This document shows, piece by piece, positions 1 to 64,000 of a stretch of 64,000 bases of DNA. Positions within the stretch are counted from its first letter, which is position 1, and each line of letters opens with the position of its first letter. Under the pieces are notes generated by a model. The model did not search any database, was not told the DNA's origin, and saw only the letters and a list, made by a program, of their open reading frames with translations. The stretch is taken from the NCBI GenBank assembly GCA_028688995.1, contig JAQTXB010000004.1, positions 35,636 through 99,635 on the forward strand, in the 5' to 3' direction. A program made the position numbers and the translations under genes. Origin of the DNA: Aliarcobacter sp. (GTDB lineage: Bacteria; Campylobacterota; Campylobacteria; Campylobacterales; Arcobacteraceae).

Positions 1-2
1 TA

Positions 3-809
3 ATTGTAAGAAGTCAAAATATTTTGGGAAATGAAGATGAAGAAATAGCTTCAATATTTAAAAAAGAATTTTCTCAAAAAGTTGATATTGAGTTTGATAC
101 AAGTGTAAAAGATGTAGAGTATAAAAATGAACAGTTTTATATGGTTTTAGAAAATCAAGATGATAAAAAAATAGAACATCAAAGTGAAGCTTTACTTTAT
201 GCAATTGGTAGAGAATCAAACACAGATAGTTTAAATCTTGAAAATACTTCAATTCAAATCAATGAAAGAGGTTATATAAAAAGAGATGAGTTTTTTGAAA
301 CCACTGCAAAAGGTGTTTATGTGGTTGGTGATGCAGCTGGAGTTTATATGCTTCAACATGCAGCTGCTTATGAGGTAAATCATTTAGGAAAAATTTTATT
401 AGAAGATTGCAAGATACCTTTAAAATTTAAGTATATGCCCCACGGAGTTTTTACAGAACCAGAAATTGCAAGTGTGGGAATTACTGAACAAGAAGCTAAA
501 AAACAAAATATAGAGTGTGTAATAACAACTACAACTTGGCTAGCAAGTGCAAAAGCCATGTCTACAAGACTGAAATATCCAGTTACAAAATTTATAGTTA
601 ATCCAAAAAATTATGAAATTTTAGGTTGCCATATGATTGGTCCTGAAAGTTCAACAATGATACATCAAGTATTAGCAGTGATGCATATAAACAATGATAT
701 AAGACATTTAAAAGAGATGTTATATATTCATCCAGCAATGAGTGAAGCAATACTTCCAGCAGCAGTAGAGAGTGTAAAAGAGATTGAAAAATATGAATCA
801 AAAAAATAA
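3..809 (+). CDS. Pyridine nucleotide-disulfide oxidoreductase (dihydrolipoamide dehydrogenase/mycothione reductase-like), 5'-truncated by the window edge
   Basis: Frame is open from position 3; second FAD motif TTAKGVYVVGDAAG, VFTEPEIASVG and the C-terminal HPxxSE motif (YIHPAMSE). Confidence 0.85.
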   Translation: MVRSQNILGNEDEEIASIFKKEFSQKVDIEFDTSVKDVEYKNEQFYMVLENQDDKKIEHQSEALLYAIGRESNTDSLNLENTSIQINERGYIKRDEFFETTAKGVYVVGDAAGVYMLQHAAAYEVNHLGKILLEDCKIPLKFKYMPHGVFTEPEIASVGITEQEAKKQNIECVITTTTWLASAKAMSTRLKYPVTKFIVNPKNYEILGCHMIGPESSTMIHQVLAVMHINNDIRHLKEMLYIHPAMSEAILPAAVESVKEIEKYESKK

Positions 810-864
810 TGCTAAAAAATAGAATATTAATAATAAATAAAATTCATAATCAATTAACAATAAA

Positions 865-878
865 TGTATTATCATTAA
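865..878. promoter_or_regulatory. Weak copy of the TGAAT-N4-ATTCA palindrome upstream of tetR (possible autoregulatory site)
   Basis: TGTATTATCATTAA, 11/14 match to TGAATAATCATTCA, 12 bp before the SD. Confidence 0.3.
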
Positions 879-901
879 GAAATATTTTTTAAGGATAAAA
901 C

Positions 902-1495
902 ATTTCTACTACTAAAGAAAATAAAAAAAATAACATCATTCAAAATGCTTTAAAACTTTTTTCACAAAAAGGTTTTTATAACACTACAATCCCAGATATT
1001 GCAAAAGCCATGAGCATGAGTGTTGGAAATATGTATAACTATTTCTCTTCAAAAGAAGAACTTGCAAAATTTGCTATAAAATACTCTACAAATATAATAG
1101 CTGATGAGTTAAGAGAAATAAATAATATGGATCTAACATCAAAAGAAAAAATATATCTATTTGTACGAAAATATTTAGAAAATGTTCAAAAATCACCTGA
1201 AGTGATTGAGTATTTTTTAAGGGTTTATTTATCAAATAGAGAAGTATTCAAACAAGGTTGTGAAGGCTTTTTATGTGTTGGAGAGTTTGTTACTGAAGTT
1301 ATGATTTTACTTGATGATGGTGCTAGTAAAAAAGAGTTTAGAGAACAAGAATTTTTTCCTGCTTTTGGGATGATAATGGGATGTTTAGGTGGTTTTGCAT
1401 TTTTAAGCGGAGAGAGTGTTTTAGATAAAGAGTTGCTCTCTTATTCAGATGCAGTTGCAGAAAATATATATCGTGCTTTGAAGTATGATAACTAA
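902..1495 (+). CDS. TetR/AcrR family transcriptional regulator, probable ATT start (ORF track starts at 1010, inside the HTH)
   Basis: In-frame KKNNIIQNALKLFSQKGFYNTTIPDIAKAMSMSVGNMYNYFSSKEEL is a complete TetR HTH; SD AAGGA at 891-895; in-frame TAA at 896-898; no ATG/GTG/TTG between 902 and 1010. Confidence 0.9.
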   Translation: MSTTKENKKNNIIQNALKLFSQKGFYNTTIPDIAKAMSMSVGNMYNYFSSKEELAKFAIKYSTNIIADELREINNMDLTSKEKIYLFVRKYLENVQKSPEVIEYFLRVYLSNREVFKQGCEGFLCVGEFVTEVMILLDDGASKKEFREQEFFPAFGMIMGCLGGFAFLSGESVLDKELLSYSDAVAENIYRALKYDN

Positions 1496-2378
1496 AAAAA
1501 AACCAACTGTTGTATGGTTCCAAGCAATCACTTGTAATGGAAATACCCATTCACTATTAAGTGCTAACTCAAATAGATTTGAACTTTTTTTAAATAGTTT
1601 TGATTTTATATATCATCCAAGTTTGACTATTGATAAATCACTTGAAGATATACTAAATCAGAAAGAAAAAATAGACTTTTTATTAATTGAGGGTTCTATC
1701 TCTTCTAATAAAGATATATTCACAATTTGTGAAGATTCAACTTTTAATCACTTAAATCAATTAGCATCAAACGCAAATTATATTATTGCTATTGGTTCTT
1801 GTGCTTCTTATGGTGGAATTCATGCTAAATTTACTCAAAATAGTGATATAAGTGGCATAAATGATGCTATAAATGAAGAAATTCTTAAAAATCTAAAACA
1901 TCAAATCATAAATCTTACTGGTTGTCCAGTTCATCCTGAATGGATTTTACAAACTTTATTTACTCTAAAAACTTATGGACAAATAGCTTTAGATGAAATA
2001 GGGCGACCAAAGGAACTTTATAGCACTTTAGCCCATCATGGATGTACAAGAAATGAGTATTTTGAGTGGAAAGTTGAGGGTGATTTTGGACAAAAAGAGG
2101 GATGTCTTTTTTATGACCAAGGGTGTCGTGGTCCTATGACCCATAGCTCTTGCAATAAAATCTTATGGAATGATATTAGTTCAAAAACAAGAGTGGGAAT
2201 GCCTTGTGTTGGATGTACAGAAGTTGATTTCCCACGAAATGATATGTTAGAAACTAAAAAAAACATAGGAATTCCTTTTGAAGTTCCTTTAGGAATTTCA
2301 AAAAGAGCATATTTAAGTATAAGTGGAGTTGCAAAAACTTTTAAAATAGATAGACTTCATAAAAAATTAATGGAATAA
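1485..2378 (+). CDS. Cytoplasmic [NiFe]-hydrogenase small subunit, group 2d-like (no Tat signal)
   Basis: WFQAITCNGN, AIGSCASYGG, GCPVHP, HGCTRNEYF, GCLFYDQGCRGP, CVGC Fe-S motifs; no RRxFxK; no membrane anchor. Confidence 0.88.
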   Translation: MITKKKPTVVWFQAITCNGNTHSLLSANSNRFELFLNSFDFIYHPSLTIDKSLEDILNQKEKIDFLLIEGSISSNKDIFTICEDSTFNHLNQLASNANYIIAIGSCASYGGIHAKFTQNSDISGINDAINEEILKNLKHQIINLTGCPVHPEWILQTLFTLKTYGQIALDEIGRPKELYSTLAHHGCTRNEYFEWKVEGDFGQKEGCLFYDQGCRGPMTHSSCNKILWNDISSKTRVGMPCVGCTEVDFPRNDMLETKKNIGIPFEVPLGISKRAYLSISGVAKTFKIDRLHKKLME

Positions 2379-2380
2379 AA

Positions 2381-3736
2381 GTGAAAACAATAGACTTAGT
2401 GGAAAGAATTGAAGGTGAAGCAAAACTTCATTGTACTTGGGAAAATGAAAAAGTAAAAGATGCTAGAATTGATTTTTTAAATTTTAGAGGTTTTGAGTAC
2501 ATTTTAGAAGGAAAATCGCCTTTGGATGCTTTAGTTTATACTCCAAGAATTTGTGGAATTTGTGGACAAGCTCACTTAAAAGCTTGTGTTGAAGCTTTGG
2601 AAAATATTTATGAAAATATAAACGAAAAACTACAAATTACACAAAAAGCAAAACTTTTAAGGGAAATTGGTTTAAACATCGAGATAATTGATTCCCATAT
2701 AAAATGGTTTTATATGTTTATTTTACCTGATATTATAAAACTAAACTCTAATGATTTGGGAATTTATACTCCATTAAAAGGCACACGATGGATGGAAGCT
2801 CAAAAAAGTGCTAGTGAAACCATAAAAGCTCTAGCAGTGATTGGTGGACAATGGCCACACACTTCATATATGATTCCAGGTGGAGTTATGAGTGATCCTA
2901 CAAAACTTGACTTAATTATGATGCAAAACTATCTTCAAACTGCAATTAGTTTTTTTGAAAATTCAATAAGTGGAGTTTCTTTAGAGAATTATCTAGCTTT
3001 TGATAGTGTTGATAATTTGGAAAATTTAAATGGTGATTTGAGATATTTTAAAGATTTATCTTTTAAATATTCTTTAGAAAAGTATGGAAAATCTTATGAT
3101 AGATTTATAACGTTAGCAGAATCAACTCTATTTAAAAGTGGAAAAATAAAACAAAGATTGGTTCATAAATTGGATTTTTCAAAAATAGTTGAAGATAATA
3201 GTTCTACTTTTTCTATAAATAAAGAAGAGAATAATACAAAAAAACATACTTGGTCAAAATCTGTATCTTATGATGAACATTTTTTTGAAACTGGACCACT
3301 TGCAAGGGCGATTATTTCAAATAGAAAATTCATCAAAGATATTCATAAATCTTTTGAAGATTCATCATTTACTAGAATTCTCTCAAGAATTGATGAAATG
3401 GCACATCTACTTTTCGAAACTAATAATTTGATTTCTCAAATTGATATTTTAGAACTTTCATATATCAAACCAAAAATTTCTTTAAAAGATATAGTTGATG
3501 CAAAGGGTATGTCAGTTGTTGAAGCTTGTCGAGGTTCTTTATTACATAATATTACTATTGAAAAAGGTTTAATAAAATCTTATGATGTGATAACTCCAAC
3601 AGTTTGGAACTTAGGCCCACAAAATAAAACTCAAAAAGGAATAGCTCAAAAGGCAATTATTGGCTCACCAAATATTGAAATTGCTAAAATTGTTTTAAGA
3701 AGTTTTGATGTTTGTTCTGTTTGTACAACTCATTAA
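2381..3736 (+). CDS. Cytoplasmic [NiFe]-hydrogenase large subunit, group 2d-like, no C-terminal extension
   Basis: RIEGE, L1 PRICGICG, EACRGSLLH, L2 RSFDVCSVCTTH ending directly at the stop; GTG start. Confidence 0.9.
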   Translation: MKTIDLVERIEGEAKLHCTWENEKVKDARIDFLNFRGFEYILEGKSPLDALVYTPRICGICGQAHLKACVEALENIYENINEKLQITQKAKLLREIGLNIEIIDSHIKWFYMFILPDIIKLNSNDLGIYTPLKGTRWMEAQKSASETIKALAVIGGQWPHTSYMIPGGVMSDPTKLDLIMMQNYLQTAISFFENSISGVSLENYLAFDSVDNLENLNGDLRYFKDLSFKYSLEKYGKSYDRFITLAESTLFKSGKIKQRLVHKLDFSKIVEDNSSTFSINKEENNTKKHTWSKSVSYDEHFFETGPLARAIISNRKFIKDIHKSFEDSSFTRILSRIDEMAHLLFETNNLISQIDILELSYIKPKISLKDIVDAKGMSVVEACRGSLLHNITIEKGLIKSYDVITPTVWNLGPQNKTQKGIAQKAIIGSPNIEIAKIVLRSFDVCSVCTTH

Positions 3737-3750
3737 TGAATAATCATTCA
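3737..3750. promoter_or_regulatory. Palindromic operator candidate in the hydA upstream region
   Basis: (A)TGAATAATCATTCA(T); weaker copies at 3937-3950 and 3959-3972. Confidence 0.55.
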
Positions 3751-3802
3751 TAAAAAAGTGTATATAAGTAACAAGTTTAAAAAAATATTAGATTAATATC
3801 TT

Positions 3803-3829
3803 CTTAGGTAATTTTAGAACAAAAATTAT
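3803..3829 (+). promoter_or_regulatory. Asymmetric 27-bp box upstream of hydA, followed by a -10 (TAAAAT 3840-3845)
   Basis: CTTAGGTAATTTTAGAACAAAAATTAT is 26/27 identical to the reverse complement of 39687-39713. Confidence 0.65.
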
Positions 3830-3991
3830 TTAACCACCATAAAATCATTGAATAAAATCTTTTTTATAAAAATATGAGCATAAATGCTATCTTAAAGCTA
3901 TTTTAGGGCATTTTAAATTAAGTGAATAATAAGTTTTGAATTGTTATTTTACAATAAGTAAATGAACATTCATTTTTAAGGAGTAAGAGGT

Positions 3992-5227
3992 ATGATTGAT
4001 TCGCAAGATATGGTAAAAAAAGTTTTTACCCAAAAATCAGGGAAAGTGGAAACAAATAAGGGTGAAGAGTATTATAACTCATTATTTGAAAAAGTAAAAG
4101 ACCGTTTATCAATGTTAAAAGCGCAACCAGCACTTAAAGATATTGATATGATGGATGTAATAGAGAGTGAAGGTGTAAATAGAAGAGATTTCTTAAAGTG
4201 GGTTAGTGCTACAACTGCTACACTTATGTTACCTCCTATGTTTGCTCCATTAGTTGCTGAAGCTACTGAACTTATGAATAGAGTTCCAGTTATTTGGATT
4301 GAATTACAAGATTGTGCTGGAAATTCTGAAGCACTTTTAAGAAGTTCAGCTCCAACAGTTGACGACTTATTATTTGATGTTTTAAGTTTAGAGTACCATG
4401 AAACTTTACAAGCTTGTGCTGGACATGATGCTGATAAACAATTAGAAGAAGCAGTTGAGCATTTTAAAGGTAAATATTTACTTTTTGTTGAAGGTGCAAT
4501 TCCAATGGCTATGAATGGCCAATATGGAACAATTGGTGCTATGGGTGAAACATTCCATGATCATCTTGTAAGAATGGCAAAAGATTCAGCTGCTGTTGTA
4601 GCTGTTGGAACTTGTGCTACATTTGGTGGGATTCCAGCTGCTGCTCCAAATCCAACTGGTGCTGTTGGAGTTATGGATATAGTAAAAGGTAAACCAATTA
4701 TCAATATTCCAGCATGTCCTGCAAATCCTGCAAATATGGTTGGAGTTGTTTTACATTATGTTTTAACTGGTCAAATTCCAGAACTTGATTCACTTTTAAG
4801 ACCAAAATTTGCATTTGGTTATAGAATCCATGATAATTGTGAGAGAAGAGCTCACTTTGATGCTGGTGAATTCGTAGAAGAGTGGGGAGATGAAGGGGCT
4901 AAAAACAACTTCTGTTTATATAAAGTTGGTTGTAAAGGTCCAATGACATTTAATAACTGCTCAATTATTAGATATAACGAAGGTACTAACTGGCCAATTG
5001 GTGTAGGACGAGGATGTATTGGATGTTCTGAGCCACAATTCTGGGATAAATATGCTTATGAAAGACCAATGGCAGATGCAAAAATCAAAGCACCAACTGG
5101 TGGAGTTGAAAAAACTGTAGATGAGTTTGGTTTAGGATTATTAACAGCGACAGCTATTGGTATAGGAGTTCATGCAGTGGCATCAGCAGTTGCAGGAAAA
5201 AAATCAAATGAAGGGGAAGATAAATAA
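3992..5227 (+). CDS. hydA: Membrane-bound H2-uptake [NiFe]-hydrogenase small subunit (group 1b-like), Tat-exported, C-terminal anchor
   Basis: NRRDFLKW Tat motif at residues 63-70; ELQDCAGNSE; CPANP; CERRAHF; CLYKVGCKGP; GCIGC; C-terminal TM helix. Confidence 0.95.
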   Translation: MIDSQDMVKKVFTQKSGKVETNKGEEYYNSLFEKVKDRLSMLKAQPALKDIDMMDVIESEGVNRRDFLKWVSATTATLMLPPMFAPLVAEATELMNRVPVIWIELQDCAGNSEALLRSSAPTVDDLLFDVLSLEYHETLQACAGHDADKQLEEAVEHFKGKYLLFVEGAIPMAMNGQYGTIGAMGETFHDHLVRMAKDSAAVVAVGTCATFGGIPAAAPNPTGAVGVMDIVKGKPIINIPACPANPANMVGVVLHYVLTGQIPELDSLLRPKFAFGYRIHDNCERRAHFDAGEFVEEWGDEGAKNNFCLYKVGCKGPMTFNNCSIIRYNEGTNWPIGVGRGCIGCSEPQFWDKYAYERPMADAKIKAPTGGVEKTVDEFGLGLLTATAIGIGVHAVASAVAGKKSNEGEDK

Positions 5228-6969
5228 TGGCAAATAAACACTTAGTAATTGATCCAATTACAAGAATTGAAGGACATCTTAGAATTGAAGCAATTATAGA
5301 TGAAAACAATACTGTAGTAGATGCTTATTCTTCATCAACAATGTTTAGAGGGATTGAAGAGATTTTAAAAGGAAGAGACCCAAGAGATTGTGGTCTATTA
5401 GCAATGAGAATTTGTGGAGTTTGTACAGGAACTCACTATCAAAGAAGTATTGAAGCAGTTGAACATGCGTTTAAAATTACTATTCCTAAAAATGCAAGAT
5501 TAGTAAGAAACCTTATTCAAGGTGCTTTATATGTACATGACCATATTGTTCATTTCTATCATTTACATGCACTTGACTGGGTTGATATTACAGAAGCTTT
5601 AAAAGCTGATCCAAAAGCAACAGTTGCAGAAGCTCAAAAATGGGCAGCAGTTTCAGGTCACAGACCATGGAATGCAACAGAAGATGTTTATGCACAAGTT
5701 CAAGAAAGAGTAACAAGATATGTAAAACAAGGAAGACTTGGAATCTTTGGAAACGCATATTGGGGAAGTAAAGGATTTAAACTAACTCCTGAGCAAAACT
5801 TAATTGGACTTTCTCACTATTTAGATGCTTTAGAATTACAAAGAGATTTAGCAAAAATGATGGCTATTTTTGGTGGAAAAAATCCACATCCACAATCATT
5901 TGTTGTAGGTGGAGTAACTTGTGTTCAAGATATTAAAAATCCTGCAAGAATTGCTGAATTTAAGCAAATTCTAAAAAGAGGTCAAAAATTCACTAAAGAA
6001 GCATATTTACCAGATGTTTATATGGCTGGAACAATGTATGCTGGTGAAGCATTAGAAGGAATTGGTGGTGGTTTAGGAAACTATATGTGTTATGGAGACT
6101 TTAGACTTGATGATACACCATTCTATGAAGCAGCAAAATTATTCCCATCAGGAATTGTAAAAAACAAAGATTTATCAAAAGTATTTGATATTGACCAAAC
6201 AAAAATTACAGAAGATGTTACTCATGCTTGGTATGAAGGTAATACAAATTTACATCCATTTGAAGGTGTTACTAAACCTGCATATACTGGTTTTGGTAAA
6301 AAAGAAGACAATATTGCTTATCTTGATACAACTAAAAAATATTCTTGGATTAAATCTCCATTATATGATGACGAAAGAATGGAAGTTGGACCACTAGCTA
6401 GAATGATAGTAGGTGTTGCACGTGGTGATGAGAGAATTTCTAAATATGTAACAACATTCTTAAAAAACGGAAACTTACCAACAGCTGTATTATTTTCAAC
6501 AGTTGGTAGAACTGCAGCTCGTGCAATTGAAACAGAACTTATGGTTGATGTTATGATGGAATGGGTTGATGAATTAGCTTCAAATGTAGCCCATGGAGAT
6601 TTATCAACATGGACTGAATTTAATTTTGAGAATGTTTCAAAAGAGGCTCAAGGTTATGGAATGGCTGAAGCTCCAAGAGGTGGTTTAGGACATTGGATTA
6701 AAATCAAAGATGGAAAAGTAATAAATTATCAAGCGGTAGTTCCATCAACTTGGAATGCAGCTCCAAGAGATTATAAAGGAAGAATGGGTGCTTATGAATC
6801 AGCATTAATTGGTACAAAAGTAGCAAATGTGGATCAACCACTTGAGATTTTAAGAACAATCCATAGTTTTGACCCTTGTATTGCTTGTGCTGTACATATT
6901 GTTGACACAAAAGGTAAAGAATTAGGTGTTTATAAAGTAGATCCAATTGGAGGAACAAGCCGTGCCTAA
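5227..6969 (+). CDS. hydB: [NiFe]-hydrogenase large subunit
   Basis: DPITRIEGH, L1 RICGVC, L2 DPCIACAVH followed by a cleavable C-terminal extension. Confidence 0.97.
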   Translation: MANKHLVIDPITRIEGHLRIEAIIDENNTVVDAYSSSTMFRGIEEILKGRDPRDCGLLAMRICGVCTGTHYQRSIEAVEHAFKITIPKNARLVRNLIQGALYVHDHIVHFYHLHALDWVDITEALKADPKATVAEAQKWAAVSGHRPWNATEDVYAQVQERVTRYVKQGRLGIFGNAYWGSKGFKLTPEQNLIGLSHYLDALELQRDLAKMMAIFGGKNPHPQSFVVGGVTCVQDIKNPARIAEFKQILKRGQKFTKEAYLPDVYMAGTMYAGEALEGIGGGLGNYMCYGDFRLDDTPFYEAAKLFPSGIVKNKDLSKVFDIDQTKITEDVTHAWYEGNTNLHPFEGVTKPAYTGFGKKEDNIAYLDTTKKYSWIKSPLYDDERMEVGPLARMIVGVARGDERISKYVTTFLKNGNLPTAVLFSTVGRTAARAIETELMVDVMMEWVDELASNVAHGDLSTWTEFNFENVSKEAQGYGMAEAPRGGLGHWIKIKDGKVINYQAVVPSTWNAAPRDYKGRMGAYESALIGTKVANVDQPLEILRTIHSFDPCIACAVHIVDTKGKELGVYKVDPIGGTSRA

Positions 6970-7666
6970 CATTAAAGAGGTTAAAAGAATGACAGGAACT
7001 ATGCGAATCATACATTGGGCTAATGCTATATGTATGGTAGTTGCTGTTATAACCGGTTTATATATAGGTCACCCTTATTACCAATCATTTATTGCTGATC
7101 CTGCTGTGGATAAGTATGTAATGGCATGGAATAGATGGGGGCATTTTATAGTTGCAATTATCTTTGATGTAACTGCTGTAATAATTGGTTATTTATATTT
7201 CTTTTCAAGATTTGAAAAACCATATAAAAAACTAATACCAACTATAAAAAATATAGTTGAATTTTGTGAAGTATTCTTAAATCTAATTACTTTTAATAGA
7301 AGAAAGAAATTTGATTCATCACATAGTGATAGTTATAATATTGTATTTTTCACAATATTCCATCTATTATTAATATTTATGTTATTTACTGGACTTCAAC
7401 TTTATGTTCATGGTTTAGCATCAGGTGAGAGTTCTATTGGATCTTGGTGGCCTTGGATGCTTCACTTTACAACTGATTGGACTTTAAATGTATTTGGTGG
7501 AAATATGGGTGTTAGAATTGCTCATCATACATCAATGTATTTAATTCTAGTTTGGGTAATGTGTCATATTTATTATCAAATCTGGAGAACAATCTTCTGG
7601 AAAGAGGGTGACATTGCTATTGTCATTGGCGGAAGTAAGTTTGTAAGAGAAGAAGAAAAAAAATAG
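6947..7666 (+). CDS. hydC: Hydrogenase cytochrome b subunit
   Basis: RIIHWANA, RWGHF, RIAHH His ligands in TM helices; follows hydB. Confidence 0.93.
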   Translation: MEEQAVPNIKEVKRMTGTMRIIHWANAICMVVAVITGLYIGHPYYQSFIADPAVDKYVMAWNRWGHFIVAIIFDVTAVIIGYLYFFSRFEKPYKKLIPTIKNIVEFCEVFLNLITFNRRKKFDSSHSDSYNIVFFTIFHLLLIFMLFTGLQLYVHGLASGESSIGSWWPWMLHFTTDWTLNVFGGNMGVRIAHHTSMYLILVWVMCHIYYQIWRTIFWKEGDIAIVIGGSKFVREEEKK

Positions 7667-7673
7667 AGAAAAC

Positions 7674-7693
7674 AAGGGGCGAAAGCCCCTTTT
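7674..7693 (+). terminator. Intrinsic terminator between hydC and hydD
   Basis: AAGGGGC-GAAA-GCCCCTT followed by a short T run. Confidence 0.7.
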
Positions 7694-7711
7694 CATTTAA
7701 AGGTGTAATTT

Positions 7712-8305
7712 ATGAAAAAAAGAAATATTGTAATTGGTGTTGGAAATATGCTTTTTAAAGATGAAGGTATTGGTATTTACGCTTCTGAGTATATTAGTCA
7801 AAATTACGAGTTCGATGATAAAGATTTAGAGATAATTGATGGTGGGACATTAGGGTTTAAACTAATGGCATATTTTCAAGAGTATGACAATGTTATTATT
7901 TTAGATACTGTGTCTATTGAAGATGAGATAGGAGGAATTTATAGACTTCCATCTGATGTACTTTTAGGATTAGGAAACTACAGAAAAACAGCCCATGAGG
8001 TTGAAATTGTAGAGATGTTAGAAATAGTTTCTGTTTTAGATTCTCATGCAAATGTAACAATAATAGGGATAATTCCAAAAGATATTGAAAGTGTTCAAAT
8101 AGGGCTTACAAATGAGATGGAAGATAAATTTGAAGAGTTTATTTTAAATGGTATAAAAGAGATAGAAAGTCTTGGAATTAAAGCTACAAAAGTAAATGAT
8201 ATAAAAATTAGTGATGTAGTAAAAAGCATGATAGGAAGTTATAATGGTGAACATTTAACAAGAATCCCAAATGAAGAAGATTTTACCCATGCAATTAATT
8301 TATAA
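7712..8305 (+). CDS. hydD: Hydrogenase maturation endopeptidase
   Basis: IGVGNMLFKDEGIG, IIDGGTLG, KTAHEV motifs of the HyaD/HybD family. Confidence 0.95.
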   Translation: MKKRNIVIGVGNMLFKDEGIGIYASEYISQNYEFDDKDLEIIDGGTLGFKLMAYFQEYDNVIILDTVSIEDEIGGIYRLPSDVLLGLGNYRKTAHEVEIVEMLEIVSVLDSHANVTIIGIIPKDIESVQIGLTNEMEDKFEEFILNGIKEIESLGIKATKVNDIKISDVVKSMIGSYNGEHLTRIPNEEDFTHAINL

Positions 8306-9821
8306 AATAGAATTTAACACTACAAATCTATATTTTAAACACATTATTGAAAGTTTAATAACAGAGGCTAAAATAAAAGCCACTTGCAAACAATATAATG
8401 GTTTTATACTAATTATTGTAGATGCTCTTGCTCAAGAGATAGAAGATTTTTTTGCTTTGTTAGAAAGAAAATTACCACTTAGTATTTTTATAGGTAAATC
8501 TTACGTTGTAGAAACTTATGATGAAACTTTAAAAGAAGTAGAAGATTTTGATATAAAACAGAATTTAACAATTCTTACAAATGATGTAATAAAGAATATA
8601 ATAGAAGAGAATCATATAGATTTTTTAAATGATATTGTAAAAATTACAAAAGGTGGAGTTTCAAGATTTGAAACACAAAATGGTTTAAAAGACTATTTTT
8701 TACCAAATAAAAATATTAGAGAAGATTTTGAGAATAAAGGTTTTGAGGTAAAACTATTAATTACTGATATTACAAAAGTAGAAGAAACTTTTGATATAAA
8801 TATGAAAGATTATCAACTACTTTGCTCAATTGAGAGACCTTTAGTAAAATTAAAATTTAAAATATTAAAAAATGCAAATAAAGAGTATTCATCTACAAAT
8901 TTTATTTATGCAAAAATTCCTGATGATAAACAAGTGGTTTTATTTGCAAAAGCTTTAAAAGATAATGGAATAAATCAAGTTTTATATGTTAATGATGAAG
9001 TTTATCAAGATGGATTAAAAATTACATATTTTAAAGAACAAAATCTAATTATTCATGGAGATAAAGGTTTATTTCCAAAATATGATTTTGTAGCAAACAA
9101 AAAATACAACTCTTCAAAAGATTATTTTGATGATAATGGTGGAGTTTTTAAAGCAGTTTTAGCTCAAAATGCAAAAAGATTAGTTACATCAATTGGAGTT
9201 TACTTTTCTCAAAATTCTCACAAAAGTTCAATTGCAGTGAATATCCCAACAAAGGGAATAAAAGATATTATCTCTATTCCAAATATTCACAATAGTATAA
9301 AAAATTGCTTTGAAGAGATTGCAGATATTGATGAACATTGTGCAAGATTAATTGCAAATTATTCTAAAAAATTTCCAACTGTATTAGAAGGTGATGTTCC
9401 ACAAGATACAAATGGTTTTGAGTCAATCATAAATATGTGTGCAAAAGTTTTAGGGGTAAATAGTTCAAAAGAGTTTGAAGATTTAGCTTTAAATGCAAAT
9501 TTAACAAGTGGTATTCAAATTGATATGAAACTTGTAAGTTTAGATGGAGTAAACTATTTGGACTATAGAAGAACGGTTCAATCAATAATGGCATATAAAA
9601 TGGCAGATGTTGATAATATAACTTTGATTTACTCTTTTTATGAAAGTTTGAGTGAATTTATTTGTAACTATGTAAATGAAATAGCAAATGATACAAAAAC
9701 AAATGATATTGTTTTATGTGGAAATATGTTTGCAAATTCAATTTTATTATCTAAAACAAATAAAACGCTTAGTAAAACTTATAATATCATTCTACCTAGA
9801 GAGTATCCTTTAGATTATTAA
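8271..9821 (+). CDS. hydE: HydE-type hydrogenase accessory protein (start may be 8289)
   Basis: Position after hydD as in Campylobacterota hyd operons; C-terminus IVLCGNMFANSILL resembles HypF IVLGGGVFQNRTLL. Confidence 0.75.
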   Translation: MKKILPMQLIYKIEFNTTNLYFKHIIESLITEAKIKATCKQYNGFILIIVDALAQEIEDFFALLERKLPLSIFIGKSYVVETYDETLKEVEDFDIKQNLTILTNDVIKNIIEENHIDFLNDIVKITKGGVSRFETQNGLKDYFLPNKNIREDFENKGFEVKLLITDITKVEETFDINMKDYQLLCSIERPLVKLKFKILKNANKEYSSTNFIYAKIPDDKQVVLFAKALKDNGINQVLYVNDEVYQDGLKITYFKEQNLIIHGDKGLFPKYDFVANKKYNSSKDYFDDNGGVFKAVLAQNAKRLVTSIGVYFSQNSHKSSIAVNIPTKGIKDIISIPNIHNSIKNCFEEIADIDEHCARLIANYSKKFPTVLEGDVPQDTNGFESIINMCAKVLGVNSSKEFEDLALNANLTSGIQIDMKLVSLDGVNYLDYRRTVQSIMAYKMADVDNITLIYSFYESLSEFICNYVNEIANDTKTNDIVLCGNMFANSILLSKTNKTLSKTYNIILPREYPLDY

Positions 9822-9846
9822 GAAATTCTAATTTTAGAATTTCTTA
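9819..9846. terminator. AT-rich inverted repeat after hydE (terminator or operator)
   Basis: TAAGAAATTCTAA-TT-TTAGAATTTCTTA. Confidence 0.4.
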
Positions 9847-9934
9847 ACTTTATGGATAATTTTTATCTTCTAATATTATTTTTTTAGTTTTGTTGTTGTA
9901 GTATTTAGAATAAAATTCAACTAAAGGAATTGTT

Positions 9935-10816
9935 ATGGATACAATTTTTGATAAACAAAATTTGAAAAAAGCATTAATACAACAACAAAATGAAATTAAT
10001 GATCACACTATTTATAAAATTTTAGCATCATATCAAAGTGATGAAAATAATAAAAAGATATTTGAAAAAATCTCAAAAGAGGAAAAATTCCATTATGATT
10101 TTTGGGTAAAAATCACAAAACAAGAGATAAAAGCACAAAGGTTTGTGGTTTTGTGGTTTGTATTTTTAGTGAAAGTTTTTGGAACTTCTTTTGCTTTAAA
10201 ATCTTTGGAAAAAAGAGAAGCAGGCTCTGAGGAGTTTTATAAAGAACTATTTGAAATATATCCAGAAGCTCAAAGAATTTATAAACAAGAAACCGAACAT
10301 GAGTTTGAACTCATAGAAATGTTAAATGATAAAAAGCTTTTATATGCAGGTGCAATTGTACTTGGAATGAATGATGCTTTAGTAGAGTTAACAGGAACTT
10401 TAAGTGGTATTGCTTTAGCTTTTGATAAAAGTTTAGTTGTTGGATTAACAGGTCTTATTATGGGAATAGCAGCTTCATTATCAATGGCTGGTTCTGCGTA
10501 TTTTGAAGCTAAAGAAAATCCTAGTGAAGATATAAAACCTCTTACATATTCTCTTTATACAGGAGTTTCTTATATTTTAACAACTGCACTTTTAGTAGGT
10601 CCTTTTTTTATCTTTGAAACAATGGCATATTCATTAATTATGATGTTTATTTGTGCCTTTATAGCCATTCTTTCATACAACTTTTATATAAGTGTAGCAA
10701 AAGATTTAAACTTTACAACAAGGGTTATTCAAATGTCAGCAATTACTTTTGGTGTGGCTCTAATTTCATTTGGAATAGGTTATGTTGTAAAGTTTTATTT
10801 TGGGATTGAGATATAA
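9935..10816 (+). CDS. VIT1/CCC1 family transporter with N-terminal ferritin/rubrerythrin-like domain
   Basis: EKFHY and ETEHEF ExxH motifs; AIVLGMNDALVE, GLIMGIAASLSMAGSAY VIT1 motifs; several TM helices. Confidence 0.85.
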   Translation: MDTIFDKQNLKKALIQQQNEINDHTIYKILASYQSDENNKKIFEKISKEEKFHYDFWVKITKQEIKAQRFVVLWFVFLVKVFGTSFALKSLEKREAGSEEFYKELFEIYPEAQRIYKQETEHEFELIEMLNDKKLLYAGAIVLGMNDALVELTGTLSGIALAFDKSLVVGLTGLIMGIAASLSMAGSAYFEAKENPSEDIKPLTYSLYTGVSYILTTALLVGPFFIFETMAYSLIMMFICAFIAILSYNFYISVAKDLNFTTRVIQMSAITFGVALISFGIGYVVKFYFGIEI

Positions 10817-10883
10817 ATATCTTTACTAAAGGAATAATCTTTTATAATCCAAAGCAAATATATTTATTATTCTGGAAGTTTTT

Positions 10884-13127
10884 ATGAAATCATTTTTTAT
10901 TCAAGTAAAAGGCGTTGTTCAAGGTGTTGGATTTCGTCCTTTTATTTATAATCTAGCTTTAAAATATAACATAAATGGTTGGGTTAACAATGATGATAAA
11001 GGGGTGAATATTTTAATTTATTCATCTTTAAAAAACTGCCAAAATTTTTTAGAAGAACTTCAAGAAAATCCTCCAAAACTATCTTCAATAACTGACATAA
11101 AAATAGAAGAAATAATTTCTAAAGAAGAGTATAAAACCTTTGAAATAAAGCAGAGTCAAACTTCAAATAATAAATCTACAATTATCTCACCAGATGTGGG
11201 AATTTGTGATGATTGCATCAAAGATATTAATGATATGTCTAACTTTAGATACAATTATAGTTTAACAAATTGTACAAATTGTGGTCCACGGTATTCAATA
11301 ATAAAAACTGTTCCTTATGATAGAGTAAATACTTCAATGGCATCTTTTGAATTGTGTGAAGATTGTAAAAATGAGTATGAAAATCCAACAAATAGAAGAT
11401 ACCATGCACAACCAGTTGCATGCGAAAAATGTGGTCCAAATGTAACTTTGTATAACAAAAATGATGAGATTTTATCAGTAGGTATAAAAGCCATAGAAGA
11501 AGTAGCAGAATTGATTAATGAAGGTAGTATTGTAGCTATTAAAGGAATAGGTGGTTTTCATCTTATTTGCGATGCTAAAAATAGTAAAACCATAGAAGAG
11601 CTTAGAATTAAAAAGAATCGATTAAATAAGCCTTTTGCAGTTATGTTTAAAGATATAAAGGATATTAAAAATTATACAAACTTAACATTAAAAGAAGAAG
11701 AAATTTTAACTTCAAGAAATAAGCCTATTGTTCTTGTAAAAAAAAGAGAAGATTTTAAATTATCACAACTAATAGCACCAGATATTAATCATCTTGGATG
11801 CTTTATAGCTTATACACCTTTACATTACTTGCTTTTTAGATATTTGAATAATCCAATAGTTGCAACAAGTGCAAATCTAAAGGGTGAGCCAATTATTATC
11901 TCTAAGGATGAAATTCTTGGAAAACTATCAAATATAGTTGAGTTTGTTTTAGATTATAATAGAGATATTTTAAATGCAAGTGATGATTCAGTTATACAGA
12001 TTGTTAAAAATGATATTACAAAGATTAGAAATGCAAGAGGTTATGCCCCAACGGCTTTAAATTATGAAAATAAAAGTAATAAAAAGATACTTTCCCTTGG
12101 AGCTAATCAAAAATCTACTATTACTATTTATTTTGAAAATAATTTAATTTTATCTCCATATATATCAGAGTTAAACTCTTTAAAATCAATGGAATATTTT
12201 GAGAGAACTATAAATAGTTTTAAGAGATTTTATGACTTTGAACCTGATGTTATAGTTTGTGATAAACATCCAAATTATGAATCGACAAAATTTGCTTTAA
12301 AACTAAAAGAGATAAATCCAAATATAGAGTTAATTCAAATGCAACACCATTATGCTCATATTTTATCAGTGATGGCTGAGTATAAGTTAGACAAAGAGGT
12401 ATTAGCTTTTATTTTTGATGGAACTGGATATGGTGATGATGGAAATATTTGGGGTGGAGAGGTTTTTATAGCTTCAAAAAAAGAGTACAAAAGGGTTAAT
12501 CATTTTAAATATTTTAGACTTTTAGGTGGCGAAAAAGCAGTTCTTGAGCCCAAAAGAGTAGCTTTGAGTCTACTATTTGATACTTTCTCCCTTGATGAGA
12601 TTTTAACTCTTGAAATACCATGTGTAAAAGCTTTTAAAGAGAGTGAAATAAAAATGCTTCATACAATGTGGCAAAAAGGTTTAAATTCACCATTTACAAG
12701 CTCTGTAGGGCGTTTATTTGATGCTCTTGCATCATTTGCTGATATTTTGCATATTCAAAGCTATGAGGGCGAAACAGGCTTAAAAATAGAGCAAAACTAT
12801 GACAAAATTATCACTCAAAGTTACTCTTATGAAATAATCGAAAATCAAATTGATATATCACCTATGATAAAAGAGATAGTTTTAGAAAAAGATAAAAAAC
12901 AAATTTGCTCAAAATTTATAAATACTTTAGTTCAAATTATTTTAGATATTTCAAATATTCATAAAGATTTGCCAATAGTTTTAGGTGGTGGAGTTTTTCA
13001 AAATAGAACACTTCTTGAAATTTTAATTGACAAATTTCAAGAGCAGGGTAGGGAATTTTACTTTAATAAAACTATTCCATTAAATGATGGTGGAATAAGT
13101 GTAGGGCAAATTTATCACCAAATCTAA
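10884..13127 (+). CDS. hypF: Carbamoyltransferase HypF
   Basis: GVVQGVGFRPF acylphosphatase domain; CTNCGPRYS and CEKCGP Zn fingers; DKHPNY, QHHYAH, DGTGYGDDG, LNDGGISVGQ. Confidence 0.97.
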   Translation: MKSFFIQVKGVVQGVGFRPFIYNLALKYNINGWVNNDDKGVNILIYSSLKNCQNFLEELQENPPKLSSITDIKIEEIISKEEYKTFEIKQSQTSNNKSTIISPDVGICDDCIKDINDMSNFRYNYSLTNCTNCGPRYSIIKTVPYDRVNTSMASFELCEDCKNEYENPTNRRYHAQPVACEKCGPNVTLYNKNDEILSVGIKAIEEVAELINEGSIVAIKGIGGFHLICDAKNSKTIEELRIKKNRLNKPFAVMFKDIKDIKNYTNLTLKEEEILTSRNKPIVLVKKREDFKLSQLIAPDINHLGCFIAYTPLHYLLFRYLNNPIVATSANLKGEPIIISKDEILGKLSNIVEFVLDYNRDILNASDDSVIQIVKNDITKIRNARGYAPTALNYENKSNKKILSLGANQKSTITIYFENNLILSPYISELNSLKSMEYFERTINSFKRFYDFEPDVIVCDKHPNYESTKFALKLKEINPNIELIQMQHHYAHILSVMAEYKLDKEVLAFIFDGTGYGDDGNIWGGEVFIASKKEYKRVNHFKYFRLLGGEKAVLEPKRVALSLLFDTFSLDEILTLEIPCVKAFKESEIKMLHTMWQKGLNSPFTSSVGRLFDALASFADILHIQSYEGETGLKIEQNYDKIITQSYSYEIIENQIDISPMIKEIVLEKDKKQICSKFINTLVQIILDISNIHKDLPIVLGGGVFQNRTLLEILIDKFQEQGREFYFNKTIPLNDGGISVGQIYHQI

Positions 13128-13445
13128 AATTTCCAATAAATCATAATTAAACAGAGTTTTTCTTAATTATATATCTTATACAAAATATATCTAATAATAG
13201 TATATAAATATTATTCAAAATGTTATAAAAATATTAATGTAAGCCTTAAGCATTGCATCTTTTAGAAAAAATAATTTTTTAAAAAAATACAATTAAAATA
13301 TAGCAATATAAAAGTTTAAAATAATCAACTATAATTATACAATATCATAAATATATAATTATATTAAATATTATACAAATAAATTTAGAATTATTCATAT
13401 GAATATTAATATGTTAAAATTCAAATAAAAAATTAGGAATAATTT

Positions 13446-13862
13446 ATGATAAAAACAACCGCACTAATATCAGATGATAATGGATATAAAAAATATAATC
13501 TTTTTGAAATAGCAGAAAATCTTGAATCTATAATTGCAGATGATTATTTAACTTACTCTTCAAAAGATTTCAAAAAAGCTGCCTATTGTGAACTAATGTA
13601 CAAGAAAAATTTTTATGATAAATATGATGAAATAACTTACAAAGAAGTATATGATAGATATATCAATAATGAAAAATTTAAAGAGAAAGCAAAATTTATT
13701 TATAGTGTAATCGATTATGATAAGTATGTAAAATTTGTTGAACTTAATGAGATAATAGAAAATCCAAATGAATTAACTATCTCTTATAGTGTGGTTGATA
13801 GTGATGGTGTAAAAGTTGAGATTTATAATATTGGAATTACTGAGATTGCATTTGTATTTTAG
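13446..13862 (+). CDS. Hypothetical protein (138 aa)
   Basis: SD AGGA upstream; terminator downstream; no motif recognised. Confidence 0.7.
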   Translation: MIKTTALISDDNGYKKYNLFEIAENLESIIADDYLTYSSKDFKKAAYCELMYKKNFYDKYDEITYKEVYDRYINNEKFKEKAKFIYSVIDYDKYVKFVELNEIIENPNELTISYSVVDSDGVKVEIYNIGITEIAFVF

Positions 13863-13869
13863 AAAATAA

Positions 13870-13897
13870 AAAAGGAGATTTTTAAAAATCTCCTTTT
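13870..13897. terminator. Bidirectional terminator between convergent genes
   Basis: Perfect palindrome AAAAGGAGATTTTT-AAAAATCTCCTTTT. Confidence 0.75.
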
Positions 13898-13928
13898 AAA
13901 AGTTTTAACAAAAAAGAGTGAAAATATT

Positions 13929-14387
13929 TTATTTTTCTTCTTTTTCCTCTTTCTCATCACCTTCTTCTTTTCCAAAAGTTTTTTCTAAACCAGTAATTAA
14001 TTCTTGAGTTTGCTCTTGTGTTAACCTAGCTTCTGGATGAGTTGGTAAATAGAACCATAGTGGCATATCTCCACCTTTTAACTCTTTAGCTGCTTCGTCA
14101 CCTTTATTTTTTTTCTGTGCTCCCCATGCTGAAACATTGAAATGTTCTCTACCTTCTTCAACATCATTTGCAACAAGCCATGAAACTGGAGCAATTTTAC
14201 TATACCAAGGGTAAGTTGTTTGATTTGAATGGCAATTTGCACAGGCATTGTTAAAAAGTTCTTTTGTTCGTGGTGAATCCCAAGTTGGTTCACTGATAAT
14301 TGGTGGGTTTGTATATGTTTTTCCATAAGGAATAAACTGTATTGCAACAGCAACAACTACAGCACCAATAACTACTTTTCCTATCAT
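13929..14387 (-). CDS. Exported monohaem c-type haem-binding domain protein
   Basis: N-terminal hydrophobic signal/anchor; CANCH; [12 protein letters not shown] and EGREHFN motifs; distal MP. Confidence 0.85.
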
Positions 14388-14430
14388 TGTTAACTCCTAA
14401 AATTTTATAGTGTGAATTATATATGAAATA

Positions 14431-14449
14431 TGTCAAGTGAGTATTGACA
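14431..14449. promoter_or_regulatory. Inverted repeat in the divergent haem-protein/FdhF-like intergenic region
   Basis: TGTCAA-N7-TTGACA. Confidence 0.35.
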
Positions 14450-14543
14450 ATTTCTATATCTTTAAGTTAATTTTTTCTTTTGATTTTACATAAAGCTAAT
14501 TTTGCTAAAATCTTATAATTAAATATAACAGTGGAGATTAATT

Positions 14544-16625
14544 ATGCATGGTTCTGATATAAATTCTGTTTGTACTTATTGTGGTACAGGATGTGATATT
14601 ACTGCGCAAGTTGAAGATAATAAAATAGTAAAGATTTACGCTCAAAATGATGGATATGTATCTCAGGGTAAACTTTGTATTAAAGGTGCACAAGGATTTG
14701 ATTTTGTTGCATCAGAGCAAAGAATTAGAAATGCAAGGGTAAAAAAAGCTTTTATTGAAAAAAATATAGATGAATTACCAAGAGAGTTAAAAGCTAGGGT
14801 AAAAACATTAAAATCATTTGATGATAACTATTATGAAGCTCCTTATGAATTTACAACTTCATTAGCTGCTTGGAAACTAATGGACATAAAAGAAAAATAT
14901 GGAAGACATGCTTTTTGTGGAATGGGAGGAGCTAGAACTTCATGTGAAAGTGCTTATGTTTTTCAAAAATTTGTAAGAGATGCTATGAATTCTCCCCATG
15001 TTGATAACTGTGCAAGGGTTTGTCATTCATCATCACTAAAAGGTATGAGAACAACAATTGGTGAGGGAGCTGCAACTAATCCTTTTGATGATATTTATCA
15101 AACTGAAAATATCATAGTAATGGGTTCAAATACAACTGAAGCTCATCCAATCGTTGCAAATAGGATTATCAAAGCGGTTAGGGACAAAACTGCAACTTTA
15201 TCAGTTCTTGATGTAAGACAAACACAACTTGCAAAATTTGGTGAACAGTTAGTAATTCCATATGAAGCAAATCTTTTAGTTTTAAATATGATGGCTTATG
15301 TAATTTTAAAAGAAGAACTTTATAACACAGAATTTATAGAAGCAAGATGTACAGGTTTTGAAGAGTTTAAAGAATCAATTTTAAATGACCCTTATGCAAA
15401 TCCTGAATTTATGCAAAATGTAAAAGGTTATGAGTATCTAACTGAACAAATTCCAACAGTTGCAAGACTTTATGCCACAAAAAAATCTATGTTTTTTTGG
15501 GGACTTGGAATCACAGAACATCTTGATGGAAGTTACGCTGTTATGGCAATTACACATCTTGCAATGTTAACAGGAAATATTGGAAAAACAGGATGTGGAC
15601 TTATGCCACTTCGAGGTCAAAATAATGTTCAAGGAGCTTGTGATACAGGATGTTTACCATATTATGGACCTGATTATTCTGTTCCTGAAGAGATTGGTTT
15701 AATGACTCCTCAATTAATTGATGAGATGATTGCAGGACGTGTAAAAGCTATGTATGTAATGGGTGAAGATATTGCTCATATTCATCCAAATCAAAATAAA
15801 GTTCATAAAGGTTTAGCAAATTTAGAATTAATCATTTCAAATGAGTTATTTATGAATGAGATTACTAAAATGGCAGATATTATCTTTGGTGTAAAATCAG
15901 CTTATGAAAAAACTGGAGTTTATGTAAATGCTATGAGAAGATTACATCTTTCTCAACCTTTAGTTGATATAGATTTACCAGATGATTGGGAAGTATTAAG
16001 AGATATTGAAAATAAAATCAATGGTGAATTTGAATTCAAAGATAGTGAAGATGTTTGGAATGAAGCAAAAGAGGCTGTTGGTTCAAGATTCTCAGGAGCA
16101 ACATATCACAAACTTTCAAAAAATAGAAATAGAGGAATGCTTTGGCCAATTAAAAAAGAGGATACTCCTATTTTACACGTTGAAGATTTTAGAACGCAAG
16201 ATGGAAAAGGAACTTTCGCTTATCATCAATATCAATTAAGAGAGCAAGTAAAAAAATTAGTAAATAATGAAGAGTTTGCTTCAAATGAGTTCTATTTAAC
16301 AACAGGAAGAACTATTGTTCAGTATAACAATGCAGCTCAAACGAAAATTAGTGATGCTTTAAATTCAAGATATGATAAAGATGTAGTTTTAGCTTCTATT
16401 GAAGATAAAGATAGAATTGGCTCTGACCATATTATTATGAGAACTCAATATGGAGAAACAGCAGTTTTACCAGTGAAGTTTGTAAAAACAATAAAACAAG
16501 GAACTCTATTTACAACATTCCATCATGCAACATCAAAAATTAACTATATCTTTGGTGATGAAGCAGATGAATTAATCATGACAGCGAAATTTAAATCAAT
16601 TAGAGTAGAGATAGAATCAGTTTAA
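14544..16625 (+). CDS. Cytoplasmic FdhF-like molybdopterin oxidoreductase (Cys at the active site, no Tat signal)
   Basis: CTYCGTGC...LC [4Fe-4S] motif; VDNCARVCH; GSNTTEAHP; LRGQNNVQG; LTTGR. Confidence 0.88.
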   Translation: MHGSDINSVCTYCGTGCDITAQVEDNKIVKIYAQNDGYVSQGKLCIKGAQGFDFVASEQRIRNARVKKAFIEKNIDELPRELKARVKTLKSFDDNYYEAPYEFTTSLAAWKLMDIKEKYGRHAFCGMGGARTSCESAYVFQKFVRDAMNSPHVDNCARVCHSSSLKGMRTTIGEGAATNPFDDIYQTENIIVMGSNTTEAHPIVANRIIKAVRDKTATLSVLDVRQTQLAKFGEQLVIPYEANLLVLNMMAYVILKEELYNTEFIEARCTGFEEFKESILNDPYANPEFMQNVKGYEYLTEQIPTVARLYATKKSMFFWGLGITEHLDGSYAVMAITHLAMLTGNIGKTGCGLMPLRGQNNVQGACDTGCLPYYGPDYSVPEEIGLMTPQLIDEMIAGRVKAMYVMGEDIAHIHPNQNKVHKGLANLELIISNELFMNEITKMADIIFGVKSAYEKTGVYVNAMRRLHLSQPLVDIDLPDDWEVLRDIENKINGEFEFKDSEDVWNEAKEAVGSRFSGATYHKLSKNRNRGMLWPIKKEDTPILHVEDFRTQDGKGTFAYHQYQLREQVKKLVNNEEFASNEFYLTTGRTIVQYNNAAQTKISDALNSRYDKDVVLASIEDKDRIGSDHIIMRTQYGETAVLPVKFVKTIKQGTLFTTFHHATSKINYIFGDEADELIMTAKFKSIRVEIESV

Positions 16626-16691
16626 AACTGTATAAAAAAAATCTATGAAATTAAAAAATAAATAGTTATAATTATTAAAAAAAGGATAAAA

Positions 16692-17045
16692 ATGAATAAA
16701 TATTGTAATAACTCAGATGTTTATGAATCAAACTGTATTCCAAAAACTGTAAATGCATCAATTGCTGTTTTAACACCAAAAGAAGATAAAGATTTTATTG
16801 TTAGAAAAGTGACTCTAGCAATTGATGGTTCTATGCCAAATCACATAAATGAAATTCAACATCAACAATATGTTTTAAAAGGTGAGGCAAAAGTAATAGT
16901 GGGAGATGAAGAGTATCATGCTAAAGTTGGAGATTTTATCTATATTCCAGCTGGTGTTGCTCACAAATATGATGCATGTTATGGTAGTGAGTATGAGTTT
17001 TTATGTATGATAACTACACAAGAAGACAAAATTACTATGTTATAA
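16692..17045 (+). CDS. Cupin domain protein
   Basis: MPNHINEIQHQQYVLKG and GDFIYIPAGVAH cupin motifs; SD AAGGA. Confidence 0.85.
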   Translation: MNKYCNNSDVYESNCIPKTVNASIAVLTPKEDKDFIVRKVTLAIDGSMPNHINEIQHQQYVLKGEAKVIVGDEEYHAKVGDFIYIPAGVAHKYDACYGSEYEFLCMITTQEDKITML

Positions 17046-17047
17046 AA

Positions 17048-17077
17048 AAAACCTTGAGAATAAACTCTCAAGGTTTT
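17048..17077. terminator. Bidirectional terminator
   Basis: AAAACCTTGAGA-ATAAAC-TCTCAAGGTTTT between convergent genes. Confidence 0.75.
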
Positions 17078-17498
17078 AAATAAATTCATTTACTAAATTT
17101 GATAATCTTAATGGATCTAAAGCTCCACTTACTCTTTTTACTTCAACACCATTTTTATAAACAATCAAAGTTGGAATCGACATAATGTGATATTTACTAC
17201 CTAAAGTTTGTTCAAGCTCTGTGTCAACTTTTGCAAAAACTGCTTTTAGTGGATATTTTTTTGCACTTTCATTAAATATTGGTGCAAACATTTTACAAGG
17301 TCCACACCAAGGTGCCCAAAAATCTACAATCACAGGAATCTCACTGTTTACAATAATTTCATCAAAGTTTGCACTTGTTAGATTTATAGGTTTGTTATCT
17401 AAAAGTGACTCTTTACATTTTCCACAATTTGCTTTTAAATAAGAATCTTTTTTAGGTACATTGTTTATACTCAAACAACTAGGACAAATTACTCTCAT
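17076..17498 (-). CDS. trxC: Thioredoxin 2 with N-terminal Zn finger
   Basis: CPSC...CGKC Zn finger plus DFWAPWCGPC. Confidence 0.93.
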   Translation of the reverse strand: MRVICPSCLSINNVPKKDSYLKANCGKCKESLLDNKPINLTSANFDEIIVNSEIPVIVDFWAPWCGPCKMFAPIFNESAKKYPLKAVFAKVDTELEQTLGSKYHIMSIPTLIVYKNGVEVKRVSGALDPLRLSNLVNEFI

Positions 17499-17540
17499 AT
17501 AATCACCTCTTTAAATTTTATTTTATTATATCATTCTATT

Positions 17541-17936
17541 TTATAGATTACAAAGTGCTGTAAGATATGCTTGTTCTTGATATTTATTTAATTCTTTTGG
17601 AAATTGAATTTGATTTTTCTTTTCAAAGCTACTAACAGTTTGAGTTGATATTAATTCAACCAAGCAAAGTGGATTTAGTTGGATTAAGCCTTCCATTTTG
17701 AAAGTAACTGCACCACCTGAAAAGTTGCCTTTTTTTGCTCGTTTTTTTATGAAGATTTTTTCAATCTCATTTTTTTGTAAGAAGTCTAAAAACTCATTAC
17801 AAAATTTTCTAATATCTTCTTGTTTTTCATCATCTTCAAGTATTATTTTTTTGATTTTAGTATCTATATATTCATTGTTTTTTAATACAACTAAAAGAGC
17901 ATTATTAGCTTTTAATTCAATTCCACAAATATTCAT
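17541..17936 (-). CDS. DUF3010 family protein (start at MNICG)
   Basis: ICGIELKANNA; GNFSGGAVTFKMEGLIQL; SD AAGGA before ATG 17936. Confidence 0.75.
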   Translation of the reverse strand: MNICGIELKANNALLVVLKNNEYIDTKIKKIILEDDEKQEDIRKFCNEFLDFLQKNEIEKIFIKKRAKKGNFSGGAVTFKMEGLIQLNPLCLVELISTQTVSSFEKKNQIQFPKELNKYQEQAYLTALCNL

Positions 17937-18029
17937 TTTATTCCTTGATTTTTTAATCTTTTTAAATATAAATGAATTATAGTGGACTATTTTATTTTGA
18001 ATTAATTTTATTGCAAATTGCAATAAAAA

Positions 18030-18287
18030 TTAAAACTCTTCCCCATCTTCATCATCTGTATCACAACAGTAAATACATTTTTCATCAAAAAATGAGTATT
18101 CATCATAACAATAAAATTTGTGGCAACTTTCACATTTAAAGCAGTCATGTTCTTTTGATAATATTTGCTCTAATTTTTCTTCACTAATTTTATGAGTTTT
18201 TGCATACTCTTCAAAAAGAGCTATTACATGTTCATTTTCGTCGTTTTTTAACTCTTTTGCTAAATCTTCTAAATTATCAATATCCAT
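18030..18287 (-). CDS. Small acidic Cys-rich hypothetical protein
   Basis: SD AAGGA; C-terminal CFKCESC...C...CIYCC. Confidence 0.65.
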   Translation of the reverse strand: MDIDNLEDLAKELKNDENEHVIALFEEYAKTHKISEEKLEQILSKEHDCFKCESCHKFYCYDEYSFFDEKCIYCCDTDDEDGEEF

Positions 18288-18299
18288 ATTTTTATCCTT

Positions 18300-18500
18300 T
18301 TATATATTTGAATTTTTTACTATTTTTTCTCTCATTTTTGAAATATCAATAACTAATCTCTCTTTTACTTCAGGTGAAAATGGATTTTCTTTGAAAACTT
18401 GAATTAAAACTTTTTCAAATTCTACTTCACTTAGTTCTTTTGTCTCTTCAATAAGTTTTAGAAATAATAGTCTTATTTTTTCGTATTGGTTCTCTTGCAT
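18300..18500 (-). CDS. Small hypothetical protein
   Basis: 66-aa ORF in a co-oriented run; AAGG SD-like sequence upstream. Confidence 0.55.
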   Translation of the reverse strand: MQENQYEKIRLLFLKLIEETKELSEVEFEKVLIQVFKENPFSPEVKERLVIDISKMREKIVKNSNI

Positions 18501-18648
18501 AAATTAAGCCTTTGGTAAAAATGAGTGCGTATTATGTCTAAAAATATTATAGAGAAAAATAAAAAAGCCTAGATTTTAAGCAAAAACAAGGATAAAAGCA
18601 CTCTTATGTTATAATCGCGATTAATTAAACACACAAGGCTTTGCAATA

Positions 18649-20109
18649 ATGAATAACCACGAGATCAAAACTCAAAAATTTATAATTAAGTATTTCACTG
18701 AAATAATGATAAAAGGCTCAACAGCAAAAAGACAGATGATTTCTCAAGTGTATAATAACTTAGTAAATCTTTTATCAAAAATTTCAAGTGATATAACTAT
18801 AAAAAAGTTTTTTGATAAGATAGAAGTAGTATGTCCAGTTGAAGTAGTAGATGTTGTAAGAATGAAACTTCTTGATACACCAGGAATCCAACAAATATTA
18901 GAAGCTATGCAATTTGATAATATGAATACTTTAGATGACATCAAAGTAAAAGTAAATGAAATGATGGCACATGAAATACAAGGTAAATCTTTTGTAGTTA
19001 GATGTAAAAGAACAGGAACTCAAGAGTTTAAATCTACACAAGTTGAACAAACTGTTGGTGGATATATGTTAGCAATGAATGACACAAAAGGTGTAGATTT
19101 AAAAAATGCAGAAGTTACAATAAATATTGAACTTGTATTTGCTCAATTAAATATCATTACTTACAAACACATGGGAATGGGTGGATTTCCAATAGGAAGT
19201 CAAGGAAGTATCTTATCACTTATGTCAGGTGGATTTGACTCAACTGTAGCTTCATATTTAACTATGAAAAGGGGAATTAAAACTCATTTTATTTTCTTTA
19301 ATCTTGGTGGAATTGCACATGAAATTGGTGTAAAACAAGTAGCTTATTACTTATGGAATAAATTTGGATCTTCTCATAGAGTTCAGTTTATTTCTGTTCC
19401 TTTTGATGATGTTGTAACTGAAATATTCAAAAGTGTGAGTGAACCATATATGGGAGTTATGTTAAAAAGACTTATGTTAATAGCTTCTGAAAAAATAGCT
19501 GATACTATGAAAATTGATGCGCTTGTTACAGGAGAAAGTGTTGCACAAGTTTCAAGTCAAACTTTAAGAAACTTAGCTTTAATTGACCAAGCTACAAATA
19601 AACTTGTATTAAGACCACTTGCAATGATGAGTAAACCTGATATTATCGAAATTGCAAATAATATTGGAACAAGTAGATTTGCAGAATCAATGCCTGAGTA
19701 TTGTGGAGTTATTTCAAAAAATCCAGTAACTCATGGAAATTATGACAGAATTGCTAGTGAAGCTAGAAGATTTGATTATACGGTTTTAGATGAAGCTGTA
19801 AGAACATCTGTTTTTGTAAATGTAGATGAAATTGCTCAAGATGTTAGTGAAATTGGACAAATGGAAGTTGTAAGTGATTTAAGTAGTGGAGAATACACAG
19901 TTATTGATATTAGACAAAGTGCTGATTGTATTGAAACTTCAGTTGAAACACTAAAAATTCCATTTTATAAATTAAAAAGTGAATTTAAAAAACTTCCTCA
20001 AGATAAACAATATTTATTCTATTGTGATAAAGGAATTTTAAGTCAGCTTCATGCACAGTTTTTAAGAGATGCGGAAAACTATACAAATATAAAAGTTTAT
20101 AGACCATAA
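18649..20109 (+). CDS. thiI: tRNA 4-thiouridine sulfurtransferase ThiI with C-terminal rhodanese domain
   Basis: THUMP domain; PP-loop SGGFDS; TGESVAQVSSQT; PEYCG; rhodanese FYCDKG. Confidence 0.95.
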   Translation: MNNHEIKTQKFIIKYFTEIMIKGSTAKRQMISQVYNNLVNLLSKISSDITIKKFFDKIEVVCPVEVVDVVRMKLLDTPGIQQILEAMQFDNMNTLDDIKVKVNEMMAHEIQGKSFVVRCKRTGTQEFKSTQVEQTVGGYMLAMNDTKGVDLKNAEVTINIELVFAQLNIITYKHMGMGGFPIGSQGSILSLMSGGFDSTVASYLTMKRGIKTHFIFFNLGGIAHEIGVKQVAYYLWNKFGSSHRVQFISVPFDDVVTEIFKSVSEPYMGVMLKRLMLIASEKIADTMKIDALVTGESVAQVSSQTLRNLALIDQATNKLVLRPLAMMSKPDIIEIANNIGTSRFAESMPEYCGVISKNPVTHGNYDRIASEARRFDYTVLDEAVRTSVFVNVDEIAQDVSEIGQMEVVSDLSSGEYTVIDIRQSADCIETSVETLKIPFYKLKSEFKKLPQDKQYLFYCDKGILSQLHAQFLRDAENYTNIKVYRP

Positions 20110-20195
20110 TTAGATTTTAAATCAATAATGATAATAACTATTAATTTGTATTAAAGTTTAAAATACTTATAATGCTTCTTTTAAAAAGGAGCATT

Positions 20196-20609
20196 ATGAA
20201 TCAGACAATAAAACTTATTAGATTATCATTAGGAATTATTTTTCTATGGTATGGAATGTTAAAATTCTTTCCAACATTAAGTCCAGCAGAAGAGTTGGCA
20301 ACTAGAACTATTGATATTATGTTTTTTGGTTTAATAAATCCACTTTTATCAATAAAACTTTTAGCTATTTTAGAAGTTAGTATAGGAATTGGATTCCTTT
20401 TTGGTTTTTATACAAGAATTGTTACAATAGTATTTATTGGACATATGATTTGTACTTTTGCACCACTATTTTTATTACCTGAGTTATCATTTACTCATGC
20501 TCCTTTTGCTTTTACTCTTGTGGGACAATATATAGTTAAAAATATTGTTTTTATATTAGCTGGAATATTGATTTATCAAAATGAAATAGTCGCTAAAATC
20601 ACAAAATAA
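20196..20609 (+). CDS. DoxX-like membrane protein
   Basis: LIRLSLGIIFLWYGMLKFF; GQYIVKN; SD AAGGAG before ATG 20196. Confidence 0.8.
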   Translation: MNQTIKLIRLSLGIIFLWYGMLKFFPTLSPAEELATRTIDIMFFGLINPLLSIKLLAILEVSIGIGFLFGFYTRIVTIVFIGHMICTFAPLFLLPELSFTHAPFAFTLVGQYIVKNIVFILAGILIYQNEIVAKITK

Positions 20610-20755
20610 AAGAGATTTAATTCCTGATTTCTTATATAATTGGGAATTAATTTTATTTATAGCTAATATACTTCTATAAAACTCCTATAATTAAGTTATT
20701 TTAATCTTCAAATTATATAATTAGAACCAAAATATAACTGGAATTAAGGAAGCAG

Positions 20756-21148
20756 ATGAAAAAAATTCTTTTTGCAATATTTACTTCACTTTGTCTTATT
20801 TCGACTTTTGCATATGCAAATCCACAAATAGATAATGCCTATCAAAATAAACAGAGTAATGTTCAAGTTCAAGGTTCGGGAAAAGTCCTAAAAGTTTTAA
20901 GTGATGACAATAATGGAAGTCGTCATCAAAGATTTATTTTGAAATTACCTTCAAATTTAACAGTGTTAGTTGCTCATAATATTGATTTATCAAATAAGAT
21001 AAAAGATTTAAAAGCTGGTGACAATGTGGAATTTTATGGTGAGTATGAATGGAACAATAAAGGTGGAGTTCTTCATTGGACACATAAAGATCCAAGAGGA
21101 AAACATAAAGATGGTTGGTTAAAACATAACGGGATAGTTTATAAATAA
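20756..21148 (+). CDS. DUF3465 family exported protein
   Basis: Signal peptide; GSRHQRFIL, VAHNIDL, GEYEWN, GGVLHWTH. Confidence 0.8.
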   Translation: MKKILFAIFTSLCLISTFAYANPQIDNAYQNKQSNVQVQGSGKVLKVLSDDNNGSRHQRFILKLPSNLTVLVAHNIDLSNKIKDLKAGDNVEFYGEYEWNNKGGVLHWTHKDPRGKHKDGWLKHNGIVYK

Positions 21149-21170
21149 CATTAGTAGGGGAAGGAAGGAT

Positions 21171-23027
21171 ATGAAAAAAATTGTTGGGTTAATTGCTGTA
21201 TTTTTAGTAGTTATTGTGGCTGTTATACTTTTTTGGTTTCAAAGTAAAATAAATGAGGAAATTTCAAATAAAATTGCTGAGTTAAATAATAATGGGTTTA
21301 TTGTTAAACATGAACAATCAACAAATTATATGAAAACTACAGGAAAAGGTGATATTGAAGTAATTGATACTGATAAAGTAGCTTCATATATTTTTGCTAA
21401 TATAAAAAATGAAGAAGTAAAAAAAGCTTTTGAAACTCAATACAATACCTTAGATTCAAATGAAAAAGGGATGTTTTTTGAAGGAATAAAATTTGATTAT
21501 GATTTTATTTTAGAAAATTTCAATGGAAAAGTTAATTCAAATATATATCTAACACAATTATCTAAAAAAACAATGTATGATTTATCTTTAGATGTGGATA
21601 ATGCAGCAAGTAAATGGCTTTTAGATTTCTTAAAAGATAGAAAATTACAAGTAAGTATTAATGAGAAAAAAGAGTATAAGATTGCTGATATTGACACAGT
21701 TATTCCAAATGAATTTTTCATGACTATTAGAGGTATAACTGGAAATGCAAATAATTTAGCTATCTCAACTTTTAAACTATCAGATGCAGATGTTTCTAAA
21801 AAAGGATTTTTGTTACTTGATAATTTAAATGTAGATTATGAAATTAATACAAATAAAGAGAGCTCAAAAACAATAATTAAAGGTATTGAATTTCAAAATG
21901 ATCAAACAACTTTTAATATAAGAAATCTAATGATTAATTCAAATTATGAAGAAGTTATGGGAAATATTAATACTCAAAGTGAGTTTAGTTTTGATGAGGT
22001 TTTATCAAAAACAGCTGGTGTTGAGACATTAAACTTAAAGAATTCATATTTAAAAGTAAATTTAAATAATTTCCCAATCAAAAAACTTGATGAAATTACT
22101 CAAAACTTAACAGACCAAAACTATGAAGAGTATTTTAAATCTTTTGCTCAAAGTGGAATAACTCTACAATCAACTGGTAGTGCTTCAAATTATACAATTG
22201 GAAGTCAAAAGATTTTTGAAACTTTAAAATTTGATTTAGCACTTGCTTTAAATAAAAATGTTTCAGTAGACAACATGAAAAAAGTAAATGATGTTTTAGA
22301 GAGTGAAAAATTAACAATTGACTTAGATAAACAAACAGCTGAGAATGTAAAAAATATGTTAAATCTTCAACAAAATTTAGATATTAATTTTATCGATTTA
22401 AGTGATAATCTAAAAAGATTTGAAACAGTTCTTAAAAATGATGGTTTATACATAAATGACAAAAAAGTATTAGATGAAAGTCAACTTCTGTTTCCAAATG
22501 AAGAGCAATTAAATGAGCAAGTAATTGAAGATAACACTCCAATTCAAAAAGTTGAGCAAAAAAATCTAAAATACACTTACAAAATGATAGATGAAAATCT
22601 TTTAAGACTTGATATTAAGTATAAAAGTAATTTAAATGTTGTTACAAGTGGTGGAATTTCTGTATCTTTTCCTCAATTAGCAGATAAAACAAGAATTATT
22701 AAAAATTCATCAAATAGTTTTAAAGAGATTAACTTATATGATGCCGGAACAGAAATTTGGAATGGTGGTTCTCAACAAAATATTGCTTCAACATATCTAT
22801 TAGTTGAGGGTTGGGATGATAATTGGGATAATTCAGTTGAAAAAGATATGAGTTTAGTAATTGATACTAATGGTTTACAAACACTTGAAGTATATATTAG
22901 AGCTGGTGCTTTAAATGAAAAAGATGCAAATCAAGAAGCATCAGAAATTGTTCCACAAGCAGGTGAGTTAGACCAACAAAGTTATCCTGTTGAGTTTTTA
23001 GAAATTCCATTATCAAGAGTGAGATAA
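21171..23027 (+). CDS. YdgA/DUF945-like membrane-anchored protein with extra C-terminal domain
   Basis: Single N-terminal TM anchor followed by a long beta-rich region; family call tentative. Confidence 0.55.
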   Translation: MKKIVGLIAVFLVVIVAVILFWFQSKINEEISNKIAELNNNGFIVKHEQSTNYMKTTGKGDIEVIDTDKVASYIFANIKNEEVKKAFETQYNTLDSNEKGMFFEGIKFDYDFILENFNGKVNSNIYLTQLSKKTMYDLSLDVDNAASKWLLDFLKDRKLQVSINEKKEYKIADIDTVIPNEFFMTIRGITGNANNLAISTFKLSDADVSKKGFLLLDNLNVDYEINTNKESSKTIIKGIEFQNDQTTFNIRNLMINSNYEEVMGNINTQSEFSFDEVLSKTAGVETLNLKNSYLKVNLNNFPIKKLDEITQNLTDQNYEEYFKSFAQSGITLQSTGSASNYTIGSQKIFETLKFDLALALNKNVSVDNMKKVNDVLESEKLTIDLDKQTAENVKNMLNLQQNLDINFIDLSDNLKRFETVLKNDGLYINDKKVLDESQLLFPNEEQLNEQVIEDNTPIQKVEQKNLKYTYKMIDENLLRLDIKYKSNLNVVTSGGISVSFPQLADKTRIIKNSSNSFKEINLYDAGTEIWNGGSQQNIASTYLLVEGWDDNWDNSVEKDMSLVIDTNGLQTLEVYIRAGALNEKDANQEASEIVPQAGELDQQSYPVEFLEIPLSRVR

Positions 23028-23725
23028 TGAAAGAAAAAATTTATCTAATTCCAGGTCTTATGACAGATGAAAGACTTTGGAGTAGATTGATTCCTTTTTT
23101 AGAAAATGATTATGAACTTATAAATGTTCCTATTCCCCATAGTGAAGATTTTGATGAGATAATTGATATTTTATTTAACTCTTTTGAAGAGGAAAAAATA
23201 AACCTTCTAGGATTTTCCCTAGGAGGTTATATAGCTTCATATTTTGCAATAACTTATTCAAATAGAGTTAATAGACTTTTTACAGTTGCAGCAACTCCTG
23301 GAAATACAACAGAAGCAGAAATACAAAGAAGAAAACAAAAGTTTGTAACTATTGAAAAAGAGGGTTTTGTTGGATTAACTTATGAAAAAGCAAAATCACT
23401 ACTAGAAGAAAAAAATCAAAATGATGTTGAGTTAATCGAATTAATTCAAAACATGTTTTTAGATTTAGGAAAAGAGAGTTTTATTTCCCAACTTACTAGC
23501 ACTTTTTATAGAAAAGATTTATTTGAAGATTTAACTAATCTAGATATTCCAATTTGGTTTTTTTATAGTAAGAATGACAGACTTTTAAACAAAGAAGCAA
23601 TCAAAAATTTGCTTTTAGATACTCATAATATGAATGTAATTTCAAGGGAAGGAACAAGTCATAATATTCCCCTAGAAGAACCTGAACTTTTAAGTATAAA
23701 TATTAGAGCTTGGATGAAAGCTTAA
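23027..23725 (+). CDS. Alpha/beta hydrolase
   Basis: IPGLMTD oxyanion segment; GFSLGG nucleophile elbow; SHNIPLEEP. Confidence 0.88.
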   Translation: MKEKIYLIPGLMTDERLWSRLIPFLENDYELINVPIPHSEDFDEIIDILFNSFEEEKINLLGFSLGGYIASYFAITYSNRVNRLFTVAATPGNTTEAEIQRRKQKFVTIEKEGFVGLTYEKAKSLLEEKNQNDVELIELIQNMFLDLGKESFISQLTSTFYRKDLFEDLTNLDIPIWFFYSKNDRLLNKEAIKNLLLDTHNMNVISREGTSHNIPLEEPELLSINIRAWMKA

Positions 23726-23739
23726 AACAAAGAGTTAAA

Positions 23740-24333
23740 ATGCAAACAAAAGAAGATATAGAAATACAAAACAGTTTAGGAAAAGCGGGACATGGTTTAC
23801 CAAAAATTGATGCAATATTTTTAAAACATATTGGATTTCCTATTTTAAAGACTTTTATTTCATGGGATAATGCTATGAAGTTTTTTGAATACGAAGGTAA
23901 AGAGGTTTTAAATTTAGTAAAAGATTTACCAAAAGATAAATTGTTTAAAAAAGTGTTAATTCCTAAAATATTTGGTATTGAGGATAATTCAAGATATTAC
24001 TCACCTGCAATGGTTCTTTGGCATTTACTTTATGTGGGAGTTACTTTGCAAGAGGGAATTGTAAGTTTAAGTAAAAATGAGAAAATAGACTTTACAGTAA
24101 AAATAGAAAACTTTAAACCATTTGTACAAATTGATGAAGACATTGTAGAAAAATATGAGAATTTTTTAAATAATTATAGAAAATTTATAGAAACAAATAT
24201 AGAGAATAAATATATAAATAATTGCCTTTCTCATCCTTGGTTTGGTTGTTTAAATCCACATCAATGGTTAGTTATGTCAGCAATTCATCAAATGGTTCAT
24301 AAAAGACAAATAAAAAAGATTTTAGAAGAGTAA
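23740..24333 (+). CDS. DinB-like/hypothetical protein (alternative start 23710)
   Basis: YSPAMVLWHL, HPWFG and HQMVHKRQI resemble DinB-superfamily His motifs. Confidence 0.55.
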   Translation: MQTKEDIEIQNSLGKAGHGLPKIDAIFLKHIGFPILKTFISWDNAMKFFEYEGKEVLNLVKDLPKDKLFKKVLIPKIFGIEDNSRYYSPAMVLWHLLYVGVTLQEGIVSLSKNEKIDFTVKIENFKPFVQIDEDIVEKYENFLNNYRKFIETNIENKYINNCLSHPWFGCLNPHQWLVMSAIHQMVHKRQIKKILEE

Positions 24334-25125
24334 ATGAAATTAAAAATATATCAAATAGATGCTTTTACAAATAGTGTATTTAAAGGAAATTATGCAGCTG
24401 TTATAATTCTTGAAGAGTGGTTATCAACAGAGTTAATGCAACAAATAGCAACAGAAAATAATCTATCCGAAACAGCTTTTGCTTTTAAAAATGCCCAAAA
24501 TATTTATGAAATAAGATGGTTTTCTCCAATAACCGAAATAGACTTTTGTGGACATGCAACACTAGCTGCTGCTTTTGTAATATTTAAAGAAAATGCCTCT
24601 TTAGAAAAAGTAACTTTTACAGCAAAAGCTGTTGGGAATTTGGATATTGAGAGATTAGATTCTGGTTTTATTCAAATGAGTTTTCCAAATAGAAAACCAA
24701 AAGTTGTAGATTCTATTCCAAAAGAGTTATTATCTGGTTTATCGATAATTCCACAAGAAGTTTTACTTAATCAACAAGCATATTTCGCTATTTTTTCTAA
24801 AGAAGAAGATGTTTATTCTGTAAAAACAAATTTAGATGAGTTGAAAAAACTAGCACCCTATGATGTTGTTGTTACTTCAAAATCAAAAGAGTATGATTTT
24901 ATTTCACGATATTTTTGGCCAGCAAATGGAGGAGATGAAGATCCAGTAACTGGTTCTATTCATGCGGGACTTGCACCATATTGGGCAGATAAATCAAATA
25001 AAAATGAATTAATTGCTTACCAAGCCTCAAAAAGAGGTGGTTTGTTGAAATGTAAAGTTTTAGAGGATAAAGTAATTATTTCAGGTCAAGCAGTTTTATA
25101 TCTAGAAGGTTATATCACTATTTAA
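24334..25125 (+). CDS. PhzF family isomerase
   Basis: IDAFT, GNYAAV, NLSETAF, FCGHATLA, EDPVTGS. Confidence 0.92.
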   Translation: MKLKIYQIDAFTNSVFKGNYAAVIILEEWLSTELMQQIATENNLSETAFAFKNAQNIYEIRWFSPITEIDFCGHATLAAAFVIFKENASLEKVTFTAKAVGNLDIERLDSGFIQMSFPNRKPKVVDSIPKELLSGLSIIPQEVLLNQQAYFAIFSKEEDVYSVKTNLDELKKLAPYDVVVTSKSKEYDFISRYFWPANGGDEDPVTGSIHAGLAPYWADKSNKNELIAYQASKRGGLLKCKVLEDKVIISGQAVLYLEGYITI

Positions 25126-25586
25126 AAAACAAACAAAAATAAGTAGATAAAAACTCCCATAATAGAGCTAATAGTTAAAGCTAGAAATATTGCTTTTCCT
25201 ATTTTTTTATGTTTTTTCCCATCAAATGAGTTGTTTTTATAATCTTTATAAGATGAGATAAATAAAAACAACCAACCTCCAACTGCTGCAATTGCTATTA
25301 AAATATGAATAGTTAAAAATACAAGCATAAAATCAAAAGAGATATTGCTATATTTTGAATACTCCAAGAAACCACCTGAAACTCTAATACATATTTCAAA
25401 AATCACTACTATAATAAGTGTTATTCCTAAAATAATAGCTTGAGAAAAGAAGTGTTTTTCAAACTCTTTTTTAATGGCAAAGTAGATACTAAAAGCTAAT
25501 AAAAAAGGTAGAAGTGCAAAATAAACAGTTGTAATATCCAAATATAAAGGTGCAGTTGTTCCTAAAAAACCTTTCTCAAAAACCAT
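25122..25586 (-). CDS. DUF420 family membrane protein
   Basis: Four TM helices; IHILIA and HKKIGK. Confidence 0.75.
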   Translation of the reverse strand: MVFEKGFLGTTAPLYLDITTVYFALLPFLLAFSIYFAIKKEFEKHFFSQAIILGITLIIVVIFEICIRVSGGFLEYSKYSNISFDFMLVFLTIHILIAIAAVGGWLFLFISSYKDYKNNSFDGKKHKKIGKAIFLALTISSIMGVFIYLFLFVF

Positions 25587-25889
25587 TTAATCTAACTTCT
25601 TTGGTGGAGCTTTCATAATTGCTTTTTCGATTAAAATAAAACCAAAAGGAATTAATGAGTAAACAAAAAGCTGAAAAGTCAGAACTTTCCATTTATATCT
25701 TTTTGCTGCCATAAACAAAGCTATAATAAAAAGTATAAATAAAATCCCATGAGCCATTCCTACTATTTTAACAGCAAGTGGAATTCCAGCCATATATTTA
25801 AGAGGCATTGCAATAAATATCAAAATTAAAAAAGATATACCTTCAATAAATGAGATAAGTCTAAATCTTGAAAAAGTGTCTTTTAACAT
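25587..25889 (-). CDS. DUF3817 family membrane protein
   Basis: FRLISFIEGISFLIL...MPLKY...GMAHG...IPFG. Confidence 0.85.
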   Translation of the reverse strand: MLKDTFSRFRLISFIEGISFLILIFIAMPLKYMAGIPLAVKIVGMAHGILFILFIIALFMAAKRYKWKVLTFQLFVYSLIPFGFILIEKAIMKAPPKKLD

Positions 25890-25976
25890 AAATCTTCCTT
25901 GGTAAATAAAGGTTCTAGTATATAAAAGATTGGTTTATGAAAAGTTAATATCAATATTTTTGTGTTACAATCCGCA

Positions 25977-27485
25977 ATGAAAAACATTATACTTACTACA
26001 CTAAACGCTAGATATTCTCATACTTCATTAGGTTTGAGATATTTAATAGCAAATTTAAAAGAACTAAAAGAAGAAGCTTCTATTTTAGAGTTTGTAATAA
26101 ACTCTTCAATTCAAACAATAGCAGAACAGATACTTGAACATAAACCAAAAATTATAGGAATCGCTACGTATATTTGGAATGCTTTTGATGTTGGGGAGCT
26201 TGTAAAAACAATAAAAAAAGTATCACCTGAAACTATCGTAGTTTTAGGAGGACCAGAGGTTAGTTATACTCCACTTAGAGTAAATTTTGATATGGCTGAT
26301 TATATAATCACAGGTGAGGGTGAAGTTAGTTTTTACAATCTTTGTAGAGAACTTCTTGATGGAACTTGTAATCAACCAAGAACAATATATTCAGAAAAAG
26401 TTGATTTAGAATCAATTGTTTTACCTTACGATGATTATTCTGATTTTGATATAAAAAACAGACATATTTATGTGGAAAATGCACGTGGTTGTCCCTTTGA
26501 GTGTGAGTTTTGTCTCTCTTCAATAGAGACAAAAATGAGATATTTAGATATTAATATTTTTTTAGATGAAATAGAAAAACTGTGGATTCGAGGTGCTAGA
26601 AATTTCAAATTTATAGATAGAACTTTTAATATTAAAATCTCTTATGCAAAAGCAATTTTAAACTATTTTCTAGCAAAAGAAGAGGACTACTTCTTACACT
26701 TTGAGGTAATTCCTGATAATTTCCCAGAAGAGTTAAGGGATTTAATAAAACAGTTTAAAAAAGGGTGTTTACAACTAGAAGTTGGTATTCAAACTCTAAA
26801 TCTTGATGTTGCAAAAGAGATTCATAGAAATCTAAAAATAGATAAAATCAAAGATAATCTAAAATTCTTATCACAAGAGACACATGCTCACATGCATATA
26901 GATTTAATTATTGGACTACCAAGTGAAACAATAGAGAGTTTTGGAAAAAATCTAAACCAACTTTATACCCTTTCAACTGGTGAAATTCAAGTTGGAATTT
27001 TGAAAAAACTCTCAGGAACAACCCTTTCTAGACATGACAAAGTTTATGGAATGGTTTACAACGATTCACCTCCTTATGATATTTTGAAAAATGATTTAAT
27101 TGATTTTTCTTTGATGCAAGAGATGAAAAGGTTTGCTAGATTTTGGGATATTGTTTACAATAGTGGGAATTTCCAAAAAACTACAGCTCTACTTTTTGAA
27201 GATGGAAAAGTATTTGAAAACTTCTTTGATTTAAGTAAATGGTTATACAAAAGAAGTGAATCGACTTATAAGATTTCACTTGATAGAATGGCGGAATTTT
27301 TGTTTGAATATATGAGCGCAAAACATGATAAAGAGTTAATTGCAAATACGATTTTACAAGATGTAATGGGGGTTGGAGGAAGAAAAATTCCACCATTTTT
27401 GAAAAAAATTATTCCTTTAAACTATGATTTTGCTCAAAAAGATGTATCAAAAGCAAATAAAAGACAACAATTAAGGAATGAATAG
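25977..27485 (+). CDS. B12-binding radical SAM protein (DUF4080-like C-terminus)
   Basis: GGPEVSY, GEGE B12 domain; RGCPFECEFC; extended -10 TGTTACAAT 5 nt before ATG. Confidence 0.88.
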   Translation: MKNIILTTLNARYSHTSLGLRYLIANLKELKEEASILEFVINSSIQTIAEQILEHKPKIIGIATYIWNAFDVGELVKTIKKVSPETIVVLGGPEVSYTPLRVNFDMADYIITGEGEVSFYNLCRELLDGTCNQPRTIYSEKVDLESIVLPYDDYSDFDIKNRHIYVENARGCPFECEFCLSSIETKMRYLDINIFLDEIEKLWIRGARNFKFIDRTFNIKISYAKAILNYFLAKEEDYFLHFEVIPDNFPEELRDLIKQFKKGCLQLEVGIQTLNLDVAKEIHRNLKIDKIKDNLKFLSQETHAHMHIDLIIGLPSETIESFGKNLNQLYTLSTGEIQVGILKKLSGTTLSRHDKVYGMVYNDSPPYDILKNDLIDFSLMQEMKRFARFWDIVYNSGNFQKTTALLFEDGKVFENFFDLSKWLYKRSESTYKISLDRMAEFLFEYMSAKHDKELIANTILQDVMGVGGRKIPPFLKKIIPLNYDFAQKDVSKANKRQQLRNE

Positions 27486-28187
27486 GTGAATTTTTTTAAT
27501 AAATTTTCTATTATAGTTTTATTATCTACATCAGGTTATTCAATAGATGTGGATAAGCATTTAGAGTTATCATATGTGCAAACAAGTGGAAATACAAACA
27601 CAACTACCTTTTCTTCAAAACTTCAAGGCACAGCAGCTCTTAGTGATACTGAAAGCATAAAAGCAAAGGGAAGTATGTTATATAGTGAAAATGATGATAA
27701 GACATCAGCTAATAAATATAATATTGAATTAGATTATAATCACATGATAAATGAAAAGCTATACTCTTATATGGGAATTAGTTATATAAAAGATGAATCT
27801 TCTGATTATGATTATAGGTTAAATATTGGACCAGGACTAGGGATTAAACTACTTGAAGATGATATTCAAACAATTGATATTCAAGGTGGTTTAGATTATG
27901 CAAATGATAAATATAAAAATGGTTCAAAAGATAACTATTTAGCTGGAAAAACTGAGTTAAATTATAAATATAGCTTTTCAGAAAACTTACAATTCAAACA
28001 GATGATTAGTTATTTAGGTTCTTTTGAAGATAATGAGAAATACTTTATAGTAAGTGATTCAGCTTTAGAAGTTAATATGACAAAAAATCTATCTTTGGGA
28101 GTTAGTTACGGTCTTGATTATACAAACAAAACCGAAAAAGAGAGTCTTGATAAAAAGTTTTTAACTTCTTTGATTGTTGATTTTTAG
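27486..28187 (+). CDS. DUF481/YdiY-like outer-membrane beta-barrel
   Basis: Signal peptide; TSGNTNT; GPGLG; C-terminal Phe. Confidence 0.8.
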   Translation: MNFFNKFSIIVLLSTSGYSIDVDKHLELSYVQTSGNTNTTTFSSKLQGTAALSDTESIKAKGSMLYSENDDKTSANKYNIELDYNHMINEKLYSYMGISYIKDESSDYDYRLNIGPGLGIKLLEDDIQTIDIQGGLDYANDKYKNGSKDNYLAGKTELNYKYSFSENLQFKQMISYLGSFEDNEKYFIVSDSALEVNMTKNLSLGVSYGLDYTNKTEKESLDKKFLTSLIVDF

Positions 28188-28267
28188 GAAAGTTAGTAAA
28201 GATAATCCCATGAATTACAACAAAATTATCTTTACTTTACTAATGCTTTATATCTTAGCAGATATTA

Positions 28268-29383
28268 TTAAGAGTTACTTTTTTTAAATAATTTTGAGAA
28301 AATTGGCTCTATTATTGGCACAATTTTTACAGTTATAAATCCCACAATTCCCCCAAGTATTATCTCGCTTAAAAATCCTCCAAGAGGAATAGATTTTATA
28401 GTTTCATCAAAGGCGTGAAATAGATGAGTTTCATGTACAATAATTCCACCACCAACTGCTAACATTGCAACGGTTCCTAATATTCCAATAGATTTTATTA
28501 TATGAGGCATTGCATTTACAAATCCAGTTCCAATTGTTTTTAAAATAGCACTATTTTTTTCTTGTAAATAAAAACCAATATCATCAAGTTTTATTATAAA
28601 AGCAACTATTCCATATACAAAAACTGTAGTTAAAATTCCTACAATTGAAAGAACAGATAATTTTGCTAAAAAGTTTGTATTTTCAACCAAACTAAGCGTA
28701 ATTACGATAATTTCAAATGATAAAATAAAATCTGTTTTAATGGCACCTTTTACTTTTTCATCTTCAAGTTTTTCAGTTGACAACTCTTTTATTGTTTCTA
28801 TTTCATCACTTATTTCATGGTGAGTTCCAAGTTTTTCTAAAACACTTTCAACTCCTTCATAAACTAAATAAATTCCCCCTAAAATTAAAATAGGAGAGAT
28901 TAGCCAAGGAGCAATTGAACTCATAAGTAAAACAATAGGAATGATAATAAATTTATTTTTTAAACTTCCCTTTGCAATTTTATAAACAATTGGAAGTTCC
29001 CTTGCTGCTGCTTTTCTTTTTGCTTCAAGGATGGCTTGTTCTCTAATTCCCTCAAGTTCTTCTAAAATCTTTTTTTGAGATTGTTCATCTAATTTTTCAA
29101 TATTATGTTTAAATTCATCTACTGTTTTTGCTTTATTTAATTCATTCTTTAAAATATCAGAAGTTGTATCATTTGTAAAATTTGCAATTGCTGCTAAATC
29201 ATCAACAACTAAACCACTTGATTTTATACTTGCAAGTTTTGTATAAGTTGCAATATCATCAAAAAGTAATCCCACATCATCAAGGGAAGTAGCCATTGTT
29301 TTTGTTGCAGTTGCTACAGTTTTTCCAGCAAGTGAACTTATATCATCTGTTAATAAAGATAAATATCCTAAAAATCCTGCCAT
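28268..29383 (-). CDS. DUF808 (YedI-like) membrane protein with N-terminal extension and insertion
   Basis: RELPIVYKIAKGSLKNK; GAIKTDFILSFEII; GTVAMLAVGGGI. Confidence 0.85.
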   Translation of the reverse strand: MAGFLGYLSLLTDDISSLAGKTVATATKTMATSLDDVGLLFDDIATYTKLASIKSSGLVVDDLAAIANFTNDTTSDILKNELNKAKTVDEFKHNIEKLDEQSQKKILEELEGIREQAILEAKRKAAARELPIVYKIAKGSLKNKFIIIPIVLLMSSIAPWLISPILILGGIYLVYEGVESVLEKLGTHHEISDEIETIKELSTEKLEDEKVKGAIKTDFILSFEIIVITLSLVENTNFLAKLSVLSIVGILTTVFVYGIVAFIIKLDDIGFYLQEKNSAILKTIGTGFVNAMPHIIKSIGILGTVAMLAVGGGIIVHETHLFHAFDETIKSIPLGGFLSEIILGGIVGFITVKIVPIIEPIFSKLFKKSNS

Positions 29384-29443
29384 TTATATATTCCTCAATA
29401 AATTTTTTTTGTTATTTTATCATAAATAAAAATTGTAAAATTT

Positions 29444-30268
29444 TTACTTTAGTTTATAATCTGATAATTTCACAAATTTAAACCCTTTTTGTTTTAGTTT
29501 TGTAATGGCATTCATTGTACCTTGAGCAGTATCTGATGTTGGATGATTCATATGAATAATTACTATTTCGCCTTTTTTTGCTTTTAAGAATGCTTCTTCA
29601 ACTTTTTTAGTTGAGAAAGTAGCACCTGCGTCTCCTAAAATAGAAAATCCAACAACTTGATGATTTAGTTTATTTGCTACGCTAACTGCAACTTCATCAT
29701 AATAAGCAGTTCCAGAACGGAAATATTTTGGTCTTTTGTGGGTGATTGATTCTATTTTTCTTGCGTTTAACTCTATTTCATCAACTAATTCTTCAACATT
29801 TTTTGTTCCACTTAATCCATAAATTGATTTTCCATTTACAGATGCTGGTTTATGTTCTAGCCCATGATTTGCTATTTCAAAAAGAGGATTTGAAGCTAAC
29901 TCTTTAAATGTTGAAAGATTTTTGTTTATCCATCGTGCATTTATAAACATAGTTGCTGGGATTTTCTCTTTTTTCAAAAAATTAACTAATTTTTCATCAT
30001 AAGCCATTCCAAGAGGACTTCCACAAGCATCCATTGTTAAAGCAATTACTTTTTCTTTTGTATCTAGGTTGGTTTTTACACCTGTAACATTTTCACCCCA
30101 TTGTCTTGGAGTTTGATTTTCAAAAGCTTTTGCAATATTTTTTCTAAATGATTCATACTCTTTTTTAGAATTTATTGGTTGCTCACTAAAATAGCTATCA
30201 CTTGCGCTGTTTGCGCAAGCTGTAAAACCAAGAGTTAAAAGTAAAGAAAAGATAATTGATTGTTTCAT
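29444..30268 (-). CDS. Polysaccharide deacetylase family lipoprotein
   Basis: Lipobox FTAC; ALTMDAC; IANHGLEH; IIHMNHP. Confidence 0.88.
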   Translation of the reverse strand: MKQSIIFSLLLTLGFTACANSASDSYFSEQPINSKKEYESFRKNIAKAFENQTPRQWGENVTGVKTNLDTKEKVIALTMDACGSPLGMAYDEKLVNFLKKEKIPATMFINARWINKNLSTFKELASNPLFEIANHGLEHKPASVNGKSIYGLSGTKNVEELVDEIELNARKIESITHKRPKYFRSGTAYYDEVAVSVANKLNHQVVGFSILGDAGATFSTKKVEEAFLKAKKGEIVIIHMNHPTSDTAQGTMNAITKLKQKGFKFVKLSDYKLK

Positions 30269-30337
30269 AGATTTTCCTTATCACAAAATAGATATAATAA
30301 ATAATACTATATGAAAATTTAATAAAGAAGTTGATTA

Positions 30338-31585
30338 ATGGAAGAAAAAGATAGAGTTTTTGATGTAATTGTAATTGGCGGTGGACCTGCTGGAATAATG
30401 GCTAGTATTAGTGCTGCAAAGGAGAATAAAAGCGTTTTATTACTAGAAAAACTCTCAAAAATTGCAGCAAAACTAAAAGCCACTGGTGGTGGAAAATGCA
30501 ATCTTACAAATACTTTATCAACCGAAGAATTTATGGGAAAATTTGGTAAAAATGGCCGATTTATGAGTCATGCACTTGAAGCTTTTAATGCAAATGATTT
30601 AAGAGATTTTTTTGCAAGCATTGGAGTTGAAACAATTGCCCGAGATGGATTTAGAGTATTTCCACTAGATCACAGCTCTTCTATTATTTTAAAAGCTTTA
30701 GATGATGAACTTGAAAGATTAAAAGTAAAAGTTGATTGTTCTGTTGAAATTCAAACTATTCAAAAAATAGATGATATTTTTATCATAAATAGCCAATCAA
30801 ATATCTACAAAACAAAAAATATTATCTTAGCAACGGGAGGTTTAGGTTATCCAACTCTTGGGGCAACTGGTGATGGATATATTTATGCCAAAAATTTTGG
30901 ACATGAGGTTACTTCTTTGCATCCAGCAATGATGCCATTATTTACAAAAGAGAAAAACTTCGCAGCTTGTAAAGCAGATACTATTGCCAAAGCTATTTTA
31001 AAAGTTGATTTACCAAAATACAAAAAACTAAAACTAACTGGAGATTTAATTTTCACAAACAATGGAATAAGAGGGCCAGTTGTTTTAGATTTTGCCCGAG
31101 AATTAACTCCAATCTTAGCAAAACACAATGAAGTACCTTTATTGATTAGTTTTCTAAAAGGTATGAATGAAGAGCAAATTTATACACATATTAAAAAAGA
31201 GATTGAAAAAAATCCAACAGCCACAGTTTTGGAAAATCTTACTACTCTTTTGGCTTTAAGTGTGGCAAATGAAATATGTAATATTTGCCAAATAAATAGT
31301 TCTGAAAAGTTTAAAAACATAGATGGAATAAAAAGAGAAAAACTAATAAAAACCCTAGCATGGACACCTTTAACTGTAACTGGACATGAGGGATTTAAAA
31401 ATGCCATGATTACAAGAGGTGGAGTTGAGCTCAAAGAAATTGACTCAAAAACTATGCAAAGTAAAATAGTGGAGGGCTTGTTTTTTTGTGGCGAAGTTGT
31501 AAATATTGATGGACCATGCGGTGGATATAATCTTCAATGGTCTTTTTCAAGTGGATTTTTGGCGGGGAAAACAAAAAGTTTATGA
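30338..31585 (+). CDS. HI0933/BaiN family flavoprotein
   Basis: GGGPAG; TGGGKCNLTN; TGGLGYPTLGATGDG; GGYNLQW. Confidence 0.92.
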   Translation: MEEKDRVFDVIVIGGGPAGIMASISAAKENKSVLLLEKLSKIAAKLKATGGGKCNLTNTLSTEEFMGKFGKNGRFMSHALEAFNANDLRDFFASIGVETIARDGFRVFPLDHSSSIILKALDDELERLKVKVDCSVEIQTIQKIDDIFIINSQSNIYKTKNIILATGGLGYPTLGATGDGYIYAKNFGHEVTSLHPAMMPLFTKEKNFAACKADTIAKAILKVDLPKYKKLKLTGDLIFTNNGIRGPVVLDFARELTPILAKHNEVPLLISFLKGMNEEQIYTHIKKEIEKNPTATVLENLTTLLALSVANEICNICQINSSEKFKNIDGIKREKLIKTLAWTPLTVTGHEGFKNAMITRGGVELKEIDSKTMQSKIVEGLFFCGEVVNIDGPCGGYNLQWSFSSGFLAGKTKSL

Positions 31586-31592
31586 ATAAAAA

Positions 31593-31606
31593 TGAATTGT
31601 TATTCA
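31593..31606. promoter_or_regulatory. TGAAT-N4-ATTCA palindrome upstream of the diguanylate cyclase
   Basis: TGAATTGTTATTCA, 46 bp before the TTG start. Confidence 0.4.
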
Positions 31607-31652
31607 TAAAGTTGATATAATTAAAAAAAGCTACAATAAAAGAGGTTTTATT

Positions 31653-33518
31653 TTGAATAATATTAAAATTAAAAATTATCAAATCTTTTTGTTTTCTTTC
31701 TTATTTAGTGTAAATATTTTTGCTTTAGATAAGTTAGATTCTACTCCTTTTGTTTTAACTCAAAATGAGAAAAATTGGATAGAAACACATCCTATAATAA
31801 AAGTAGGTGTTGATAAAGATTATGCTCCTTATGAGTGGCTTGAAAATGAAGAGTATAAAGGTCTTGCTGTTGATTATATGAAACGAATTGAAAAAATTGT
31901 AGGAATAGAGTTTCAAATAGTTAAAAATAAATCTTGGAATGAAATCATAAATATGGCCAAAAATGGTGAAATTGATATGATTACAAGTATTGTGCAAACT
32001 CCTGAAAGATCAAAATATCTTAATTTTACAGAATTTTATAGAAAGTGTCCCGTAATTATTATTGACAGAGGGAATAATGGTTTTATTGGAGGATTAAAAT
32101 ATCTTAATAATAAAAAAGTTTCTATTGAAAAAGATTATTTTATGGAAGAGATTTTAAGAACTAATTATCCAAATATAAAATTACAAGTTGTTGATAGCAC
32201 AAAAAAAGCTTTAGAATTGGCAAATTCAGGGGAAGTTGATGCTTATGTTGGAGATTTAGGACTTGCAGATTATTTAATTAAAAAAAATAATTTATCAAAT
32301 TTACGTTTTTCAGGTCAAACTGAATATTTTAGTGACCAAGGTTTTGCTGTTACAAAAAATAATTCTGAACTTTTGAGTATTTTAAATAAAGCTGTAAAAT
32401 CTTTACCTGAAGATGAAACAGAAAATATGTTTAATTATTGGTTGAGTGTAGAGCGTGGGATAGATGTAAAAACTATAGTTTTTTACATTATAGGTATAAC
32501 ATTTATTTTACTAAGTATAATTTATTGGGTTTATAGATTAAGAAGTGAAATAAATCAACGTAAAATTATAGAAGATAAATTAAAACAGAGTGAATCCCTT
32601 TATCGACAATTAACAGAAGATGTAAATGATGTTATTTGGAAAGTAAATACAAATTTTATAGTTACTTATATTAGTCCTGCAGATGAACGATTTAGAGGAT
32701 TTAATGCAAGTGAAGTAATAGGAAAAAGTATTTTTGAATTGTTTACAGATGAAAGTATTATTCTTCTTAATGAAAAATTAAAAGAGAGATTTGAATTATT
32801 GCAAAAAGGTAATAAATTACCTCCTTTGAAAATAGAACTTCAACATAAATGTAAAGATGGAACAATAATTTGGGGTGAAATTTTATCAAAACAAGAGTTT
32901 GATGAAAATGGAAATATTATTGGTTATCATGGAATAACAAGGGAAATTACTGAACGTAAAAAACTACAAGAAAAAATAGAACAATTAGCTTATTGTGATA
33001 CCCTTACAAAACTGCCAAATCGTCGTTCTTTAGAAGATAAAATAAATTTTATAATGTCAAAAAGTGAGAGAAGTCAAAAGTATTGTGCTTTGGTTTTTAT
33101 TGATTTAGATAATTTTAAACCACTAAATGATACTTATGGACATAATGTTGGGGATATATTATTGATTGAAGTTGCAAATAGGTTAAAAAGCAGTATTAGA
33201 AAACTTGATGCGGTTGCTAGAATTGGTGGCGATGAGTTTGTAATTGTACTTGATGAATTTGATGAGGATATAAAAACATCAAAAGAAAATATTTTTAAAG
33301 TAGTTGAAAAAATAAGAATTTATATAGCCCAACCATATAAATTTAGTATAATAAATGAAGATAAAGAAAATATAGATATTGAGCATCATTGTACAGCTAG
33401 TATTGGAATTTGTATGTTCAAAGGAGAACAAGAGAGTTCTATAAATATCTTCAAATGTGCAGATTCAGCAATGTATGAATCAAAAGAATCAGGACGAAAT
33501 ACTATTAAGTTTTTCTAG
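31653..33518 (+). CDS. Diguanylate cyclase: periplasmic binding-protein sensor, TM, PAS, GGDEF
   Basis: VGVDKDYAPY PBP domain; TM; PAS/PAC (GYHGITREIT); DTLTKLPNRR, DLDNFKPLNDTYGHNVGD, ARIGGDEF. Confidence 0.93.
   Translation: MNNIKIKNYQIFLFSFLFSVNIFALDKLDSTPFVLTQNEKNWIETHPIIKVGVDKDYAPYEWLENEEYKGLAVDYMKRIEKIVGIEFQIVKNKSWNEIINMAKNGEIDMITSIVQTPERSKYLNFTEFYRKCPVIIIDRGNNGFIGGLKYLNNKKVSIEKDYFMEEILRTNYPNIKLQVVDSTKKALELANSGEVDAYVGDLGLADYLIKKNNLSNLRFSGQTEYFSDQGFAVTKNNSELLSILNKAVKSLPEDETENMFNYWLSVERGIDVKTIVFYIIGITFILLSIIYWVYRLRSEINQRKIIEDKLKQSESLYRQLTEDVNDVIWKVNTNFIVTYISPADERFRGFNASEVIGKSIFELFTDESIILLNEKLKERFELLQKGNKLPPLKIELQHKCKDGTIIWGEILSKQEFDENGNIIGYHGITREITERKKLQEKIEQLAYCDTLTKLPNRRSLEDKINFIMSKSERSQKYCALVFIDLDNFKPLNDTYGHNVGDILLIEVANRLKSSIRKLDAVARIGGDEFVIVLDEFDEDIKTSKENIFKVVEKIRIYIAQPYKFSIINEDKENIDIEHHCTASIGICMFKGEQESSINIFKCADSAMYESKESGRNTIKFF
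33291..33514 (+). repeat. 224-bp direct repeat, copy 1 (3' end of the diguanylate cyclase gene)
   Basis: Matches 35358-35581 with 5 substitutions. Confidence 0.95.
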
Positions 33519-33526
33519 GATGGGAT

Positions 33527-33640
33527 TTAGTTTCGTTCCCAAGCTCTAGCTTGGGAATGCATACTTTTAGCAAAACAATATTTTGATTTATCTCACTTTT
33601 TTTATCTGCATTCCCAACGAAGACGTTGGGAACGAAGAAA
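33527..33640. repeat. REP doublet (REPIN-like) copy 1
   Basis: TTCGTTCCCAAGCTCTAGCTTGGGAATGCA ... TGCATTCCCAACGAAGACGTTGGGAACGAA: two 9-bp hairpins in inverted orientation. Confidence 0.9.
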
Positions 33641-33685
33641 AGTTATCGTTATCCCCTGTGACGCTAATGTTTAATGTTGTATTAT

Positions 33686-33946
33686 TCATCTTAACAATAA
33701 ATAAATTATACCTACAATTGTTAATATTATTAAAAAAAATATTGTTCCAACTTTATTTCCTATAATATCTATACGATTTAAATACAAATTCTTTTTACTG
33801 ATTTCTTTTTGACTAAAATTTTTATCTTTATTTATTTCTTTAGAATTATATTTCTCATATAAAATAAAAAATATAATAGAAACTATTATCACTGACAAAA
33901 TTATTTCAAAATTATTTATTAATATTGTTAAACCATTTACTTGCAT
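33686..33946 (-). CDS. Small two-TM membrane protein (86 aa)
   Basis: SD AAGGA; two hydrophobic segments around a Lys-rich loop. Confidence 0.7.
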   Translation of the reverse strand: MQVNGLTILINNFEIILSVIIVSIIFFILYEKYNSKEINKDKNFSQKEISKKNLYLNRIDIIGNKVGTIFFLIILTIVGIIYLLLR

Positions 33947-34005
33947 TTTTATTCCTTATCTTTTTTTGTAGTATTTTCATATAAATCTATAACACCATTT
34001 ATTGT

Positions 34006-34118
34006 TTAGTTTCGTTCCCAAGCTCTAGCTTGGGAATGCATACTTTTAGCAAAATACTATTTCAATTTGTCTTACTTTTTTATCTGCATTCCCAACGAAG
34101 ACGTTGGGAACGAAGAAA
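34006..34118. repeat. REP doublet copy 2
   Basis: Both REP hairpins identical to copy 1; internal spacer diverged from copy 1. Confidence 0.9.
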
Positions 34119-34268
34119 TGAGCTATTTTTTATAATTTTCATTTTGGAATAATATGCATTTTAATAAACTCTTGAACTCTTACATCATTATTATCTAATT
34201 GTATTTCTTTTAGAAGGTAACTTTTAAAACAATTAAACTGCCTATTTTTTCACTTCGTTTAACATTTA

Positions 34269-34565
34269 TTACTTCCCTTCAATTTTATTGTTTTGGAAGA
34301 CTTCTTTTTCTTTGTCTGTTAATGGAATAAAAAGTTTCTGATCAAATTCCTGTTTAGGCATATTTTTTAGATTTGTTGCTTCTTCATATTTATCTACTAT
34401 CCAATAAAGTGTAAAAACAACAATAAATCCAAATAATAAATTCTTTATATCTTTTTTTATTATAGAGAATACATATGATTTACTTTTTGTTTTATTATAT
34501 GATTGTATCCAAGTGTATAAATAAAAACCAATAATTAAAGACCATATAATAATTAATTTAATCAT
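34269..34565 (-). CDS. Small two-TM membrane protein (98 aa; start MIKLII)
   Basis: ATG 1 nt after the upstream stop; two hydrophobic segments. Confidence 0.65.
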   Translation of the reverse strand: MIKLIIIWSLIIGFYLYTWIQSYNKTKSKSYVFSIIKKDIKNLLFGFIVVFTLYWIVDKYEEATNLKNMPKQEFDQKLFIPLTDKEKEVFQNNKIEGK

Positions 34566-34566
34566 T

Positions 34567-34920
34567 TTATTTTTCTTCTTCGATGAAAATAAAGTTTGCA
34601 TCTTCTGTTATACCATATGTTGCACCTTGAAATTTTATATGATTCCATTGATTTTGGATATGTGCATCAATTCTAGGTTGAAGTTTATCTATTTTTGATT
34701 GTGACTTTGCATCATACGCTTCTTTTTGTAACTTCTTCCACGCTTCATTTGAATATCTAAAAGAACCCTTTGTTTTATCTAAAGCTGTGTCAAGCATTGA
34801 AGGAGCTAACACGAATCCTGTAATTCCTGACATTATTACCTCTTTTTCATTTATATTAATATCATTCCAATTTATATTATTCATATAAAAAGTTTTTTGA
34901 TTCCACATTTGTTCTGCAAC
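34567..34920 (-). CDS. Small soluble ORF: either an 88-aa protein from ATG 34833 or the 3' part of a gene truncated at REP doublet 3
   Basis: Frame stays open back to the repeat edge; SD GAGGT before MSGITG. Confidence 0.55.
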   Translation of the reverse strand, partial: VAEQMWNQKTFYMNNINWNDININEKEVIMSGITGFVLAPSMLDTALDKTKGSFRYSNEAWKKLQKEAYDAKSQSKIDKLQPRIDAHIQNQWNHIKFQGATYGITEDANFIFIEEEK

Positions 34921-35033
34921 TTAGTTTCGTTCCCAAGCTCTAGCTTGGGAATGCATACTTTTAGCAAAATACTATTTCAATTTGTCTTACTTTTTTATCT
35001 GCATTCCCAATGAGGACGATGTGAACGAAGAAA
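34921..35033. repeat. REP doublet copy 3 (right-hand REP decayed)
   Basis: Identical to copy 2 except 4 substitutions in the right hairpin. Confidence 0.9.
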
Positions 35034-35057
35034 AGTTACCTATCCTCTTTAGATAAA

Positions 35058-35094
35058 ATTATATTAAAACTGTGTCACATACGGTGTCACAGTT
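35058..35094 (-). promoter_or_regulatory. Candidate promoter pointing into the repeat array, with a tandem GTGACAC box
   Basis: Minus strand AACTGTGACACCGTATGTGACACAGTTTTAA-TATAAT then AAAGAGGA. Confidence 0.4.
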
Positions 35095-35131
35095 CTTTAC
35101 TTTTCAGAATTTCATTTGATTATTGGGGTTA

Positions 35132-35170
35132 TTATCTGGATTCCCAACAAGGACGTTGGGAACGAGGAAA
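35132..35170. repeat. Solitary REP (right half of a decayed fourth doublet)
   Basis: TTATCTGGATTCCCAACAAGGACGTTGGGAACGAGGAAA, 8-bp stem intact. Confidence 0.8.
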
Positions 35171-35357
35171 TAATTAAATTTGATTTTTAAATCATTAGTT
35201 TATTTTAGAAGTATCTTAATTTTATTTGTTACCTATTGTAAACAACGAGAGCTCAAATAGAAAATATATAAATTTACTAAATTGAGACATTTCATAAGAT
35301 ATGAATTAAAAAAATATAGTATATAAAGTTATATTATCAATTTATTTTGAATCTTAC

Positions 35358-35588
35358 ATTTTTAAAGTAGTTGAAAAAATAAGAATTTATATAGCTCAAC
35401 CATATAAATTTAGCATAATAAATGAAGATAAAGAAAATATAGATATTGAGCATCATTGTACAGCAAGTATTGGAATTTGTATGTTCAAAGGAGAAGAAGA
35501 GAGTTCTATAAATATCTTCAAATGTGCAGATTCAGCAATGTATGAATCAAAAGAATCAGGAAGAAATACTATTAAGTTTTTTGAATAA
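35358..35588 (+). pseudogene. Start-less duplicate of the diguanylate cyclase 3' end (direct repeat copy 2)
   Basis: Reads IFKVVEK...GRNTIKFFE* versus ...KFF* in the intact gene. Confidence 0.9.
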
Positions 35589-35630
35589 GTAGAAAATAAT
35601 TTTGAAATATAAAATTAAATAGAAGTTATA

Positions 35631-35659
35631 AATGGGCAAGTTTTAAAAACTTGCCCATT
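35631..35659. terminator. Inverted repeat overlapping the MCP stop codon
   Basis: AATGGGCAAGTTTT-A-AAAACTTGCCCATT. Confidence 0.7.
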
Positions 35660-37616
35660 CATCGTCATCTTTATCATTTGATGAAACTACTTTTGTTTCA
35701 CTTTTTGTATTTGTAATTGGCTTTTTAGTTTGAGTTGGAGTTTTACTTATAGTTTTTGCTGGTGCTGATTTATTCTCTAAAACTTTTGCTGTAACTTCAT
35801 CTTTTCCTATAAACTCTTTTGCATTAGCATTTGAAACAACTAATCTTGCAATTGTATCTGTTTGAACAGCTACTTCATAAGTTTGTGAAGCTATTATTGC
35901 ATTTTGTTGAGTTTGTTGATCTAGTGCGCTAATAGCATCATTTATTTGCTCAATTCCTGCTAATTGTTCTTTACTTGAACCTTCTATACTTTTTATAAGG
36001 TCAATTGTTTGTGAGATATTTTCATTTAGCATTTTGTAACCACTAATCATATCTTCTGATATTCTTTTTCCTTGGTCAGCTTTTCTTGTAGCAGTTTCAA
36101 CTAAAACTTTAATCTCTTTTGCAGCTTCTGCTGAACGAGATGCAAGATTTCTTACTTCTGCTGCAACTACTGCAAATCCTTTTCCAGCTTCTCCAGCAGT
36201 TGCAGCTTCAACAGCTGCATTTAGTGAAAGAATATTTGTTTGGAAGGCAATTTGGTCAATTACGCTAATTGCTTCATTAATTGCGTTTACTTCTCTATCA
36301 ATTTCATTCATAGCATCAGTTGTTTGATTTGCTAAATTTTCACCTTTTGAAGCTGAATCAGTTACGCTAGAAGCCAATTGAGACATTTTAACAATGTTAT
36401 TTGTGTTATTTGAAATATTGCTTGAGATTTCTTCAACAGCAGCAGCTGTTTCTTCTAAAGCAGCAGCAGCTTCATTCGAATTTCTATTTAATGTATCAAC
36501 ATTTTTTAGAAGTATATGACTACTTTCACCTAATGTTAATCCATTTGATTTATTTTCTACTAGCATATCATTTATTATATCTGCAAGATTATTTAATCCC
36601 ACAGTTACACCACTATTACACCCTTTGATTCTATGTGTAAAATCAAGACTTGCATATCTTTCAAGGGCAAAACTAATGTCATTGATATTTGTACAAACTC
36701 TTAATTGAAGACTTAATAACATATCATTAATATGATGTCTTAAACTCTCTAAACTTTGAGATTCTGTTTTATTATCAAGTCTTTTACTTAAGAATCCTTC
36801 TTTAATTGTTAAAACAATTTGATTTATCTCTTCTAGGAATTTGTTATCTGAATCAATTGCACTTTTTGATTTAGAGATATTTTGATTTACAACATGAGCC
36901 ATAGTTCCAAATTCATCATGGTTCTTATCATCTAACATTTCAACTGTTGTAGATTCTTTGTTTATATATCCAAAGAAACTTAATAAGCCATTTTGGAAGT
37001 TATTAATTGATGTTATTAATTGTGATGATAAAGCAAGTGAGAAAGCAACAAAAAATAGTATTGCAATAATTGCTAGTGTGATTAAAACAACATTCATTGT
37101 ACTAATTGCATCATCTTTCATCTTAATAGCATTACCATTTATTTGATTTAATAGTTTTTCTAACTCTAATCCAATATCAGCCATCTCTTTAATAGTAGCT
37201 AATATTTCAGGAGACTCTTTATCTATTGCATTTTTATAATCTGTTATTCTTTTTTGTGAGAATTTATCAAAACTTTGTATGTAATTCTTTGAATTTTCTA
37301 CAATTTTATTAGATAAATCAATATTTTCTTGTGCGGTTAATTTATTTTTAAAGTTTAAAACTAGATTATCTAAAGTAGAAAAATCATCTCTAACTTTTTG
37401 AGCTTTTGCTTCATCAGGAGTTCGTAAGAATTGATAAACAGAAATTCGCCCTTTTAATACCTGTTGAATAAATATATCAGTTTGGTTAGCTGCATTGGTT
37501 AAACGTTTTGTAACACCATCATAATAACTAAATATTGAAGCTGATATTATTACAATTAAAATAAAAGCCAAAGGTAAAAGCATAAGCTTTATTCGTGTAG
37601 AGACGTTTTTTAACAA
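35643..37616 (-). CDS. Methyl-accepting chemotaxis protein with C-terminal EWASF pentapeptide
   Basis: Two TM helices, periplasmic sensor, [34 protein letters not shown]; TTG start with SD AAGGA. Confidence 0.95.
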
Positions 37617-37812
37617 ATTTAATCCTTTTTTAAGAAATGATACTGAATAGTACTAATAGTAAACAAAACTTTACCTTAAATAAAAATAACTTTATATTTT
37701 AAAGAACATAACTATTTATTAGTATTTTATATATTTATATTATAAGAAATAATTAAAATAAAATTTAATAAGTTATTACAAAAGTTTGTTTTTTAGGTAC
37801 TTTAGAAAAAGA

Positions 37813-38979
37813 TTAAGAATTAATATTATTTGATTTAATAAATATTTTTGACATAATAAAAATAAGTATAACTATAAATAAAAAAACACCGATTAAAGAA
37901 AAGAAATTCTGAATATCACTCATTTCATTAATAATTGGATGAAATACTACAGGTGATAAGAATTGTCCTAGAAATATGGCAGAGGTAAAATATCCTGAGC
38001 TTTTTACTCTTTTTTCATGATTTGTTTTGCTTAACATCCAAGCTGTAACATTTGTCATCATAATTCCACCTGCAAATCCCAAAATTGGACTTGTAATGAA
38101 AAAATAGTGAACATTACTTACCAATCCAATCAAAGAAAACCCAATAGCCATTAAAAATAAACCAATTAGATATATGGTTGGAAAATTGAATTTTGTTTTT
38201 AATTTTGAAAAAGTAATTGCTCCTAAGGCATTGCAAAAAAATGCAGTTGCGATTATAGTTCCTGTTAATGAACCACTTGCTTTAAATTTTTCTATTATTA
38301 AAAAAGGAATTTGTGTTGGTAAAATAAAGAATATCAACATAAACAAAAAAGCAAGAAAATAGACAAATAAAATATTTGAACTAATATGTCCAAGTGTTTC
38401 TTGTGGATTATTTTCTATTTTTACTTCTTTAAGATTAAAAAATACCATTGGAAGTAAAATTAAACCTATTAAATAAATAGCAAAAGGAAATCTCCAACTA
38501 ATATCAGATAATAATCCTCCACCCATGACAAAAAATATACCACCAACTCCCATAAAAGCACTTTGATAACCCATAAATTTATGTCTATCTTCTTCTTTGA
38601 AATAATCTCCAACAAGTGAAGTAGAAACAATCATAAGTGTTGCAACACAAATACCAAAAAACGCTCTAGAGATTAATAAACTATCTATACTATCAAGATA
38701 TAAACCTGAACTTCCAAAAAATGAGAAGAAAAATAGTGCAATAACCGCTGATTTTTTCTTTCCAAATCTAAAAATAAAATGCCCCAAAATTGGTGCAAGA
38801 AATGCAATAACCAAAGATGGAAGTGTTAACATCAATCTTGAGTAAAATTCAATATTATTTACATCTTTAAAATAATCTTTTAAATGAGGCAACATTGTAA
38901 CAATAGCTACATTTGACATACTTGTTGTCATTGAAAGTAAAAGTAGAGTAAAAATTGTAAGTTTTGATATATTATTCAT
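37813..38979 (-). CDS. MFS transporter
   Basis: About 12 hydrophobic segments; FRFGKKK motif-A-like loop; SWRFPF. Confidence 0.88.
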   Translation of the reverse strand: MNNISKLTIFTLLLLSMTTSMSNVAIVTMLPHLKDYFKDVNNIEFYSRLMLTLPSLVIAFLAPILGHFIFRFGKKKSAVIALFFFSFFGSSGLYLDSIDSLLISRAFFGICVATLMIVSTSLVGDYFKEEDRHKFMGYQSAFMGVGGIFFVMGGGLLSDISWRFPFAIYLIGLILLPMVFFNLKEVKIENNPQETLGHISSNILFVYFLAFLFMLIFFILPTQIPFLIIEKFKASGSLTGTIIATAFFCNALGAITFSKLKTKFNFPTIYLIGLFLMAIGFSLIGLVSNVHYFFITSPILGFAGGIMMTNVTAWMLSKTNHEKRVKSSGYFTSAIFLGQFLSPVVFHPIINEMSDIQNFFSLIGVFLFIVILIFIMSKIFIKSNNINS

Positions 38980-39030
38980 TTGTGTATTGTAGTTAAGCTT
39001 ATTTAAAATAAATTAAAGTAGAAGTTTAAT

Positions 39031-39663
39031 TCAAAGATTTCTTAAAATCTCTATTTGTTCATTTTGTGAGTAATTAAATCTAAACTCTGATTCTTTTAAA
39101 TAGTAAAAAAAGTTATCTTCTTCTACACCTTTGTATTTTTTGAGATTGTTTTCTAAAAAAATCCAAAACTCATTTAACTTTGTTTTGTGAGAATTTAAAG
39201 AGTGAATTTTATTCCAGTTTAAATATTGAATAAAACCATCTTCAATATCAAAAGCTCGTTTTCCAATTTTTGGCATCAGCAAGGTATATACTTTTTCATT
39301 TGAATAAAAGCCCATAATATTTATAGCTTCACTTAGAGATTTTTTCTTTTTCTTTTTTTCTCGCTCTTTTATATAATAAAACTCTTCATATTCATTGTAA
39401 TCTTTGATTGAGCTGTTGTATTCATTTTCCAAATATAGAGCAATTTTTTTTCTAAATAAATCAAATTTCTCTTTTACCGTTTTGTAGTTTAGTTCTAATT
39501 CCTTTGAAACTTCAAGGGCATTTTTATTTTCACAAAATTTAATGATGATTAAATCATCTTTTTGAAGTTTTTTTAAAGAGTACTTTTTTGCACAAGTTTT
39601 ACATTTGATGTAATCATTTGCTAAAGTATAAAAAGTAGTGTTATTACAGTTTTGACAAATCAT
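39031..39663 (-). CDS. IS1595-family transposase-derived protein (Zn ribbon + HTH, catalytic motifs degenerate)
   Basis: CQNC...CKTC; HTH-like ALEVSKELELNYKTV; C-terminal FWIFL...YKGV...FYYYLKESEFRFN; no terminal inverted repeats seen. Confidence 0.7.
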   Translation of the reverse strand: MICQNCNNTTFYTLANDYIKCKTCAKKYSLKKLQKDDLIIIKFCENKNALEVSKELELNYKTVKEKFDLFRKKIALYLENEYNSSIKDYNEYEEFYYIKEREKKKKKKSLSEAINIMGFYSNEKVYTLLMPKIGKRAFDIEDGFIQYLNWNKIHSLNSHKTKLNEFWIFLENNLKKYKGVEEDNFFYYLKESEFRFNYSQNEQIEILRNL

Positions 39664-39686
39664 GAGCTTATTCTAACATTATTTGT

Positions 39687-39713
39687 ATAATTTTTGTTCT
39701 AAAAATACCTAAG
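39687..39713 (-). promoter_or_regulatory. Asymmetric box shared with the hydA and hypB upstream regions
   Basis: 26/27 identity to 3803-3829; the 19-bp core is identical to 40925-40943. Confidence 0.65.
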
Positions 39714-39765
39714 AGATTTGAAAAATTATGATAAGTTTATAAATTACAAAATATACTACAGCAAT

Positions 39766-39779
39766 TGAACAACTATTCA
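39766..39779. promoter_or_regulatory. Palindromic operator candidate just before the Ni-transporter SD
   Basis: TGAACAACTATTCA, followed by T and SD AAGGA. Confidence 0.5.
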
Positions 39780-39790
39780 TAAGGAATAAT

Positions 39791-40432
39791 ATGGAAAACA
39801 TAGGTTTATTACTAATCTTTTGGTATGGAATTTTACATGCTTTTGGAGCTGACCATTTAACAGCGATTGCAGATTTTTCAATAGGAAAAAACAAAAAGAA
39901 AACATTACTAATAACTGCAATGTTTGCAATAGGTCATGGTATTTCACTTTTTATATTTGCAAAGTTATTAGAAACTTATCATATTTCAGATGAGATATTG
40001 GGTTATGGTGATGTTATTTCAGCTTCTGTTATTTTAGGTATGGGAATATATTTACTTTTTTTAGTTTTTACAAATAGAATAAATTTAACAAAACATATTC
40101 ACCATGGAGAGGAACATATTCATATTTACTTTGGGAAAGAGCATTCACACTCTACAAAAGATATAAGTTCAGCTTTTACAATTGGAGCACTTATGGGAAT
40201 AGGTGGAGTTAGAGGAATGTTAGTTACTTTAGGACTTGTTGAAAGTTCAAGTGTTGATTTTACTATGGTTTTAGCTTTTACTGTTGGAGTTATGATTGTT
40301 TTTATGGCATTTGGTTCATTTATTTTATATATTAATAAAAACTTATTAACATCAAAACAAAATATTAGAAGAGTATTTACAGTTGCAGGTCTGATTTCAG
40401 TTGCTGTTGGAACTAACTTTTTACTTGCATAA
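39791..40432 (+). CDS. Nickel/cobalt transporter (HoxN/NixA/NicO-like)
   Basis: GILHAFGADHL, FAIGHG, His-rich loop KHIHHGEEHIH...EHSH; multiple TM helices. Confidence 0.85.
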   Translation: MENIGLLLIFWYGILHAFGADHLTAIADFSIGKNKKKTLLITAMFAIGHGISLFIFAKLLETYHISDEILGYGDVISASVILGMGIYLLFLVFTNRINLTKHIHHGEEHIHIYFGKEHSHSTKDISSAFTIGALMGIGGVRGMLVTLGLVESSSVDFTMVLAFTVGVMIVFMAFGSFILYINKNLLTSKQNIRRVFTVAGLISVAVGTNFLLA

Positions 40433-40520
40433 ATATTTTATTAGAAAGTTGCGGAGTAATAATTGCATATAAAGGCAGTTAAGAGAGTATACTCTACAAT
40501 AAACTAATAAAAGGCATATA

Positions 40521-40913
40521 ATGAAAATAGCAATTCCAGTAAAAGATGAGAATTTAACATTCTTTAGTAATGCAGGACATACTCCAAATTTTGCAATCTA
40601 TGATTTAACAGGTTCAGGAATGTTTAGATCATTTAAATTAGACTCAGTAATTAGAAATCCAAGAACAGATATAGACCATGACCATGCTGAGGAAGACCAT
40701 GCTTGTGACCACGGACATGATGATGAAGAACATATTGCAGAACATAATAAAATGGGTGTGGCTTTAAGTGAATGTAGTTACATTGTAGTTAAAAAAGCTT
40801 GTAAAAACACAGCAAACTCATTTACTTCACAAGGTATAAAACTTGTAAAATATAATGGTGAAGCATTAGATGTAAATGCAATATTAAAAGAGACATCAGC
40901 TTCGTTTAAATAA
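40521..40913 (+). CDS. NifB/NifX-fold protein with a His/Asp-rich insertion
   Basis: MKIAIPV...NAGHTPNFAIYD N-terminus; DIDHDHAEEDHACDHGHDDEEHIAEH. Confidence 0.75.
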   Translation: MKIAIPVKDENLTFFSNAGHTPNFAIYDLTGSGMFRSFKLDSVIRNPRTDIDHDHAEEDHACDHGHDDEEHIAEHNKMGVALSECSYIVVKKACKNTANSFTSQGIKLVKYNGEALDVNAILKETSASFK

Positions 40914-40924
40914 ACAAATAAATC

Positions 40925-40943
40925 TTGTTCTAAAAATACCTAA
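40925..40943 (+). promoter_or_regulatory. 19-bp box upstream of hypB
   Basis: TTGTTCTAAAAATACCTAA, identical to 39694-39712. Confidence 0.65.
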
Positions 40944-40996
40944 CTGCAAATTAATATTATAGGACATTTAGACTTTTTGAGTTAAACTATTTAAAA

Positions 40997-41010
40997 TGAA
41001 TAATTATTCA
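40997..41010. promoter_or_regulatory. Perfect palindromic operator candidate upstream of hypB
   Basis: TGAATAATTATTCA, flanked by an outer AAACTATTT/AAATAGTTT inverted repeat. Confidence 0.6.
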
Positions 41011-41042
41011 CAAAAATAGTTTAAAACAAAAAGGAAAAAAAT

Positions 41043-41867
41043 ATGTGTAAAGATTGCGGTTGTACAATAGCAGGACAAGAACACCATCACCATCATCATC
41101 ACGATGACCATGAACATGGAATTGTTCATGACCATGACCATCCACATGACCATACAACTTGGAGCTCATCTCACCAAGCAGCTCATGAAACTTTAAATCA
41201 TAATCCCCAATTAAACGATGCAAAAACAATCTCTGTAATCAAAAAAATTCTTGATAAAAATGACCATGAAGCTTCACACAATAGAGCTCATTTTGATTCA
41301 CACAAAGTTTTAGGAATAAATCTAATGTCAAGCCCTGGAAGTGGAAAAACTACACTTTTAGAAAATATCGCTGATATGGTAAATTTCAAATTCGCAGTTG
41401 TTGAAGGTGACTTAGAAACTTCAAGGGATGCTGATAGATTAAAAGCAAAGGGAATTGAAGCTGTTCAAATCCAAACAGGAAGTGCATGTCACTTGGATGC
41501 GTTTATGGTTCATAAAGGTTTACATGATATTAACCTTGACAATATTGATGTTTGTTTTGTGGAAAATGTTGGAAATCTTGTATGTCCTGCTTCTTATGAT
41601 GTTGGAACTCACTTAAATATTGTTTTAGTTTCTGTTCCTGAAGGAGAAGATAAGATTGCTAAATATCCAGTAATGTTTAGATGTGCTGATTTAATTCTTA
41701 TTACTAAAACAGATTTACTTCCATATTTTGAATATGATATTGAAAAAGAGAAGATGGAAGCTAGAAAACTAAAACCAAATGTTGATATTTTAGAAGTAAA
41801 TGTAAAAGATAAACAATCACTTCAAAATGTAGTTGATTGGATTAATTTCAAAAGAAAGATGAGATGA
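41043..41867 (+). CDS. hypB: Hydrogenase nickel-insertion GTPase HypB with His-rich N-terminus
   Basis: MCKDCGC; poly-His; SSPGSGKTT; GSACH; ENVGNLVCP; TKTD. Confidence 0.96.
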   Translation: MCKDCGCTIAGQEHHHHHHHDDHEHGIVHDHDHPHDHTTWSSSHQAAHETLNHNPQLNDAKTISVIKKILDKNDHEASHNRAHFDSHKVLGINLMSSPGSGKTTLLENIADMVNFKFAVVEGDLETSRDADRLKAKGIEAVQIQTGSACHLDAFMVHKGLHDINLDNIDVCFVENVGNLVCPASYDVGTHLNIVLVSVPEGEDKIAKYPVMFRCADLILITKTDLLPYFEYDIEKEKMEARKLKPNVDILEVNVKDKQSLQNVVDWINFKRKMR

Positions 41868-41974
41868 TATTTGTAAAATCAATTTCATTCATTTAGGCTT
41901 CATGGTGGGTACTCAAAAATCAAAGATTTTTACCCTTCCGTTGCAGAATCATTCATAAAATTGTTTTACAAATA
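41868..41974. other. Long imperfect intergenic stem-loop between hypB and hypC
   Basis: TATTTGTAAAA(T)CAATTT pairs with AAATTGTTTTACAAATA; inner GGGTA/TACCC and AAAATC-AAA-GATTTT. Confidence 0.5.
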
Positions 41975-41997
41975 ATAGATTAAAAAGGAAAAATTGT

Positions 41998-42279
41998 ATG
42001 TGCTTATCAATACCATCAAAAATAAAAAGTATAGACCCTGAAATGAACACTTGTGTAGTTGACACAATGGGAGTTGAAAGAAGTGCTAGTTTAGATTTAA
42101 TAGACCAAGATGTAGTAGTTGGAGATTATGTTTTAATTCATATTGGATTTGCTATGAATAAGATTGATGAAGAGGATGCTTTAGAATCACTCAAAGTCTA
42201 TGCTGAAATTATAGAAAAGATGGAAGAAAATGACCGTTTAACAGCTATTGAAGAAGCTGAAAATTGTCCAAATAGATAA
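41998..42279 (+). CDS. hypC: Hydrogenase maturation chaperone HypC
   Basis: MCLSIPSK; GDYVLIHIGFA. Confidence 0.96.
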   Translation: MCLSIPSKIKSIDPEMNTCVVDTMGVERSASLDLIDQDVVVGDYVLIHIGFAMNKIDEEDALESLKVYAEIIEKMEENDRLTAIEEAENCPNR

Positions 42280-42283
42280 TATC

Positions 42284-43408
42284 ATGGAAAAAGAATTACA
42301 ACTAAAAGATTTATATGATGGTTTTAGAGATGCTAAAACTATAAAGGCGTATAAACAACTAATTGATGAAGACCTAAAAGATTATGATGGAATTATAAAT
42401 ATCATGGAAGTGTGTGGCGGACACACTCACACTATTATGAAGTATGGAATCCCACAATTAATAAATAAAAAAATAAACTTCATACATGGACCTGGTTGTC
42501 CTGTTTGTGTAATGCCAAAAGAGAGAATCGATAGTGCTTATGAGTTAAGTTTACAAGAAGATGTAATACTTGTAACTTTAGGGGATATGATAAAAGTTCC
42601 AGGAAGCAAGGGAAGTTTACAAAATGCAAGAAGCCAAGGTGCAGATGTACGATTTGTCTATTCTCCAATGGAGTGTATAAAAATAGCGAATGAAAATCCA
42701 AATAAAACAGTAGTGTATTTTGCAATAGGATTTGAAACTACAACTCCAATGACTTGTGCATTACTTGAACAAGTAATAAAACACAATATTACAAATATAC
42801 TTTTTCATATAAATCATATTACAGTTCCAGAAGTTATGCAAGTATTAGTTCAAGACGAAAACTGCAAAATCGATGCTTTTTTAGGTCCATCACATGTGAG
42901 TGTTATTAGTGGAAGTAAAATTTATGAAGAGTTTCCAAGAGATTACAATAAACCAGTTGTTGTAAGTGGATTTGAACCAGTTGATGTGATGCAATCAATC
43001 TCTATGATAGTAAAACAGTTCAAAGAAAAAAGAGCTGATTTAGAAGTAGAGTACAAACGACTTGTTTCATACGAGGGAAATCTAAAAGCCCAAGATTTAA
43101 TAAATAAATACTTCAAAAAAGTTCCTTTTAAATTTAGAGGAATAGGAACAGTTGAAAATAGTGGATATGAACTTAAAGATGAATTTGATAAATACAATGC
43201 AAAAATAGTATATAAAGAGATACTGCCTACAAAAGAGGTAAAAGACAACAAAGCCTGTAGATGTCCAGATATTTTAAAAGGAGTAGCTAAACCCCATGAC
43301 TGCAAAATCTTTGGAACACTATGTACTCCAACAAACCCCATTGGTGCTTGTATGGTAAGTAGCGAGGGTGCATGTAGTGCTTATTATAAATATGGGAATT
43401 TGTTATAA
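42284..43408 (+). CDS. hypD: Hydrogenase maturation protein HypD
   Basis: MEVCGGHTH; GPGCPVC; GFETT; CMVSSEGAC. Confidence 0.97.
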   Translation: MEKELQLKDLYDGFRDAKTIKAYKQLIDEDLKDYDGIINIMEVCGGHTHTIMKYGIPQLINKKINFIHGPGCPVCVMPKERIDSAYELSLQEDVILVTLGDMIKVPGSKGSLQNARSQGADVRFVYSPMECIKIANENPNKTVVYFAIGFETTTPMTCALLEQVIKHNITNILFHINHITVPEVMQVLVQDENCKIDAFLGPSHVSVISGSKIYEEFPRDYNKPVVVSGFEPVDVMQSISMIVKQFKEKRADLEVEYKRLVSYEGNLKAQDLINKYFKKVPFKFRGIGTVENSGYELKDEFDKYNAKIVYKEILPTKEVKDNKACRCPDILKGVAKPHDCKIFGTLCTPTNPIGACMVSSEGACSAYYKYGNLL

Positions 43409-43417
43409 AGAGATAAC

Positions 43418-43774
43418 ATGGATATAGAACAAATAAAACAACGAATCCAAAAATTCTCAGATGATAGAAATTGGGAAAGTTTTCACAATCCTAAAAATCT
43501 AGTTATGGCATTAACAGGTGAAGTAGGAGAACTAAATGAAATATTTCAATGGCTAAATTTTGAAGAGTCTTTAAATCTACCTGATGATGTATTAGAGCAT
43601 ACAAAAGAAGAAGTTGCAGATGTGGCTATTTATCTTCTTAGACTTTGTATGAAGCTAGATATAAACCTTGAAGATGCCATTATGAATAAAATGACAAAAA
43701 ATGAAAAAAAATATCCAGTTGAAACATCTCAAGGTGGAAGTAAAAAATATTCTAAGAGTAGGGAAGATAAATAA
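43418..43774 (+). CDS. MazG-like nucleotide pyrophosphohydrolase
   Basis: HNPKNLVMALTGEVGELNEIFQW; EEVADVAIYLLRL. Confidence 0.9.
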   Translation: MDIEQIKQRIQKFSDDRNWESFHNPKNLVMALTGEVGELNEIFQWLNFEESLNLPDDVLEHTKEEVADVAIYLLRLCMKLDINLEDAIMNKMTKNEKKYPVETSQGGSKKYSKSREDK

Positions 43775-44773
43775 ATGACAAAAACAATAACACTAGCCCA
43801 TGGAAATGGTGGAGCTGAAAACAATGAGCTTATAAACAAAGTATTTTATAATGCTTTTAAAAATGAGATTTTAGAAAAAAGTGAAGATGCAGCAGTTATT
43901 CAAAATGGGGAATTAGCTTTTAGTACAGATTCATTTACCGTTAGTCCTTTGTTTTTTAGTGGAGCAGATATTGGAAAATTAGCCATTTGTGGAACTTGTA
44001 ATGACTTAGCCATGATGGGAGCGAAACCTAAGTATCTTACTTGCTCAGTTATCATTGAAGAGGGTTTTGAAGTAGAACAACTTGAAAGAATTGTAGCTTC
44101 TATGAAAAAAGAGCTTGAAGTAAATGAAGCTATTGTTGTAAGTGGAGATACAAAGGTAGTTCCCAAAGGTGCAGTTGATAAAATCTTCATAAATACTACT
44201 GGAATTGGCGAGATTTTATACAAAGGCATTAGCTCAAACAATATAACTACAGAAGATGTAATTCTAGTAAATAGAGACATTGGAGCTCATGGTGCTACTA
44301 TTTTTGCTGCACGTGAGGGAATGGATATGAATTCAGAGCTTAAAAGCGATTGTAACTCTTTATATCCACAAGTAAAAGCGTTAATTGATGCAGGTATTAA
44401 AATAACAGCTTTAAGAGATGCTACAAGAGGTGGAGTGAGTGCTGTTTTAAACGAATGGGCAAAACAATCAAATATTTGTATAGAAGTAGAAGAAGAAAAA
44501 ATTCCAGTATGTGATGAGGTAAAAGGAATTTGTGAGATGTTAGGTTTTGAAGCAACAAATCTTGCAAATGAGGGAACTTTTGTTCTTGCAATTCCTAAAG
44601 AGGATGCTTTAAAAGCTATTGAAGTTTTACAAACATTTCCAGAAGCTTCAAAGGCTTGTATTATTGCAAAGGTTACTCAACAATATTCTCAAAAAGTGAT
44701 ACTAAATAGTTCATGGGGAACAAAAAGATTTTTAGATACACCAACTGGTGAACTTCTTCCAAGGATTTGTTAA
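43775..44773 (+). CDS. hypE: Hydrogenase maturation protein HypE
   Basis: LAHGNGG; TDSF; NDLAMMGA; RDATRGG; C-terminal LPRIC. Confidence 0.97.
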   Translation: MTKTITLAHGNGGAENNELINKVFYNAFKNEILEKSEDAAVIQNGELAFSTDSFTVSPLFFSGADIGKLAICGTCNDLAMMGAKPKYLTCSVIIEEGFEVEQLERIVASMKKELEVNEAIVVSGDTKVVPKGAVDKIFINTTGIGEILYKGISSNNITTEDVILVNRDIGAHGATIFAAREGMDMNSELKSDCNSLYPQVKALIDAGIKITALRDATRGGVSAVLNEWAKQSNICIEVEEEKIPVCDEVKGICEMLGFEATNLANEGTFVLAIPKEDALKAIEVLQTFPEASKACIIAKVTQQYSQKVILNSSWGTKRFLDTPTGELLPRIC

Positions 44774-45114
44774 TGCACGAATATTCAATAGTTCAATCTT
44801 TATTAGAAAGTTGTGAAGAACACGCTCGAACAAATGATGCAAAAAAAGTTACAAAAGTAGTAGTAAAAATTGGAGTTTTAAGTGGAGTAGAACCCGATTT
44901 ACTTCAAACTGCTTTTGATACTTTTAAAGAACAAACAGTCTGCCATGATGCAGTTTTCTTGATAAATCATCAAAAAGTGGTCATTGAATGTTTTGATTGT
45001 AACACTATTTCAACATTAGAAAAAAATGAATTTTGCTGTCCAAAATGTCAAAGTGTAAATATAAAAGTAACAGATGGTGAAGATATGTATTTAATGAGTT
45101 TAGAGTTGGAATAA
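44773..45114 (+). CDS. hypA: Hydrogenase nickel chaperone HypA
   Basis: MHEYSI; CFDC and CPKC Zn site. Confidence 0.96.
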   Translation: MHEYSIVQSLLESCEEHARTNDAKKVTKVVVKIGVLSGVEPDLLQTAFDTFKEQTVCHDAVFLINHQKVVIECFDCNTISTLEKNEFCCPKCQSVNIKVTDGEDMYLMSLELE

Positions 45115-45209
45115 AAGTTATTTATTAAAAAATAGACATAGAAGTATTCATTTTCACACAAAGTTATGATATTATATTTCCGTTAAGAGCTATATTTAAA
45201 GGCTTTAAA

Positions 45210-46529
45210 ATGAAAAAAATAACTTTAGAAAGAGTACTTTATAAAAATTATTTAAGAACATCTCTAATTTCAATATTTTTAATAGAGTTGTTTTTGGTAT
45301 TTTTTTATTTTATAATAAATAAAAACATGATTGATAAAAGTGCAAACTTTTTATTAAATGATGTAGAAAAATCAATCTCTTTAATTGTAGAGAATCAAAC
45401 ACGAACAATAACTGAAGATTCTTTAGATTTTTCAATTAATCATTTTTCCCAAATGAAACTTCCCTATGATGGTAAAATTCTTATAATAGATAATTCTGGA
45501 AAAATATTGTTTGTAGATGAACAAATTCAAAATATATTAAATTTACAAGAAAATAAAATAAATATTTTTAGTCATCAAGATTTAAAAATTGTTAATTACT
45601 TCAAAGAAATTTTAAAAGAGAGAAATCTAAATAAAATAGTAATAAATAAAAAGAATTATCTTCTATTTTCAATAAAAGTTCCCAAAAATTCAACTTACGT
45701 TGTTGCTTTTATATCTGAAGATAAGATTTTAGATGGGATTCAAAATTTAGGAAAATATTTTGAAAAATTAGCATATATTTTGGCTTTTTCTGTATTGATT
45801 TTTTTTATATTATTCTTTTTTTATGTATCTTATAAAGCAAAAGAGTTTACGGATAGAATTAATCAACCTTTATTAAAAATAATTGATTTTACAAAAAATT
45901 TAGGAATGAAAAAAGATATAAAAAGCCTAGAACCTTGTGGTGTTTTTGAAATTGATAGATTAAGTTGTAATTTTAATAATATGATTGTGGAATTAGATAG
46001 AAGAACAAATAAGCTGATTTTAGAAGAGACAAAAAGAATATATCAAGAAAGATTAGCAAATACTGATCCACTAACAGGTGCATACAATAGAAGATATTTA
46101 AATGAGTTTTCATTTGAGTATTTAAAAATTGTAAAAAGAGAGAATAAAGAATTATCCTTATTATTACTTGATTTAGATGATTTTAAAATCATAAATGACA
46201 ATTATGGGCATGAAATTGGTGATATTGTTATAAAAGAGTTAGTAAAAATATCAAAACAAAGTATACGAGAGAGTGATTTAGTTGTTAGATTTGGTGGGGA
46301 TGAGTTTATCATTTTATTACCAAATACAAATATTTTAAGTGCAAGATTGGTTGCAAATAAAATAATAAACAAAGTAAATGAATATAATAAAGATAAAGAG
46401 TATAATTTCTCTATTAGTATAGGAACTTCATTTTATCAAGCAGGAGATAATAGTATTGATGATTTAATAGCAAGGGCTGATGATTCTTTGTATGAAGCAA
46501 AAAGAGTGGGAAAAAATCGTGTTGTATGA
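45210..46529 (+). CDS. Membrane diguanylate cyclase (sensor domain, HAMP-like, GGDEF)
   Basis: Two TM helices; DPLTGAYNRR; DLDDFKIINDNYGHEIGD; RFGGDEF. Confidence 0.92.
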   Translation: MKKITLERVLYKNYLRTSLISIFLIELFLVFFYFIINKNMIDKSANFLLNDVEKSISLIVENQTRTITEDSLDFSINHFSQMKLPYDGKILIIDNSGKILFVDEQIQNILNLQENKINIFSHQDLKIVNYFKEILKERNLNKIVINKKNYLLFSIKVPKNSTYVVAFISEDKILDGIQNLGKYFEKLAYILAFSVLIFFILFFFYVSYKAKEFTDRINQPLLKIIDFTKNLGMKKDIKSLEPCGVFEIDRLSCNFNNMIVELDRRTNKLILEETKRIYQERLANTDPLTGAYNRRYLNEFSFEYLKIVKRENKELSLLLLDLDDFKIINDNYGHEIGDIVIKELVKISKQSIRESDLVVRFGGDEFIILLPNTNILSARLVANKIINKVNEYNKDKEYNFSISIGTSFYQAGDNSIDDLIARADDSLYEAKRVGKNRVV

Positions 46530-46608
46530 GGAAAGCAGTAAATATTCATTTATTGATTGTTAACCAAATTTTATTAGAATAATAATATATACAAATAGGA
46601 AATATAAG

Positions 46609-47019
46609 ATGTTATTAATGAAACTAGAGTCAAAAGAGAAATTCTCTTTTTTACAATTGGCTCACTACCTTGCACGAATAGACAATAAATATGGGAAACA
46701 AGAAGAAGAGATAATTTTAGAATATTGTACAGAAATGGGAATAGAAAATTTAGATTCTTTTGATTTTGATAATTTTAGTTTAGATAAAATATTAAAAGAT
46801 TTTAAATCAGAATCAAGTAAACGAATAGTAATTTTAGAGTTAATGATTTTAATTCATATTGACCACACTTTTAATTTAAATGAAAAAAAATTAATACAAA
46901 AAATATCAGAGAGTTTTGGAATAGATATAAGTGATGTAAATGATTACTCTCAATGGGGAAAATCTGTTGCAATGTTGTATGAAGTTGCTAAAATATTTAT
47001 AAATGAGAAAAAAATATAA
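46609..47019 (+). CDS. TerB-like domain protein
   Basis: LARID...EEEII...EM; IHIDHTFNLNEKKLI duplicated helical pattern. Confidence 0.6.
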   Translation: MLLMKLESKEKFSFLQLAHYLARIDNKYGKQEEEIILEYCTEMGIENLDSFDFDNFSLDKILKDFKSESSKRIVILELMILIHIDHTFNLNEKKLIQKISESFGIDISDVNDYSQWGKSVAMLYEVAKIFINEKKI

Positions 47020-47072
47020 CAATTAGGATAATTTCAATTCTAATAGTAGGAATTTTTAGATAAAATGTATCC

Positions 47073-47273
47073 ATGGAAATAATAGAAACACTAAATACTA
47101 AAATTGATAAATTAATTCACGATTACGATAAATTAAGATTAGAGAATCAAGCATTACAACAAGAATTAGATTCTATGAAAAATGAAAATGATGAACTAAT
47201 AAGAAATAATCAAGATATGTTTCTAAGAATAGATAGTACATTAACGTTAATAAAGGCACGAAATAGTGAATAA
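47073..47273 (+). CDS. Small coiled-coil protein, ZapB-like
   Basis: Continuous heptad pattern over 66 aa; precedes a ZapA-like ORF. Confidence 0.6.
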   Translation: MEIIETLNTKIDKLIHDYDKLRLENQALQQELDSMKNENDELIRNNQDMFLRIDSTLTLIKARNSE

Positions 47274-47475
47274 AGAAGTAACATTTCATATAAATAATAT
47301 GGCATATACTGTAACTATTGATGAAAATATATTTTTAGAGCTTTCAAAATATTTGGATTTAGAAAAGAATAATGATACTAAAGATTTATTGATAGCATAT
47401 TTACGATTATCACAAGAGTACCATGTCTTTAAAAAAGATGTTGAAGAAATTACAAATAAACTTTCAAGGTTTTGA
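47266..47475 (+). CDS. Small protein, ZapA-like
   Basis: VTFHINNMAYTV beta start followed by a C-terminal coiled coil. Confidence 0.5.
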   Translation: MNKEVTFHINNMAYTVTIDENIFLELSKYLDLEKNNDTKDLLIAYLRLSQEYHVFKKDVEEITNKLSRF

Positions 47476-47909
47476 AAATAAAAGGTTTTTCATTATTAGA
47501 AATGATAATTGCTATAGTTTTAATAGCTATTATTACCTCTTTTGCTATTCTTAAATTTACAAATCTAAATTATAATAAAAACATAACTACTTTAAAATCA
47601 CAAATTGCATTAATTCAAAATGCAATAACAAATCAAAAAAGTAAAAATATTTTACTTTCAAATAATCAAGAAATAAGCTCTTTGGATGATGTAACCCAAA
47701 ATAGTAGTGGAGAGAAACTTTTTACAAATGTAATAGATTTTCTAATTATTTCAACAAATACAACTAAAAAAGAGTCTGGAATGTGGGCAAAAATATCAAA
47801 TAATTCTTATACTTTTTATCTTTCAAGTGATAAAAATATTTTATTCTCTTTTGAAGATGAAAAGATTATATGTAAAAGTTCAGTTGAACTATGTAGTGAG
47901 ATTGAATAA
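47472..47909 (+). CDS. Prepilin-type/pseudopilin protein
   Basis: GFSLLEMIIAIVLIAII class III signal. Confidence 0.85.
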   Translation: MKIKGFSLLEMIIAIVLIAIITSFAILKFTNLNYNKNITTLKSQIALIQNAITNQKSKNILLSNNQEISSLDDVTQNSSGEKLFTNVIDFLIISTNTTKKESGMWAKISNNSYTFYLSSDKNILFSFEDEKIICKSSVELCSEIE

Positions 47910-49756
47910 TGTATTATTATGAACTTGCCCTTTTAAAATCACCATTAAATAACTTAACTTTTCAAAGTGAAGAAAAATTAGATATTGGTGCAAAAGTTTT
48001 AATAAAACTAAAACAGAGAAAAAATTTAGATGAAGCAGTTGTAATAAAAGAAGTAGAAAAACCAACTTTTAAATGTACAAATATTTCTGAAGTTACAAAT
48101 GAGTATTTTGATGAAAAAATGCTTTTAATTGCCAATTTTGTATCTCAATATTATGTGTGTTCTTTGGGTGAAGCTTTGAGTGTTTATAACTGTTTTGATA
48201 AAAATATTACAAAAATTTCTGATGAAATAAAATTTGATAGTAAAATAGTTTTATCTTTTGAGCAAGAAAAAGCAAAAAGATTTTTAGATGAAAAAAAACA
48301 AGCTTTACTTTTTGCAAATACAGGTGCTGGAAAAACAGAAGTTTATATAAAAATTATAGAAGAACATTTAAACCAAAACAAACAAGCAATTTTATTAATG
48401 CCTGAAATTTCCCTAACTCCTCAAATGGAAAAAAGACTTGAAAAGGTTTTTGGAAAAAGTGTAGCTATTTGGCACTCAAAAATCACGAAAAAGAAAAAAG
48501 AAGAGATTTTACAAGGCTTACAAGAGGGAAGTATAAAATTAATTGCAGGTGCAAGATCAGCTCTATTTTTACCATTTAGCAATTTGGGTGTAATTGTAGT
48601 TGATGAAGAGCATGATGAATCATATAAAAGTGATTCAAAACCTAGATTTCATACAAAAGATTTAGCTATTTATATGGCAAAAAAATTTGATATTCAACTT
48701 GTTTTAGGAAGTGCAACAGTTTCAGCTGGTTCTTTTCATAAAATTCCATTTTTTAGACTAGAATCAACATATCATGATACAAATAAACTTTATAGTTTTG
48801 ATGAAAGTGAAGCAAATTTATCAACTAAGATTATAGATAAAATAGCAAAAACTATAGCTGGTGGAAATCAGGTAATTGTATTTTTACCTACACGTGCAAA
48901 TTTTAAATATCAAATTTGCACAACTTGTGGAAAATCTGTTGAATGCCCTTATTGTTCAGTTTCTATGAGTTTACATAAAAATGATTTAGCACTAAAATGC
49001 CACTATTGTGGATATGCCCAACAAATTCCTGAAACTTGCCCCTCATGTCATAGTGGAATTATTCATAACTTAAGAGTTGGAACTGCACAAATTGAAGAGG
49101 AATTAAAAGAGTTATTTCCTCAAAAAGTGATAAAAAGATTTGACAGAGACCAAATAAAAACAAATACACAATTAAAAACTATATTAAATGAGTTTAACAA
49201 AGGTGAAATTGATATTTTAGTTGGAACTCAAATGCTTTCAAAAGGCCATGATTACCACAATGTAAAACTTGCTGTTGTTCTTGGAATTGATTCAGTTTTA
49301 AATATGAATTCTTATAAAGCAAGGGAAAAAGCTTTGTCTCTACTTATTCAAATATCGGGACGAAGTGGCCGAAAAGGTGAGGGTGAAGTAATAATTCAAA
49401 CAAAAAACGAAGAGTTTTTTAATCACTATTTAAATGAATCAAATTATAAAGAGTTTTTAGAGAGTGAATTAGAGTTTAGAAAAGAGCTTTATCCACCATT
49501 TTTAAAGATGGCAAAAATCACTTTTTCCCATGCGAATGGACTTAAAATAAAAGATGAAATGGACTCTTATGTTCATGTTTTAAAAGCAAATAAAGATATT
49601 GAAGTTGTAGGTTTTGGTCAAAGTCCTATTTTTAAAATGGCAAATAAATATCGATATGAAATTCTTGTTCGTTCAAGTAATATAAAAGCACTTTTAAATG
49701 CACTTCATAGTATCCAAACTCCAAATGCTTCAATAGATATGGATACAATTTACTAA
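47909..49756 (+). CDS. priA: Primosomal protein N'
   Basis: TGAGKTEVY; DEEH; CxxC Zn motifs; GTQMLSKG; QISGRSGR. Confidence 0.96.
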   Translation: MYYYELALLKSPLNNLTFQSEEKLDIGAKVLIKLKQRKNLDEAVVIKEVEKPTFKCTNISEVTNEYFDEKMLLIANFVSQYYVCSLGEALSVYNCFDKNITKISDEIKFDSKIVLSFEQEKAKRFLDEKKQALLFANTGAGKTEVYIKIIEEHLNQNKQAILLMPEISLTPQMEKRLEKVFGKSVAIWHSKITKKKKEEILQGLQEGSIKLIAGARSALFLPFSNLGVIVVDEEHDESYKSDSKPRFHTKDLAIYMAKKFDIQLVLGSATVSAGSFHKIPFFRLESTYHDTNKLYSFDESEANLSTKIIDKIAKTIAGGNQVIVFLPTRANFKYQICTTCGKSVECPYCSVSMSLHKNDLALKCHYCGYAQQIPETCPSCHSGIIHNLRVGTAQIEEELKELFPQKVIKRFDRDQIKTNTQLKTILNEFNKGEIDILVGTQMLSKGHDYHNVKLAVVLGIDSVLNMNSYKAREKALSLLIQISGRSGRKGEGEVIIQTKNEEFFNHYLNESNYKEFLESELEFRKELYPPFLKMAKITFSHANGLKIKDEMDSYVHVLKANKDIEVVGFGQSPIFKMANKYRYEILVRSSNIKALLNALHSIQTPNASIDMDTIY

Positions 49757-49815
49757 ATTAACCTAAAATTAGTCTTCTTTGTTGTAAAATAAGCCAAAAA
49801 TTAATAGGAGAACTA

Positions 49816-51003
49816 ATGGCTTATACAAAAGAAGAATTCAAACAATTAGTAGATGATATACAATCACAATCATGGTACAAAAATCCAATCGGATTTGGTA
49901 TTGCAAAAGTAGATAGAGGACAAATCAATAAAGATAAAATACTTCAAGCAACTTTTCCTGTAATAAATTGGAATGAAAATTTTGGAAGTGCAGCAGTATT
50001 ATTAAATGCTTTAAAAGTAGCAGGAGTGAATGTTGATACTTCAAAATCTGAATTAGTATGCAAAATTTCTGATGAGTTTTTAACTTCTTGTATTGAAGCT
50101 TTTAGACCATTTATTCCAGAAGCAAAAGGTGATGCACATAAAAATGTTCAAGTTATTTCAACACTTGCTTCACTTCCAATTGATTCTGGATTAACAGGTG
50201 ATGATTATAGAGTTGTATTTCTTTTTGAAGACGTTGCACCTGAAAGTACAGAAGCTGTATATTTAAAATTATATGCACTTTCAACTGGAAAAGCAGCACT
50301 TAGAAGTTTAAACTTAACAGGTGCATTTGGTAAATTACACAACTGCGCTTGGGTTGGAAATCAACCAATTGAACTTGACTGGTTAAGAGCAAATGAAATC
50401 GTATTAAAACTTTCTGGAAAATACCCAACTATTGATATGGTTGATAAATTCCCAAGATTTTTACAACACATTATTCCTGCTGATAACACAAGAATTTTAG
50501 AAACTTCAAAAGTTAGAATGGGAGCACAATTAGCAGCTGGAACAACTGTAATGCCTGGAGCTGCTTATGTTAACTTTAATGCAGGAACTTTAGGTTCAGT
50601 AATGGTTGAAGGAAGAATTTCATCTTCAGCAGTTGTTGGAGCTGGATCTGACGTTGGCGGTGGAGCTTCAATTCTTGGAGTTTTATCTGGTACTGATGGA
50701 GTTCCAGTTAGTATTGGAGAAAACACACTTTTAGGTGCAAACTCTTGTACTGGAACTGCAATTGGTGATGGTTGTATTTTAGATGCTGGTGTTACAATTC
50801 TTCCTGGAACTAAAATCGCATTATCAGAAAAAGCAGTAGCTGCACTTAAAGAGATTAATCCAACTAAAGAGATTACAACAGTTATGAAAGGAAGTGATTT
50901 CCAAGGAGTAAATGGTGTTCACTTTAGAGTTAACTCTTCAAATGGTCAAACAATCGCTATGAGAAGTACAAGAGAAGTTAAATTAAACGCTGATTTACAC
51001 TAA
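49816..51003 (+). CDS. dapD: Tetrahydrodipicolinate N-succinyltransferase
   Basis: VDKFPRFL; RMGAQLAAGTTVMPG; VNFNAGT; EGRISS; LNADLH. Confidence 0.93.
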   Translation: MAYTKEEFKQLVDDIQSQSWYKNPIGFGIAKVDRGQINKDKILQATFPVINWNENFGSAAVLLNALKVAGVNVDTSKSELVCKISDEFLTSCIEAFRPFIPEAKGDAHKNVQVISTLASLPIDSGLTGDDYRVVFLFEDVAPESTEAVYLKLYALSTGKAALRSLNLTGAFGKLHNCAWVGNQPIELDWLRANEIVLKLSGKYPTIDMVDKFPRFLQHIIPADNTRILETSKVRMGAQLAAGTTVMPGAAYVNFNAGTLGSVMVEGRISSSAVVGAGSDVGGGASILGVLSGTDGVPVSIGENTLLGANSCTGTAIGDGCILDAGVTILPGTKIALSEKAVAALKEINPTKEITTVMKGSDFQGVNGVHFRVNSSNGQTIAMRSTREVKLNADLH

Positions 51004-51027
51004 TTTTAGTTTTAAATTGTTTTTATT

Positions 51028-51058
51028 AGGGCAAGAAGTTTTCTTCTTGCCCTTTTTT
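51028..51058 (+). terminator. Intrinsic terminator after dapD
   Basis: AGGGCAAGAAG-TTTT-CTTCTTGCCCT followed by T5. Confidence 0.85.
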
Positions 51059-51138
51059 ATTTATCTAATCAACATATAACCACATATATCGTATAATCTC
51101 ACCCTTAAAAAACAGAATAATATAACAAAAGAAGAATC

Positions 51139-52926
51139 ATGATAGAACTTGTAAATATATCAAAAAGTTACCCAACGAATGAGCTTTATAGTGAGCTTAA
51201 TTTAAGGCTAAATGCTGGAAACAAAATTGGATTAGTAGGAAGAAATGGAAGTGGAAAATCAACACTATTTAAGTTGATTTTAGGAGAAGAACAACCAGAT
51301 AGTGGTGAAATTGCAATTCCTAAAAATTATAAAATTGGTGCTTTAAAGCAATATTTTGATTTTACTGAAAAAACATTAATTGATGAAACTGCACTTGCCT
51401 TAGGTGAAGATGATAAATATAACATCTATAAAGCTGAAAAGATTCTATTTGGTCTTGGATTTTCTCAAGAAGATTTAGAAAAAGCTCCAAAAGAGTTTTC
51501 AGGTGGTTATCAAATTAGAATTAACTTAGCAAAACTACTTTTAACAGAACCAAATATGTTATTACTAGATGAGCCAACAAACTACTTGGATATTTTATCT
51601 ATTAGATGGTTAAAAGCTTTTTTAAAATCTTTTGAGGGAGAAGTAATTCTAATCACTCACGATAGAGATTTTATGGATAGTGTTTGTACTCATACTATGG
51701 GAATTATTAGAAAAAGTGCATTTATGATTCAAGGTAGCACTCATAAATTTTATGAATTATTAGCAAACAACGAAGAACACTATGAAAAACAAAAAATAGC
51801 TCAAGAGAAAAAAATAAAAGAACTTGAAGAGTTTATTGCAAAAAATAAAGCAAGGGCAGCAACTGCAAATTTAGCTCAATCTAAAGTTAAAATTTTAGAA
51901 AAAATGGAAGTTATGGATGACTTACAATATGATTCAAATTTAGATTTTGATTTTAATTTTAAAGAAACAGCAGCTAAATTTTTACTTGAGGTAAAAGATG
52001 TAAGCTTTGGATATACACCTGAAAATATTTTATTTAAAAATATCAGTTTTGCATTAAGTAAAGGTGAAACTTTAGGAATTATTGGAAAAAATGGTAAGGG
52101 AAAATCTACATTACTTAATGTAATTGCTGGAGAATTAAAACAACTAACTGGTACAGTTGATTATCATACAAGTACAGTTTTTGGTCACTTTGGGCAAACA
52201 AATATCTCACATTTAAATAAAAATAATACAATTATGGATGAGATTCATTCAACTAATGTAAAACTTCCAGAATCAACTATTAGAGGAATCGCTGGATTAA
52301 TGATGTTTAGTGGTGATAATGCTAAAAAGAAAATCTCACTTCTATCTGGAGGAGAAAAAAGTAGGGTAATGCTTGGAAAAATCATAGCAAAAGATGTAAA
52401 CTTACTTTTCCTAGATGAGCCTACAAATCACCTTGATATGGATTCTATTGATGCACTTACAAATGCAATTAAAGCATTTGAAGGTTCTTGTATTATTGTA
52501 ACGCATAGTGAAGATTTATTAAGAGCTACTTGTGATAGATTAATTGTATTTACAAATGATGGAGCTGATTATTTTAATGGAACTTATGATGAGTTTTTAG
52601 AAAAAATTGGTTGGGAAGAAGATGAAACAGTTGAAAAGAAAAAAGTAGAAAAACCAAAAGTAAATAAAAAAGAGAGCAAAAAATTAAGAGCAGCGATTGT
52701 TGCAGAAAAATCAAAAGCTACAACTCCAATTAAAAAGCAAATGCAAGAGATTGAAGAACAAATAGAAAAATTAGAAGATGCTCTTGAAGATGCAAGGGTT
52801 AAACTTTCAAGAGATATTCCAAAAATCGAAAAAGAGATAGAAGAAAAGTTCTCTTTATTAGAGGCTTTACAAATTAAACTTGATGTTATGAATAAAGAGT
52901 TTGAAATAAGAATGAGTGAGGTTTAA
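51139..52926 (+). CDS. ABC-F family ATP-binding protein
   Basis: Two ABC domains (GRNGSGKS, FSGG, LLDEPTN; GKNGKGKS, LSGGE, DEPTN); no TM segments. Confidence 0.93.
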   Translation: MIELVNISKSYPTNELYSELNLRLNAGNKIGLVGRNGSGKSTLFKLILGEEQPDSGEIAIPKNYKIGALKQYFDFTEKTLIDETALALGEDDKYNIYKAEKILFGLGFSQEDLEKAPKEFSGGYQIRINLAKLLLTEPNMLLLDEPTNYLDILSIRWLKAFLKSFEGEVILITHDRDFMDSVCTHTMGIIRKSAFMIQGSTHKFYELLANNEEHYEKQKIAQEKKIKELEEFIAKNKARAATANLAQSKVKILEKMEVMDDLQYDSNLDFDFNFKETAAKFLLEVKDVSFGYTPENILFKNISFALSKGETLGIIGKNGKGKSTLLNVIAGELKQLTGTVDYHTSTVFGHFGQTNISHLNKNNTIMDEIHSTNVKLPESTIRGIAGLMMFSGDNAKKKISLLSGGEKSRVMLGKIIAKDVNLLFLDEPTNHLDMDSIDALTNAIKAFEGSCIIVTHSEDLLRATCDRLIVFTNDGADYFNGTYDEFLEKIGWEEDETVEKKKVEKPKVNKKESKKLRAAIVAEKSKATTPIKKQMQEIEEQIEKLEDALEDARVKLSRDIPKIEKEIEEKFSLLEALQIKLDVMNKEFEIRMSEV

Positions 52927-53801
52927 GCTAATAATAGCTTAAAGCTCTTAGGCGTAAATAGTCTAAGAGTCTCACTTTTTTGTGATTTTAACTCATTTGA
53001 AAAACCATTTTTACTAAATATTACAAAAATATCCACATTTAAATCTGCTGTTTTACAATCTTCTTTTAGTTTATTTAACTCATTTTTCTTTAGTTTAGAA
53101 TTTATATATTTACAATTTCCAGCAATAATTTTCCCAGAAGTTGTTTTAGCAACTAAATCAATTTCAACTTTTTCATCCCAATATTTCCCAAATTGTTTTA
53201 CTGGATCTTCTTCAAAAGAGTCTCTTAGACACTCCATTGCTAACTCTTCAAAAATAAAGTTCCCAAATTCTGCTTGTTTATTTTCATAAAGTTCATAAAA
53301 CTCTTTGTAGTTTTTTTCTTTGATTCCTTTATAAATTGGAGAAACAAAAGCAAACCAAAATCTTAAAAATGGAGTTGTAAAAAGAAGTTTTTTAGAAACT
53401 TTATCATCACCTCTTTTTTTTGCTAAGTGATGTTGAGAAGATTCAATTTCAATTATTCCTCTATCAATAAGTTTTTCAACACATTTCATTCCCTCTTCAA
53501 AGCTTACAAAGGCTCTTTTAAATGATGAATTAGTTCTTCTATCACCTTGTGCAATACCTGTTAAAATAGCATGGTCAACTTTATAACCACCACTTATTGT
53601 ATTGATTTCATATCGAAGATTAGTATATTCATTTAGAATATGTTTTTCAATTAGTTCAAGTAGAGGTTTTGTTGTATCTATTTTTATATTTAGTCCACCA
53701 AATACTATAAAATATTGAACAGCTATTTCCATATCTGTAATTTTATTTTCATTACAGAAAATTCTGAATTGGTTTTTTGTTGATTGATCTATTAAAATAA
53801 T
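52923..53801 (-). CDS. DUF234/DUF4143-type protein, probable ATT start at 53801 (first ATG 53732)
   Basis: YFIVFGG; FLRFWFAFV; GKYWDEKVEIDLV; GNCKY; 23 open in-frame codons upstream of the ATG after SD AAGGA. Confidence 0.75.
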   Translation of the reverse strand: MILIDQSTKNQFRIFCNENKITDMEIAVQYFIVFGGLNIKIDTTKPLLELIEKHILNEYTNLRYEINTISGGYKVDHAILTGIAQGDRRTNSSFKRAFVSFEEGMKCVEKLIDRGIIEIESSQHHLAKKRGDDKVSKKLLFTTPFLRFWFAFVSPIYKGIKEKNYKEFYELYENKQAEFGNFIFEELAMECLRDSFEEDPVKQFGKYWDEKVEIDLVAKTTSGKIIAGNCKYINSKLKKNELNKLKEDCKTADLNVDIFVIFSKNGFSNELKSQKSETLRLFTPKSFKLLLA

Positions 53802-53810
53802 GGTAAATCC

Positions 53811-54263
53811 TTAATTTTTATTATATTTTTGCAAAAAATTATTAAAAGAGTTTGCAAATTGTTGAGCATCTTTTTGAGAAAAAGGAGCAGGACCCTTTGT
53901 AATTTCTCCACTATCTCGTATCTCTTGCATTAGATTTCTTATAGCTAGATACTGTTTTATATTATCTTTTGTATACATAGAACCCCTATGATCAATGGCG
54001 TGAGCATCTTTATCTATTGTTCTATCTGCAAGTGGAATATCTGCTGTAATTACTAAATCATTTGAGTTTAACATCTCAACAATTTTATTATCAGCTTCAT
54101 CTGCACCAAGATCTACAATTATATATTTTATATAATTAGAATGACCTATATTTATTTTTTTATTCGCTATTACAATTGTATCCAACTTTTGTTTTTCAAT
54201 AGCTCTTAACACTATAGGTTTTAATAGATTAGGAAAAGCATCACCATCTATAAAAAGTCTCAT
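53811..54263 (-). CDS. YaiI/YqxD (UPF0178) family protein
   Basis: FIDGDAFP; DEADNKIVE; VITADIPLA. Confidence 0.92.
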   Translation of the reverse strand: MRLFIDGDAFPNLLKPIVLRAIEKQKLDTIVIANKKINIGHSNYIKYIIVDLGADEADNKIVEMLNSNDLVITADIPLADRTIDKDAHAIDHRGSMYTKDNIKQYLAIRNLMQEIRDSGEITKGPAPFSQKDAQQFANSFNNFLQKYNKN

Positions 54264-55609
54264 ATTTTAAATAAATCTTTTGGGTCAATATGTGAAGAGT
54301 CTTTTGTTGCTTGAAACATTAAAGTATCATTAACACGACCTACAACATAACCTTGTTTTATCCATTTTCCAACAACTAAAGTTGGAGAAATTTCATCTAA
54401 GTGAGAATAAATTGTATGTAAACCATTTTCATGTTGAATAATCACAACATTATCAAGCATTCCAGCATTTTTTTTCGCATAAACAACTTTCCCATTTAAA
54501 ACAGAAACCACTTTAGATTGAGCTTCATCACTTTTTAAAACGATAGATTCATTAAATAGTTTTATTTTATAAACAGGGTCATAATATGTTCCAAAATTCT
54601 TAACTACTTTAAATGATTTTAAAGGAGCAATAGTTTTTTCACCTTTATATTTTATTATGGTAACTCCATCAGTTGAAGAACCAATTTTTTTTACATCAAG
54701 ATTTAGATTTTTTGCATATCTTTGATTCCTATTATCAGATGTTTGTACTTCATCTTGAGAATCATCCACAACGTCTTCTCTTACTGCATCACTATTATTT
54801 GCTGAAGCTTTTTTTTGTGATAGAAGAGCTTGTAGTTTTTTTCTTTTTTCATCTTCAGCAGCTGCAGCTGCTTCTTCAGCTTTTTTTGTCTCTTCTTGTT
54901 TTAGAATATTTAACTCAGAAAGAAGATTTTTTAGTGATTCTTGTTCTTTCGCAACTTTATTTAACTCTTCTTGATACGCTTTATGTTGTTGTTCTAAGCT
55001 AGAAAGAGAACTTGCATGTTTCTCTTTTAAAAGAGTTAATTTATCTTTTGTTTTTTGTCTATCATCGATGTATGAAGATATTTTTTCTATATCTTTTTGA
55101 TTATTTTTTGTATTAGCAGATAAGGTACTATAACTTGTATTTAATTTTAAAACTTTATCTTTTGAATGTTGTGATAATAAAGTATAAATTTCACTATCAA
55201 TTAACTCTTGTAAACTATCTTCTGATACTAATTTTACTGCAATTGAAACAGAAAACTCTTCAATAATTGTATCAACAATTTGCTCTTCACTGCTTGTTTT
55301 TTCTCTTATTAATTCAGTCGATTTAGATTTAAGTTCATCTAGTTTACCTTTTGCATCTTCTAAAAGTTTTTGATGTTCATCAATATCTGAATTTATCTGT
55401 TTTATATCTTTTTCTATATTTGTGATATTTGAGTTTTGACTTTCAATTTGTTCAGCTAACTCTTTTATCTTTAATGAAGTAGTCTCTTTTTTATCATCAC
55501 TAGAGTTAAGTTTTTCTGTATTTGTTTGTATCTTTTTGTCAATATTAGAAGAAGCAGCAAAAACTGTACCTAGAAGTAATAGAAATAAAAAAACAATTTT
55601 TTTAGTCAT
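54260..55609 (-). CDS. envC: Murein hydrolase activator EnvC-like (coiled coil + M23)
   Basis: Signal peptide, long coiled coil, IIQHENGLHTIYSHL; downstream of ftsEX. Confidence 0.85.
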   Translation of the reverse strand: MTKKIVFLFLLLLGTVFAASSNIDKKIQTNTEKLNSSDDKKETTSLKIKELAEQIESQNSNITNIEKDIKQINSDIDEHQKLLEDAKGKLDELKSKSTELIREKTSSEEQIVDTIIEEFSVSIAVKLVSEDSLQELIDSEIYTLLSQHSKDKVLKLNTSYSTLSANTKNNQKDIEKISSYIDDRQKTKDKLTLLKEKHASSLSSLEQQHKAYQEELNKVAKEQESLKNLLSELNILKQEETKKAEEAAAAAEDEKRKKLQALLSQKKASANNSDAVREDVVDDSQDEVQTSDNRNQRYAKNLNLDVKKIGSSTDGVTIIKYKGEKTIAPLKSFKVVKNFGTYYDPVYKIKLFNESIVLKSDEAQSKVVSVLNGKVVYAKKNAGMLDNVVIIQHENGLHTIYSHLDEISPTLVVGKWIKQGYVVGRVNDTLMFQATKDSSHIDPKDLFKI

Positions 55610-56420
55610 TAGTTATCTTATATTTTAGTAATACACCAAATATTGTAAATGTTGAGATACCAAACGATAATAAAAATATTTTTACTAATTCAGTAAATAT
55701 ATTTATATTAATATCTACTATTTCGTGTAGTTCTAGTGGAAATAATACAGTCATATTATTTGAAACATAATATAAAAATCCGGCTGAAATTAAAAAAGCC
55801 AATAATGAACTTAATAGGGCATAATTTAATATTGATGAAGCACTATATAAAATTGAAGCTCCATGTAGTCTTAAAATCGATATTTTGACACTTTGTTCAT
55901 GAAACCATAGTTTTATCTGTTTTGCAATAATGATTATTGCAAAAATAGTAATAATAAAAAATAGTATGAAAGATACACTATTTAATAAAAGTAAAAGTAA
56001 ATATATTTGGTTATGATTTTTATAAAAAACTTCAACTTTTTTTACATTTTTATTTTGTAATAAAGTTTGTTTAATATCATCTAATTCACTTGTTGTTGGA
56101 AAAATTTCTAAATAAATTTGATAAAAATTTGGAAGTTTTTGCTTTAATAATTCTACAGAAGTCTCTGATAAATTAGATTGAATACTTGAAATAATTTTAT
56201 CATTTGGTAAATTCTGTATTTTTTCTACTTTTATACCAGCTAACTCTTTTATAGAATCTTTTTCTAAAGGAGTAATAGTAACAATAATTATAGAATAATC
56301 CCTTGAGATTTTAGATTTATAATTATCAACTACATTATCTATTAATAAAAATATAGAAAAAGTAATTAACATTGAAAGTAAAGGAATTAAAAAAGCAAAT
56401 AAATTCTTAAGAAACTTCAT
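55602..56420 (-). CDS. ftsX: Cell division permease FtsX
   Basis: TM-periplasmic-3TM layout; ILRLHGAS; follows ftsE. Confidence 0.85.
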   Translation of the reverse strand: MKFLKNLFAFLIPLLSMLITFSIFLLIDNVVDNYKSKISRDYSIIIVTITPLEKDSIKELAGIKVEKIQNLPNDKIISSIQSNLSETSVELLKQKLPNFYQIYLEIFPTTSELDDIKQTLLQNKNVKKVEVFYKNHNQIYLLLLLLNSVSFILFFIITIFAIIIIAKQIKLWFHEQSVKISILRLHGASILYSASSILNYALLSSLLAFLISAGFLYYVSNNMTVLFPLELHEIVDININIFTELVKIFLLSFGISTFTIFGVLLKYKITND

Positions 56421-57069
56421 AAATAATTCCATCCTCAATAGATAATTGTCTAAACTTAATTCCTAGATTTTTAGGAACTCTATGTGTTACAACCACAATT
56501 GTAATTCCTAATTGTTCATTTGCACCTTTTAATAAATTCCATACCACTTCTGCTGAAAAATCATCAAGATTTCCTGTTGGTTCATCTGCTATTATTATTT
56601 TTGGATTATGTGCAAGTGCACGTGCAACTGCTACCCTTTGTTGTTCTCCACCACTTAATTCATTTGGATAGTAACCAGCTCTGTGAGAAAGTCTTACATG
56701 TGCTAATAGTTTGTTAGCTTGGTCTTTTGATATTTCATCCGAATAACCATTGATTTTAAGTGGAATCATGATATTTTCTTCAATAGTATATTCATTTATT
56801 AGTTTATAGTCTTGAAAAATAATACCAATATCTTTTCTTAAAACCCTTAATTTTTTACCTCTTATCCCAAAAACTTCTTGATTTTCTATTTTCAAACTAC
56901 CATGTTTTAAAGGAATATCTCCATAAAATGATTTTAGAAGTGTTGACTTTCCACTTCCAGAATTTCCACCAATGAAAATAAACTCCTTAGGTTTAATAGA
57001 AAAGTTTCCTTTTTTAATAACATATTTATTGTCATCATATGAAAGATAAATATTTTTTGCTTCTATCAT
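56407..57069 (-). CDS. ftsE: Cell division ATP-binding protein FtsE
   Basis: GNSGSGKST; IFQDYKL; LSGGEQQRVAVARAL; ADEPTGNLD. Confidence 0.92.
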   Translation of the reverse strand: MIEAKNIYLSYDDNKYVIKKGNFSIKPKEFIFIGGNSGSGKSTLLKSFYGDIPLKHGSLKIENQEVFGIRGKKLRVLRKDIGIIFQDYKLINEYTIEENIMIPLKINGYSDEISKDQANKLLAHVRLSHRAGYYPNELSGGEQQRVAVARALAHNPKIIIADEPTGNLDDFSAEVVWNLLKGANEQLGITIVVVTHRVPKNLGIKFRQLSIEDGIIYEVS

Positions 57070-58259
57070 TTACTTAAAATCTCTTTTAATTTTTCATGGG
57101 CATTTATATTTGAACTTGTTGGAAGTGGATTCCCCTGATAATAAGAAATACTTCCTTCTTTAACATAAAGATATTTTGTTACAGGTCTATCAAAATTTCC
57201 CATTGTTATTTTAATTAATCCAGAGTTTTCACTATTTTCAATAGTATAAAGCTCTTCCACATGGATAAAATAGTTTTTTTCTATTATTGATTTTGTTGGA
57301 ATTGTTTTTAATGTTTTAAGAAAATCTATTTTAAAATCAAAAGAGAAATCAAAATTAAGATTTATATTTTCATCTTCATTTTGTGCTTCTAAAACTACAT
57401 CATAGATATTTTTCCCTTGTTTTTTCCATCTATCTTCATATTTACTTGATACTGCTAAATCTTTGTTTATATCAATTGTAATTCTTCCTTTTGGAAGATT
57501 TGTTAAAACTTCTGTACAAAAATCAAAATATTTTCTACTATCAGTTCTAAGTTCTAAAGTTCCACCAACTTTTAAAACCCTTAATGCTTCGTTTACAAAC
57601 TCATTAGAGTATATTCTTCTATGTGGTTTTTTATCCCAAGGAACAGGAAAATGTACAAATATTTTTCCAACTTTATTTGATTCTATAAATTCCATAAAAA
57701 GTCTTGCATCGTAATTTACAACTAAAACATTTGTGATATTTTGAATTTCTAGTTGTTTTAATAACTGTTCAATTGATGGATAGTGGATTTCAAGTCCAAT
57801 AAATTGAATATTTGGATTTTCTTTTGCTTGGTGTAAAAGATGTCTTCCACTTCCAAAACCAATTTCTATTTGAATCTCTTTATCTGTATTAAATTCATCA
57901 ACAAAATAGTTAATATCTTTTAAATATTGGTGTTTTGGTTCATTTTTAAATTTTAAATTATTTGTATTTGAAAATAAAATATTTGAATTATTTAGATTAA
58001 CATAGGCATTTAAAGCATTTTTTACTAAAGTAACAGGTGAAATTCTTGTTACTTTATCTGCTTTAATCATAAAATTATCATCTTTTGGTTTTAGTGATAA
58101 TAAAAACTCTTTACCTTCATTTTTTAATGCAATTTTGTACTCAATTCTTCTTACTTTTTCAGTAAAATTATAAGACTTTGCAATAAATTCAAAATCTATC
58201 CCATCTTTTTGTGAGGGAATATTAATTAACTCTTTTTTTTCAAATACTATATGTGGCAT
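57066..58259 (-). CDS. trmB: tRNA (guanine-N7)-methyltransferase, long form
   Basis: IEIGFGSG; HFPVPWDKKPHRR; LRTD; SKYE. Confidence 0.93.
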   Translation of the reverse strand: MPHIVFEKKELINIPSQKDGIDFEFIAKSYNFTEKVRRIEYKIALKNEGKEFLLSLKPKDDNFMIKADKVTRISPVTLVKNALNAYVNLNNSNILFSNTNNLKFKNEPKHQYLKDINYFVDEFNTDKEIQIEIGFGSGRHLLHQAKENPNIQFIGLEIHYPSIEQLLKQLEIQNITNVLVVNYDARLFMEFIESNKVGKIFVHFPVPWDKKPHRRIYSNEFVNEALRVLKVGGTLELRTDSRKYFDFCTEVLTNLPKGRITIDINKDLAVSSKYEDRWKKQGKNIYDVVLEAQNEDENINLNFDFSFDFKIDFLKTLKTIPTKSIIEKNYFIHVEELYTIENSENSGLIKITMGNFDRPVTKYLYVKEGSISYYQGNPLPTSSNINAHEKLKEILSK

Positions 58260-58270
58260 TTATCTTCTTA

Positions 58271-59329
58271 TTATAATTTTATTTTTTCTGATATTGAATC
58301 AATTTTATTTTCTTCAAGTTTTGCTAAATTTGAACTTGTACTAGAAAGATTATTAAAACTCATTCCTTGAACTGAATCACTATTACTTTCTAAACCATCT
58401 TTATCTACAGCAATAACTTTGTAATAGTAAGTTTTCCCACTATTTTCTGTTGTATCAATGAATTCTAAAGTATTAGCATTAACTTCTTTTATTTTTGAAT
58501 ATCCAAAAGCACTAAATGTACTTCTGTGTATTTCATATTTTACAACATCTGCAGTTGGAGAAGCGTTCCAAGAAACTATGATTTTTTTAGGTTCACTATT
58601 TGATGCTCTAACATTTGTTGGACTTGCAGGAAGAGCTTTTGTTTTTCCAATAACTACTTTTGTAGGAGCTGCTTCTACATCATCAAAGCTAAAGGCTTTA
58701 ATTCTATATTTGTAACTTGTATTGTTATCTAAACCTGTATCAACATATTCAGCTTGAAGTCTTTCATTTATAGTTTTTAATAAAATCCATTCGTTAATTA
58801 ATGTATTATATTTTTCAATTCTATAATATCCTACTCTTTTATCTGGATGCGGTCTCCATAACAATTTTACACTGTGTGGTAAATTAGAAATTGCTTGCAT
58901 AAAATCAACAGGTACAATTCTTGGAAGAGTCTCAACTATATAAGCATCAGTAGTTTTTGATTCATATCCACCTTCAATTCTTGAAGAGATTTGATAAGCA
59001 TATTTTGTTTTTGGCTCTAGACCTGTGTCTACATAGTGAGTTGCATATTTACTATCAAGTACTTTTACAAGTTTTAATTCAGTTGATTCTTTATTTAGTT
59101 CTGTTCTATAAAAGTTATAACCGATTACTCTTGGGTCATTTACTTTTTCCCATTCAAAACCTATATTTGCCATATCAGGAATAGATTTTATTGAACTATA
59201 GTTTACTATTTCAACAGAGTTGTCTAATTTTGGTTTTGATGCAGGATTTAAAGTATCCATTACATCTGCACAACCACTAAATAAAAGTATTAAAGTAGCT
59301 AATGATGTTGTTTTCATTAAGTTTATCAT
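58271..59329 (-). CDS. Fibronectin type III domain lipoprotein (FlpA-like)
   Basis: Lipobox FSGC; three FN3-like repeats (W...Y...D.GL...Y.Y). Confidence 0.85.
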   Translation of the reverse strand: MINLMKTTSLATLILLFSGCADVMDTLNPASKPKLDNSVEIVNYSSIKSIPDMANIGFEWEKVNDPRVIGYNFYRTELNKESTELKLVKVLDSKYATHYVDTGLEPKTKYAYQISSRIEGGYESKTTDAYIVETLPRIVPVDFMQAISNLPHSVKLLWRPHPDKRVGYYRIEKYNTLINEWILLKTINERLQAEYVDTGLDNNTSYKYRIKAFSFDDVEAAPTKVVIGKTKALPASPTNVRASNSEPKKIIVSWNASPTADVVKYEIHRSTFSAFGYSKIKEVNANTLEFIDTTENSGKTYYYKVIAVDKDGLESNSDSVQGMSFNNLSSTSSNLAKLEENKIDSISEKIKL

Positions 59330-60263
59330 TTATATTCTCCTCTTGAAAATTAGTATTTAAAAATTCATCCATATCTTTTGGTAAATTTGCTTTGAATCTC
59401 ATTTGCTTATTTGTAATAGGATGAGTTAAATAAAGATAATAAGCATGTAAATAAAATCTGTTTATTTTATTTAATTCGCCCTTAAAACCATATAAATTAT
59501 CTCCCAATATATGCCTATTTATCGAACTTAAGTGAACTCTAATCTGATGAGTTCTTCCTGTGAATAATTTGGCAACAATTAATTCAAAATTTTCTTTATT
59601 GCTCAATGAAAGTTTATGAAATGCAGATTTTGCATTTCTTCCATTTTCATCAATTGCCATTTTAAGTCTATTATTTTGACTTCTAGCTATTGATTTATCG
59701 ATTATTATATTATCTTTTAGAGGCATATCTACAATTGCAAGATAATATCTTCCCATAGATTTGTCTTCTAGTTGTTTAGATAGTCCTAAATGTGCTTGAT
59801 TTGTTTTTGCAACAACCATAACACCGCTTGTTCCTTTATCTAATCTATGAACTATTCCATGTCTTTCTTCACCACTTATTGTTGATAATGAGATGTTATT
59901 TAGTTTTAGCCAATCAACTAAAGTTGCATCTTTTACGCTTGGAGCATCATGCACTGTTAGGTTGTAAGGTTTATTTATGACTAAAATATCATTATCTTCA
60001 TAAATGATTTCAACATTTTTATCTTTTAAAGATTCTTTGACAAAAATTTCATCTTTTACTGGATTTAATTCAGCCTCAGGAAAGTGAACATCAACACTTT
60101 GATTTTCTTTTAACTTAAGTCCTGTTTTACTTACAATTTTGCCATCTACTCTTACGTACTCTTTTTTAATTAATTGTTCAATTTGATTTCTTGAAGCATC
60201 AATATTTGATGCTAGAAATTTATCTAGTCTATTTGTTTCAGAAACAATAAAATTTTTATCCAT
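59277..60263 (-). CDS. rluD: RluD-like 23S rRNA pseudouridine synthase
   Basis: S4 domain RLDKFL; HRLDKGTSG; TGRTHQIRVH; LHA. Confidence 0.88.
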   Translation of the reverse strand: MDKNFIVSETNRLDKFLASNIDASRNQIEQLIKKEYVRVDGKIVSKTGLKLKENQSVDVHFPEAELNPVKDEIFVKESLKDKNVEIIYEDNDILVINKPYNLTVHDAPSVKDATLVDWLKLNNISLSTISGEERHGIVHRLDKGTSGVMVVAKTNQAHLGLSKQLEDKSMGRYYLAIVDMPLKDNIIIDKSIARSQNNRLKMAIDENGRNAKSAFHKLSLSNKENFELIVAKLFTGRTHQIRVHLSSINRHILGDNLYGFKGELNKINRFYLHAYYLYLTHPITNKQMRFKANLPKDMDEFLNTNFQEENINDKLNENNIISYFNTFI

Positions 60264-60282
60264 ATTTAGATACTCTTTCACT

Positions 60283-61389
60283 ATGCGATTATTTGATAAA
60301 AGAATTATTTCCCATTTTGATTATTTGTTAATAATATATGTTTTACCTTTGATATTTATATCATACCATTTAATTGGTGAAACTAACGAAAGGTTAGCTA
60401 ATAAACAGTTAGTTTATTATGCTATTTCTATTTTTGTATTTATGTTGGTTTTTATTTTACCAATTAGAAAAAAGATTAGAATAATACCTAGTTTATATTG
60501 GTTAGGAATTATATTATTAGTTGCTGTTGAGTTTGTTGGTATTACAAAATTAGGTGCAGCTAGATGGCTTCCAGTTCCAATTTTAGGTACTACAATACAA
60601 CCATCAGAGTTAATTAAACCTGTATTTATTTTGATGCTTGGCTTTTTAATACAACATAAACCACCACCAAAAAATGGTTATAATTTTTTAGATTTTTGTT
60701 ATTTTTCTTTTTATATTTTATTGCCATTTATATTAATTGCAAAAGAGCCAGATTTAGGAACAGCGCTTGTTTTACTTTTAGTAGGTTATGGAATCTTATT
60801 TGTTGTTGGTGTAAATTGGAAAATATGGGCAACCATAATTATTGTAATTGGTATTTCATCACCATTTATTTATACTTATTTAATAAAAGATTATCAGAAA
60901 AAAAGAATAACAGATTTTGTTTCAGAAGAGCCAAGTTATCATGTTCAACAATCAATTATTGCAATTGGTTCAGGTGGACTCACTGGAAAACAAAGTGAAG
61001 ATGCAACCCAAACACAACTTAAATTCTTACCAATCGCAACAAGTGATTTTATTTTTGCATATTTTGTAGAAAGATATGGATTTATAGGTGCTATTGGATT
61101 GATATTTTTATATGCCATTATAGTTATACATTTACTTAGTATGAACTATTATTTTAAAGATGATTATATAATAAGAGTATTTGCCTCCGGTTTAGGACTT
61201 CTAATTTTCTTTAATATGAGTGTTAATATTTTGATGGTAATTGGTTTTGCACCTGTTGTAGGAATTCCTTTACCATTGTTTTCTTATGGTGGAAGTTCTT
61301 TTATTAATTTTATAGTTACCTTTGCCATTTTAGAAAATTTACTGGCATTTAGATATATGAATTTATATAATTATGAAAGAAAATTATAA
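60283..61389 (+). CDS. rodA: SEDS protein RodA
   Basis: GAARW; QPSEL; EPDLG; TDFIF-like SDFIF; PLFSYGGSS. Confidence 0.88.
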   Translation: MRLFDKRIISHFDYLLIIYVLPLIFISYHLIGETNERLANKQLVYYAISIFVFMLVFILPIRKKIRIIPSLYWLGIILLVAVEFVGITKLGAARWLPVPILGTTIQPSELIKPVFILMLGFLIQHKPPPKNGYNFLDFCYFSFYILLPFILIAKEPDLGTALVLLLVGYGILFVVGVNWKIWATIIIVIGISSPFIYTYLIKDYQKKRITDFVSEEPSYHVQQSIIAIGSGGLTGKQSEDATQTQLKFLPIATSDFIFAYFVERYGFIGAIGLIFLYAIIVIHLLSMNYYFKDDYIIRVFASGLGLLIFFNMSVNILMVIGFAPVVGIPLPLFSYGGSSFINFIVTFAILENLLAFRYMNLYNYERKL

Positions 61390-61414
61390 AAGGGAAAAGT
61401 TTAAATTTTCCCTT
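61390..61414. terminator. Bidirectional terminator
   Basis: AAGGGAAAA-GTTTAAA-TTTTCCCTT between convergent genes. Confidence 0.65.
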
Positions 61415-62120
61415 GTTTTTCTAAAACTTGATTTAAAATTTCCAAGTCATAAATTGAATCACCACATGCTTTTTTATCAGTTATTATATTTATAATTTCT
61501 TCTTCTTTTTCATCTACATAGTTATTATTTAAAATATAATCTCGTTTCAATAAATCTAAGTTATTAGGATCTGCACACAAAGAATCCTGAATTTGTTTTT
61601 TAAACTTATTTTTTAAGTTTTCATCTTCTAAATGAACTTCACTAAGTTGGTATTGATAATAAATAGTATGTTTTTCTTTGTAAATATCAATTAAAGTTGC
61701 ATTCATATCAACTTGAATTGGTAGCTGTTCTTTATAACTTTCTATCTCTTTTTCTAAATCATAATCATCATAAAAATAAAATTTATTAACTTCTATAAAA
61801 AAATTCATTGAAAAGAATAGATTTATAGTTACAATTACTTTTGATAAAAATGACCATAATTTAAAACCTTGATATTTATTTGCAGTTCTAAAAATAGTTA
61901 AAAATATAGTAATTGCATAAATAGTGATTATTATATAGATAATTAATTCAACATAACTATCTCTATTTTGTGCATAAACACTATCCATAAATATTGTTTC
62001 AAAAAATACTTCAATTAAAAATGTTATAAATATGAACCAAAACCAAAATACAACCCAAAGGGAAGTTTCACCATTTACTAATCTATTGAAATAGCTTTTA
62101 TTTTCATTTATTGTCATCAT
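61401..62120 (-). CDS. Membrane protein, hypothetical
   Basis: LWVVFW N-terminal three-TM segment plus a soluble domain with two Cys. Confidence 0.65.
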   Translation of the reverse strand: MMTINENKSYFNRLVNGETSLWVVFWFWFIFITFLIEVFFETIFMDSVYAQNRDSYVELIIYIIITIYAITIFLTIFRTANKYQGFKLWSFLSKVIVTINLFFSMNFFIEVNKFYFYDDYDLEKEIESYKEQLPIQVDMNATLIDIYKEKHTIYYQYQLSEVHLEDENLKNKFKKQIQDSLCADPNNLDLLKRDYILNNNYVDEKEEEIINIITDKKACGDSIYDLEILNQVLEKQGKI

Positions 62121-62125
62121 TTTCC

Positions 62126-62914
62126 TTAGTATAATCTATATTGTACATTAAATCTTAGCTTCGTTGATGTTTGAGGTTTAGGATAATCTTTATATGCAAT
62201 CTCTATTAATTCAAGGGAATAATCATCCAAAACTGCATATCCAGATGAGCTAATAACTCTTAAATTTGTAATACTTCCATCAGGATGAAACATAAATTCA
62301 ATAACATTTACTCCACCAATTTTTAGTTTTGCTGCAAGTGGTGGATAACCTAATCTATTTAAAACCCTTTGAGTGATAGTTTGAAAGTTGTTTAGATTTT
62401 TTTCTAAATAAGCTTTTTGAACATTAGTGAATTTATCATATTCTTCACCATATAATTTTTGAAGTTCATTTAGAATTTCTTTACTTACAGGTTCTTTTTG
62501 GGCTAAAAAATTTTCTAAAGTTTTATCTTGAAGAGATTCTTTTTCATTTACAATTTGTTCATTTAATACTTTTTTTTGTAAATCTTTTGATTTCTCAATA
62601 TCAACTTTTTTAACATAATCAACTTTTTTCTGAATCTCTTTAGGTATTATTTCTTTTTTTGTAACTTCTTTATTTACTTTAGGAGATTCCACTTTTTTTT
62701 CAATCTTAGGTTCAACTTTAGGTTCAATTTTTTCTTCAACAGTTTTATTTATTACAGGTTCTTCTTTTTTGATTTTTACAAATTTTACATCAGATTTTTT
62801 AATTGTTTTCTCTTCTGTATCATTATTTTTTAGAAATTCATCATTCTTATAGATCTTAAATAGAAAGAAATGTAAAGATATTGAAATAATAAAGGCAAGT
62901 ATAATAATTCTCAT
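62126..62914 (-). CDS. TonB family energy transducer
   Basis: N-terminal anchor with ISLH; EPK/Lys-rich linker; YPPLA...G.NVIEF...G C-terminal domain. Confidence 0.85.
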   Translation of the reverse strand: MRIIILAFIISISLHFFLFKIYKNDEFLKNNDTEEKTIKKSDVKFVKIKKEEPVINKTVEEKIEPKVEPKIEKKVESPKVNKEVTKKEIIPKEIQKKVDYVKKVDIEKSKDLQKKVLNEQIVNEKESLQDKTLENFLAQKEPVSKEILNELQKLYGEEYDKFTNVQKAYLEKNLNNFQTITQRVLNRLGYPPLAAKLKIGGVNVIEFMFHPDGSITNLRVISSSGYAVLDDYSLELIEIAYKDYPKPQTSTKLRFNVQYRLY

Positions 62915-62963
62915 AGCGCGATTATAATACAATTACGCTAATAAATGATTAATAGGAATATAA

Positions 62964-64000
62964 ATGTTTAATAAATCAATTAAAGCTTATGAAGAAGCTT
63001 GTGAAGTAATTCCCGGAGGAGTTGATTCACCAGTTAGAGCTTTTAAAAGTGTTGGAGGAACACCACCTTTTATTGAAAAAGGGGAGGGTGCTTATCTATT
63101 TGATATAGATGGAAATAAGTATTTGGATTTTGTGCAAAGTTGGGGACCACTTATTTTTGGTCATTGTGATAAAGATATTGAAGATGCTGTTATTGAAACT
63201 GCAAAAAAAGGTCTTTCTTTTGGTGCACCTACACTTCTTGAAACACAATTAGCAAATGAAATTGTTGAAATGTTTGACAATATTGATAAAGTAAGATTTG
63301 TAAGTTCTGGAACTGAAGCTGTAATGAGTGCAATTAGATTAGCACGAGGAGTTACTGGAAAAAATGATATTGTAAAATTTGAGGGTTGTTATCATGGACA
63401 CTCTGATTCGCTTTTAGTACAAGCAGGGTCAGGAATGGCTACATTTGGTAGTCCAAGTAGTCCAGGGGTTCCAGCAGATTTAACAAAACATACACTTTTA
63501 TGTGAATACAATAATATTGAAAATTTAAAAAAATGTTTTGCAGATAGTAGTGATATTGCTTGTATTATAATTGAGCCAATTGCTGGAAATATGGGATTAG
63601 TTCCAGCAAGTGATGAATTCTTAAAAGCTTGTAGAGAATTATGTGATGCAAATGGTGCCTTACTTATATTTGATGAAGTAATGACAGGATTTAGAGCTTC
63701 ACTTAAAGGTGCAAGTGGAATTTTAAAAGTTCAAGGTGATATTATTACGTTTGGGAAAGTAATCGGCGCTGGAATGCCAGTTGGTGCTTTTGCTGCTAAT
63801 AAAAAAATTATGGGACATTTAAGTCCAGATGGAGCTGTTTATCAAGCTGGTACTTTAAGTGGAAATCCTGTAGCTATGGCTGCTGGATTAGTAAGTCTTA
63901 GAAAATTAAAAGCAAATCCTTCTGTATATACTGAATTGAGTGAAAAAGCTTTAAGATTAGTGAATGGTTTAAAAGACGTAGCTAATAAAAATGGTATCTC
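62964..64000 (+). CDS. hemL: Glutamate-1-semialdehyde 2,1-aminomutase, 3'-truncated by the window edge
   Basis: [12 protein letters not shown]; SGTEA; YHGH; FDEVMTGFR; TFGKVIG; QAGTLSGNP. Confidence 0.97.

Follow-up and report, generated by a model that had tools for sequence, protein, structure and literature searches.

A TetR-family regulator and a cytoplasmic, probably group 2d [NiFe] hydrogenase as a possible regulator operon for hydrogen uptake in Aliarcobacter and its relatives

Three closely packed genes, tetR-huaS-huaL, make up an operon ahead of hydABCDE-hypF in an Aliarcobacter genome, and we see an even chance that they are a regulator operon for hydrogen uptake. The TetR-family protein very probably represses hyd and hyp, judging from a predicted operator and its distribution among genomes. 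That the cytoplasmic hydrogenase HuaSL gives TetR its H2 or redox input, a relay that we infer, could equally prove right or wrong; we propose only tentatively that the two form a one-step H2 sensor, in which redox state would be handed to the repressor through the Cys120/Cys125 loop or a cofactor, with no kinase. Group 2d hydrogenases, to which HuaSL probably belongs, occur widely among hydrogen-oxidising Campylobacterota and Aquificota, the dominant bacteria of vents, of sulfidic sediments and of some host-associated niches. We know of no H2-sensing route in these two phyla. Uptake hydrogenases nonetheless respond to H2 in Aliarcobacter butzleri (PMC12286921).

The window is a 64,000-nucleotide stretch of contig JAQTXB010000004.1 (assembly GCA_028688995.1). 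Within it tetR (902..1495, forward strand) encodes a FadR-like regulator of 197 aa from an ATT start, with a Shine-Dalgarno sequence AAGGA (891..895, forward, read directly) 6 nt ahead. Only the ATT at 902 can start the gene with its helix-turn-helix (HTH) kept: the frame is closed upstream by TAA at 896-898, and the first ATG, at 1010, would cost 36 residues. Relatives have ATT, ATA, TTG, GTG or ATG at this position, and NCBI orthologues of 197 aa are annotated from the same start (MSTTKEN...). The HTH of the TetR family is found at residues 12-55 (Pfam TetR_N, PF00440, E 1e-14). An AF2 model (pLDDT 89.8) has nine helices, and its best Foldseek match is Bacillus subtilis FadR (YsiA; PDB 3WHB, 5GPC), an acyl-CoA-responsive TetR-family repressor (TM 0.80-0.84 to 3WHB). 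FadR is also the second-best NCBIfam match, but its 43 bits stay below the cut-off of 200; with hyd/hyp as predicted regulon, the protein has the FadR fold but is probably not a FadR equivalog with acyl-CoA effector and fatty-acid regulon.

The two proteins share ~20% sequence identity, nearly identical operator half-sites (ATGAAT/ATTCAT), a dimeric repressor architecture and binding over promoters, the last two predicted for TetR. They differ in regulon, hydrogenase (predicted) for TetR and fatty-acid degradation for FadR, and in a long loop (112-126) that carries a conserved Cys pair in TetR, unlike FadR. Nothing leads one to expect the acyl-CoA signal of FadR in TetR; as an effector suggested by the analogy, acyl-CoA gets no support from gene context. 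Cys120 and Cys125 (GCEGxxC) form a nearly invariant CxxxxC in the loop between helices 99-111 and 127-142, with no exception in one alignment (A1) and a conservation of 90% or more in another (A2). The C-terminal sensor domain is conserved as strongly as the HTH, and TetR as a whole (62% mean pairwise identity) is better conserved than HuaS (51%) or HuaL (45%), the HydA/B value being 66%. The hypB-tetR operons seen in Aquificaceae prompted nickel sensing as a candidate function, which we rank low because neither alignment has conserved His or typical Ni ligands.

The small-subunit gene huaS (1485..2378, forward; 297 aa) overlaps the end of tetR by 11 nt, and huaL (2381..3736, forward; 451 aa) begins with GTG at 2381, 2 nt after the huaS stop, an arrangement that the original prediction had read correctly. 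HuaS has the Pfam domains Oxidored_q6 and NiFe_hyd_SSU_C (PF01058, PF14720). It was said to have no Tat signal or anchor, and this is borne out: the first cluster Cys is already residue 17, which excludes a Tat leader, and the C-terminus bears no anchor, while HydA has both RRDFLK and a transmembrane tail. The predicted absence of a cleavable extension from the large subunit likewise holds, in the sequence and among orthologues: HuaL ends ...DVCSVCTTH, followed by TAA (3734-3736), HydB runs 21 residues beyond the His equivalent to this terminal His, and all 61 of 61 HuaL orthologues terminate there, the last residue being H, Q or K. PF00374, PF01058 and PF14720 together with L1 RICGIC and L2 DVCSVC mark the pair as a [NiFe] hydrogenase, and Hua and Hyd are the only two in the genome. 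The proximal cluster of HuaS has CNGN in place of CxxC (CxGN in 62/66 orthologues), and its C-terminal tail (271-297) is conserved (conservation 0.71).

Orthology and synteny indirectly support a place for HuaSL in the same family as the group 2d enzymes, namely Aquifex aeolicus hydrogenase III, Hydrogenobacter Hup2, Sulfurospirillum multivorans HupSL (SMUL_1421-1422) and A. butzleri HuaSL. Orthologues in Aliarcobacter, Sulfurospirillum and Aquificaceae are 41-92% identical (41-46% in Aquificaceae and Hydrogenothermaceae), and near relatives from A. butzleri and Sulfurospirillum were published as group 2d (PMC12286921). These enzymes are, like Hua, cytoplasmic and hard to detect, and we find no difference in the enzyme itself. 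The nearest solved structure for both subunits is the group 2a Huc of Mycobacterium smegmatis (7UTD; E 1e-54 and 4e-46), which shares with Hua the CxGN proximal motif and the Ile in RxCGIC; HucS has a Cys pattern identical to that of HuaS up to the distal cluster. Huc serves respiration, is abundant and uses HucM to reduce menaquinone; Hua comes without HucM, retains the distal His ligand, is shorter by 60 residues and has a regulator as its partner.

Among characterised sensors, the group 2b systems HoxBC-HoxJ-HoxA (Cupriavidus necator) and HupUV-HupT-HupR (Rhodobacter capsulatus) are the closest in logic. In both, as in Hua, a soluble Tat-less [NiFe] heterodimer has a large subunit without C-terminal extension, so that no protease is needed, is encoded beside the uptake hydrogenase thought to be its target, is co-transcribed with its presumed signal transducer and is of low abundance. 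Both also have Ile and Phe at the gas-channel bottleneck, a pair that is the signature of H2 sensors (RH; PMC11023054) and is matched by HuaL of this clade (Ile60 and Phe113). The V74 position is Ile in 63/63 HuaL and Val in 60/60 HydB, but Phe at the L122 position is limited to window HuaL and its clade (Arcobacteraceae), with Thr or Val elsewhere; this lack of conservation at the second position outside Arcobacteraceae is an observation against a relay. Hua is nonetheless in a different phylogenetic group, and membership of group 2b was rejected: the L1 of that group is RICGICSxSQ, e.g. RICGICSVSQ (PMC6501319), ending in Gln, while window HuaL has RICGICGQAH and L1 ends in His in 60/62 orthologues; the small subunit has CxGN and not CGGC. 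The module is thus unlike HupUV/HupT/HupR, as foreseen. Its sole regulator is a TetR repressor, and no histidine kinase or NtrC-type gene, the HoxJ/HupT kinase and activator of group 2b, lies within 14 kb, in keeping with the original prediction. The predicted output would be derepression instead of phosphorelay-controlled activation, with a single one-component repressor in place of the two-component relay.

Downstream of huaL, after a gap of 255 nt, hydABC (3992..7666, forward; Pfam, NCBIfam) encodes a Tat-exported, membrane-bound uptake hydrogenase with cytochrome b, the predicted target, so that the module does sit directly upstream of hydABC as proposed. The same cluster continues with the hydD protease, hydE (HypF-C-like), a VIT-family protein and hypF (7712..13127, forward; Pfam, ORFs), and the second predicted target, the maturation operon hypB-hypC-hypD (Pfam cobW/HypB, HupF_HypC, HypD), is at 41043..43408 (forward). 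An Rfam scan of 700-4200 returned no RNA family at E <= 0.1.

A neighbourhood survey, suggested as a check on the original prediction, found the order tetR-huaS-huaL-hydABCD-hydE-hypF in nearly all of ~70 loci from Campylobacterota and Aquificota. The arrangement is found in ~130 genomes of these two phyla and is therefore not a chance juxtaposition. In Campylobacterota HuaL is present in 70 of 401 genomes, TetR in 70/70 of these, and a TetR orthologue lies immediately upstream of hua in 69/69 Hua-positive genomes. Seven Campylobacterota seemed to have TetR alone; five of them proved to hold diverged huaSL (33-37% identity, below the E-value cut), one (G269) has a TetR fragment with a stop and was left out, and only G187 truly has no Hua, keeping TetR, box and hydABC. 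In Aquificota both genes occur in 55 genomes, TetR only in 7, Hua only in 0 and neither in 59. Hua without TetR is thus never seen in 125 genomes (70 Campylobacterota, 55 Aquificota), and physical linkage alone does not explain this, since in at least 7 Aquificota genomes tetR and hua are on different contigs or >100 kb apart, some by hundreds of kb. TetR without Hua, in G187 and seven Aquificota assemblies, is an observation that runs against a relay.

The predicted operator is a FadR-like palindrome, TAATGAATGATCATTCATTA, present at the hydA promoter in 51/58 TetR-positive loci, a figure that is partly circular because the position weight matrix (PWM) was trained on hydA-upstream sites, and in 0/20 TetR-negative genomes; these controls and the hypB set were not part of the training. 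The window holds three boxes. Box 1 (TAATGAATAATCATTCATAA, 3734..3753) overlaps the huaL stop codon and is the best site of the genome (PWM 21.6). Box 2 (AAGTAAATGAACATTCATTT, 3956..3975; PWM 19.7, third best) is 5 nt past a candidate -10 hexamer, 2 nt ahead of the Shine-Dalgarno sequence (3978-3983) and 16 nt ahead of the hydA ATG. Box 3 (AAATGAATAATTATTCACAA, 40994..41013; PWM 19.6, fourth best) is 30 nt ahead of the hypB ATG, inside a longer inverted repeat (40985-41022). Two sites at hydA and one at hypB thus make up three of the top four in 2.95 Mb. The candidate hexamer, TACAAT (3950..3955, forward), is a by-eye reading only, since a scan of 700-4100 gave promoter-like matches no commoner than in shuffles; the same scan found no terminator.

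Across both phyla the palindrome is 25-50 nt ahead of hydA in most loci, and 75 of 89 sites scoring >=15 in 1.03 Mb of locus DNA precede a hydA gene by at most 400 nt, second hydrogenase operons included. The TetR-negative genomes, four of them from the same genus with HydA 85-89% identical, reach a maximum score of 7.8 (Fisher p = 4e-13 against the TetR-positive loci). Upstream of hypB, outside the training set, the box occurs in 12/25 TetR-positive and 0/10 TetR-negative regions (p = 0.007). The box shares its half-sites with the FadR operator known from the literature, GATGAATGAATACTCATTCAT (PMC5397183), and this ties it to TetR, whose best structural match is FadR. The earlier claim that TetR controls hyd/hyp genes thereby gains comparative support, the box being at hydA and hypB and absent upstream of these two genes in TetR-negative relatives.

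The tetR promoter region itself is different. Just 2 of the 89 strong sites are upstream of tetR; a box of score >=8 is missing ahead of ~80% of tetR genes, ~18-20% of the upstream regions hold a weak to moderate one, and the best score upstream of window tetR is 4.7. The unlinked huaSL of Aquificaceae have no box. De novo palindrome enrichment in 68 tetR upstream regions gave nothing universal, the signal proper being upstream of hydA, and a ATGAAnnTTCAT palindrome (-67 to -71 of tetR) was dropped as operator since only some Arcobacteraceae have it. From these sequences the best reading is that HuaSL is co-expressed with TetR and not regulated by it.

In the mechanism that we propose, a FadR-like TetR dimer would bind the palindrome TGAATGAnnATTCATT over the predicted hydA transcription start/5'UTR and ahead of hypB, and so would keep both the membrane-bound uptake enzyme and the genes for its maturation switched off. 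HuaSL, as a low-abundance, Tat-less, protease-independent cytoplasmic hydrogenase, would be made in step with TetR; when H2 is present, reduced HuaSL would alter the state of TetR and the repressor would leave the DNA. The route that we guess to be likeliest is the Cys120/Cys125 loop, where thiol/disulfide chemistry, or a metal/Fe-S site with Cys ligands in the dimer, might pass the signal on; a bound redox cofactor is another candidate. A point against the relay is that the three-Cys proximal cluster of HuaS may, by analogy with Huc, imply high-potential clusters, ill-suited to disulfide reduction.

The relay is favoured because Hua never occurs without TetR, even unlinked, and is co-expressed with the regulator without being under the operator; because Hua is sensor-like (no extension, Ile60/Phe113); and because the sensor domain of TetR is highly conserved and has a Cys pair. 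The main rival reading, which we hold to be the less probable but a serious one, makes TetR an autonomous sensor (of redox or O2 by thiol or Fe-S, or of a small ligand in a FadR-like pocket) that represses hyd and hyp, with HuaSL a low-level metabolic passenger (reductant supply or redox poising) giving TetR no input. Paralogues 47-54% identical to TetR use the same box, with no Hua near, at oxygen-sensitive or metal-cofactor loci (nrdDG, modE/modA, psr/group-4 hydrogenase); for another, next to yedF-selD, one of two loci shows a box, and a weak one (score 15.2). The Cys pair is absent from some paralogues and shifted in others. Since paralogues work the same box without Hua, the fold is able to sense something by itself, and TetR may sense redox on its own; that paralogues and one orthologue function without Hua is an observation against the relay. 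The genomes with TetR and no Hua (G187 and the 7 Aquificota) and the small ligand that a FadR fold normally binds point the same way, and a redox-sensing repressor would fill a gap, since Campylobacterota are without FNR and ArcA (PMC5357620). An autonomous TetR leaves unexplained, however, why Hua is never without TetR in 125 genomes, unlinked cases included, and why it is co-expressed with the regulator instead of under operator control. Against it as well, huaSL comes with no metabolic partner gene, and proteomes show next to no Hua (PMC10052474, PMC6242987).

It is much less probable that TetR is a local autorepressor of tetR-huaSL only and that the hydA/hypB boxes belong to another regulator, such as a Fur-/NikR-type metal sensor. 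TetR repression of hupSL was suggested for S. multivorans by Kruse et al. 2017 (PMC5357620), Fur and NikR control Helicobacter hydrogenase genes (PMC6682613), and the minority of tetR upstream regions with a box would agree, but ~80% of loci, the window included, have none there. Box presence also follows TetR presence exactly among genomes otherwise sharing hydABC, the half-sites are those of the operator of its closest structural relative, and paralogous TetRs have the same box in their own promoters. Marginally more remote still is the reading of HuaSL as an enzyme of energy or carbon metabolism (low-potential reductant for the reverse TCA cycle, the classical Aquifex Hase III idea, or internal H2 recycling), with TetR co-ordinating all hydrogenases by an unrelated cue, e.g. 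nickel. Older proposals (PMC5357620, PMC2628731) speak for it, and hypB-tetR co-transcription in Aquificaceae hints at nickel handling, although TetR has no conserved His-rich or typical Ni ligands. Against it, the module is present in heterotrophic Aliarcobacter, Hua is barely expressed (PMC10052474, PMC6242987) and not induced by N2 fixation (PMC5357620), and its three-Cys proximal site is like that of high-potential Huc, not of a ferredoxin reducer.

Published expression data bear on the relay in both directions. In A. butzleri, which carries the module, hynAB rises 2.3-6.2-fold with H2 (PMC12286921), while huaSL falls with H2, which the relay model does not predict. Hua can hardly be detected in Aquifex or Sulfurospirillum (PMC10052474, PMC6242987). 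S. multivorans makes next to no hupL transcript and expresses hydABC constitutively (PMC5357620), a pattern that would fit lost repression when the tetR operon is silent; that the Sulfurospirillum uptake enzyme is not H2-regulated counts against the model.

Earlier papers already contain the synteny and raise a regulatory role for group 2d enzymes as a possibility (PMC10052474), and the TetR upstream of hupSL was noted in S. multivorans (PMC5357620). New here are the predicted operator, the predicted regulon and the TetR-Hua co-occurrence pattern; literature searches found no paper describing operator, regulon, strict co-occurrence or a TetR-Hua signalling model. The result is a falsifiable model, with a regulator, an operator consensus, three sites, a regulon (hydABC, hypBCD) and a candidate sensing motif (GCEGxxC), that gives clear mutant predictions in cultivable organisms. 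If the relay is false, this TetR subfamily is still a candidate redox regulator of anaerobic enzymes in phyla reported to be without FNR/ArcA (PMC5357620). If it is true, a function would be assigned to the whole group 2d class, in the first hydrogenase-to-one-component-regulator signalling system, common to vent and sediment Campylobacterota and Aquificota. The minimal H2 switch would then consist of a hydrogenase, a single repressor and an operator of 20 bp; it would be much simpler than HoxBC-HoxJ-HoxA and of interest to designers of synthetic H2 biosensors.

Gene order was read from the ORF listing, translation and Pfam and NCBIfam scans of the window, whose G+C content is ~27%. A truncated pyridine-nucleotide disulfide oxidoreductase gene (3-809) precedes tetR (902-1495), which encodes the TetR-family regulator studied here, and huaS (1485-2378) and huaL (2381-3736), which encode the small and large subunits of the cytoplasmic [NiFe] hydrogenase Hua. 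After 255 nt come the genes of the membrane-bound uptake hydrogenase, hydA (3992-5227; Tat motif RRDFLK and C-terminal anchor), hydB (5227-6969) and hydC (6947-7666), then the protease gene hydD (7712-8305), the HypF-C-like hydE (8271-9821), a VIT-family protein gene and hypF (10884-13127). The huaS start lies inside tetR, with an 11-nt overlap, and huaL starts 2 nt past the huaS stop. Since the first cluster cysteine of HuaS is residue 17, there is no Tat leader; HuaL ends in DVCSVCTTH directly before its stop codon, and HydB extends 21 residues beyond the equivalent His. The original prediction had described the overlap, the 2-nt gap, the missing Tat signal, the HuaL terminus and the downstream hydABC, and was right in every detail. 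Hua and Hyd are the only [NiFe] hydrogenases in the genome.

An in-frame TAA at 896-898 bounds tetR on its 5′ side, and the ATT at 902, 6 nt after AAGGA, is the sole start that preserves the helix-turn-helix; NCBI annotation of 197-aa orthologues uses the same position. Starts in Arcobacteraceae are ATT, ATA, TTG or GTG in 10 of 11 loci. The count for the 11 orthologues compared (L004-L009, L024-L028) is ATT four, ATA two, TTG four, GTG one and ATG one, with the window's own start (891-904) a fifth ATT, and a good Shine-Dalgarno sequence precedes each. The weak starts look selected, and their prevalence would fit a regulatory operon expressed at low level.

HuaL was found in 70 of 401 Campylobacterota genomes (31 of 63 genera) and a close TetR orthologue (E <= 1e-25) in 77. 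With the window's own genome set aside, tetR lies directly 5′ of hua on the same strand in all 69 Hua-positive Campylobacterota genomes. Seven appeared to have TetR only; five of these hold diverged huaSL (33-37% identity), and G187 is the only genuine hua-less case, G269 being left out as a TetR fragment with a stop. When mapped by tblastn across ~70 loci, the order tetR-huaS-huaL-hydA-hydB-hydC-hydD-hydE-hypF recurs nearly everywhere. A public-genome scan with the TetR alignment returned orthologues 51-98% identical in Campylobacterota and Aquificota (Persephonella, Hydrogenothermaceae, Aquificaceae), with a sharp fall below 51% to generic TetRs aligned in the N-terminal domain only.

Among 121 Aquificota genomes, 55 have both genes, seven TetR only, none Hua only and 59 neither. 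In at least seven of them (e.g. G431, G438, G441, G418) tetR and hua are on separate contigs or 190-735 kb apart; in Aquificaceae tetR sits within a hypB-tetR operon beside a group-1 hydrogenase and huaSL stands on its own. Physical linkage is therefore not the full reason for the pairing, and no Hua without this TetR was found among the 125 Hua-positive genomes of the two phyla. Since hydA is kept in 38 of 40 TetR-negative Campylobacterota genomes, the pairing is no simple by-product of hydrogen oxidation either. In-frame stops occur in the tetR copies of G415, G274, G296 and G005; in G415 the pseudogenised tetR accompanies a missing huaL, which suggests that the two may decay jointly.

A search upstream of tetR gave no palindrome common to the loci. 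The huaL-hydA spacer carries one in almost all loci of both phyla, usually 25-50 nt 5′ of the hydA start codon, and its consensus, captured in a 20-nt weight matrix, is TAATGAATGATCATTCATTA (hereafter the box). The operator of Bacillus halodurans FadR is GATGAATGAATACTCATTCAT (PMC5397183), with identical ATGAAT/ATTCAT half-sites. FadR of B. subtilis and B. halodurans are also the best structural matches to TetR (TM 0.80-0.84, ~20% identity; AlphaFold model, pLDDT 89.8), and FadR is its second-best NCBIfam match, far under the cut-off. The common half-sites therefore link this FadR-like TetR to the box.

In a scan of the whole 2.95 Mb genome we took the four top scores. The best (21.6) is box 1 (3734-3753), which overlaps the stop codon of huaL; the second (21.3; C22:162095, another contig) lies 87 nt before a gene for a DASS-family (Na_sulph_symp) transporter; box 2 (19.7) at 3956-3975 lies 16 nt before the hydA ATG, and box 3 (19.6) at 40994-41013 lies 30 nt before hypB, the first gene of the maturation operon hypBCD. 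Four copies of the core TGAAT-N4-ATTCA lie in the window, where 0.55 would be expected. A weaker site (16.3) at 31590-31609 precedes an ORF of 621 aa (31653) by ~60 nt; this ORF and the DASS-family transporter are possible extra members of the predicted regulon.

Related loci totalling 1.03 Mb contain 89 sites with a score of >=15, and 75 of these fall in the 400 nt before a hydA gene. The 75 include sites at the second uptake-hydrogenase operon that several Arcobacteraceae have and at a group-1 hydA-like operon in one Aquificaceae genome (HydA 41% identical, CTCC proximal motif). Regions upstream of hydA reach a median score of 20.0 in TetR-positive loci, 51 of 58 scoring >=14, as against a best of 7.8 and a median of 2.1 in the 500 nt upstream of hydA in 20 TetR-negative genomes (Fisher p = 4e-13); four of these genomes belong to the same genus, their HydA being 85-89% identical. 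The hypB upstream regions were left out of matrix building, and the box precedes hypB in 12 of 25 TetR-positive genomes versus none of 10 TetR-negative ones (p = 0.007). Promoter elements were assigned by eye as candidates: box 2 starts 5 nt past a TACAAT hexamer and stops 2 nt short of the Shine-Dalgarno sequence, and boxes in Persephonella and an Aquificales MAG overlap TTGACA-N17 promoter-like elements, a placement typical of repression. With boxes at hydA and hypB, and none at these positions in the TetR-negative genomes compared, the earlier proposal that TetR controls hyd and hyp genes is well supported by comparative evidence, and TetR is very probably a repressor of hydABC and the hyp genes.

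Other features were seen around these promoters. The hypB box lies within a longer inverted repeat (40985-41022; AAACTATTT...AAATAGTTT). Directly 5′ of hypB (39791-40913) are genes for two proteins that may act in nickel handling: a membrane protein of 213 aa, without a Pfam match, and a NifX-like one of 130 aa whose tail is rich in His and Asp (...DHDHAEEDHACDHGHDDEE). A near-direct repeat, TGCTATCTTAAAGCTA ([A/T]GCTA-N6-[A/T]GCTA), at 3885-3900, ~100 nt before hydA, recurs in the spacers of TetR-positive Arcobacteraceae and was not found upstream of hydA in six TetR-negative Arcobacteraceae genomes (four of the same genus); a second regulator may bind here.

TetR has been suggested as a repressor of hupSL (PMC5357620). 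As its main role this is countered by the rarity of boxes upstream of tetR, which account for two of the 89 strong sites (~80% of these regions lack a box scoring >=8; the window's best is 4.7), and by their absence at the stand-alone huaSL of Aquificaceae. The distribution argues that Hua would be co-expressed with the regulator rather than under its control, and the tetR-huaSL layout matches that of sensor-transducer operons.

Hua itself has sensor-like traits. All 61 HuaL orthologues terminate with the last residue of DxCxxCxx[H/Q/K], so that maturation requires no endopeptidase. Directly after the G of RxCGxC stands Ile in 63/63 HuaL versus Val in 60/60 HydB; at the second bottleneck position the window's clade has Phe, with Thr or Val elsewhere. 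Ile and Phe here are the signature of O2-insensitive H2 sensors (PMC11023054). Membership of group 2b is ruled out, since L1 has His in HuaL (RICGICGQAH) where group 2b has Gln, and HuaS has CxGN where group 2b has CGGC. Group 2a Huc, which likewise has three Cys at the proximal site, is the nearest solved structure. CxGN in place of the standard CxGC was also seen in both small subunits of the window (huaS 1530-1545, hydA 4295-4310) and in 62 of 66 HuaS and 41 of 60 HydA from related loci, so a three-Cys proximal site may occur in the respiratory enzyme of many of these bacteria. Residues 271-297, the C-terminal tail of HuaS, are conserved like the cluster-binding regions and could be a docking surface.

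TetR is conserved more strongly than its companion hydrogenase (mean pairwise identity over the 48 loci with all five proteins: TetR 62%, HuaS 51%, HuaL 45%, HydA 66%, HydB 66%), its C-terminal effector domain to the same degree as the DNA-binding domain. A first alignment shows no variation at C120 and C125 (GCEGxxC), and in a second (40 sequences, one paralogue included) they are >=90% conserved. In the AlphaFold model both residues lie in the 15-residue loop that joins helices 99-111 and 127-142, its lowest-confidence region.

Because co-occurrence is strict, Hua appears co-expressed with the regulator and its traits are sensor-like, the best available explanation is that HuaSL would provide the H2 or redox input of TetR, repressor of hydABC and hyp genes. 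We give this whole model an even chance. Its chief rival, to which we assign a clearly lower probability, is that TetR senses redox or a ligand autonomously and Hua is a passenger enzyme. The main evidence for it is that TetR paralogues at other loci apparently function without Hua. These occur in a few genomes, are 47-54% identical and retain the EYFLRVYLSNRE core, with the Cys pair displaced (FCEDEDCGF) or absent. Their neighbours (L131, L132, L134, L135, L137) are yedF-selD with a Mo/W ABC transporter, modE-modA, the anaerobic ribonucleotide reductase genes nrdDG, and a psrABC-like operon or group-4 hydrogenase. Several of their promoters carry the same box, in a strong form at modE/modA and nrdDG and in a weak one (score ~15) at the psr/group-4 hydrogenase and one of two yedF-selD loci. 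The subfamily therefore seems to govern oxygen-sensitive or trace-metal-dependent respiratory functions, and can apparently work without Hua. Two variant loci were also observed: in G297 (L014:6754-11686), tetR-huaSL and a box (score 19.6) precede a Tat-dependent psrABC-like molybdoenzyme operon, not hydABC, and in an Aquificaceae MAG (L047:70-3526) the order is hypB-tetR-GGDEF protein-[box]-hydA (CTCC-type, O2-tolerant-like), with a Cys-rich diguanylate cyclase in the position held elsewhere by huaSL.

Published data bear on the model with HuaSL as the input. Group 2d, to which Hua probably belongs, has been called unresolved and possibly regulatory, and Aquifex Hase III has proved difficult to detect (PMC10052474); papers on vent epsilonproteobacterial genomes label the enzyme 'H2-sensing (Group 2)' with the partner unnamed (PMC2628731). 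Sulfurospirillum proteomes lack HupSL (PMC6242987), and hydABC is constitutive with hupL almost untranscribed (PMC5357620); a silent tetR operon would account for constitutive hydABC, as the model predicts. When A. butzleri is given H2, both hynAB operons rise 2.3-6.2-fold and huaSL falls (PMC12286921); the rise fits the model and the fall is outside its predictions. In the literature searched we found neither the operator nor the regulon described, nor any TetR-Hua relay. The Hua-TetR system would work like the HoxBC/HupUV sensors, yet lies outside group 2b. If the model is true, these bacteria would sense hydrogen through a one-component repressor, a new variant beside HoxBC/HupUV.

Follow-up and report, generated by a model that had tools for sequence, protein, structure and literature searches.

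A conserved palindrome as the predicted operator of a hydrogenase and nickel regulon in Aliarcobacter, with a linked TetR-family protein as candidate repressor

The window, a stretch of 64,000 nucleotides from Aliarcobacter sp., has a GC content of 27.6%, in agreement with the 73% AT estimated in the original prediction, and contains the following genes of interest:

902..1495, plus strand: TetR-family regulator gene, candidate repressor (PF00440, E 1e-14, read from 899)
1485..3736, plus strand: huaS-huaL, encoding the small and the large subunit of a group 2d [NiFe] hydrogenase of the cytoplasm (Oxidored_q6, NiFe_hyd_SSU_C and NiFeSe_Hases in Pfam)
3992..7666, plus strand: hydABC, membrane-bound uptake hydrogenase (Pfam), with a predicted operator directly upstream
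39031..39663, minus strand: 210-aa zinc-ribbon and HTH protein with the remnant of an IS1595 transposase C-terminus
39791..40432, plus strand: NicO/HoxN-like putative nickel permease of 213 aa, predicted regulon target
41043..45114, plus strand: hypB-hypC-hypD-(mazG-like)-hypE-hypA maturation genes (Pfam), with a predicted operator before hypB

The tetR gene has an ATT start codon, as does the annotated tetR of A. butzleri, overlaps huaS by 11 nt and is co-transcribed with huaSL, a name given to the group 2d genes adjoining hynAB in an A. butzleri isolate (PMC12286921). The tetR orthologs encode 197 aa and are 89-95% identical; huaSL are 71-78% identical to their A. butzleri orthologs, and HuaL ends in CSVCTTH with no C-terminal extension. 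When A. butzleri is given H2 both hynAB sets rise 2-6 fold and huaSL falls, indicating that these genes are regulated. The permease has weak matches to NicO (E 0.0019) and TIGR00802 (E 0.0025), both below cut-off; at its position other loci carry NikMNQO or HupE.

Copies of a palindrome, TGAAT-N4-ATTCA, lie in the spacers of these genes and before one further gene:

3737..3750, no strand: distal palindrome TGAATAATCATTCA, perfect match, immediately 3' of the huaL stop codon
3959..3973, no strand: hydA-proximal predicted operator TAAATGAACATTCAT, immediately 5' of the hydA Shine-Dalgarno sequence
31593..31606, no strand: palindrome TGAATTGTTATTCA, perfect match, before an SBP_bac_3-PAS-GGDEF gene (DGC)
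39766..39779, no strand: predicted operator TGAACAACTATTCA, one mismatch, before the NicO-like transporter
40997..41010, no strand: predicted operator TGAATAATTATTCA (ATGAATAATTATTCAC including flanks), perfect match, before hypB

The three perfect intergenic copies (3737, 31593 and 40997) are as originally described, but a fourth had been missed; it starts at 16025, inside a molybdopterin-oxidoreductase gene (14544-16625), and is nothing special. Whole-window shuffles gave 0.55 perfect sites on average and reached four in 0 of 100 trials. The intergenic DNA (6167 nt, 23.7% GC) holds three against 0.04-0.05 expected (Poisson P ~1e-5) and coding DNA one against 0.3, which disposes of the concern that the motif might be equally frequent in genes. 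One-mismatch copies, in contrast, are not enriched as a class across the window (10 found, 12.5 expected), and individual copies are thus acceptable on conservation alone.

Conservation in orthologous promoters, a check that had been proposed for the motif, was examined in 132 related loci (1.53 Mb), and the palindrome proved to be conserved. Among 77 relaxed matches, 45 precede a recognised start at a distance of 200 nt or less (NicO 12, hydA 9, hypB 8, tetR 8, nikM 3, DGC 2, and hypA, hypC and huaS one each); most of the others, as judged by coordinates, fall in the huaL-hydA spacer or in that of hyaA. The palindrome therefore is real, being both enriched between genes and conserved. It precedes nickel transporters of three families as well as hypB, hypA, hydA and hyaA, with a separate copy before hypA in L007 and L016, and in this position it extends through Campylobacterota to one Aquificaceae contig and is also present in a Sulfuricurvum contig of 47% GC. 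Orthologous promoters thereby lend good support to the idea of a regulon split between tetR-huaSL-hydABC (0.9-7.7 kb) and the nickel transporter-hypB region (39.8-45 kb). The consensus is TAATGAAT-RATY-ATTCATTA, with a zero-spacer variant before hydA in which ATGAAY directly abuts RTTCAT. In most cases 11-23 nt separate the site from the ATG, and a -10-like hexamer stands 1-8 nt upstream of the palindromes; thus the arrangement looks like that of a repressor operator lying over the predicted transcription start.

The individual sites conform to this picture to different degrees. Palindrome 40997 follows a -10-like TAAACT (40983-40988) by 8 nt and has counterparts before hypB in seven loci (L002, L005, L025, L040, L096, L097 and L104). 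The copy at 39766, 11 nt from the transporter start codon and 8 nt downstream of TATACT (39752-39757), can be accepted despite its mismatch: orthologs of the transporter are preceded by the same site in L001 and some ten further loci (NicO-like genes of L001, L007, L009, L010, L014-L017, L019, L020 and L032), and a counterpart precedes nikM in L003 and L004. Also accepted is the copy at 3959 (TAAATGAACATTCA), whose core ATGAACATTCAT at 3962-3973 joins ATGAAC to ATTCAT with zero spacer; a ATGAAYRTTCAT core is kept at the same position before hydA in L046, L048, L049, L050 and some 25 metagenome loci. TACAAT (3950-3955) stands 3 nt upstream of this site, and metatranscriptome contig depth, from unstranded contigs of mixed strains, climbs from ~3940-3990 near hydA. 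Of the relatives only the closest (L052, L054 and L056) retain the distal palindrome at 3737; A. butzleri (L046) and A. suis (L048) lack it at this place. Its 14-mer is also found before hyaA in L048 and L050. The DGC site at 31593 is followed after 8 nt by an extended -10 (TTGATATAAT). It is a perfect match, but belongs to the regulon in a restricted lineage only, as a 90% ortholog (L132) keeps it with a different N4 and an 86% ortholog (L131) has lost the left half.

Three of the four weaker copies originally listed found no support. Those at 3937 and 865 carry two mismatches and that at 41942 (hypC) at least two; the first is not kept in A. suis (L048), and the last lies within a 131-nt hypB-hypC spacer that one metatranscriptome contig of a related strain lacks. 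The 865 copy was assigned to tetR, whose operator in other genera is 59-70 nt before the start codon, a position at which the window retains the half-site ATTCAT alone (842-847). Apart from this half-site the window tetR promoter, like those of A. suis and A. butzleri, contains two-mismatch matches only.

Several observations point to the product of tetR as the binder. L046-L050 and some 45 metagenome loci share the order tetR-huaS-huaL-hydA, almost all of them having palindromes, and no palindromes were found in hyd loci without adjacent tetR or hua (L022, L024, L033, L035 and L045). In 21 of 78 loci tetR is itself preceded by a palindrome with at most one mismatch, in most cases 59-70 nt from the start, whereas control windows of AT-rich DNA contain one in ~7% of cases; when tetR is part of a single hypB-tetR-huaSL operon, the palindrome precedes hypB. 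The protein has two invariant motifs, MSVGNxYNYF in helix 3 and GCEGxxCV, and this recognition helix, unchanged from 52 to 99% identity, parallels the invariant half-site across related loci. Bacillus FadR is the second-best match of the window TetR in profile comparison, and FadR-type structures give its best TM-scores (0.61-0.64). FadR (YsiA) binds WTGAATGAMTANTCATTCAN, each dimer occupying 16 bp in which two inverted ATGA(A/G)T half-sites stand 4 bp apart (PMC5397183, PDB 5GPC). The palindrome shares this half-site and 6-4-6 geometry, and its copies likewise tend to overlap in a 4-bp register (TGAATGAATATTCA...). Taken together, the FadR-like geometry, the linkage in ~50 loci, the invariant helix and the tetR promoters make TetR a plausible binder and the best candidate, although its own promoter in the window carries only a degenerate site. 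It should be emphasized, however, that the helix 3 Gly and Tyr, which contact bases in FadR, occur widely among TetR proteins and are no proof of specificity. The window TetR is not a FadR ortholog (NCBIfam score of 43 bits, the cut-off being 200). Its candidate sites are mostly single 14-16-mers rather than an 18-20-bp double box, its predicted regulon comprises hydrogenase and nickel genes rather than fatty-acid degradation, its effector domain carries the invariant GCEGxxCV and its gene forms part of a hydrogenase operon.

The palindrome is thus probably the repressor operator of a hydrogenase and nickel regulon, with TetR 902-1495 as its most likely ligand. We infer that TetR, from the first and translationally coupled gene of the huaSL operon immediately upstream of hydABC, would as a dimer touch two ATGAAT half-sites 4 bp apart. 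The site would overlie the transcription start of each target operon, namely hydABC (hyaABC in relatives), hypB and following genes, hypA and the resident nickel importer (NicO-like, NikMNQO or HupE), and bound TetR would block RNA polymerase. A signal would release the protein, switching on hydrogen oxidation and its nickel supply together. The palindrome and candidate TetR provide an initial testable handle on the control of hydrogen use in Arcobacter-like bacteria and their relatives.

In Knallgas bacteria HupUV/HoxBC, HupT/HoxJ and HupR/HoxA form a hydrogen-sensing cascade. The present system resembles it in that a regulated uptake hydrogenase is encoded beside a small [NiFe] hydrogenase, which is cytoplasmic and has a large subunit without C-terminal extension. 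It differs in that this small hydrogenase is of group 2d, not 2b, and the linked regulator is a TetR-type candidate repressor, with no histidine kinase or NtrC-type activator among the scanned linked genes. An identical gene arrangement exists in Sulfurospirillum multivorans, where a TetR-like gene upstream of hupSL was proposed as a possible hupSL repressor (Kruse et al. 2017, PMC5357620). That study defined no operator or wider regulon, whereas the predicted targets here extend to hydABC, hyaABC, hyp genes and nickel importers. NikR has been reported in S. multivorans, so that at least some of these bacteria have another nickel regulator with overlapping targets, a point that counts against the TetR reading.

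It could be argued that the operator is genuine but is bound by an unlinked regulator, such as an ArsR/SmtB-type or Fur-family protein, an unusual NikR or a TetR paralog. The regulon, with its three kinds of nickel importer, HypA and HypB, does resemble a nickel regulon, and the window tetR promoter lacks a good site. Moreover, for many hypB-anchored palindrome loci, the Aquificaceae contig included, no tetR was seen within 10 kb. ArsR/SmtB 12-2-12 operators share a TGAA...TTCA core; ArsR-type sensors, however, derepress when they bind metal, which would make no sense for importers. NikR regulons of E. coli, H. pylori and delta-proteobacteria likewise combine hydrogenase genes with nickel importers (NikMNQO, NiCoT-like) and are governed by a dyad close to the promoter, as predicted here. 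NikR boxes are 27-28 bp with distant half-sites (GTATGAT-N13/14-ATCATAC; GTGTTAC-N13/14-GTAACAC), in contrast with the compact 14-16-bp dyad, which does not fit them. Fur, the alternative originally offered, does not fit either: its 19-bp consensus GATAATGATnATCATTATC has a single central base (PMC545781), whereas the palindrome is even-centred, with N4 or N0. The clusters contain no nikR, and neither the genes next to them nor the window ORFs scanned (all but some 18) yielded a gene for ArsR, Fur or NikR. An unlinked regulator would also leave the TetR linkage and FadR-identical geometry unexplained, and we consider it unlikely. The original interpretation is partly supported: the regulon stands and TetR is plausible, Fur and three of the four weaker copies find no support, and the DGC is a member in a restricted lineage only.

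A second element, a 20-nt box, lies ~70 nt upstream of three window palindromes:

3803..3822, minus strand: box copy TTGTTCTAAAATTACCTAAG (minus-strand reading), in the same register to palindrome 3737-3750
39694..39713, plus strand: box TTGTTCTAAAAATACCTAAG, beginning 72 nt before palindrome 39766
40925..40944, plus strand: box copy TTGTTCTAAAAATACCTAAC, beginning 72 nt before palindrome 40997, in the register seen at 39694

Palindrome 3737 belongs to a box-to-palindrome module oriented on the minus strand; A. suis (L048) and H. mediterraneus (L050) share the box in this orientation, and A. butzleri has a degenerate copy. A distance of 30 nt separates box 39694 from the start of gene 39031-39663, which is divergent and has the box next to it in 13 loci. 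The gene is conserved, divergent from the nickel transporter, in 14 loci. Its transposase-derived product (NCBIfam IS1595, E 1e-4, below cut-off) is a candidate box binder, and its AF2 model (pLDDT 84) has sub-domain matches only to zinc ribbons and GerE/LuxR HTH. This fold and the adjacency to the transporter promoter might suggest that the protein binds the palindrome, alone or with the box. It follows the asymmetric box rather than the dyad, however: palindromes occur with no such gene or box nearby (L007, L009, L011, L014-L016, L020 and the TetR loci) and boxes occur without palindromes (L025, L027, L031, L034, L045, L131 and L132), making this reading improbable.

It is more doubtful still that the palindrome acts in RNA, as a short 5' hairpin beside the Shine-Dalgarno sequence. 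Sites 11-23 nt before start codons are probably transcribed at least in part, but the stem would have 5-6 A/U-rich pairs and is impossible for the zero-spacer form; TGAAC...ATTCA variants in related loci break pairing without compensatory changes, indicating a protein site, conserved in sequence rather than pairing. Accidental clustering, in A+T-rich spacers, of a palindrome that is itself A+T-rich, with which the shuffle-like number of one-mismatch copies would agree, is for practical purposes refuted by the comparative data, the intergenic Poisson value being joined by positions kept across genera, even in the 47% GC genome.

The proteins encoded by the window are closest to those of Arcobacter and Aliarcobacter species, and near-identical DNA is present in wastewater and groundwater metagenomes. 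The hydrogenase and nickel genes fall into two blocks that lie 36 kb apart:

Block 1
902-1495 (+), tetR, encoding the candidate repressor
1485-3736, huaSL, a small, putatively cytoplasmic [NiFe] hydrogenase, followed by a 255-nt spacer
3992-7666, hydABC, followed by a gene for a HyaD-type protease
8271-9821 (+), truncated HypF-like gene
10884-13127, full-length hypF, further on
Block 2
39031-39663 (-), gene for a 210-aa protein, divergent to the transporter and hyp genes
39791-40432, NicO/HoxN-like permease (weak matches only)
40521-40913 (+), His-rich 130-aa protein
41043-45114, hypB-hypC-hypD-mazG-like-hypE-hypA

Perfect copies of the palindrome TGAAT-N4-ATTCA number four in the window (27.6% GC) against 0.55 expected from shuffles. 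Intergenic DNA (6167 nt) holds three of them against the 0.04-0.05 predicted by composition (Poisson P ~1e-5), while coding DNA holds one against 0.3 expected. The original prediction, that the motif is present as three perfect, intergenic sites and is not equally frequent in coding DNA, thus stands with respect to those three, but it missed the fourth copy, which lies inside a gene at 16025. One-mismatch copies show no enrichment as a class (10 against 12.5 expected) and were judged one by one, with conservation as the criterion. The consensus of 65 distinct sites is TAATGAAT-RATY-ATTCATTA. It could be argued that such a repeat forms a hairpin in RNA. In variants such as TGAAC...ATTCA, however, the other arm carries no compensating change, which favours protein recognition over an RNA stem; this absence of covariation, together with the existence of a form with no spacer between the half-sites, makes the hairpin very unlikely. 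That an operator of this kind and a regulon governed by it exist is, in our judgement, highly probable.

Conservation was assessed in 45 loci recovered by searching for relatives of HypB (Arcobacteraceae, Sulfurovum, Sulfurimonas, Sulfuricurvum, Sulfurospirillum and a few other phyla), to which were added TetR-anchored loci from four genomes, found by exact-protein look-ups, and from 80 metagenome contigs, as well as two loci with orthologs of the diguanylate cyclase gene behind the palindrome at 31593. A regular expression applied to the HypB loci plus the window (824 kb) gave 28 matches, ~22 of which stand immediately before regulon-type genes. In this HypB-anchored set the palindrome precedes NicO-like transporter genes in 11 loci and hypB in others, an Aquificaceae contig included; it also precedes nikM (MHIPDGF...) in two Sulfuricurvum contigs, one at 47% GC, hypA in L007 and L016, and a hydA-like gene in L011. 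The full set (1.53 Mb) contains 77 relaxed sites, 45 of them no more than 200 nt ahead of a recognised start codon, so that the expected conservation at orthologous promoters was found. The remaining relaxed sites lie, by their coordinates, mostly in huaL-hydA spacers or upstream of hyaA; only ~7 of the 77 are inside coding DNA, and the distance from site to ATG is mostly 11-23 nt. Hydrogenase loci with no adjacent tetR or hua genes (L022, L024, L033, L035 and L045) have no sites. Within the window the individual copies stand as follows:

40997, before hypB, conserved member
39766, before the nickel transporter gene, conserved member
3959, best read as ATGAAC directly followed by ATTCAT (3962-3973), a genuine zero-spacer dyad
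3737, perfect site, kept solely in the nearest relatives (L052, L054 and L056) and missing from A. suis and A. butzleri
31593, diguanylate cyclase promoter, 8 nt upstream of an extended -10, lineage-restricted member
16025, perfect copy inside a gene

The transporter copy at 39766 is therefore upheld, as is the copy at 3959, originally listed among the weaker ones. The latter, which follows a conserved TACAAT at 3 nt and stands immediately ahead of the hydA Shine-Dalgarno sequence, occupies the identical position in A. suis, A. butzleri, Poseidonibacter, Halarcobacter and ~25 metagenome loci. The diguanylate cyclase site is perfect, as first proposed, and is present with a different N4 in the 90% ortholog, but half of it is lost in the 86% ortholog. 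Other weaker copies that had been put forward, at 3937, 41942 and 865, are without support.

The position of the palindrome within its promoters is also regular. A -10-like hexamer lies upstream of it at a gap of 1-8 nt, and the sites end 11-23 nt before the ATG; in the three modules of the window the hexamer is TATACT, TAAACT or TATACA, 8 nt before the palindrome, and in other loci it is TAAAAT, TATAAT or TATTAT, at 1-3 nt. Judged from the sequence, the palindrome would span roughly -6 to +14 of the predicted start, which is the position of a repressor and not of an activator. Two wastewater metatranscriptomes show low contig depth at 3780-3940, rising from ~3940-3990, and low depth over the transporter gene relative to neighbouring genes. 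These profiles, which come from unstranded, mixed-strain contigs, are compatible with an operator placed over the promoter; the RNA data sets X1, X18 and X20 consist of such contigs and give coarse depth only.

The protein encoded by tetR, named as prime candidate in the original prediction, is a member of the TetR family (PF00440, E 1e-14, above the cut-off); its AF2 model is all-helical and its Foldseek matches are all TetR proteins. FadR-type proteins rank second among its NCBIfam matches and lead its structural neighbours in TM-score, whereas its score against the equivalog model of Bacillus-type FadR (NF053878) is 43.3 bits compared with a cut-off of 200. Our analysis thus suggests a protein that is FadR-like in DNA recognition but not a FadR ortholog. 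FadR binds as a dimer to a 16-bp inverted repeat with half-sites 4 bp apart, and two dimers bind boxes that overlap in a 4-bp register (WTGAATGAMTANTCATTCAN; PMC5397183). The palindrome consensus fits this design, with 6-bp half-sites ATGA(A/G)T in inverted repeat 4 bp apart, a 16-bp repeat per dimer. Half-site, spacing and 4-bp register are all the same as in the Bacillus FadR boxes, as in TGAATGAATATTCA upstream of A. butzleri hyaA, and the zero-spacer hydA sites are the counterpart of the inner pair of half-sites in the FadR double box.

Linkage between gene and sites points to the same protein, tetR being located inside the regulon cluster in ~50 loci. The order tetR-huaS-huaL-hydA is found in A. 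butzleri, A. suis, Poseidonibacter lekithochrous and Halarcobacter mediterraneus, and in ~45 metagenome contigs in which TetR is only 53-63% identical; three vent-type contigs (L096, L097 and L104) have the operon hypB-tetR-huaSL with the palindrome upstream of hypB. TetR is 95% identical to its A. suis and 89% to its A. butzleri counterpart, a conservation among Arcobacter species (89-95%) far better than that of the neighbouring gene products, and over the whole identity range both helix 3 (MSVGN[LM]YNYF) and the half-site are invariant. Of 78 loci, 21 have a site with at most one mismatch upstream of tetR, in most cases at 59-70 nt from the start, compared with ~7% of A+T-rich control windows from the same loci; in the window, A. 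suis and A. butzleri tetR is preceded by a half-site only, and upstream of the window tetR there is no good autoregulatory site. Counting against the assignment are several contigs that carry the palindrome with no tetR within reach, and the fact that the two base-contacting residues of FadR, Gly and Tyr, occur widely in the TetR family.

Three other regulator families were weighed. ArsR/SmtB proteins bind operators of the 12-2-12 type; no gene of this family is present among the ~50 of ~64 window ORFs scanned (the ~18 left out lie mostly at 18.6-28 kb and 51-63 kb), and their regulatory logic is unsuited to importers. NikR signals are 27-28-bp dyads with half-sites 13-16 bp apart (GTATGAT-N13/14-ATCATAC; GTGTTAC-N13/14-GTAACAC), whereas the palindrome is a compact dyad of 14-16 bp, and the alignments contain no conserved second half-site at N13-16. 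Fur, the alternative originally offered, has a 19-bp consensus dyad, GATAATGATnATCATTATC, with a single central base, in contrast to the even centre (N4 or N0) of the palindrome and its half-site TGAAT rather than GATAAT. On this mismatch in operator architecture both NikR and Fur were rejected as binders. The window TetR is, we believe, the probable binder of the palindrome, and the system is filed as a candidate TetR repressor with a FadR-like operator that controls a regulon not previously linked to the TetR family. No paper defining the operator or the regulon was found in a literature search that was thin in subscription journals, and this is hence not proof of novelty; a TetR-like gene upstream of hupSL has been seen in Sulfurospirillum multivorans and suggested as a possible hupSL repressor (PMC5357620).

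Recognition of the tetR gene requires that its frame be read from 899/902, with ATT as start codon, and the gene then overlaps that of the hydrogenase small subunit by 11 nt. At 902-904 there is no ATG, GTG or TTG; ATT opens the frame 6 nt after an AAGGA Shine-Dalgarno sequence, and since A. butzleri tetR has an annotated ATT start at the same place (L046:10001-10003), this is a conserved rare start codon. The overlap with huaS suggests coupled synthesis. By orthology HuaSL belongs to group 2d, being 71-78% identical to its A. butzleri orthologs, and the genes of an A. butzleri isolate in the same arrangement have been classed as group 2d (PMC12286921). HuaS is 297 aa long compared with 411 aa for HydA. 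HuaL ends at ...CSVCTTH, that is at the CxxCxxH motif, without the extension cleaved by maturation proteases, and a large subunit lacking this extension is a trait of regulatory hydrogenases. In A. butzleri the two group 1b hydrogenase operons go up 2-6 fold with H2 and huaSL goes down, and both of these group 1b operons (L046) carry the palindrome. In the effector domain of TetR the motif GCEGxxCV (Cys120 and Cys125; residues 119-126, nt ~1256-1279) is invariant in orthologs down to 52% identity. It could serve as a metal or redox site, a point on which the AF2 model is uninformative, its confidence being low at residues 117-120, exactly around this Cys motif.

The H2 response, the tetR-huaS overlap, the Cys motif and the absence of an extension from HuaL together underlie a more speculative proposal, that HuaSL and TetR constitute a new hydrogen (or redox) sensing module without a kinase or response regulator, which we consider rather unlikely as it stands. 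HuaSL would be made in a fixed ratio to the repressor through the overlapping genes and would use H2 to alter it, either directly at the Cys-x4-Cys pair or via a reduced small-molecule ligand. The altered repressor would leave the ATGAAT-N4-ATTCAT operators, so that the uptake hydrogenases, the Hyp proteins and nickel import are switched on, and a second layer, comprising a 20-nt box and a domesticated IS1595-type protein, would bring in nickel or another input. If true, this would give group 2d hydrogenases a function and add a third route of H2 signalling beside HupUV-HupT-HupR.

The box is an asymmetric element, TTGTTCTAAAAWTACCTAAG (family consensus TnGTnCnAAAAnTAnnTAAG), with three copies in the window:

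39694-39713 (+)
40925-40944 (+)
3803-3822 (-)

It recurs at L001:9239, L004:2320, L005:8554 and 9789, and L021:9229, and before nikK in the diguanylate cyclase loci L131 and L132. Its register relative to the three window palindromes is identical, with the reference 13-mer 70 nt upstream; from box start to palindrome start the distance is 70-72 nt in the window and 64-74 nt in other loci. Wherever the divergent 210-aa gene is present, its start and the box are 17-30 nt apart. The box also occurs without the palindrome before NikKMLQO or NicO genes (L025, L027, L031, L034, L045, L131 and L132), and palindromes occur without the box, indicating two independent elements. A sigma-54 or ECF promoter was rejected as a reading of the box, as GG-N10-GC is unmatched and no -10 is shared in the reverse direction. 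The 210-aa protein, 78% identical to its A. defluvii counterpart, has an N-terminal CxxC...CxxC zinc ribbon and a GerE/LuxR-like helix-turn-helix. Only its last 40 residues match IS1595 (22 bits against a cut-off of 75), Pfam detects no DDE domain, Foldseek finds no whole-fold relative in the PDB, and the gene is single-copy and syntenic beside nickel-transporter or hyp genes in 14 loci of several genera. The partial match, the missing DDE domain and the synteny thus indicate a derived protein and not an active transposase, perhaps one that has been domesticated for a regulatory role. Tentatively, this protein might bind the box, which has its centre near -61 of the predicted transporter and hypB promoters and also overlies the promoter of the 210-aa gene. 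The module at 3737-3822, on the minus strand, is directed into the 3' end of huaL and may drive an antisense RNA or control hydA from afar.

Hydrogen oxidation is a main energy source for free-living and pathogenic Campylobacterota. With its operator defined, a candidate repressor named and a regulon predicted (hydABC, hyaABC, hypB and following genes, hypA, and nickel importers of three families), its control becomes a directly testable question in culturable Arcobacter, and the fusion of the repressor gene to a group 2d hydrogenase supplies a concrete hypothesis for the role of this enzyme class. The motif can also aid annotation by marking uncharacterised candidates for nickel transport, among them the NicO-like protein of 213 aa and the His-rich one of 130 aa. 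The latter, encoded between the permease gene and hypB, matches the NifB/NifX type (Nitro_FeMo-Co) weakly, contains a stretch rich in His and Asp, DIDHDHAEEDHACDHGHDDEEH, and may be a nickel-binding or storage protein.

Several further features of these loci were observed. Individual metatranscriptome contigs of related strains lack 39664-40453, and with it the NicO-like gene, or 39663-40925, which places the 210-aa gene directly beside the hypB box; the nickel-transporter slot thus varies between close strains. A further related-strain contig is without the 131-nt hypB-hypC spacer (41865-41997). A gene for a MazG-like pyrophosphohydrolase (43418-43774, +) lies between hypD and hypE, and follows hypD in L025 too, while in many other loci hypE and hypA are instead separated by a HypX-like gene (560 aa). 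The 516-aa paralog of HypF is reduced to the C-terminal Kae1-like subdomain, and in nearly all related clusters its gene comes right after that of the hydrogenase protease. Diguanylate cyclase genes recur beside hyd/hyp clusters, at 31653-33518 (the one with the palindrome) and 45210-46529 in the window, at L048:8505-9941 in A. suis and at L046:5632-6627 in A. butzleri; in the window and in L005 one such gene directly follows hypA, and in A. suis one directly precedes tetR. Between the diguanylate cyclase and MCP genes, a 113-nt repeat flanks small ORFs in three copies (33527-33639, 34006-34118 and 34921-35033) and a partial one (35129-35171); each repeat contains two G+C-rich hairpins (TTCCCAAGCTCTAGCTTGGGAA and TTCCCAACGAAGACGTTGGGAA), and the repeats look like REP/MITE-like elements or terminators.

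Follow-up and report, generated by a model that had tools for sequence, protein, structure and literature searches.

In NikR regulons, such as those of Helicobacter pylori NikR and the NikR-nikABCDE pair of E. coli, a small, dedicated set of targets joins nickel import to nickel-enzyme genes, operators at differing promoter positions can repress some targets and activate others, and the regulator gene lies in or near the nickel or hyp cluster. The locus described here has the same outline: its recognition element, an 18-bp box, precedes nickel and hydrogenase genes at positions from which some could be repressed and others activated, and a candidate regulator, P0001, is encoded in the cluster. 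It differs from NikR systems in that the box lacks NikR-like dyad symmetry and in that P0001 has a Zn-ribbon/HTH/dead-DDE architecture instead of ribbon-helix-helix and ACT-like domains.

Uptake hydrogenases are also subject to H2-sensing control by the HupUV/HoxBC-HupT/HoxJ-HupR/HoxA systems. Reminiscent of these, a sensor-like group-2 hydrogenase that lacks a C-terminal extension is encoded immediately upstream of the hydA promoter in the present genome, but neither a histidine kinase nor an NtrC-type regulator is present. Transposase-derived regulators, finally, include the eukaryotic FHY3/FAR1-type factors and the bacterial TnpB-derived TldR repressors, in which a mobile-element nuclease or transposase has lost catalysis while the host has retained its sequence-specific DNA binding, as is predicted for P0001. 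The ancestry of P0001, however, is a DDE transposase of the IS1595 type and not Mutator or TnpB, its putative target is a metal/hydrogenase regulon and, in contrast to the RNA-guided TldR, its binding would be by protein only.

A rare bipartite box in three control regions

Three copies of the box (core CTTAGGTATTTTTAGAAC) lie in the window, that is, the whole stretch of 64,000 nucleotides analysed (Table 1), and a search of the 2.95-Mb genome (31 contigs) at up to one mismatch returned only these copies. With a PWM built from 45 orthologous sites of the genus, the next-best site in the genome scored 15.0, well below any of the three. At up to three mismatches, the window held three matches against 0.22 expected, a count that none of 100 shuffles reached. 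The first-pass annotation had offered a genome-wide search as a test for a mobile-element end; the three copies found, none of them in an unrelated context, speak against such an end. Its alignment of 3803-3829 with the reverse complement of 39687-39713 (26/27) is correct, as is the shared 19-bp core: positions 39694-39712 and 40925-40943 share the 19-mer TTGTTCTAAAAATACCTAA without a difference, and it recurs with one mismatch on the minus strand at 3804-3822. The degenerate fourth copy that it listed does not stand. This sequence scores below 12, can be aligned only with a 1-nt deletion, has lost the C that is invariant in GAAC, overlaps an MFS gene at the latter's 3' end and is kept in one of four close relatives (not in L038 or L091).

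Table 1. Coordinates of the boxes, putative promoter elements and genes in the window
Feature	Position	Strand	Remarks
Box A core CTTAGGTAATTTTAGAAC	3803..3820	+	PWM 29.1; 27-mer of the first-pass annotation extends to 3829
Candidate -10 TAAAAT, distal hydA promoter	3840..3845	+	19 nt after box A core
hydA-hydB-hydC-hydD (protease) + HypF-C-like gene	3992..9821	+	Pfam matches; putative regulon member
Proposed degenerate copy	37793..37814	+	Rejected as site
P0001, 210 aa, Cys4 Zn-ribbon + HTH + degenerate IS1595-type DDE domain	39031..39663	-	Candidate box-binding regulator
Putative extended -10 TGTTAGAAT, P0001 promoter	39670..39678	-	20 nt after box B core
Box B core CTTAGGTATTTTTAGAAC	39696..39713	-	PWM 35.9; 27-mer 39687-39713
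NicO/NiCoT-like nickel permease, 213 aa, HX4DH motif	39791..40432	+	Weak NicO and TIGR00802 matches
Box C core, plus strand GTTCTAAAAATACCTAAC	40927..40944	-	PWM 34.3; ends 98 nt upstream of hypB ATG
hypB-hypC-hypD-mazG-like-hypE-hypA operon	41043..45114	+	Pfam and NCBIfam matches; putative regulon member

The core is asymmetric and bipartite, CTTA-N10-G(A/G)AC, its two specific ends separated by a tract rich in T or in A, and its conserved specific positions span 18 bp; the letters invariant in the 45 genus sites are C-TTA...T...TTTT.GAAC. This pattern is at odds with the earlier reading of the box as tandem TTAG sites of the OmpR/PhoB type. The arrangement TTAG-N6-TTAG is seen in some species only: the first repeat reads TTAT, TTAG or TTAA (the G position is T in 23 sites, G in 18 and A in 4), the boxes of distant relatives (CTTATATGTTTTTGGGAC) carry no repeated TTAG, and the two conserved ends, CTTA and GRAC, are unlike one another.

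Box A lies between the gene for the group-2 hydrogenase large subunit and hydA, which opens the operon of a membrane-bound uptake [NiFe] hydrogenase; 172 nt separate the 3' end of the box from the hydA ATG. Box B is placed between the divergent genes for P0001 and the NicO-like permease (NiT213), ending 77 nt upstream of the latter and reading GTTC..TAAG toward it; in other families, orthologues of this permease are encoded in front of hypB. Boxes A and B are mutually inverted, and both orientations with respect to the downstream gene are used within this genome (hydA versus hypB and NiT213). Beside each box is a copy of the palindrome TGAAYN4RTTCA (3737, 39766 and 40997), so that the co-occurrence of the two elements noted earlier for the three main promoters is borne out.

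Conservation in the genus and in other families

Phylogenetic footprinting, another of the checks proposed at the outset, shows the box retained at orthologous sites throughout the genus: upstream of hydA, in the hypB/P0001 intergenic region and upstream of nickel importers. Of 25 hydA upstream regions examined in the genus, about 20 have a recognizable box in the same place and orientation; the box is also conserved before hypB (motif start -89 to -118) and immediately in front of P0001 orthologues, both in the genus and in other families. In at least 16 relatives, it precedes a DUF4198-CbiM(NikM)-x-CbiQ operon at 67-77 nt in fixed orientation; this operon is like a nickel ECF importer of the described NikKMLQO type (PMC2667541). 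Most hydrogenase-bearing genomes of the genus keep the box at orthologous positions despite saturated synonymous sites (dS 0.27-1.5). Recurrent two-mismatch matches in the relatives fall inside an RND-pump ORF.

Beyond these close relatives, related boxes (CTTA-N10-GRAC) precede P0001 homologues of 30-58% identity in Sulfurimonas, Sulfuricurvum, Sulfurovum, Sulfurospirillum and Halarcobacter. The orientation of the hydA box differs between families. This syntenic conservation supports the view that the box is a genuine cis-regulatory element common to the hydA, Ni-transporter and hypB control regions, as had been supposed. Since sites at orthologous positions precede functionally linked operons and also the putative regulator's own gene, its identification as the operator of a small, dedicated nickel/hydrogenase regulon is well supported by comparative sequence evidence. 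The earlier interpretation thus survives as to a shared regulatory element that is not a mobile end, and fails as to the OmpR/PhoB reading and the degenerate copy.

P0001 as the candidate binding protein

The IS1595-like gene had been regarded as just another target of the box, whereas the comparative evidence points to its product as the likely binder. P0001 is related to the IS1595-family insertion sequences (NF033547; Pfam Zn_ribbon_IS1595 and DDE_Tnp_IS1595): it aligns with a multi-copy IS1595-type transposase (~740 bp) over 172 columns covering the HTH and DDE regions (hhalign probability 98.2%, E 5.4e-14), gives a weak C-terminal match to NF033547 and has a Zn-ribbon of the IS1595 type. 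The AF2 model is confident for the N-terminal Zn-ribbon and a three-helix HTH; fold matches of the latter are weak, of the GerE/LuxR type and not significant (E 2-4). In contrast to the insertion sequences, the DDE triad is gone by substitution and deletion, vDEs having become EYEEF, the hSDxWxxY segment falling inside a deletion of ~27 aa and the third E not being conserved in the family. The gene is single-copy in this genome and essentially so in 30 relatives (one also has a short C-terminal fragment), and it is under purifying selection (dN/dS 0.05-0.10). Neither terminal inverted repeats nor an inverted box partner 3' of the gene was found. Being single-copy, catalytically dead, without inverted repeats and maintained by selection at a fixed syntenic locus, P0001 is best described as a domesticated derivative and not as an insertion sequence.

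All 30 genus genomes with a complete hypB encode P0001 and all six without hypB lack it, although within the genus the co-occurrence of P0001 and box is confounded with that of the hyp cluster. Among 10 genomes from other families, a hydA box was present in four of five with a P0001 homologue and in none of five without (one-sided Fisher p ~0.024, by our own arithmetic). Nearly all of the homologues are transcribed divergently from (NiT-)hypBCD or DUF4198/CbiM operons, and the box upstream of them persists to 30-40% identity, including at loci where a Ni/Co importer is the sole neighbour. Such persistence directly upstream of distant homologues is typical of a local regulator that controls its own gene.

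Other candidate proteins were considered. Eleven genus genomes retain the box but have no counterpart of the nearby TetR, which excludes this protein as the binder; these genomes, scored for TetR and not for the adjacent operon, also suggest that the box is not tied to the group-2 hydrogenase/TetR module. NikR (PF08753, NikR_C) was found neither in this genome nor in any of 36 genus relatives, by a search that did detect it in eight other families and in control genomes, and its absence from the genus removes it as the binder. Nor does the box resemble a NikR-type operator: it has no two-fold dyad, its four outer position pairs being self-complementary only at TT/AA and not at C1/C18 or A4/G15. 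In one genome (G058), a P0001 homologue occurs alongside NikR, so that P0001 cannot be seen as a plain stand-in for NikR.

Taken from sequence comparison, P0001 is the most likely box-binding protein. We consider it probable, if by no means secure, that the box serves as operator for a nickel/hydrogenase regulon and that P0001 is the autoregulated, transposase-derived regulator acting on it; binder, signal and sign of regulation are all inferred.

Promoter geometry, rival readings and a proposed mechanism

As first annotated, the 27-mer ends 10 nt before TAAAAT (3840-3845) at hydA and 11 nt before TAGAAT (39675-39670) at P0001. Both -10 elements are conserved in relatives: CCATAAAATC and its variants stand 18-20 nt after GAAC at hydA across the genus, and TGnTA(A/G)AAT followed by 5-6 nt and ATG is found in all genus P0001 orthologues. 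With the -10 just 6 nt before the ATG and a transcription start deduced from it, a leaderless P0001 mRNA is suggested. The accompanying claim, that the box covers the -35 region at an activator's position, fits this genome, where at hydA and P0001 it precedes the putative start by ~40 bp, but does not extend to the P0001 promoter of most relatives, where only 8-10 nt lie between the end of the box and the -10. The gap at P0001 ranges from 8 to 20 nt and differs by 12 nt between lineages; no single geometry of activation or repression holds. A sigma-70 consensus scan gave promoter-like sites no more frequently than chance.

Evidence for a regulon does not in itself name the binder, and the box could be the operator of another transcription factor encoded elsewhere, of the OmpR/PhoB type or an atypical response regulator, with P0001 a mere regulon member and perhaps a nickel/hydrogenase accessory protein. 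The asymmetry of the box, frequent in response-regulator sites, and the weak fold evidence for the P0001 HTH agree with this. So does the P0001 homologue of G050, whose gene overlaps that of a HydD-like hydrogenase maturation protease; an accessory role in maturation would also fit. We nevertheless hold this reading to be unlikely: the TTAG direct repeat is not conserved, Pfam or NCBIfam scans of 30 window ORFs (about half of those listed) found no gene for an OmpR-type or other response regulator, the N-terminus of P0001 is homologous to the DNA-binding part of a transposase, and boxes accompany P0001 homologues both in front of distant members and, across families, at hydA.

Two further readings dispense with a dedicated regulator. 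RNA polymerase might read the box directly as a promoter element, for instance the -35 or upstream element of an alternative (ECF-type) sigma factor, a suggestion that draws on its GAAC, which resembles ECF -35 motifs, and on its place 19-20 nt upstream of a conserved -10 at hydA and P0001 in this genome. The use of both orientations here and between families at hydA, the variable distance to the -10 at P0001 and a span of specific positions greater than that of a -35 element make this very improbable. Least credible of all is that the boxes have no regulatory role and are what a mobile element has left behind (IS1595 terminal repeats or a MITE). The transposase ancestry of the neighbouring P0001 and the mutual inversion of boxes A and B first bring it to mind, but the few copies all lie in Ni/hydrogenase control regions, no second end flanks P0001, retention at orthologous intergenic sites extends across synonymously saturated species and across families, and the inverted repeats of real related insertion sequences (GGGTCWWGACTAG...) are not clearly box-like.

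If P0001 is indeed the regulator, it would bind DNA through the N-terminal Zn-ribbon and HTH module that it keeps from the transposase and contact the two specific ends of the box, CTTA and GRAC, across a bendable A/T tract. Through the box it would control three regions: hydABCD, the divergent P0001/NicO-like permease pair and the hypBCD-EA maturation operon. The box overlaps the P0001 promoter or abuts on it, which makes autoregulation probable. Activation or repression would depend on box position, the centre being placed near -41 at hydA and P0001 in this genome, closer to -31 at the ancestral promoters of P0001 and hypB, and the box 70-100 nt upstream of the hypB and Ni-importer start codons. 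The signal would probably be nickel availability or a hydrogenase-linked cue, with the palindrome as a second, independent input.

More tentatively, P0001 and its homologues may constitute an undescribed family of transcription factors derived from a DDE (IS1595) transposase, acting in the Arcobacteraceae, Sulfurimonadaceae, Sulfurovaceae and Sulfurospirillaceae, largely in lineages without NikR, as a master regulator that responds to nickel or hydrogenase and governs nickel import, hydrogenase maturation and uptake hydrogenase. The ends of the ancestral element may be the source of its operators, and the remnant acidic DDE pocket may serve as a metal sensor.

Box copies and their promoters

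In the host genome (G000), a draft assembly of 2.95 Mb with 27% G+C in 31 contigs that protein names assign to Arcobacter/Aliarcobacter, the asymmetric box (CTTA-N10-GRAC) was searched for by its 19-mer; copies with at most one mismatch stand at three places only, here called boxes A, B and C (see table). The first-pass annotation had reported that 3803-3829 matches the reverse complement of 39687-39713 at 26 of 27 positions and that the 19-mer TTGTTCTAAAAATACCTAA carries the same letters at 39694-39712 and 40925-40943, and both statements are correct. With up to three mismatches allowed, 0.22 matches to this 19-mer are expected per window by chance, and three matches were reached by no shuffle. 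With a PWM derived from 45 distinct orthologous sites, boxes B, C and A obtain 35.9, 34.3 and 29.1, and the next-best position in the genome obtains 15.0. The degenerate fourth copy that had been proposed does not hold up: it requires a 1-nt deletion, lacks the invariant C of GAAC, scores below 12, reaches into the 3' end of an MFS gene and is kept in just one of four close relatives.

Features of the window (positions in nucleotides)
Feature	Position	Strand	Remark
TetR-family gene	902-1495 (frame from 899)		Most likely start ATT 902, 6 nt after AAGGA
Group-2-type [NiFe] hydrogenase, small subunit	1485-2378		Overlapped by TetR-family gene
Group-2-type [NiFe] hydrogenase, large subunit	2381-3736		Ends ...CSVCTTH, without C-terminal extension
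Palindrome TGAAYN4RTTCA	3737-3750, 3961-3975, 31593-31606, 39766-39779, 40997-41010		
GTGTATATAAGTAACAA	3758-3774		About 30 nt 5' of box A
Box A core	3803-3820		In 255-bp gap between group-2 hydrogenase operon and hydABC-hydD
hydABC-hydD	from 3992		
Proposed degenerate box copy	37793-37814		
P0001	39031-39663	-	
Box B	39696-39713		In 127-bp divergent region between P0001 and permease
NicO/NiCoT-like permease	39791-40432	+	213 aa; HX4DH motif
Permease plus NifX-like gene	39791-40913		Separate P0001 from hypB
Box C	40927-40944		Between 130-aa NifX-like gene and hypB
TTTAGACTTTTTGAGTTAAACT	40964-40985		In box C-hypB interval
hypB	from 41043		Followed by hypC, hypD, mazG-like, hypE, hypA

A pattern search of 60 relatives, after which the window proteins were mapped onto the retrieved loci, yielded box copies with no or one mismatch in many genomes of the genus, usually in clusters of two to three sites. 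Phylogenetic footprinting, a check suggested at the outset, places these copies at fixed syntenic positions across the genus. At hydA the box lies 170-184 nt upstream of the ATG with CTTA...GAAC pointing to the gene, GTGTATATnnGTAACAA being conserved 5' of it and a CCATAAAATC-type -10 element 18-20 nt after it. The same orientation recurs directly 5' of P0001, the gene for a 210-aa protein with a Zn-ribbon, a helix-turn-helix (HTH) and a degenerate DDE domain. Its extended -10 (TGnTAnAAT) follows 8 nt past the box in species with a short intergenic region and 20 nt past it in those arranged like the window; the ATG comes 5-6 nt after the -10, so that a leaderless P0001 mRNA is predicted. At hypB the motif starts 89-118 nt upstream of the ATG and is oriented oppositely to the hydA and P0001 boxes. 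The hypB-type orientation is also found 67-77 nt upstream of the ATG of a DUF4198-CbiM(NikM)-x-CbiQ operon in at least 16 genomes of the genus (for example L045:5457-7199, a locus of a relative), an operon belonging to the NikKMLQO nickel-importer type (PMC2667541). This importer is missing from G000, where the NicO-like permease bears the box in its place. In the ancestral layout P0001 and hypB are divergent, about 110 bp apart and with one common box; in the window the permease and NifX-like gene are interposed, and the P0001 side and the hypB side each own a box (B and C).

The box is strikingly conserved for such distances: P0001 shows a synonymous divergence of 0.27 to about 1.5 among the genomes compared, and the 18-bp box core differs by 0-2 letters. 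In the information profile T-T-A, T, TTTT and GAAC are invariant, C before TTA is strongly preferred and the two letters after TTA vary. Some hydA sites carry an A-tract in place of the central T-tract (for example CTTATATAAAAATAGAAC), from which the ends of the box seem to be read specifically, the middle needing just an A/T tract. A possible additional regulon member, the two-mismatch match TTGCTCTAAAATTACCTAA at L032:6986-7004 in one relative (G014) and in two others (G031 and G007), lies inside a 1039-aa RND-pump ORF, where it encodes the peptide FLGNFRA; the resemblance is coincidental, that of a recurrent, conserved coding look-alike and not of a site.

Other conserved elements accompany the boxes. 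TTTAGACTTTTTGAGTTAAACT, kept across much of the genus, includes TTTAGAC, similar to the TTTAGAAC end of the box, and may be a second half-site or a piece of the hypB promoter. GTGTATATAAGTAACAA is kept before hydA across the whole genus, also in species without the group-2 hydrogenase. The palindrome, with 15 matches genome-wide, accompanies the box in each of the three regions, as had been claimed, at 3737, 39766 and 40997. In other families, some of them without P0001, it also stands directly 5' of the ribosome-binding site of hydA, and its hydA-proximal copy is seemingly degraded in Arcobacter species that lack the TetR-family gene. For these two reasons this independent second site could be an operator for TetR and not one for a metal regulator. 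The TetR-family gene has homologues in 21 genomes of the genus and in several other families, with hydA mostly a few kilobases away. In the window it overlaps the hydrogenase small-subunit gene by 11 nt; a stop codon at 896-898 precedes its frame, which offers no ATG, GTG or TTG start that would include the HTH.

Candidate binders of the box

A mobile-element end or MITE is rejected. By the first-pass annotation's own reasoning a mobile-element end would occur in many copies in unrelated contexts, and the genome holds three; moreover, bona fide IS1595-type elements have inverted repeats that show no clear match to the box. The box is used in both orientations, which favours a protein operator over a promoter element or a transcribed RNA signal. 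Among promoter elements, GG-N10-GC of sigma-54 is not present on inspection, an ECF -35 element is contradicted by box orientation and spacing, and a sigma-70 consensus scan of this AT-rich DNA gave sites no more frequent than chance. Taken together, the sequence comparisons make it very probable that a protein recognises the box as the operator of a nickel and hydrogenase regulon.

As to the protein, the tandem OmpR/PhoB-type site that had been read into the box fails on conservation, and a scan of 30 window ORFs turned up no response regulator. The HP1021/CemR box, TGTT[TA]C[TA], fits neither TTGTTCTA nor the GGGAC variants of distant relatives. No motif is given in the paper on CemR (PMC11334517). 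NikR is excluded as binder by the absence of its NikR_C domain from G000 and all 36 genus relatives, the same search being positive in eight other families and in control genomes. The TetR-family protein is excluded too, being missing from 11 genomes of the genus that retain P0001 and boxes at both hydA and hypB. P0001 is the sole unassigned protein of DNA-binding appearance that travels with the box, and its own promoter carries a box in every lineage, as is classically seen with local regulators that control their own expression.

Outside the genus, proteins homologous to P0001 at 30-58% identity are present in Halarcobacter, Sulfurimonas, Sulfuricurvum, Sulfurovum, Sulfurospirillum, Nitratifractor and Nautiliales. 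Nearly all are divergent from (NicO-like-)hypBCD, and those without nearby hyp genes are divergent from DUF4198/CbiM importer operons; immediately 5' of most lies a related box, TTCTTAtatNTTTTTGGGACTAA or TTCTTAGTTAnTTTTAGGAA, usually 8-10 nt before a -10 element. In a test of ten other families, with the 95th percentile of shuffled sequences as cut-off, a box upstream of hydA (-122 to -138) was found in four of five genomes with a P0001 homologue and in none of the five without (one-sided Fisher p ~0.024, by hand arithmetic on 10 genomes), in an orientation inverted relative to Arcobacter. Most lineages examined are without NikR. Outside the genus, hypB-bearing families with only a P0001-like protein number six, those with only NikR seven, those with both one and those with neither six, a weak hint that the two replace each other. 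We consider P0001 the probable binder of the box.

Two loci display variations on the family. In the G050 lineage a P0001 homologue overlaps the start of a HydD/HycI-type hydrogenase maturation protease gene by 4 nt (L069:2458-3674), which suggests that the two are co-translated. In a Sulfurimonas MAG (L118:228-5097) a DUF4198-like/CbiM operon lies divergent from a P0001 paralogue that is followed by a CobB/CobQ-type amidotransferase gene and whose box-like sequence is situated downstream of the -10, overlapping the start codon; this paralogue may represent a cobalt/B12-linked branch.

P0001 and its transposase ancestry

The Cys4 Zn-ribbon of P0001 (C3, C6, C21 and C24, all invariant) is followed by a three-helix HTH, and an AlphaFold2 model of this N-terminal region has a pLDDT of 88-95. 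Searches with Foldseek and against PDB sequences gave only weak Zn-ribbon and GerE-type HTH matches, those from Foldseek being ribosomal proteins with a Zn-ribbon and HTH domains of the GerE/LuxR type. The family profile matches a multi-copy IS1595-type transposase (~740 bp) with 98.2% probability (E 5e-14). Although related to the IS1595 transposases, P0001 fails the tests of an active IS: vDEs has become EYEEF, the hSDxWxxY segment falls in a stretch of about 27 residues that has been deleted, conservation of the third acidic residue is lost, the gene is single-copy, no inverted partner of the box was found flanking it, and dN/dS is 0.05-0.10. The loss of catalytic residues, single copy number, lack of a flanking inverted box and low dN/dS all argue that P0001 is a domesticated derivative retained by its host, and the module it has kept intact is the DNA-recognising part of transposases. 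A recognition-helix residue varies with the box, K/R occurring with TAGAAC and V/L/I with GGGAC or TAGGAA, a covariation that is confounded by phylogeny and suggestive only.

Genuine IS1595-type elements of 733-741 bp, with intact DDE motifs, inverted repeats GGGTCWWGACTAG... and two to four copies per genome, were encountered in MAGs of Balneolaceae, Pyrinomonadaceae, Syntrophales and Smithellaceae (loci L140, L147, L163 and L167).

A proposed regulon

In the mechanism we propose, CTTA and GRAC, whose centres are 14 bp apart with a bendable A/T tract between them, would be contacted by P0001, either by a dimer or by the two DNA-binding modules of the protein. At the hydA and P0001 promoters of G000 the box core would be centred near -41 (an estimate from inferred starts), a typical place for an activator contacting RNA polymerase. 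In the ancestral divergent layout it would lie some 8-11 nt from both -10 elements with its centre near -31, which has a repressive or MerR-like look, and at the nickel importers and hypB it lies 70-100 nt upstream of the start codon. It is thus plausible that the outcome of P0001 binding depends on the target, as it does with NikR of Helicobacter pylori. As for the signal, nickel is the most parsimonious guess, since all conserved targets either are nickel enzymes or handle the metal. The box system resembles the NikR regulon in function but has neither a NikR protein nor a dyad operator.

Arcobacter, Sulfurimonas and their relatives are major oxidisers of H2 and sulfur at vents and in sediments and wastewater, and some are food-borne. 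To our knowledge, it has yet to be established how hydrogen oxidation and nickel supply are controlled in these and related Campylobacterota. Eukaryotes are known to have regulators that descend from transposases, and bacteria to have ones that descend from TnpB; in the literature we could search we found no description of the present box, of a DDE/IS1595-derived regulator, of a DDE transposase turned metabolic transcription factor or of a non-orthologous NikR replacement. The analysis provides a precise operator, CTTA-N10-GRAC, a specific candidate regulator, P0001, and a defined regulon comprising hydABCD, hypBCDEA, a NicO-like or NikKMLQO-like importer and P0001 itself. Should P0001 indeed bind the box, prokaryotes would offer a clear example of a DDE transposase that became a metabolic transcription factor by domestication, and NikR would likely have been replaced by a non-orthologous protein.
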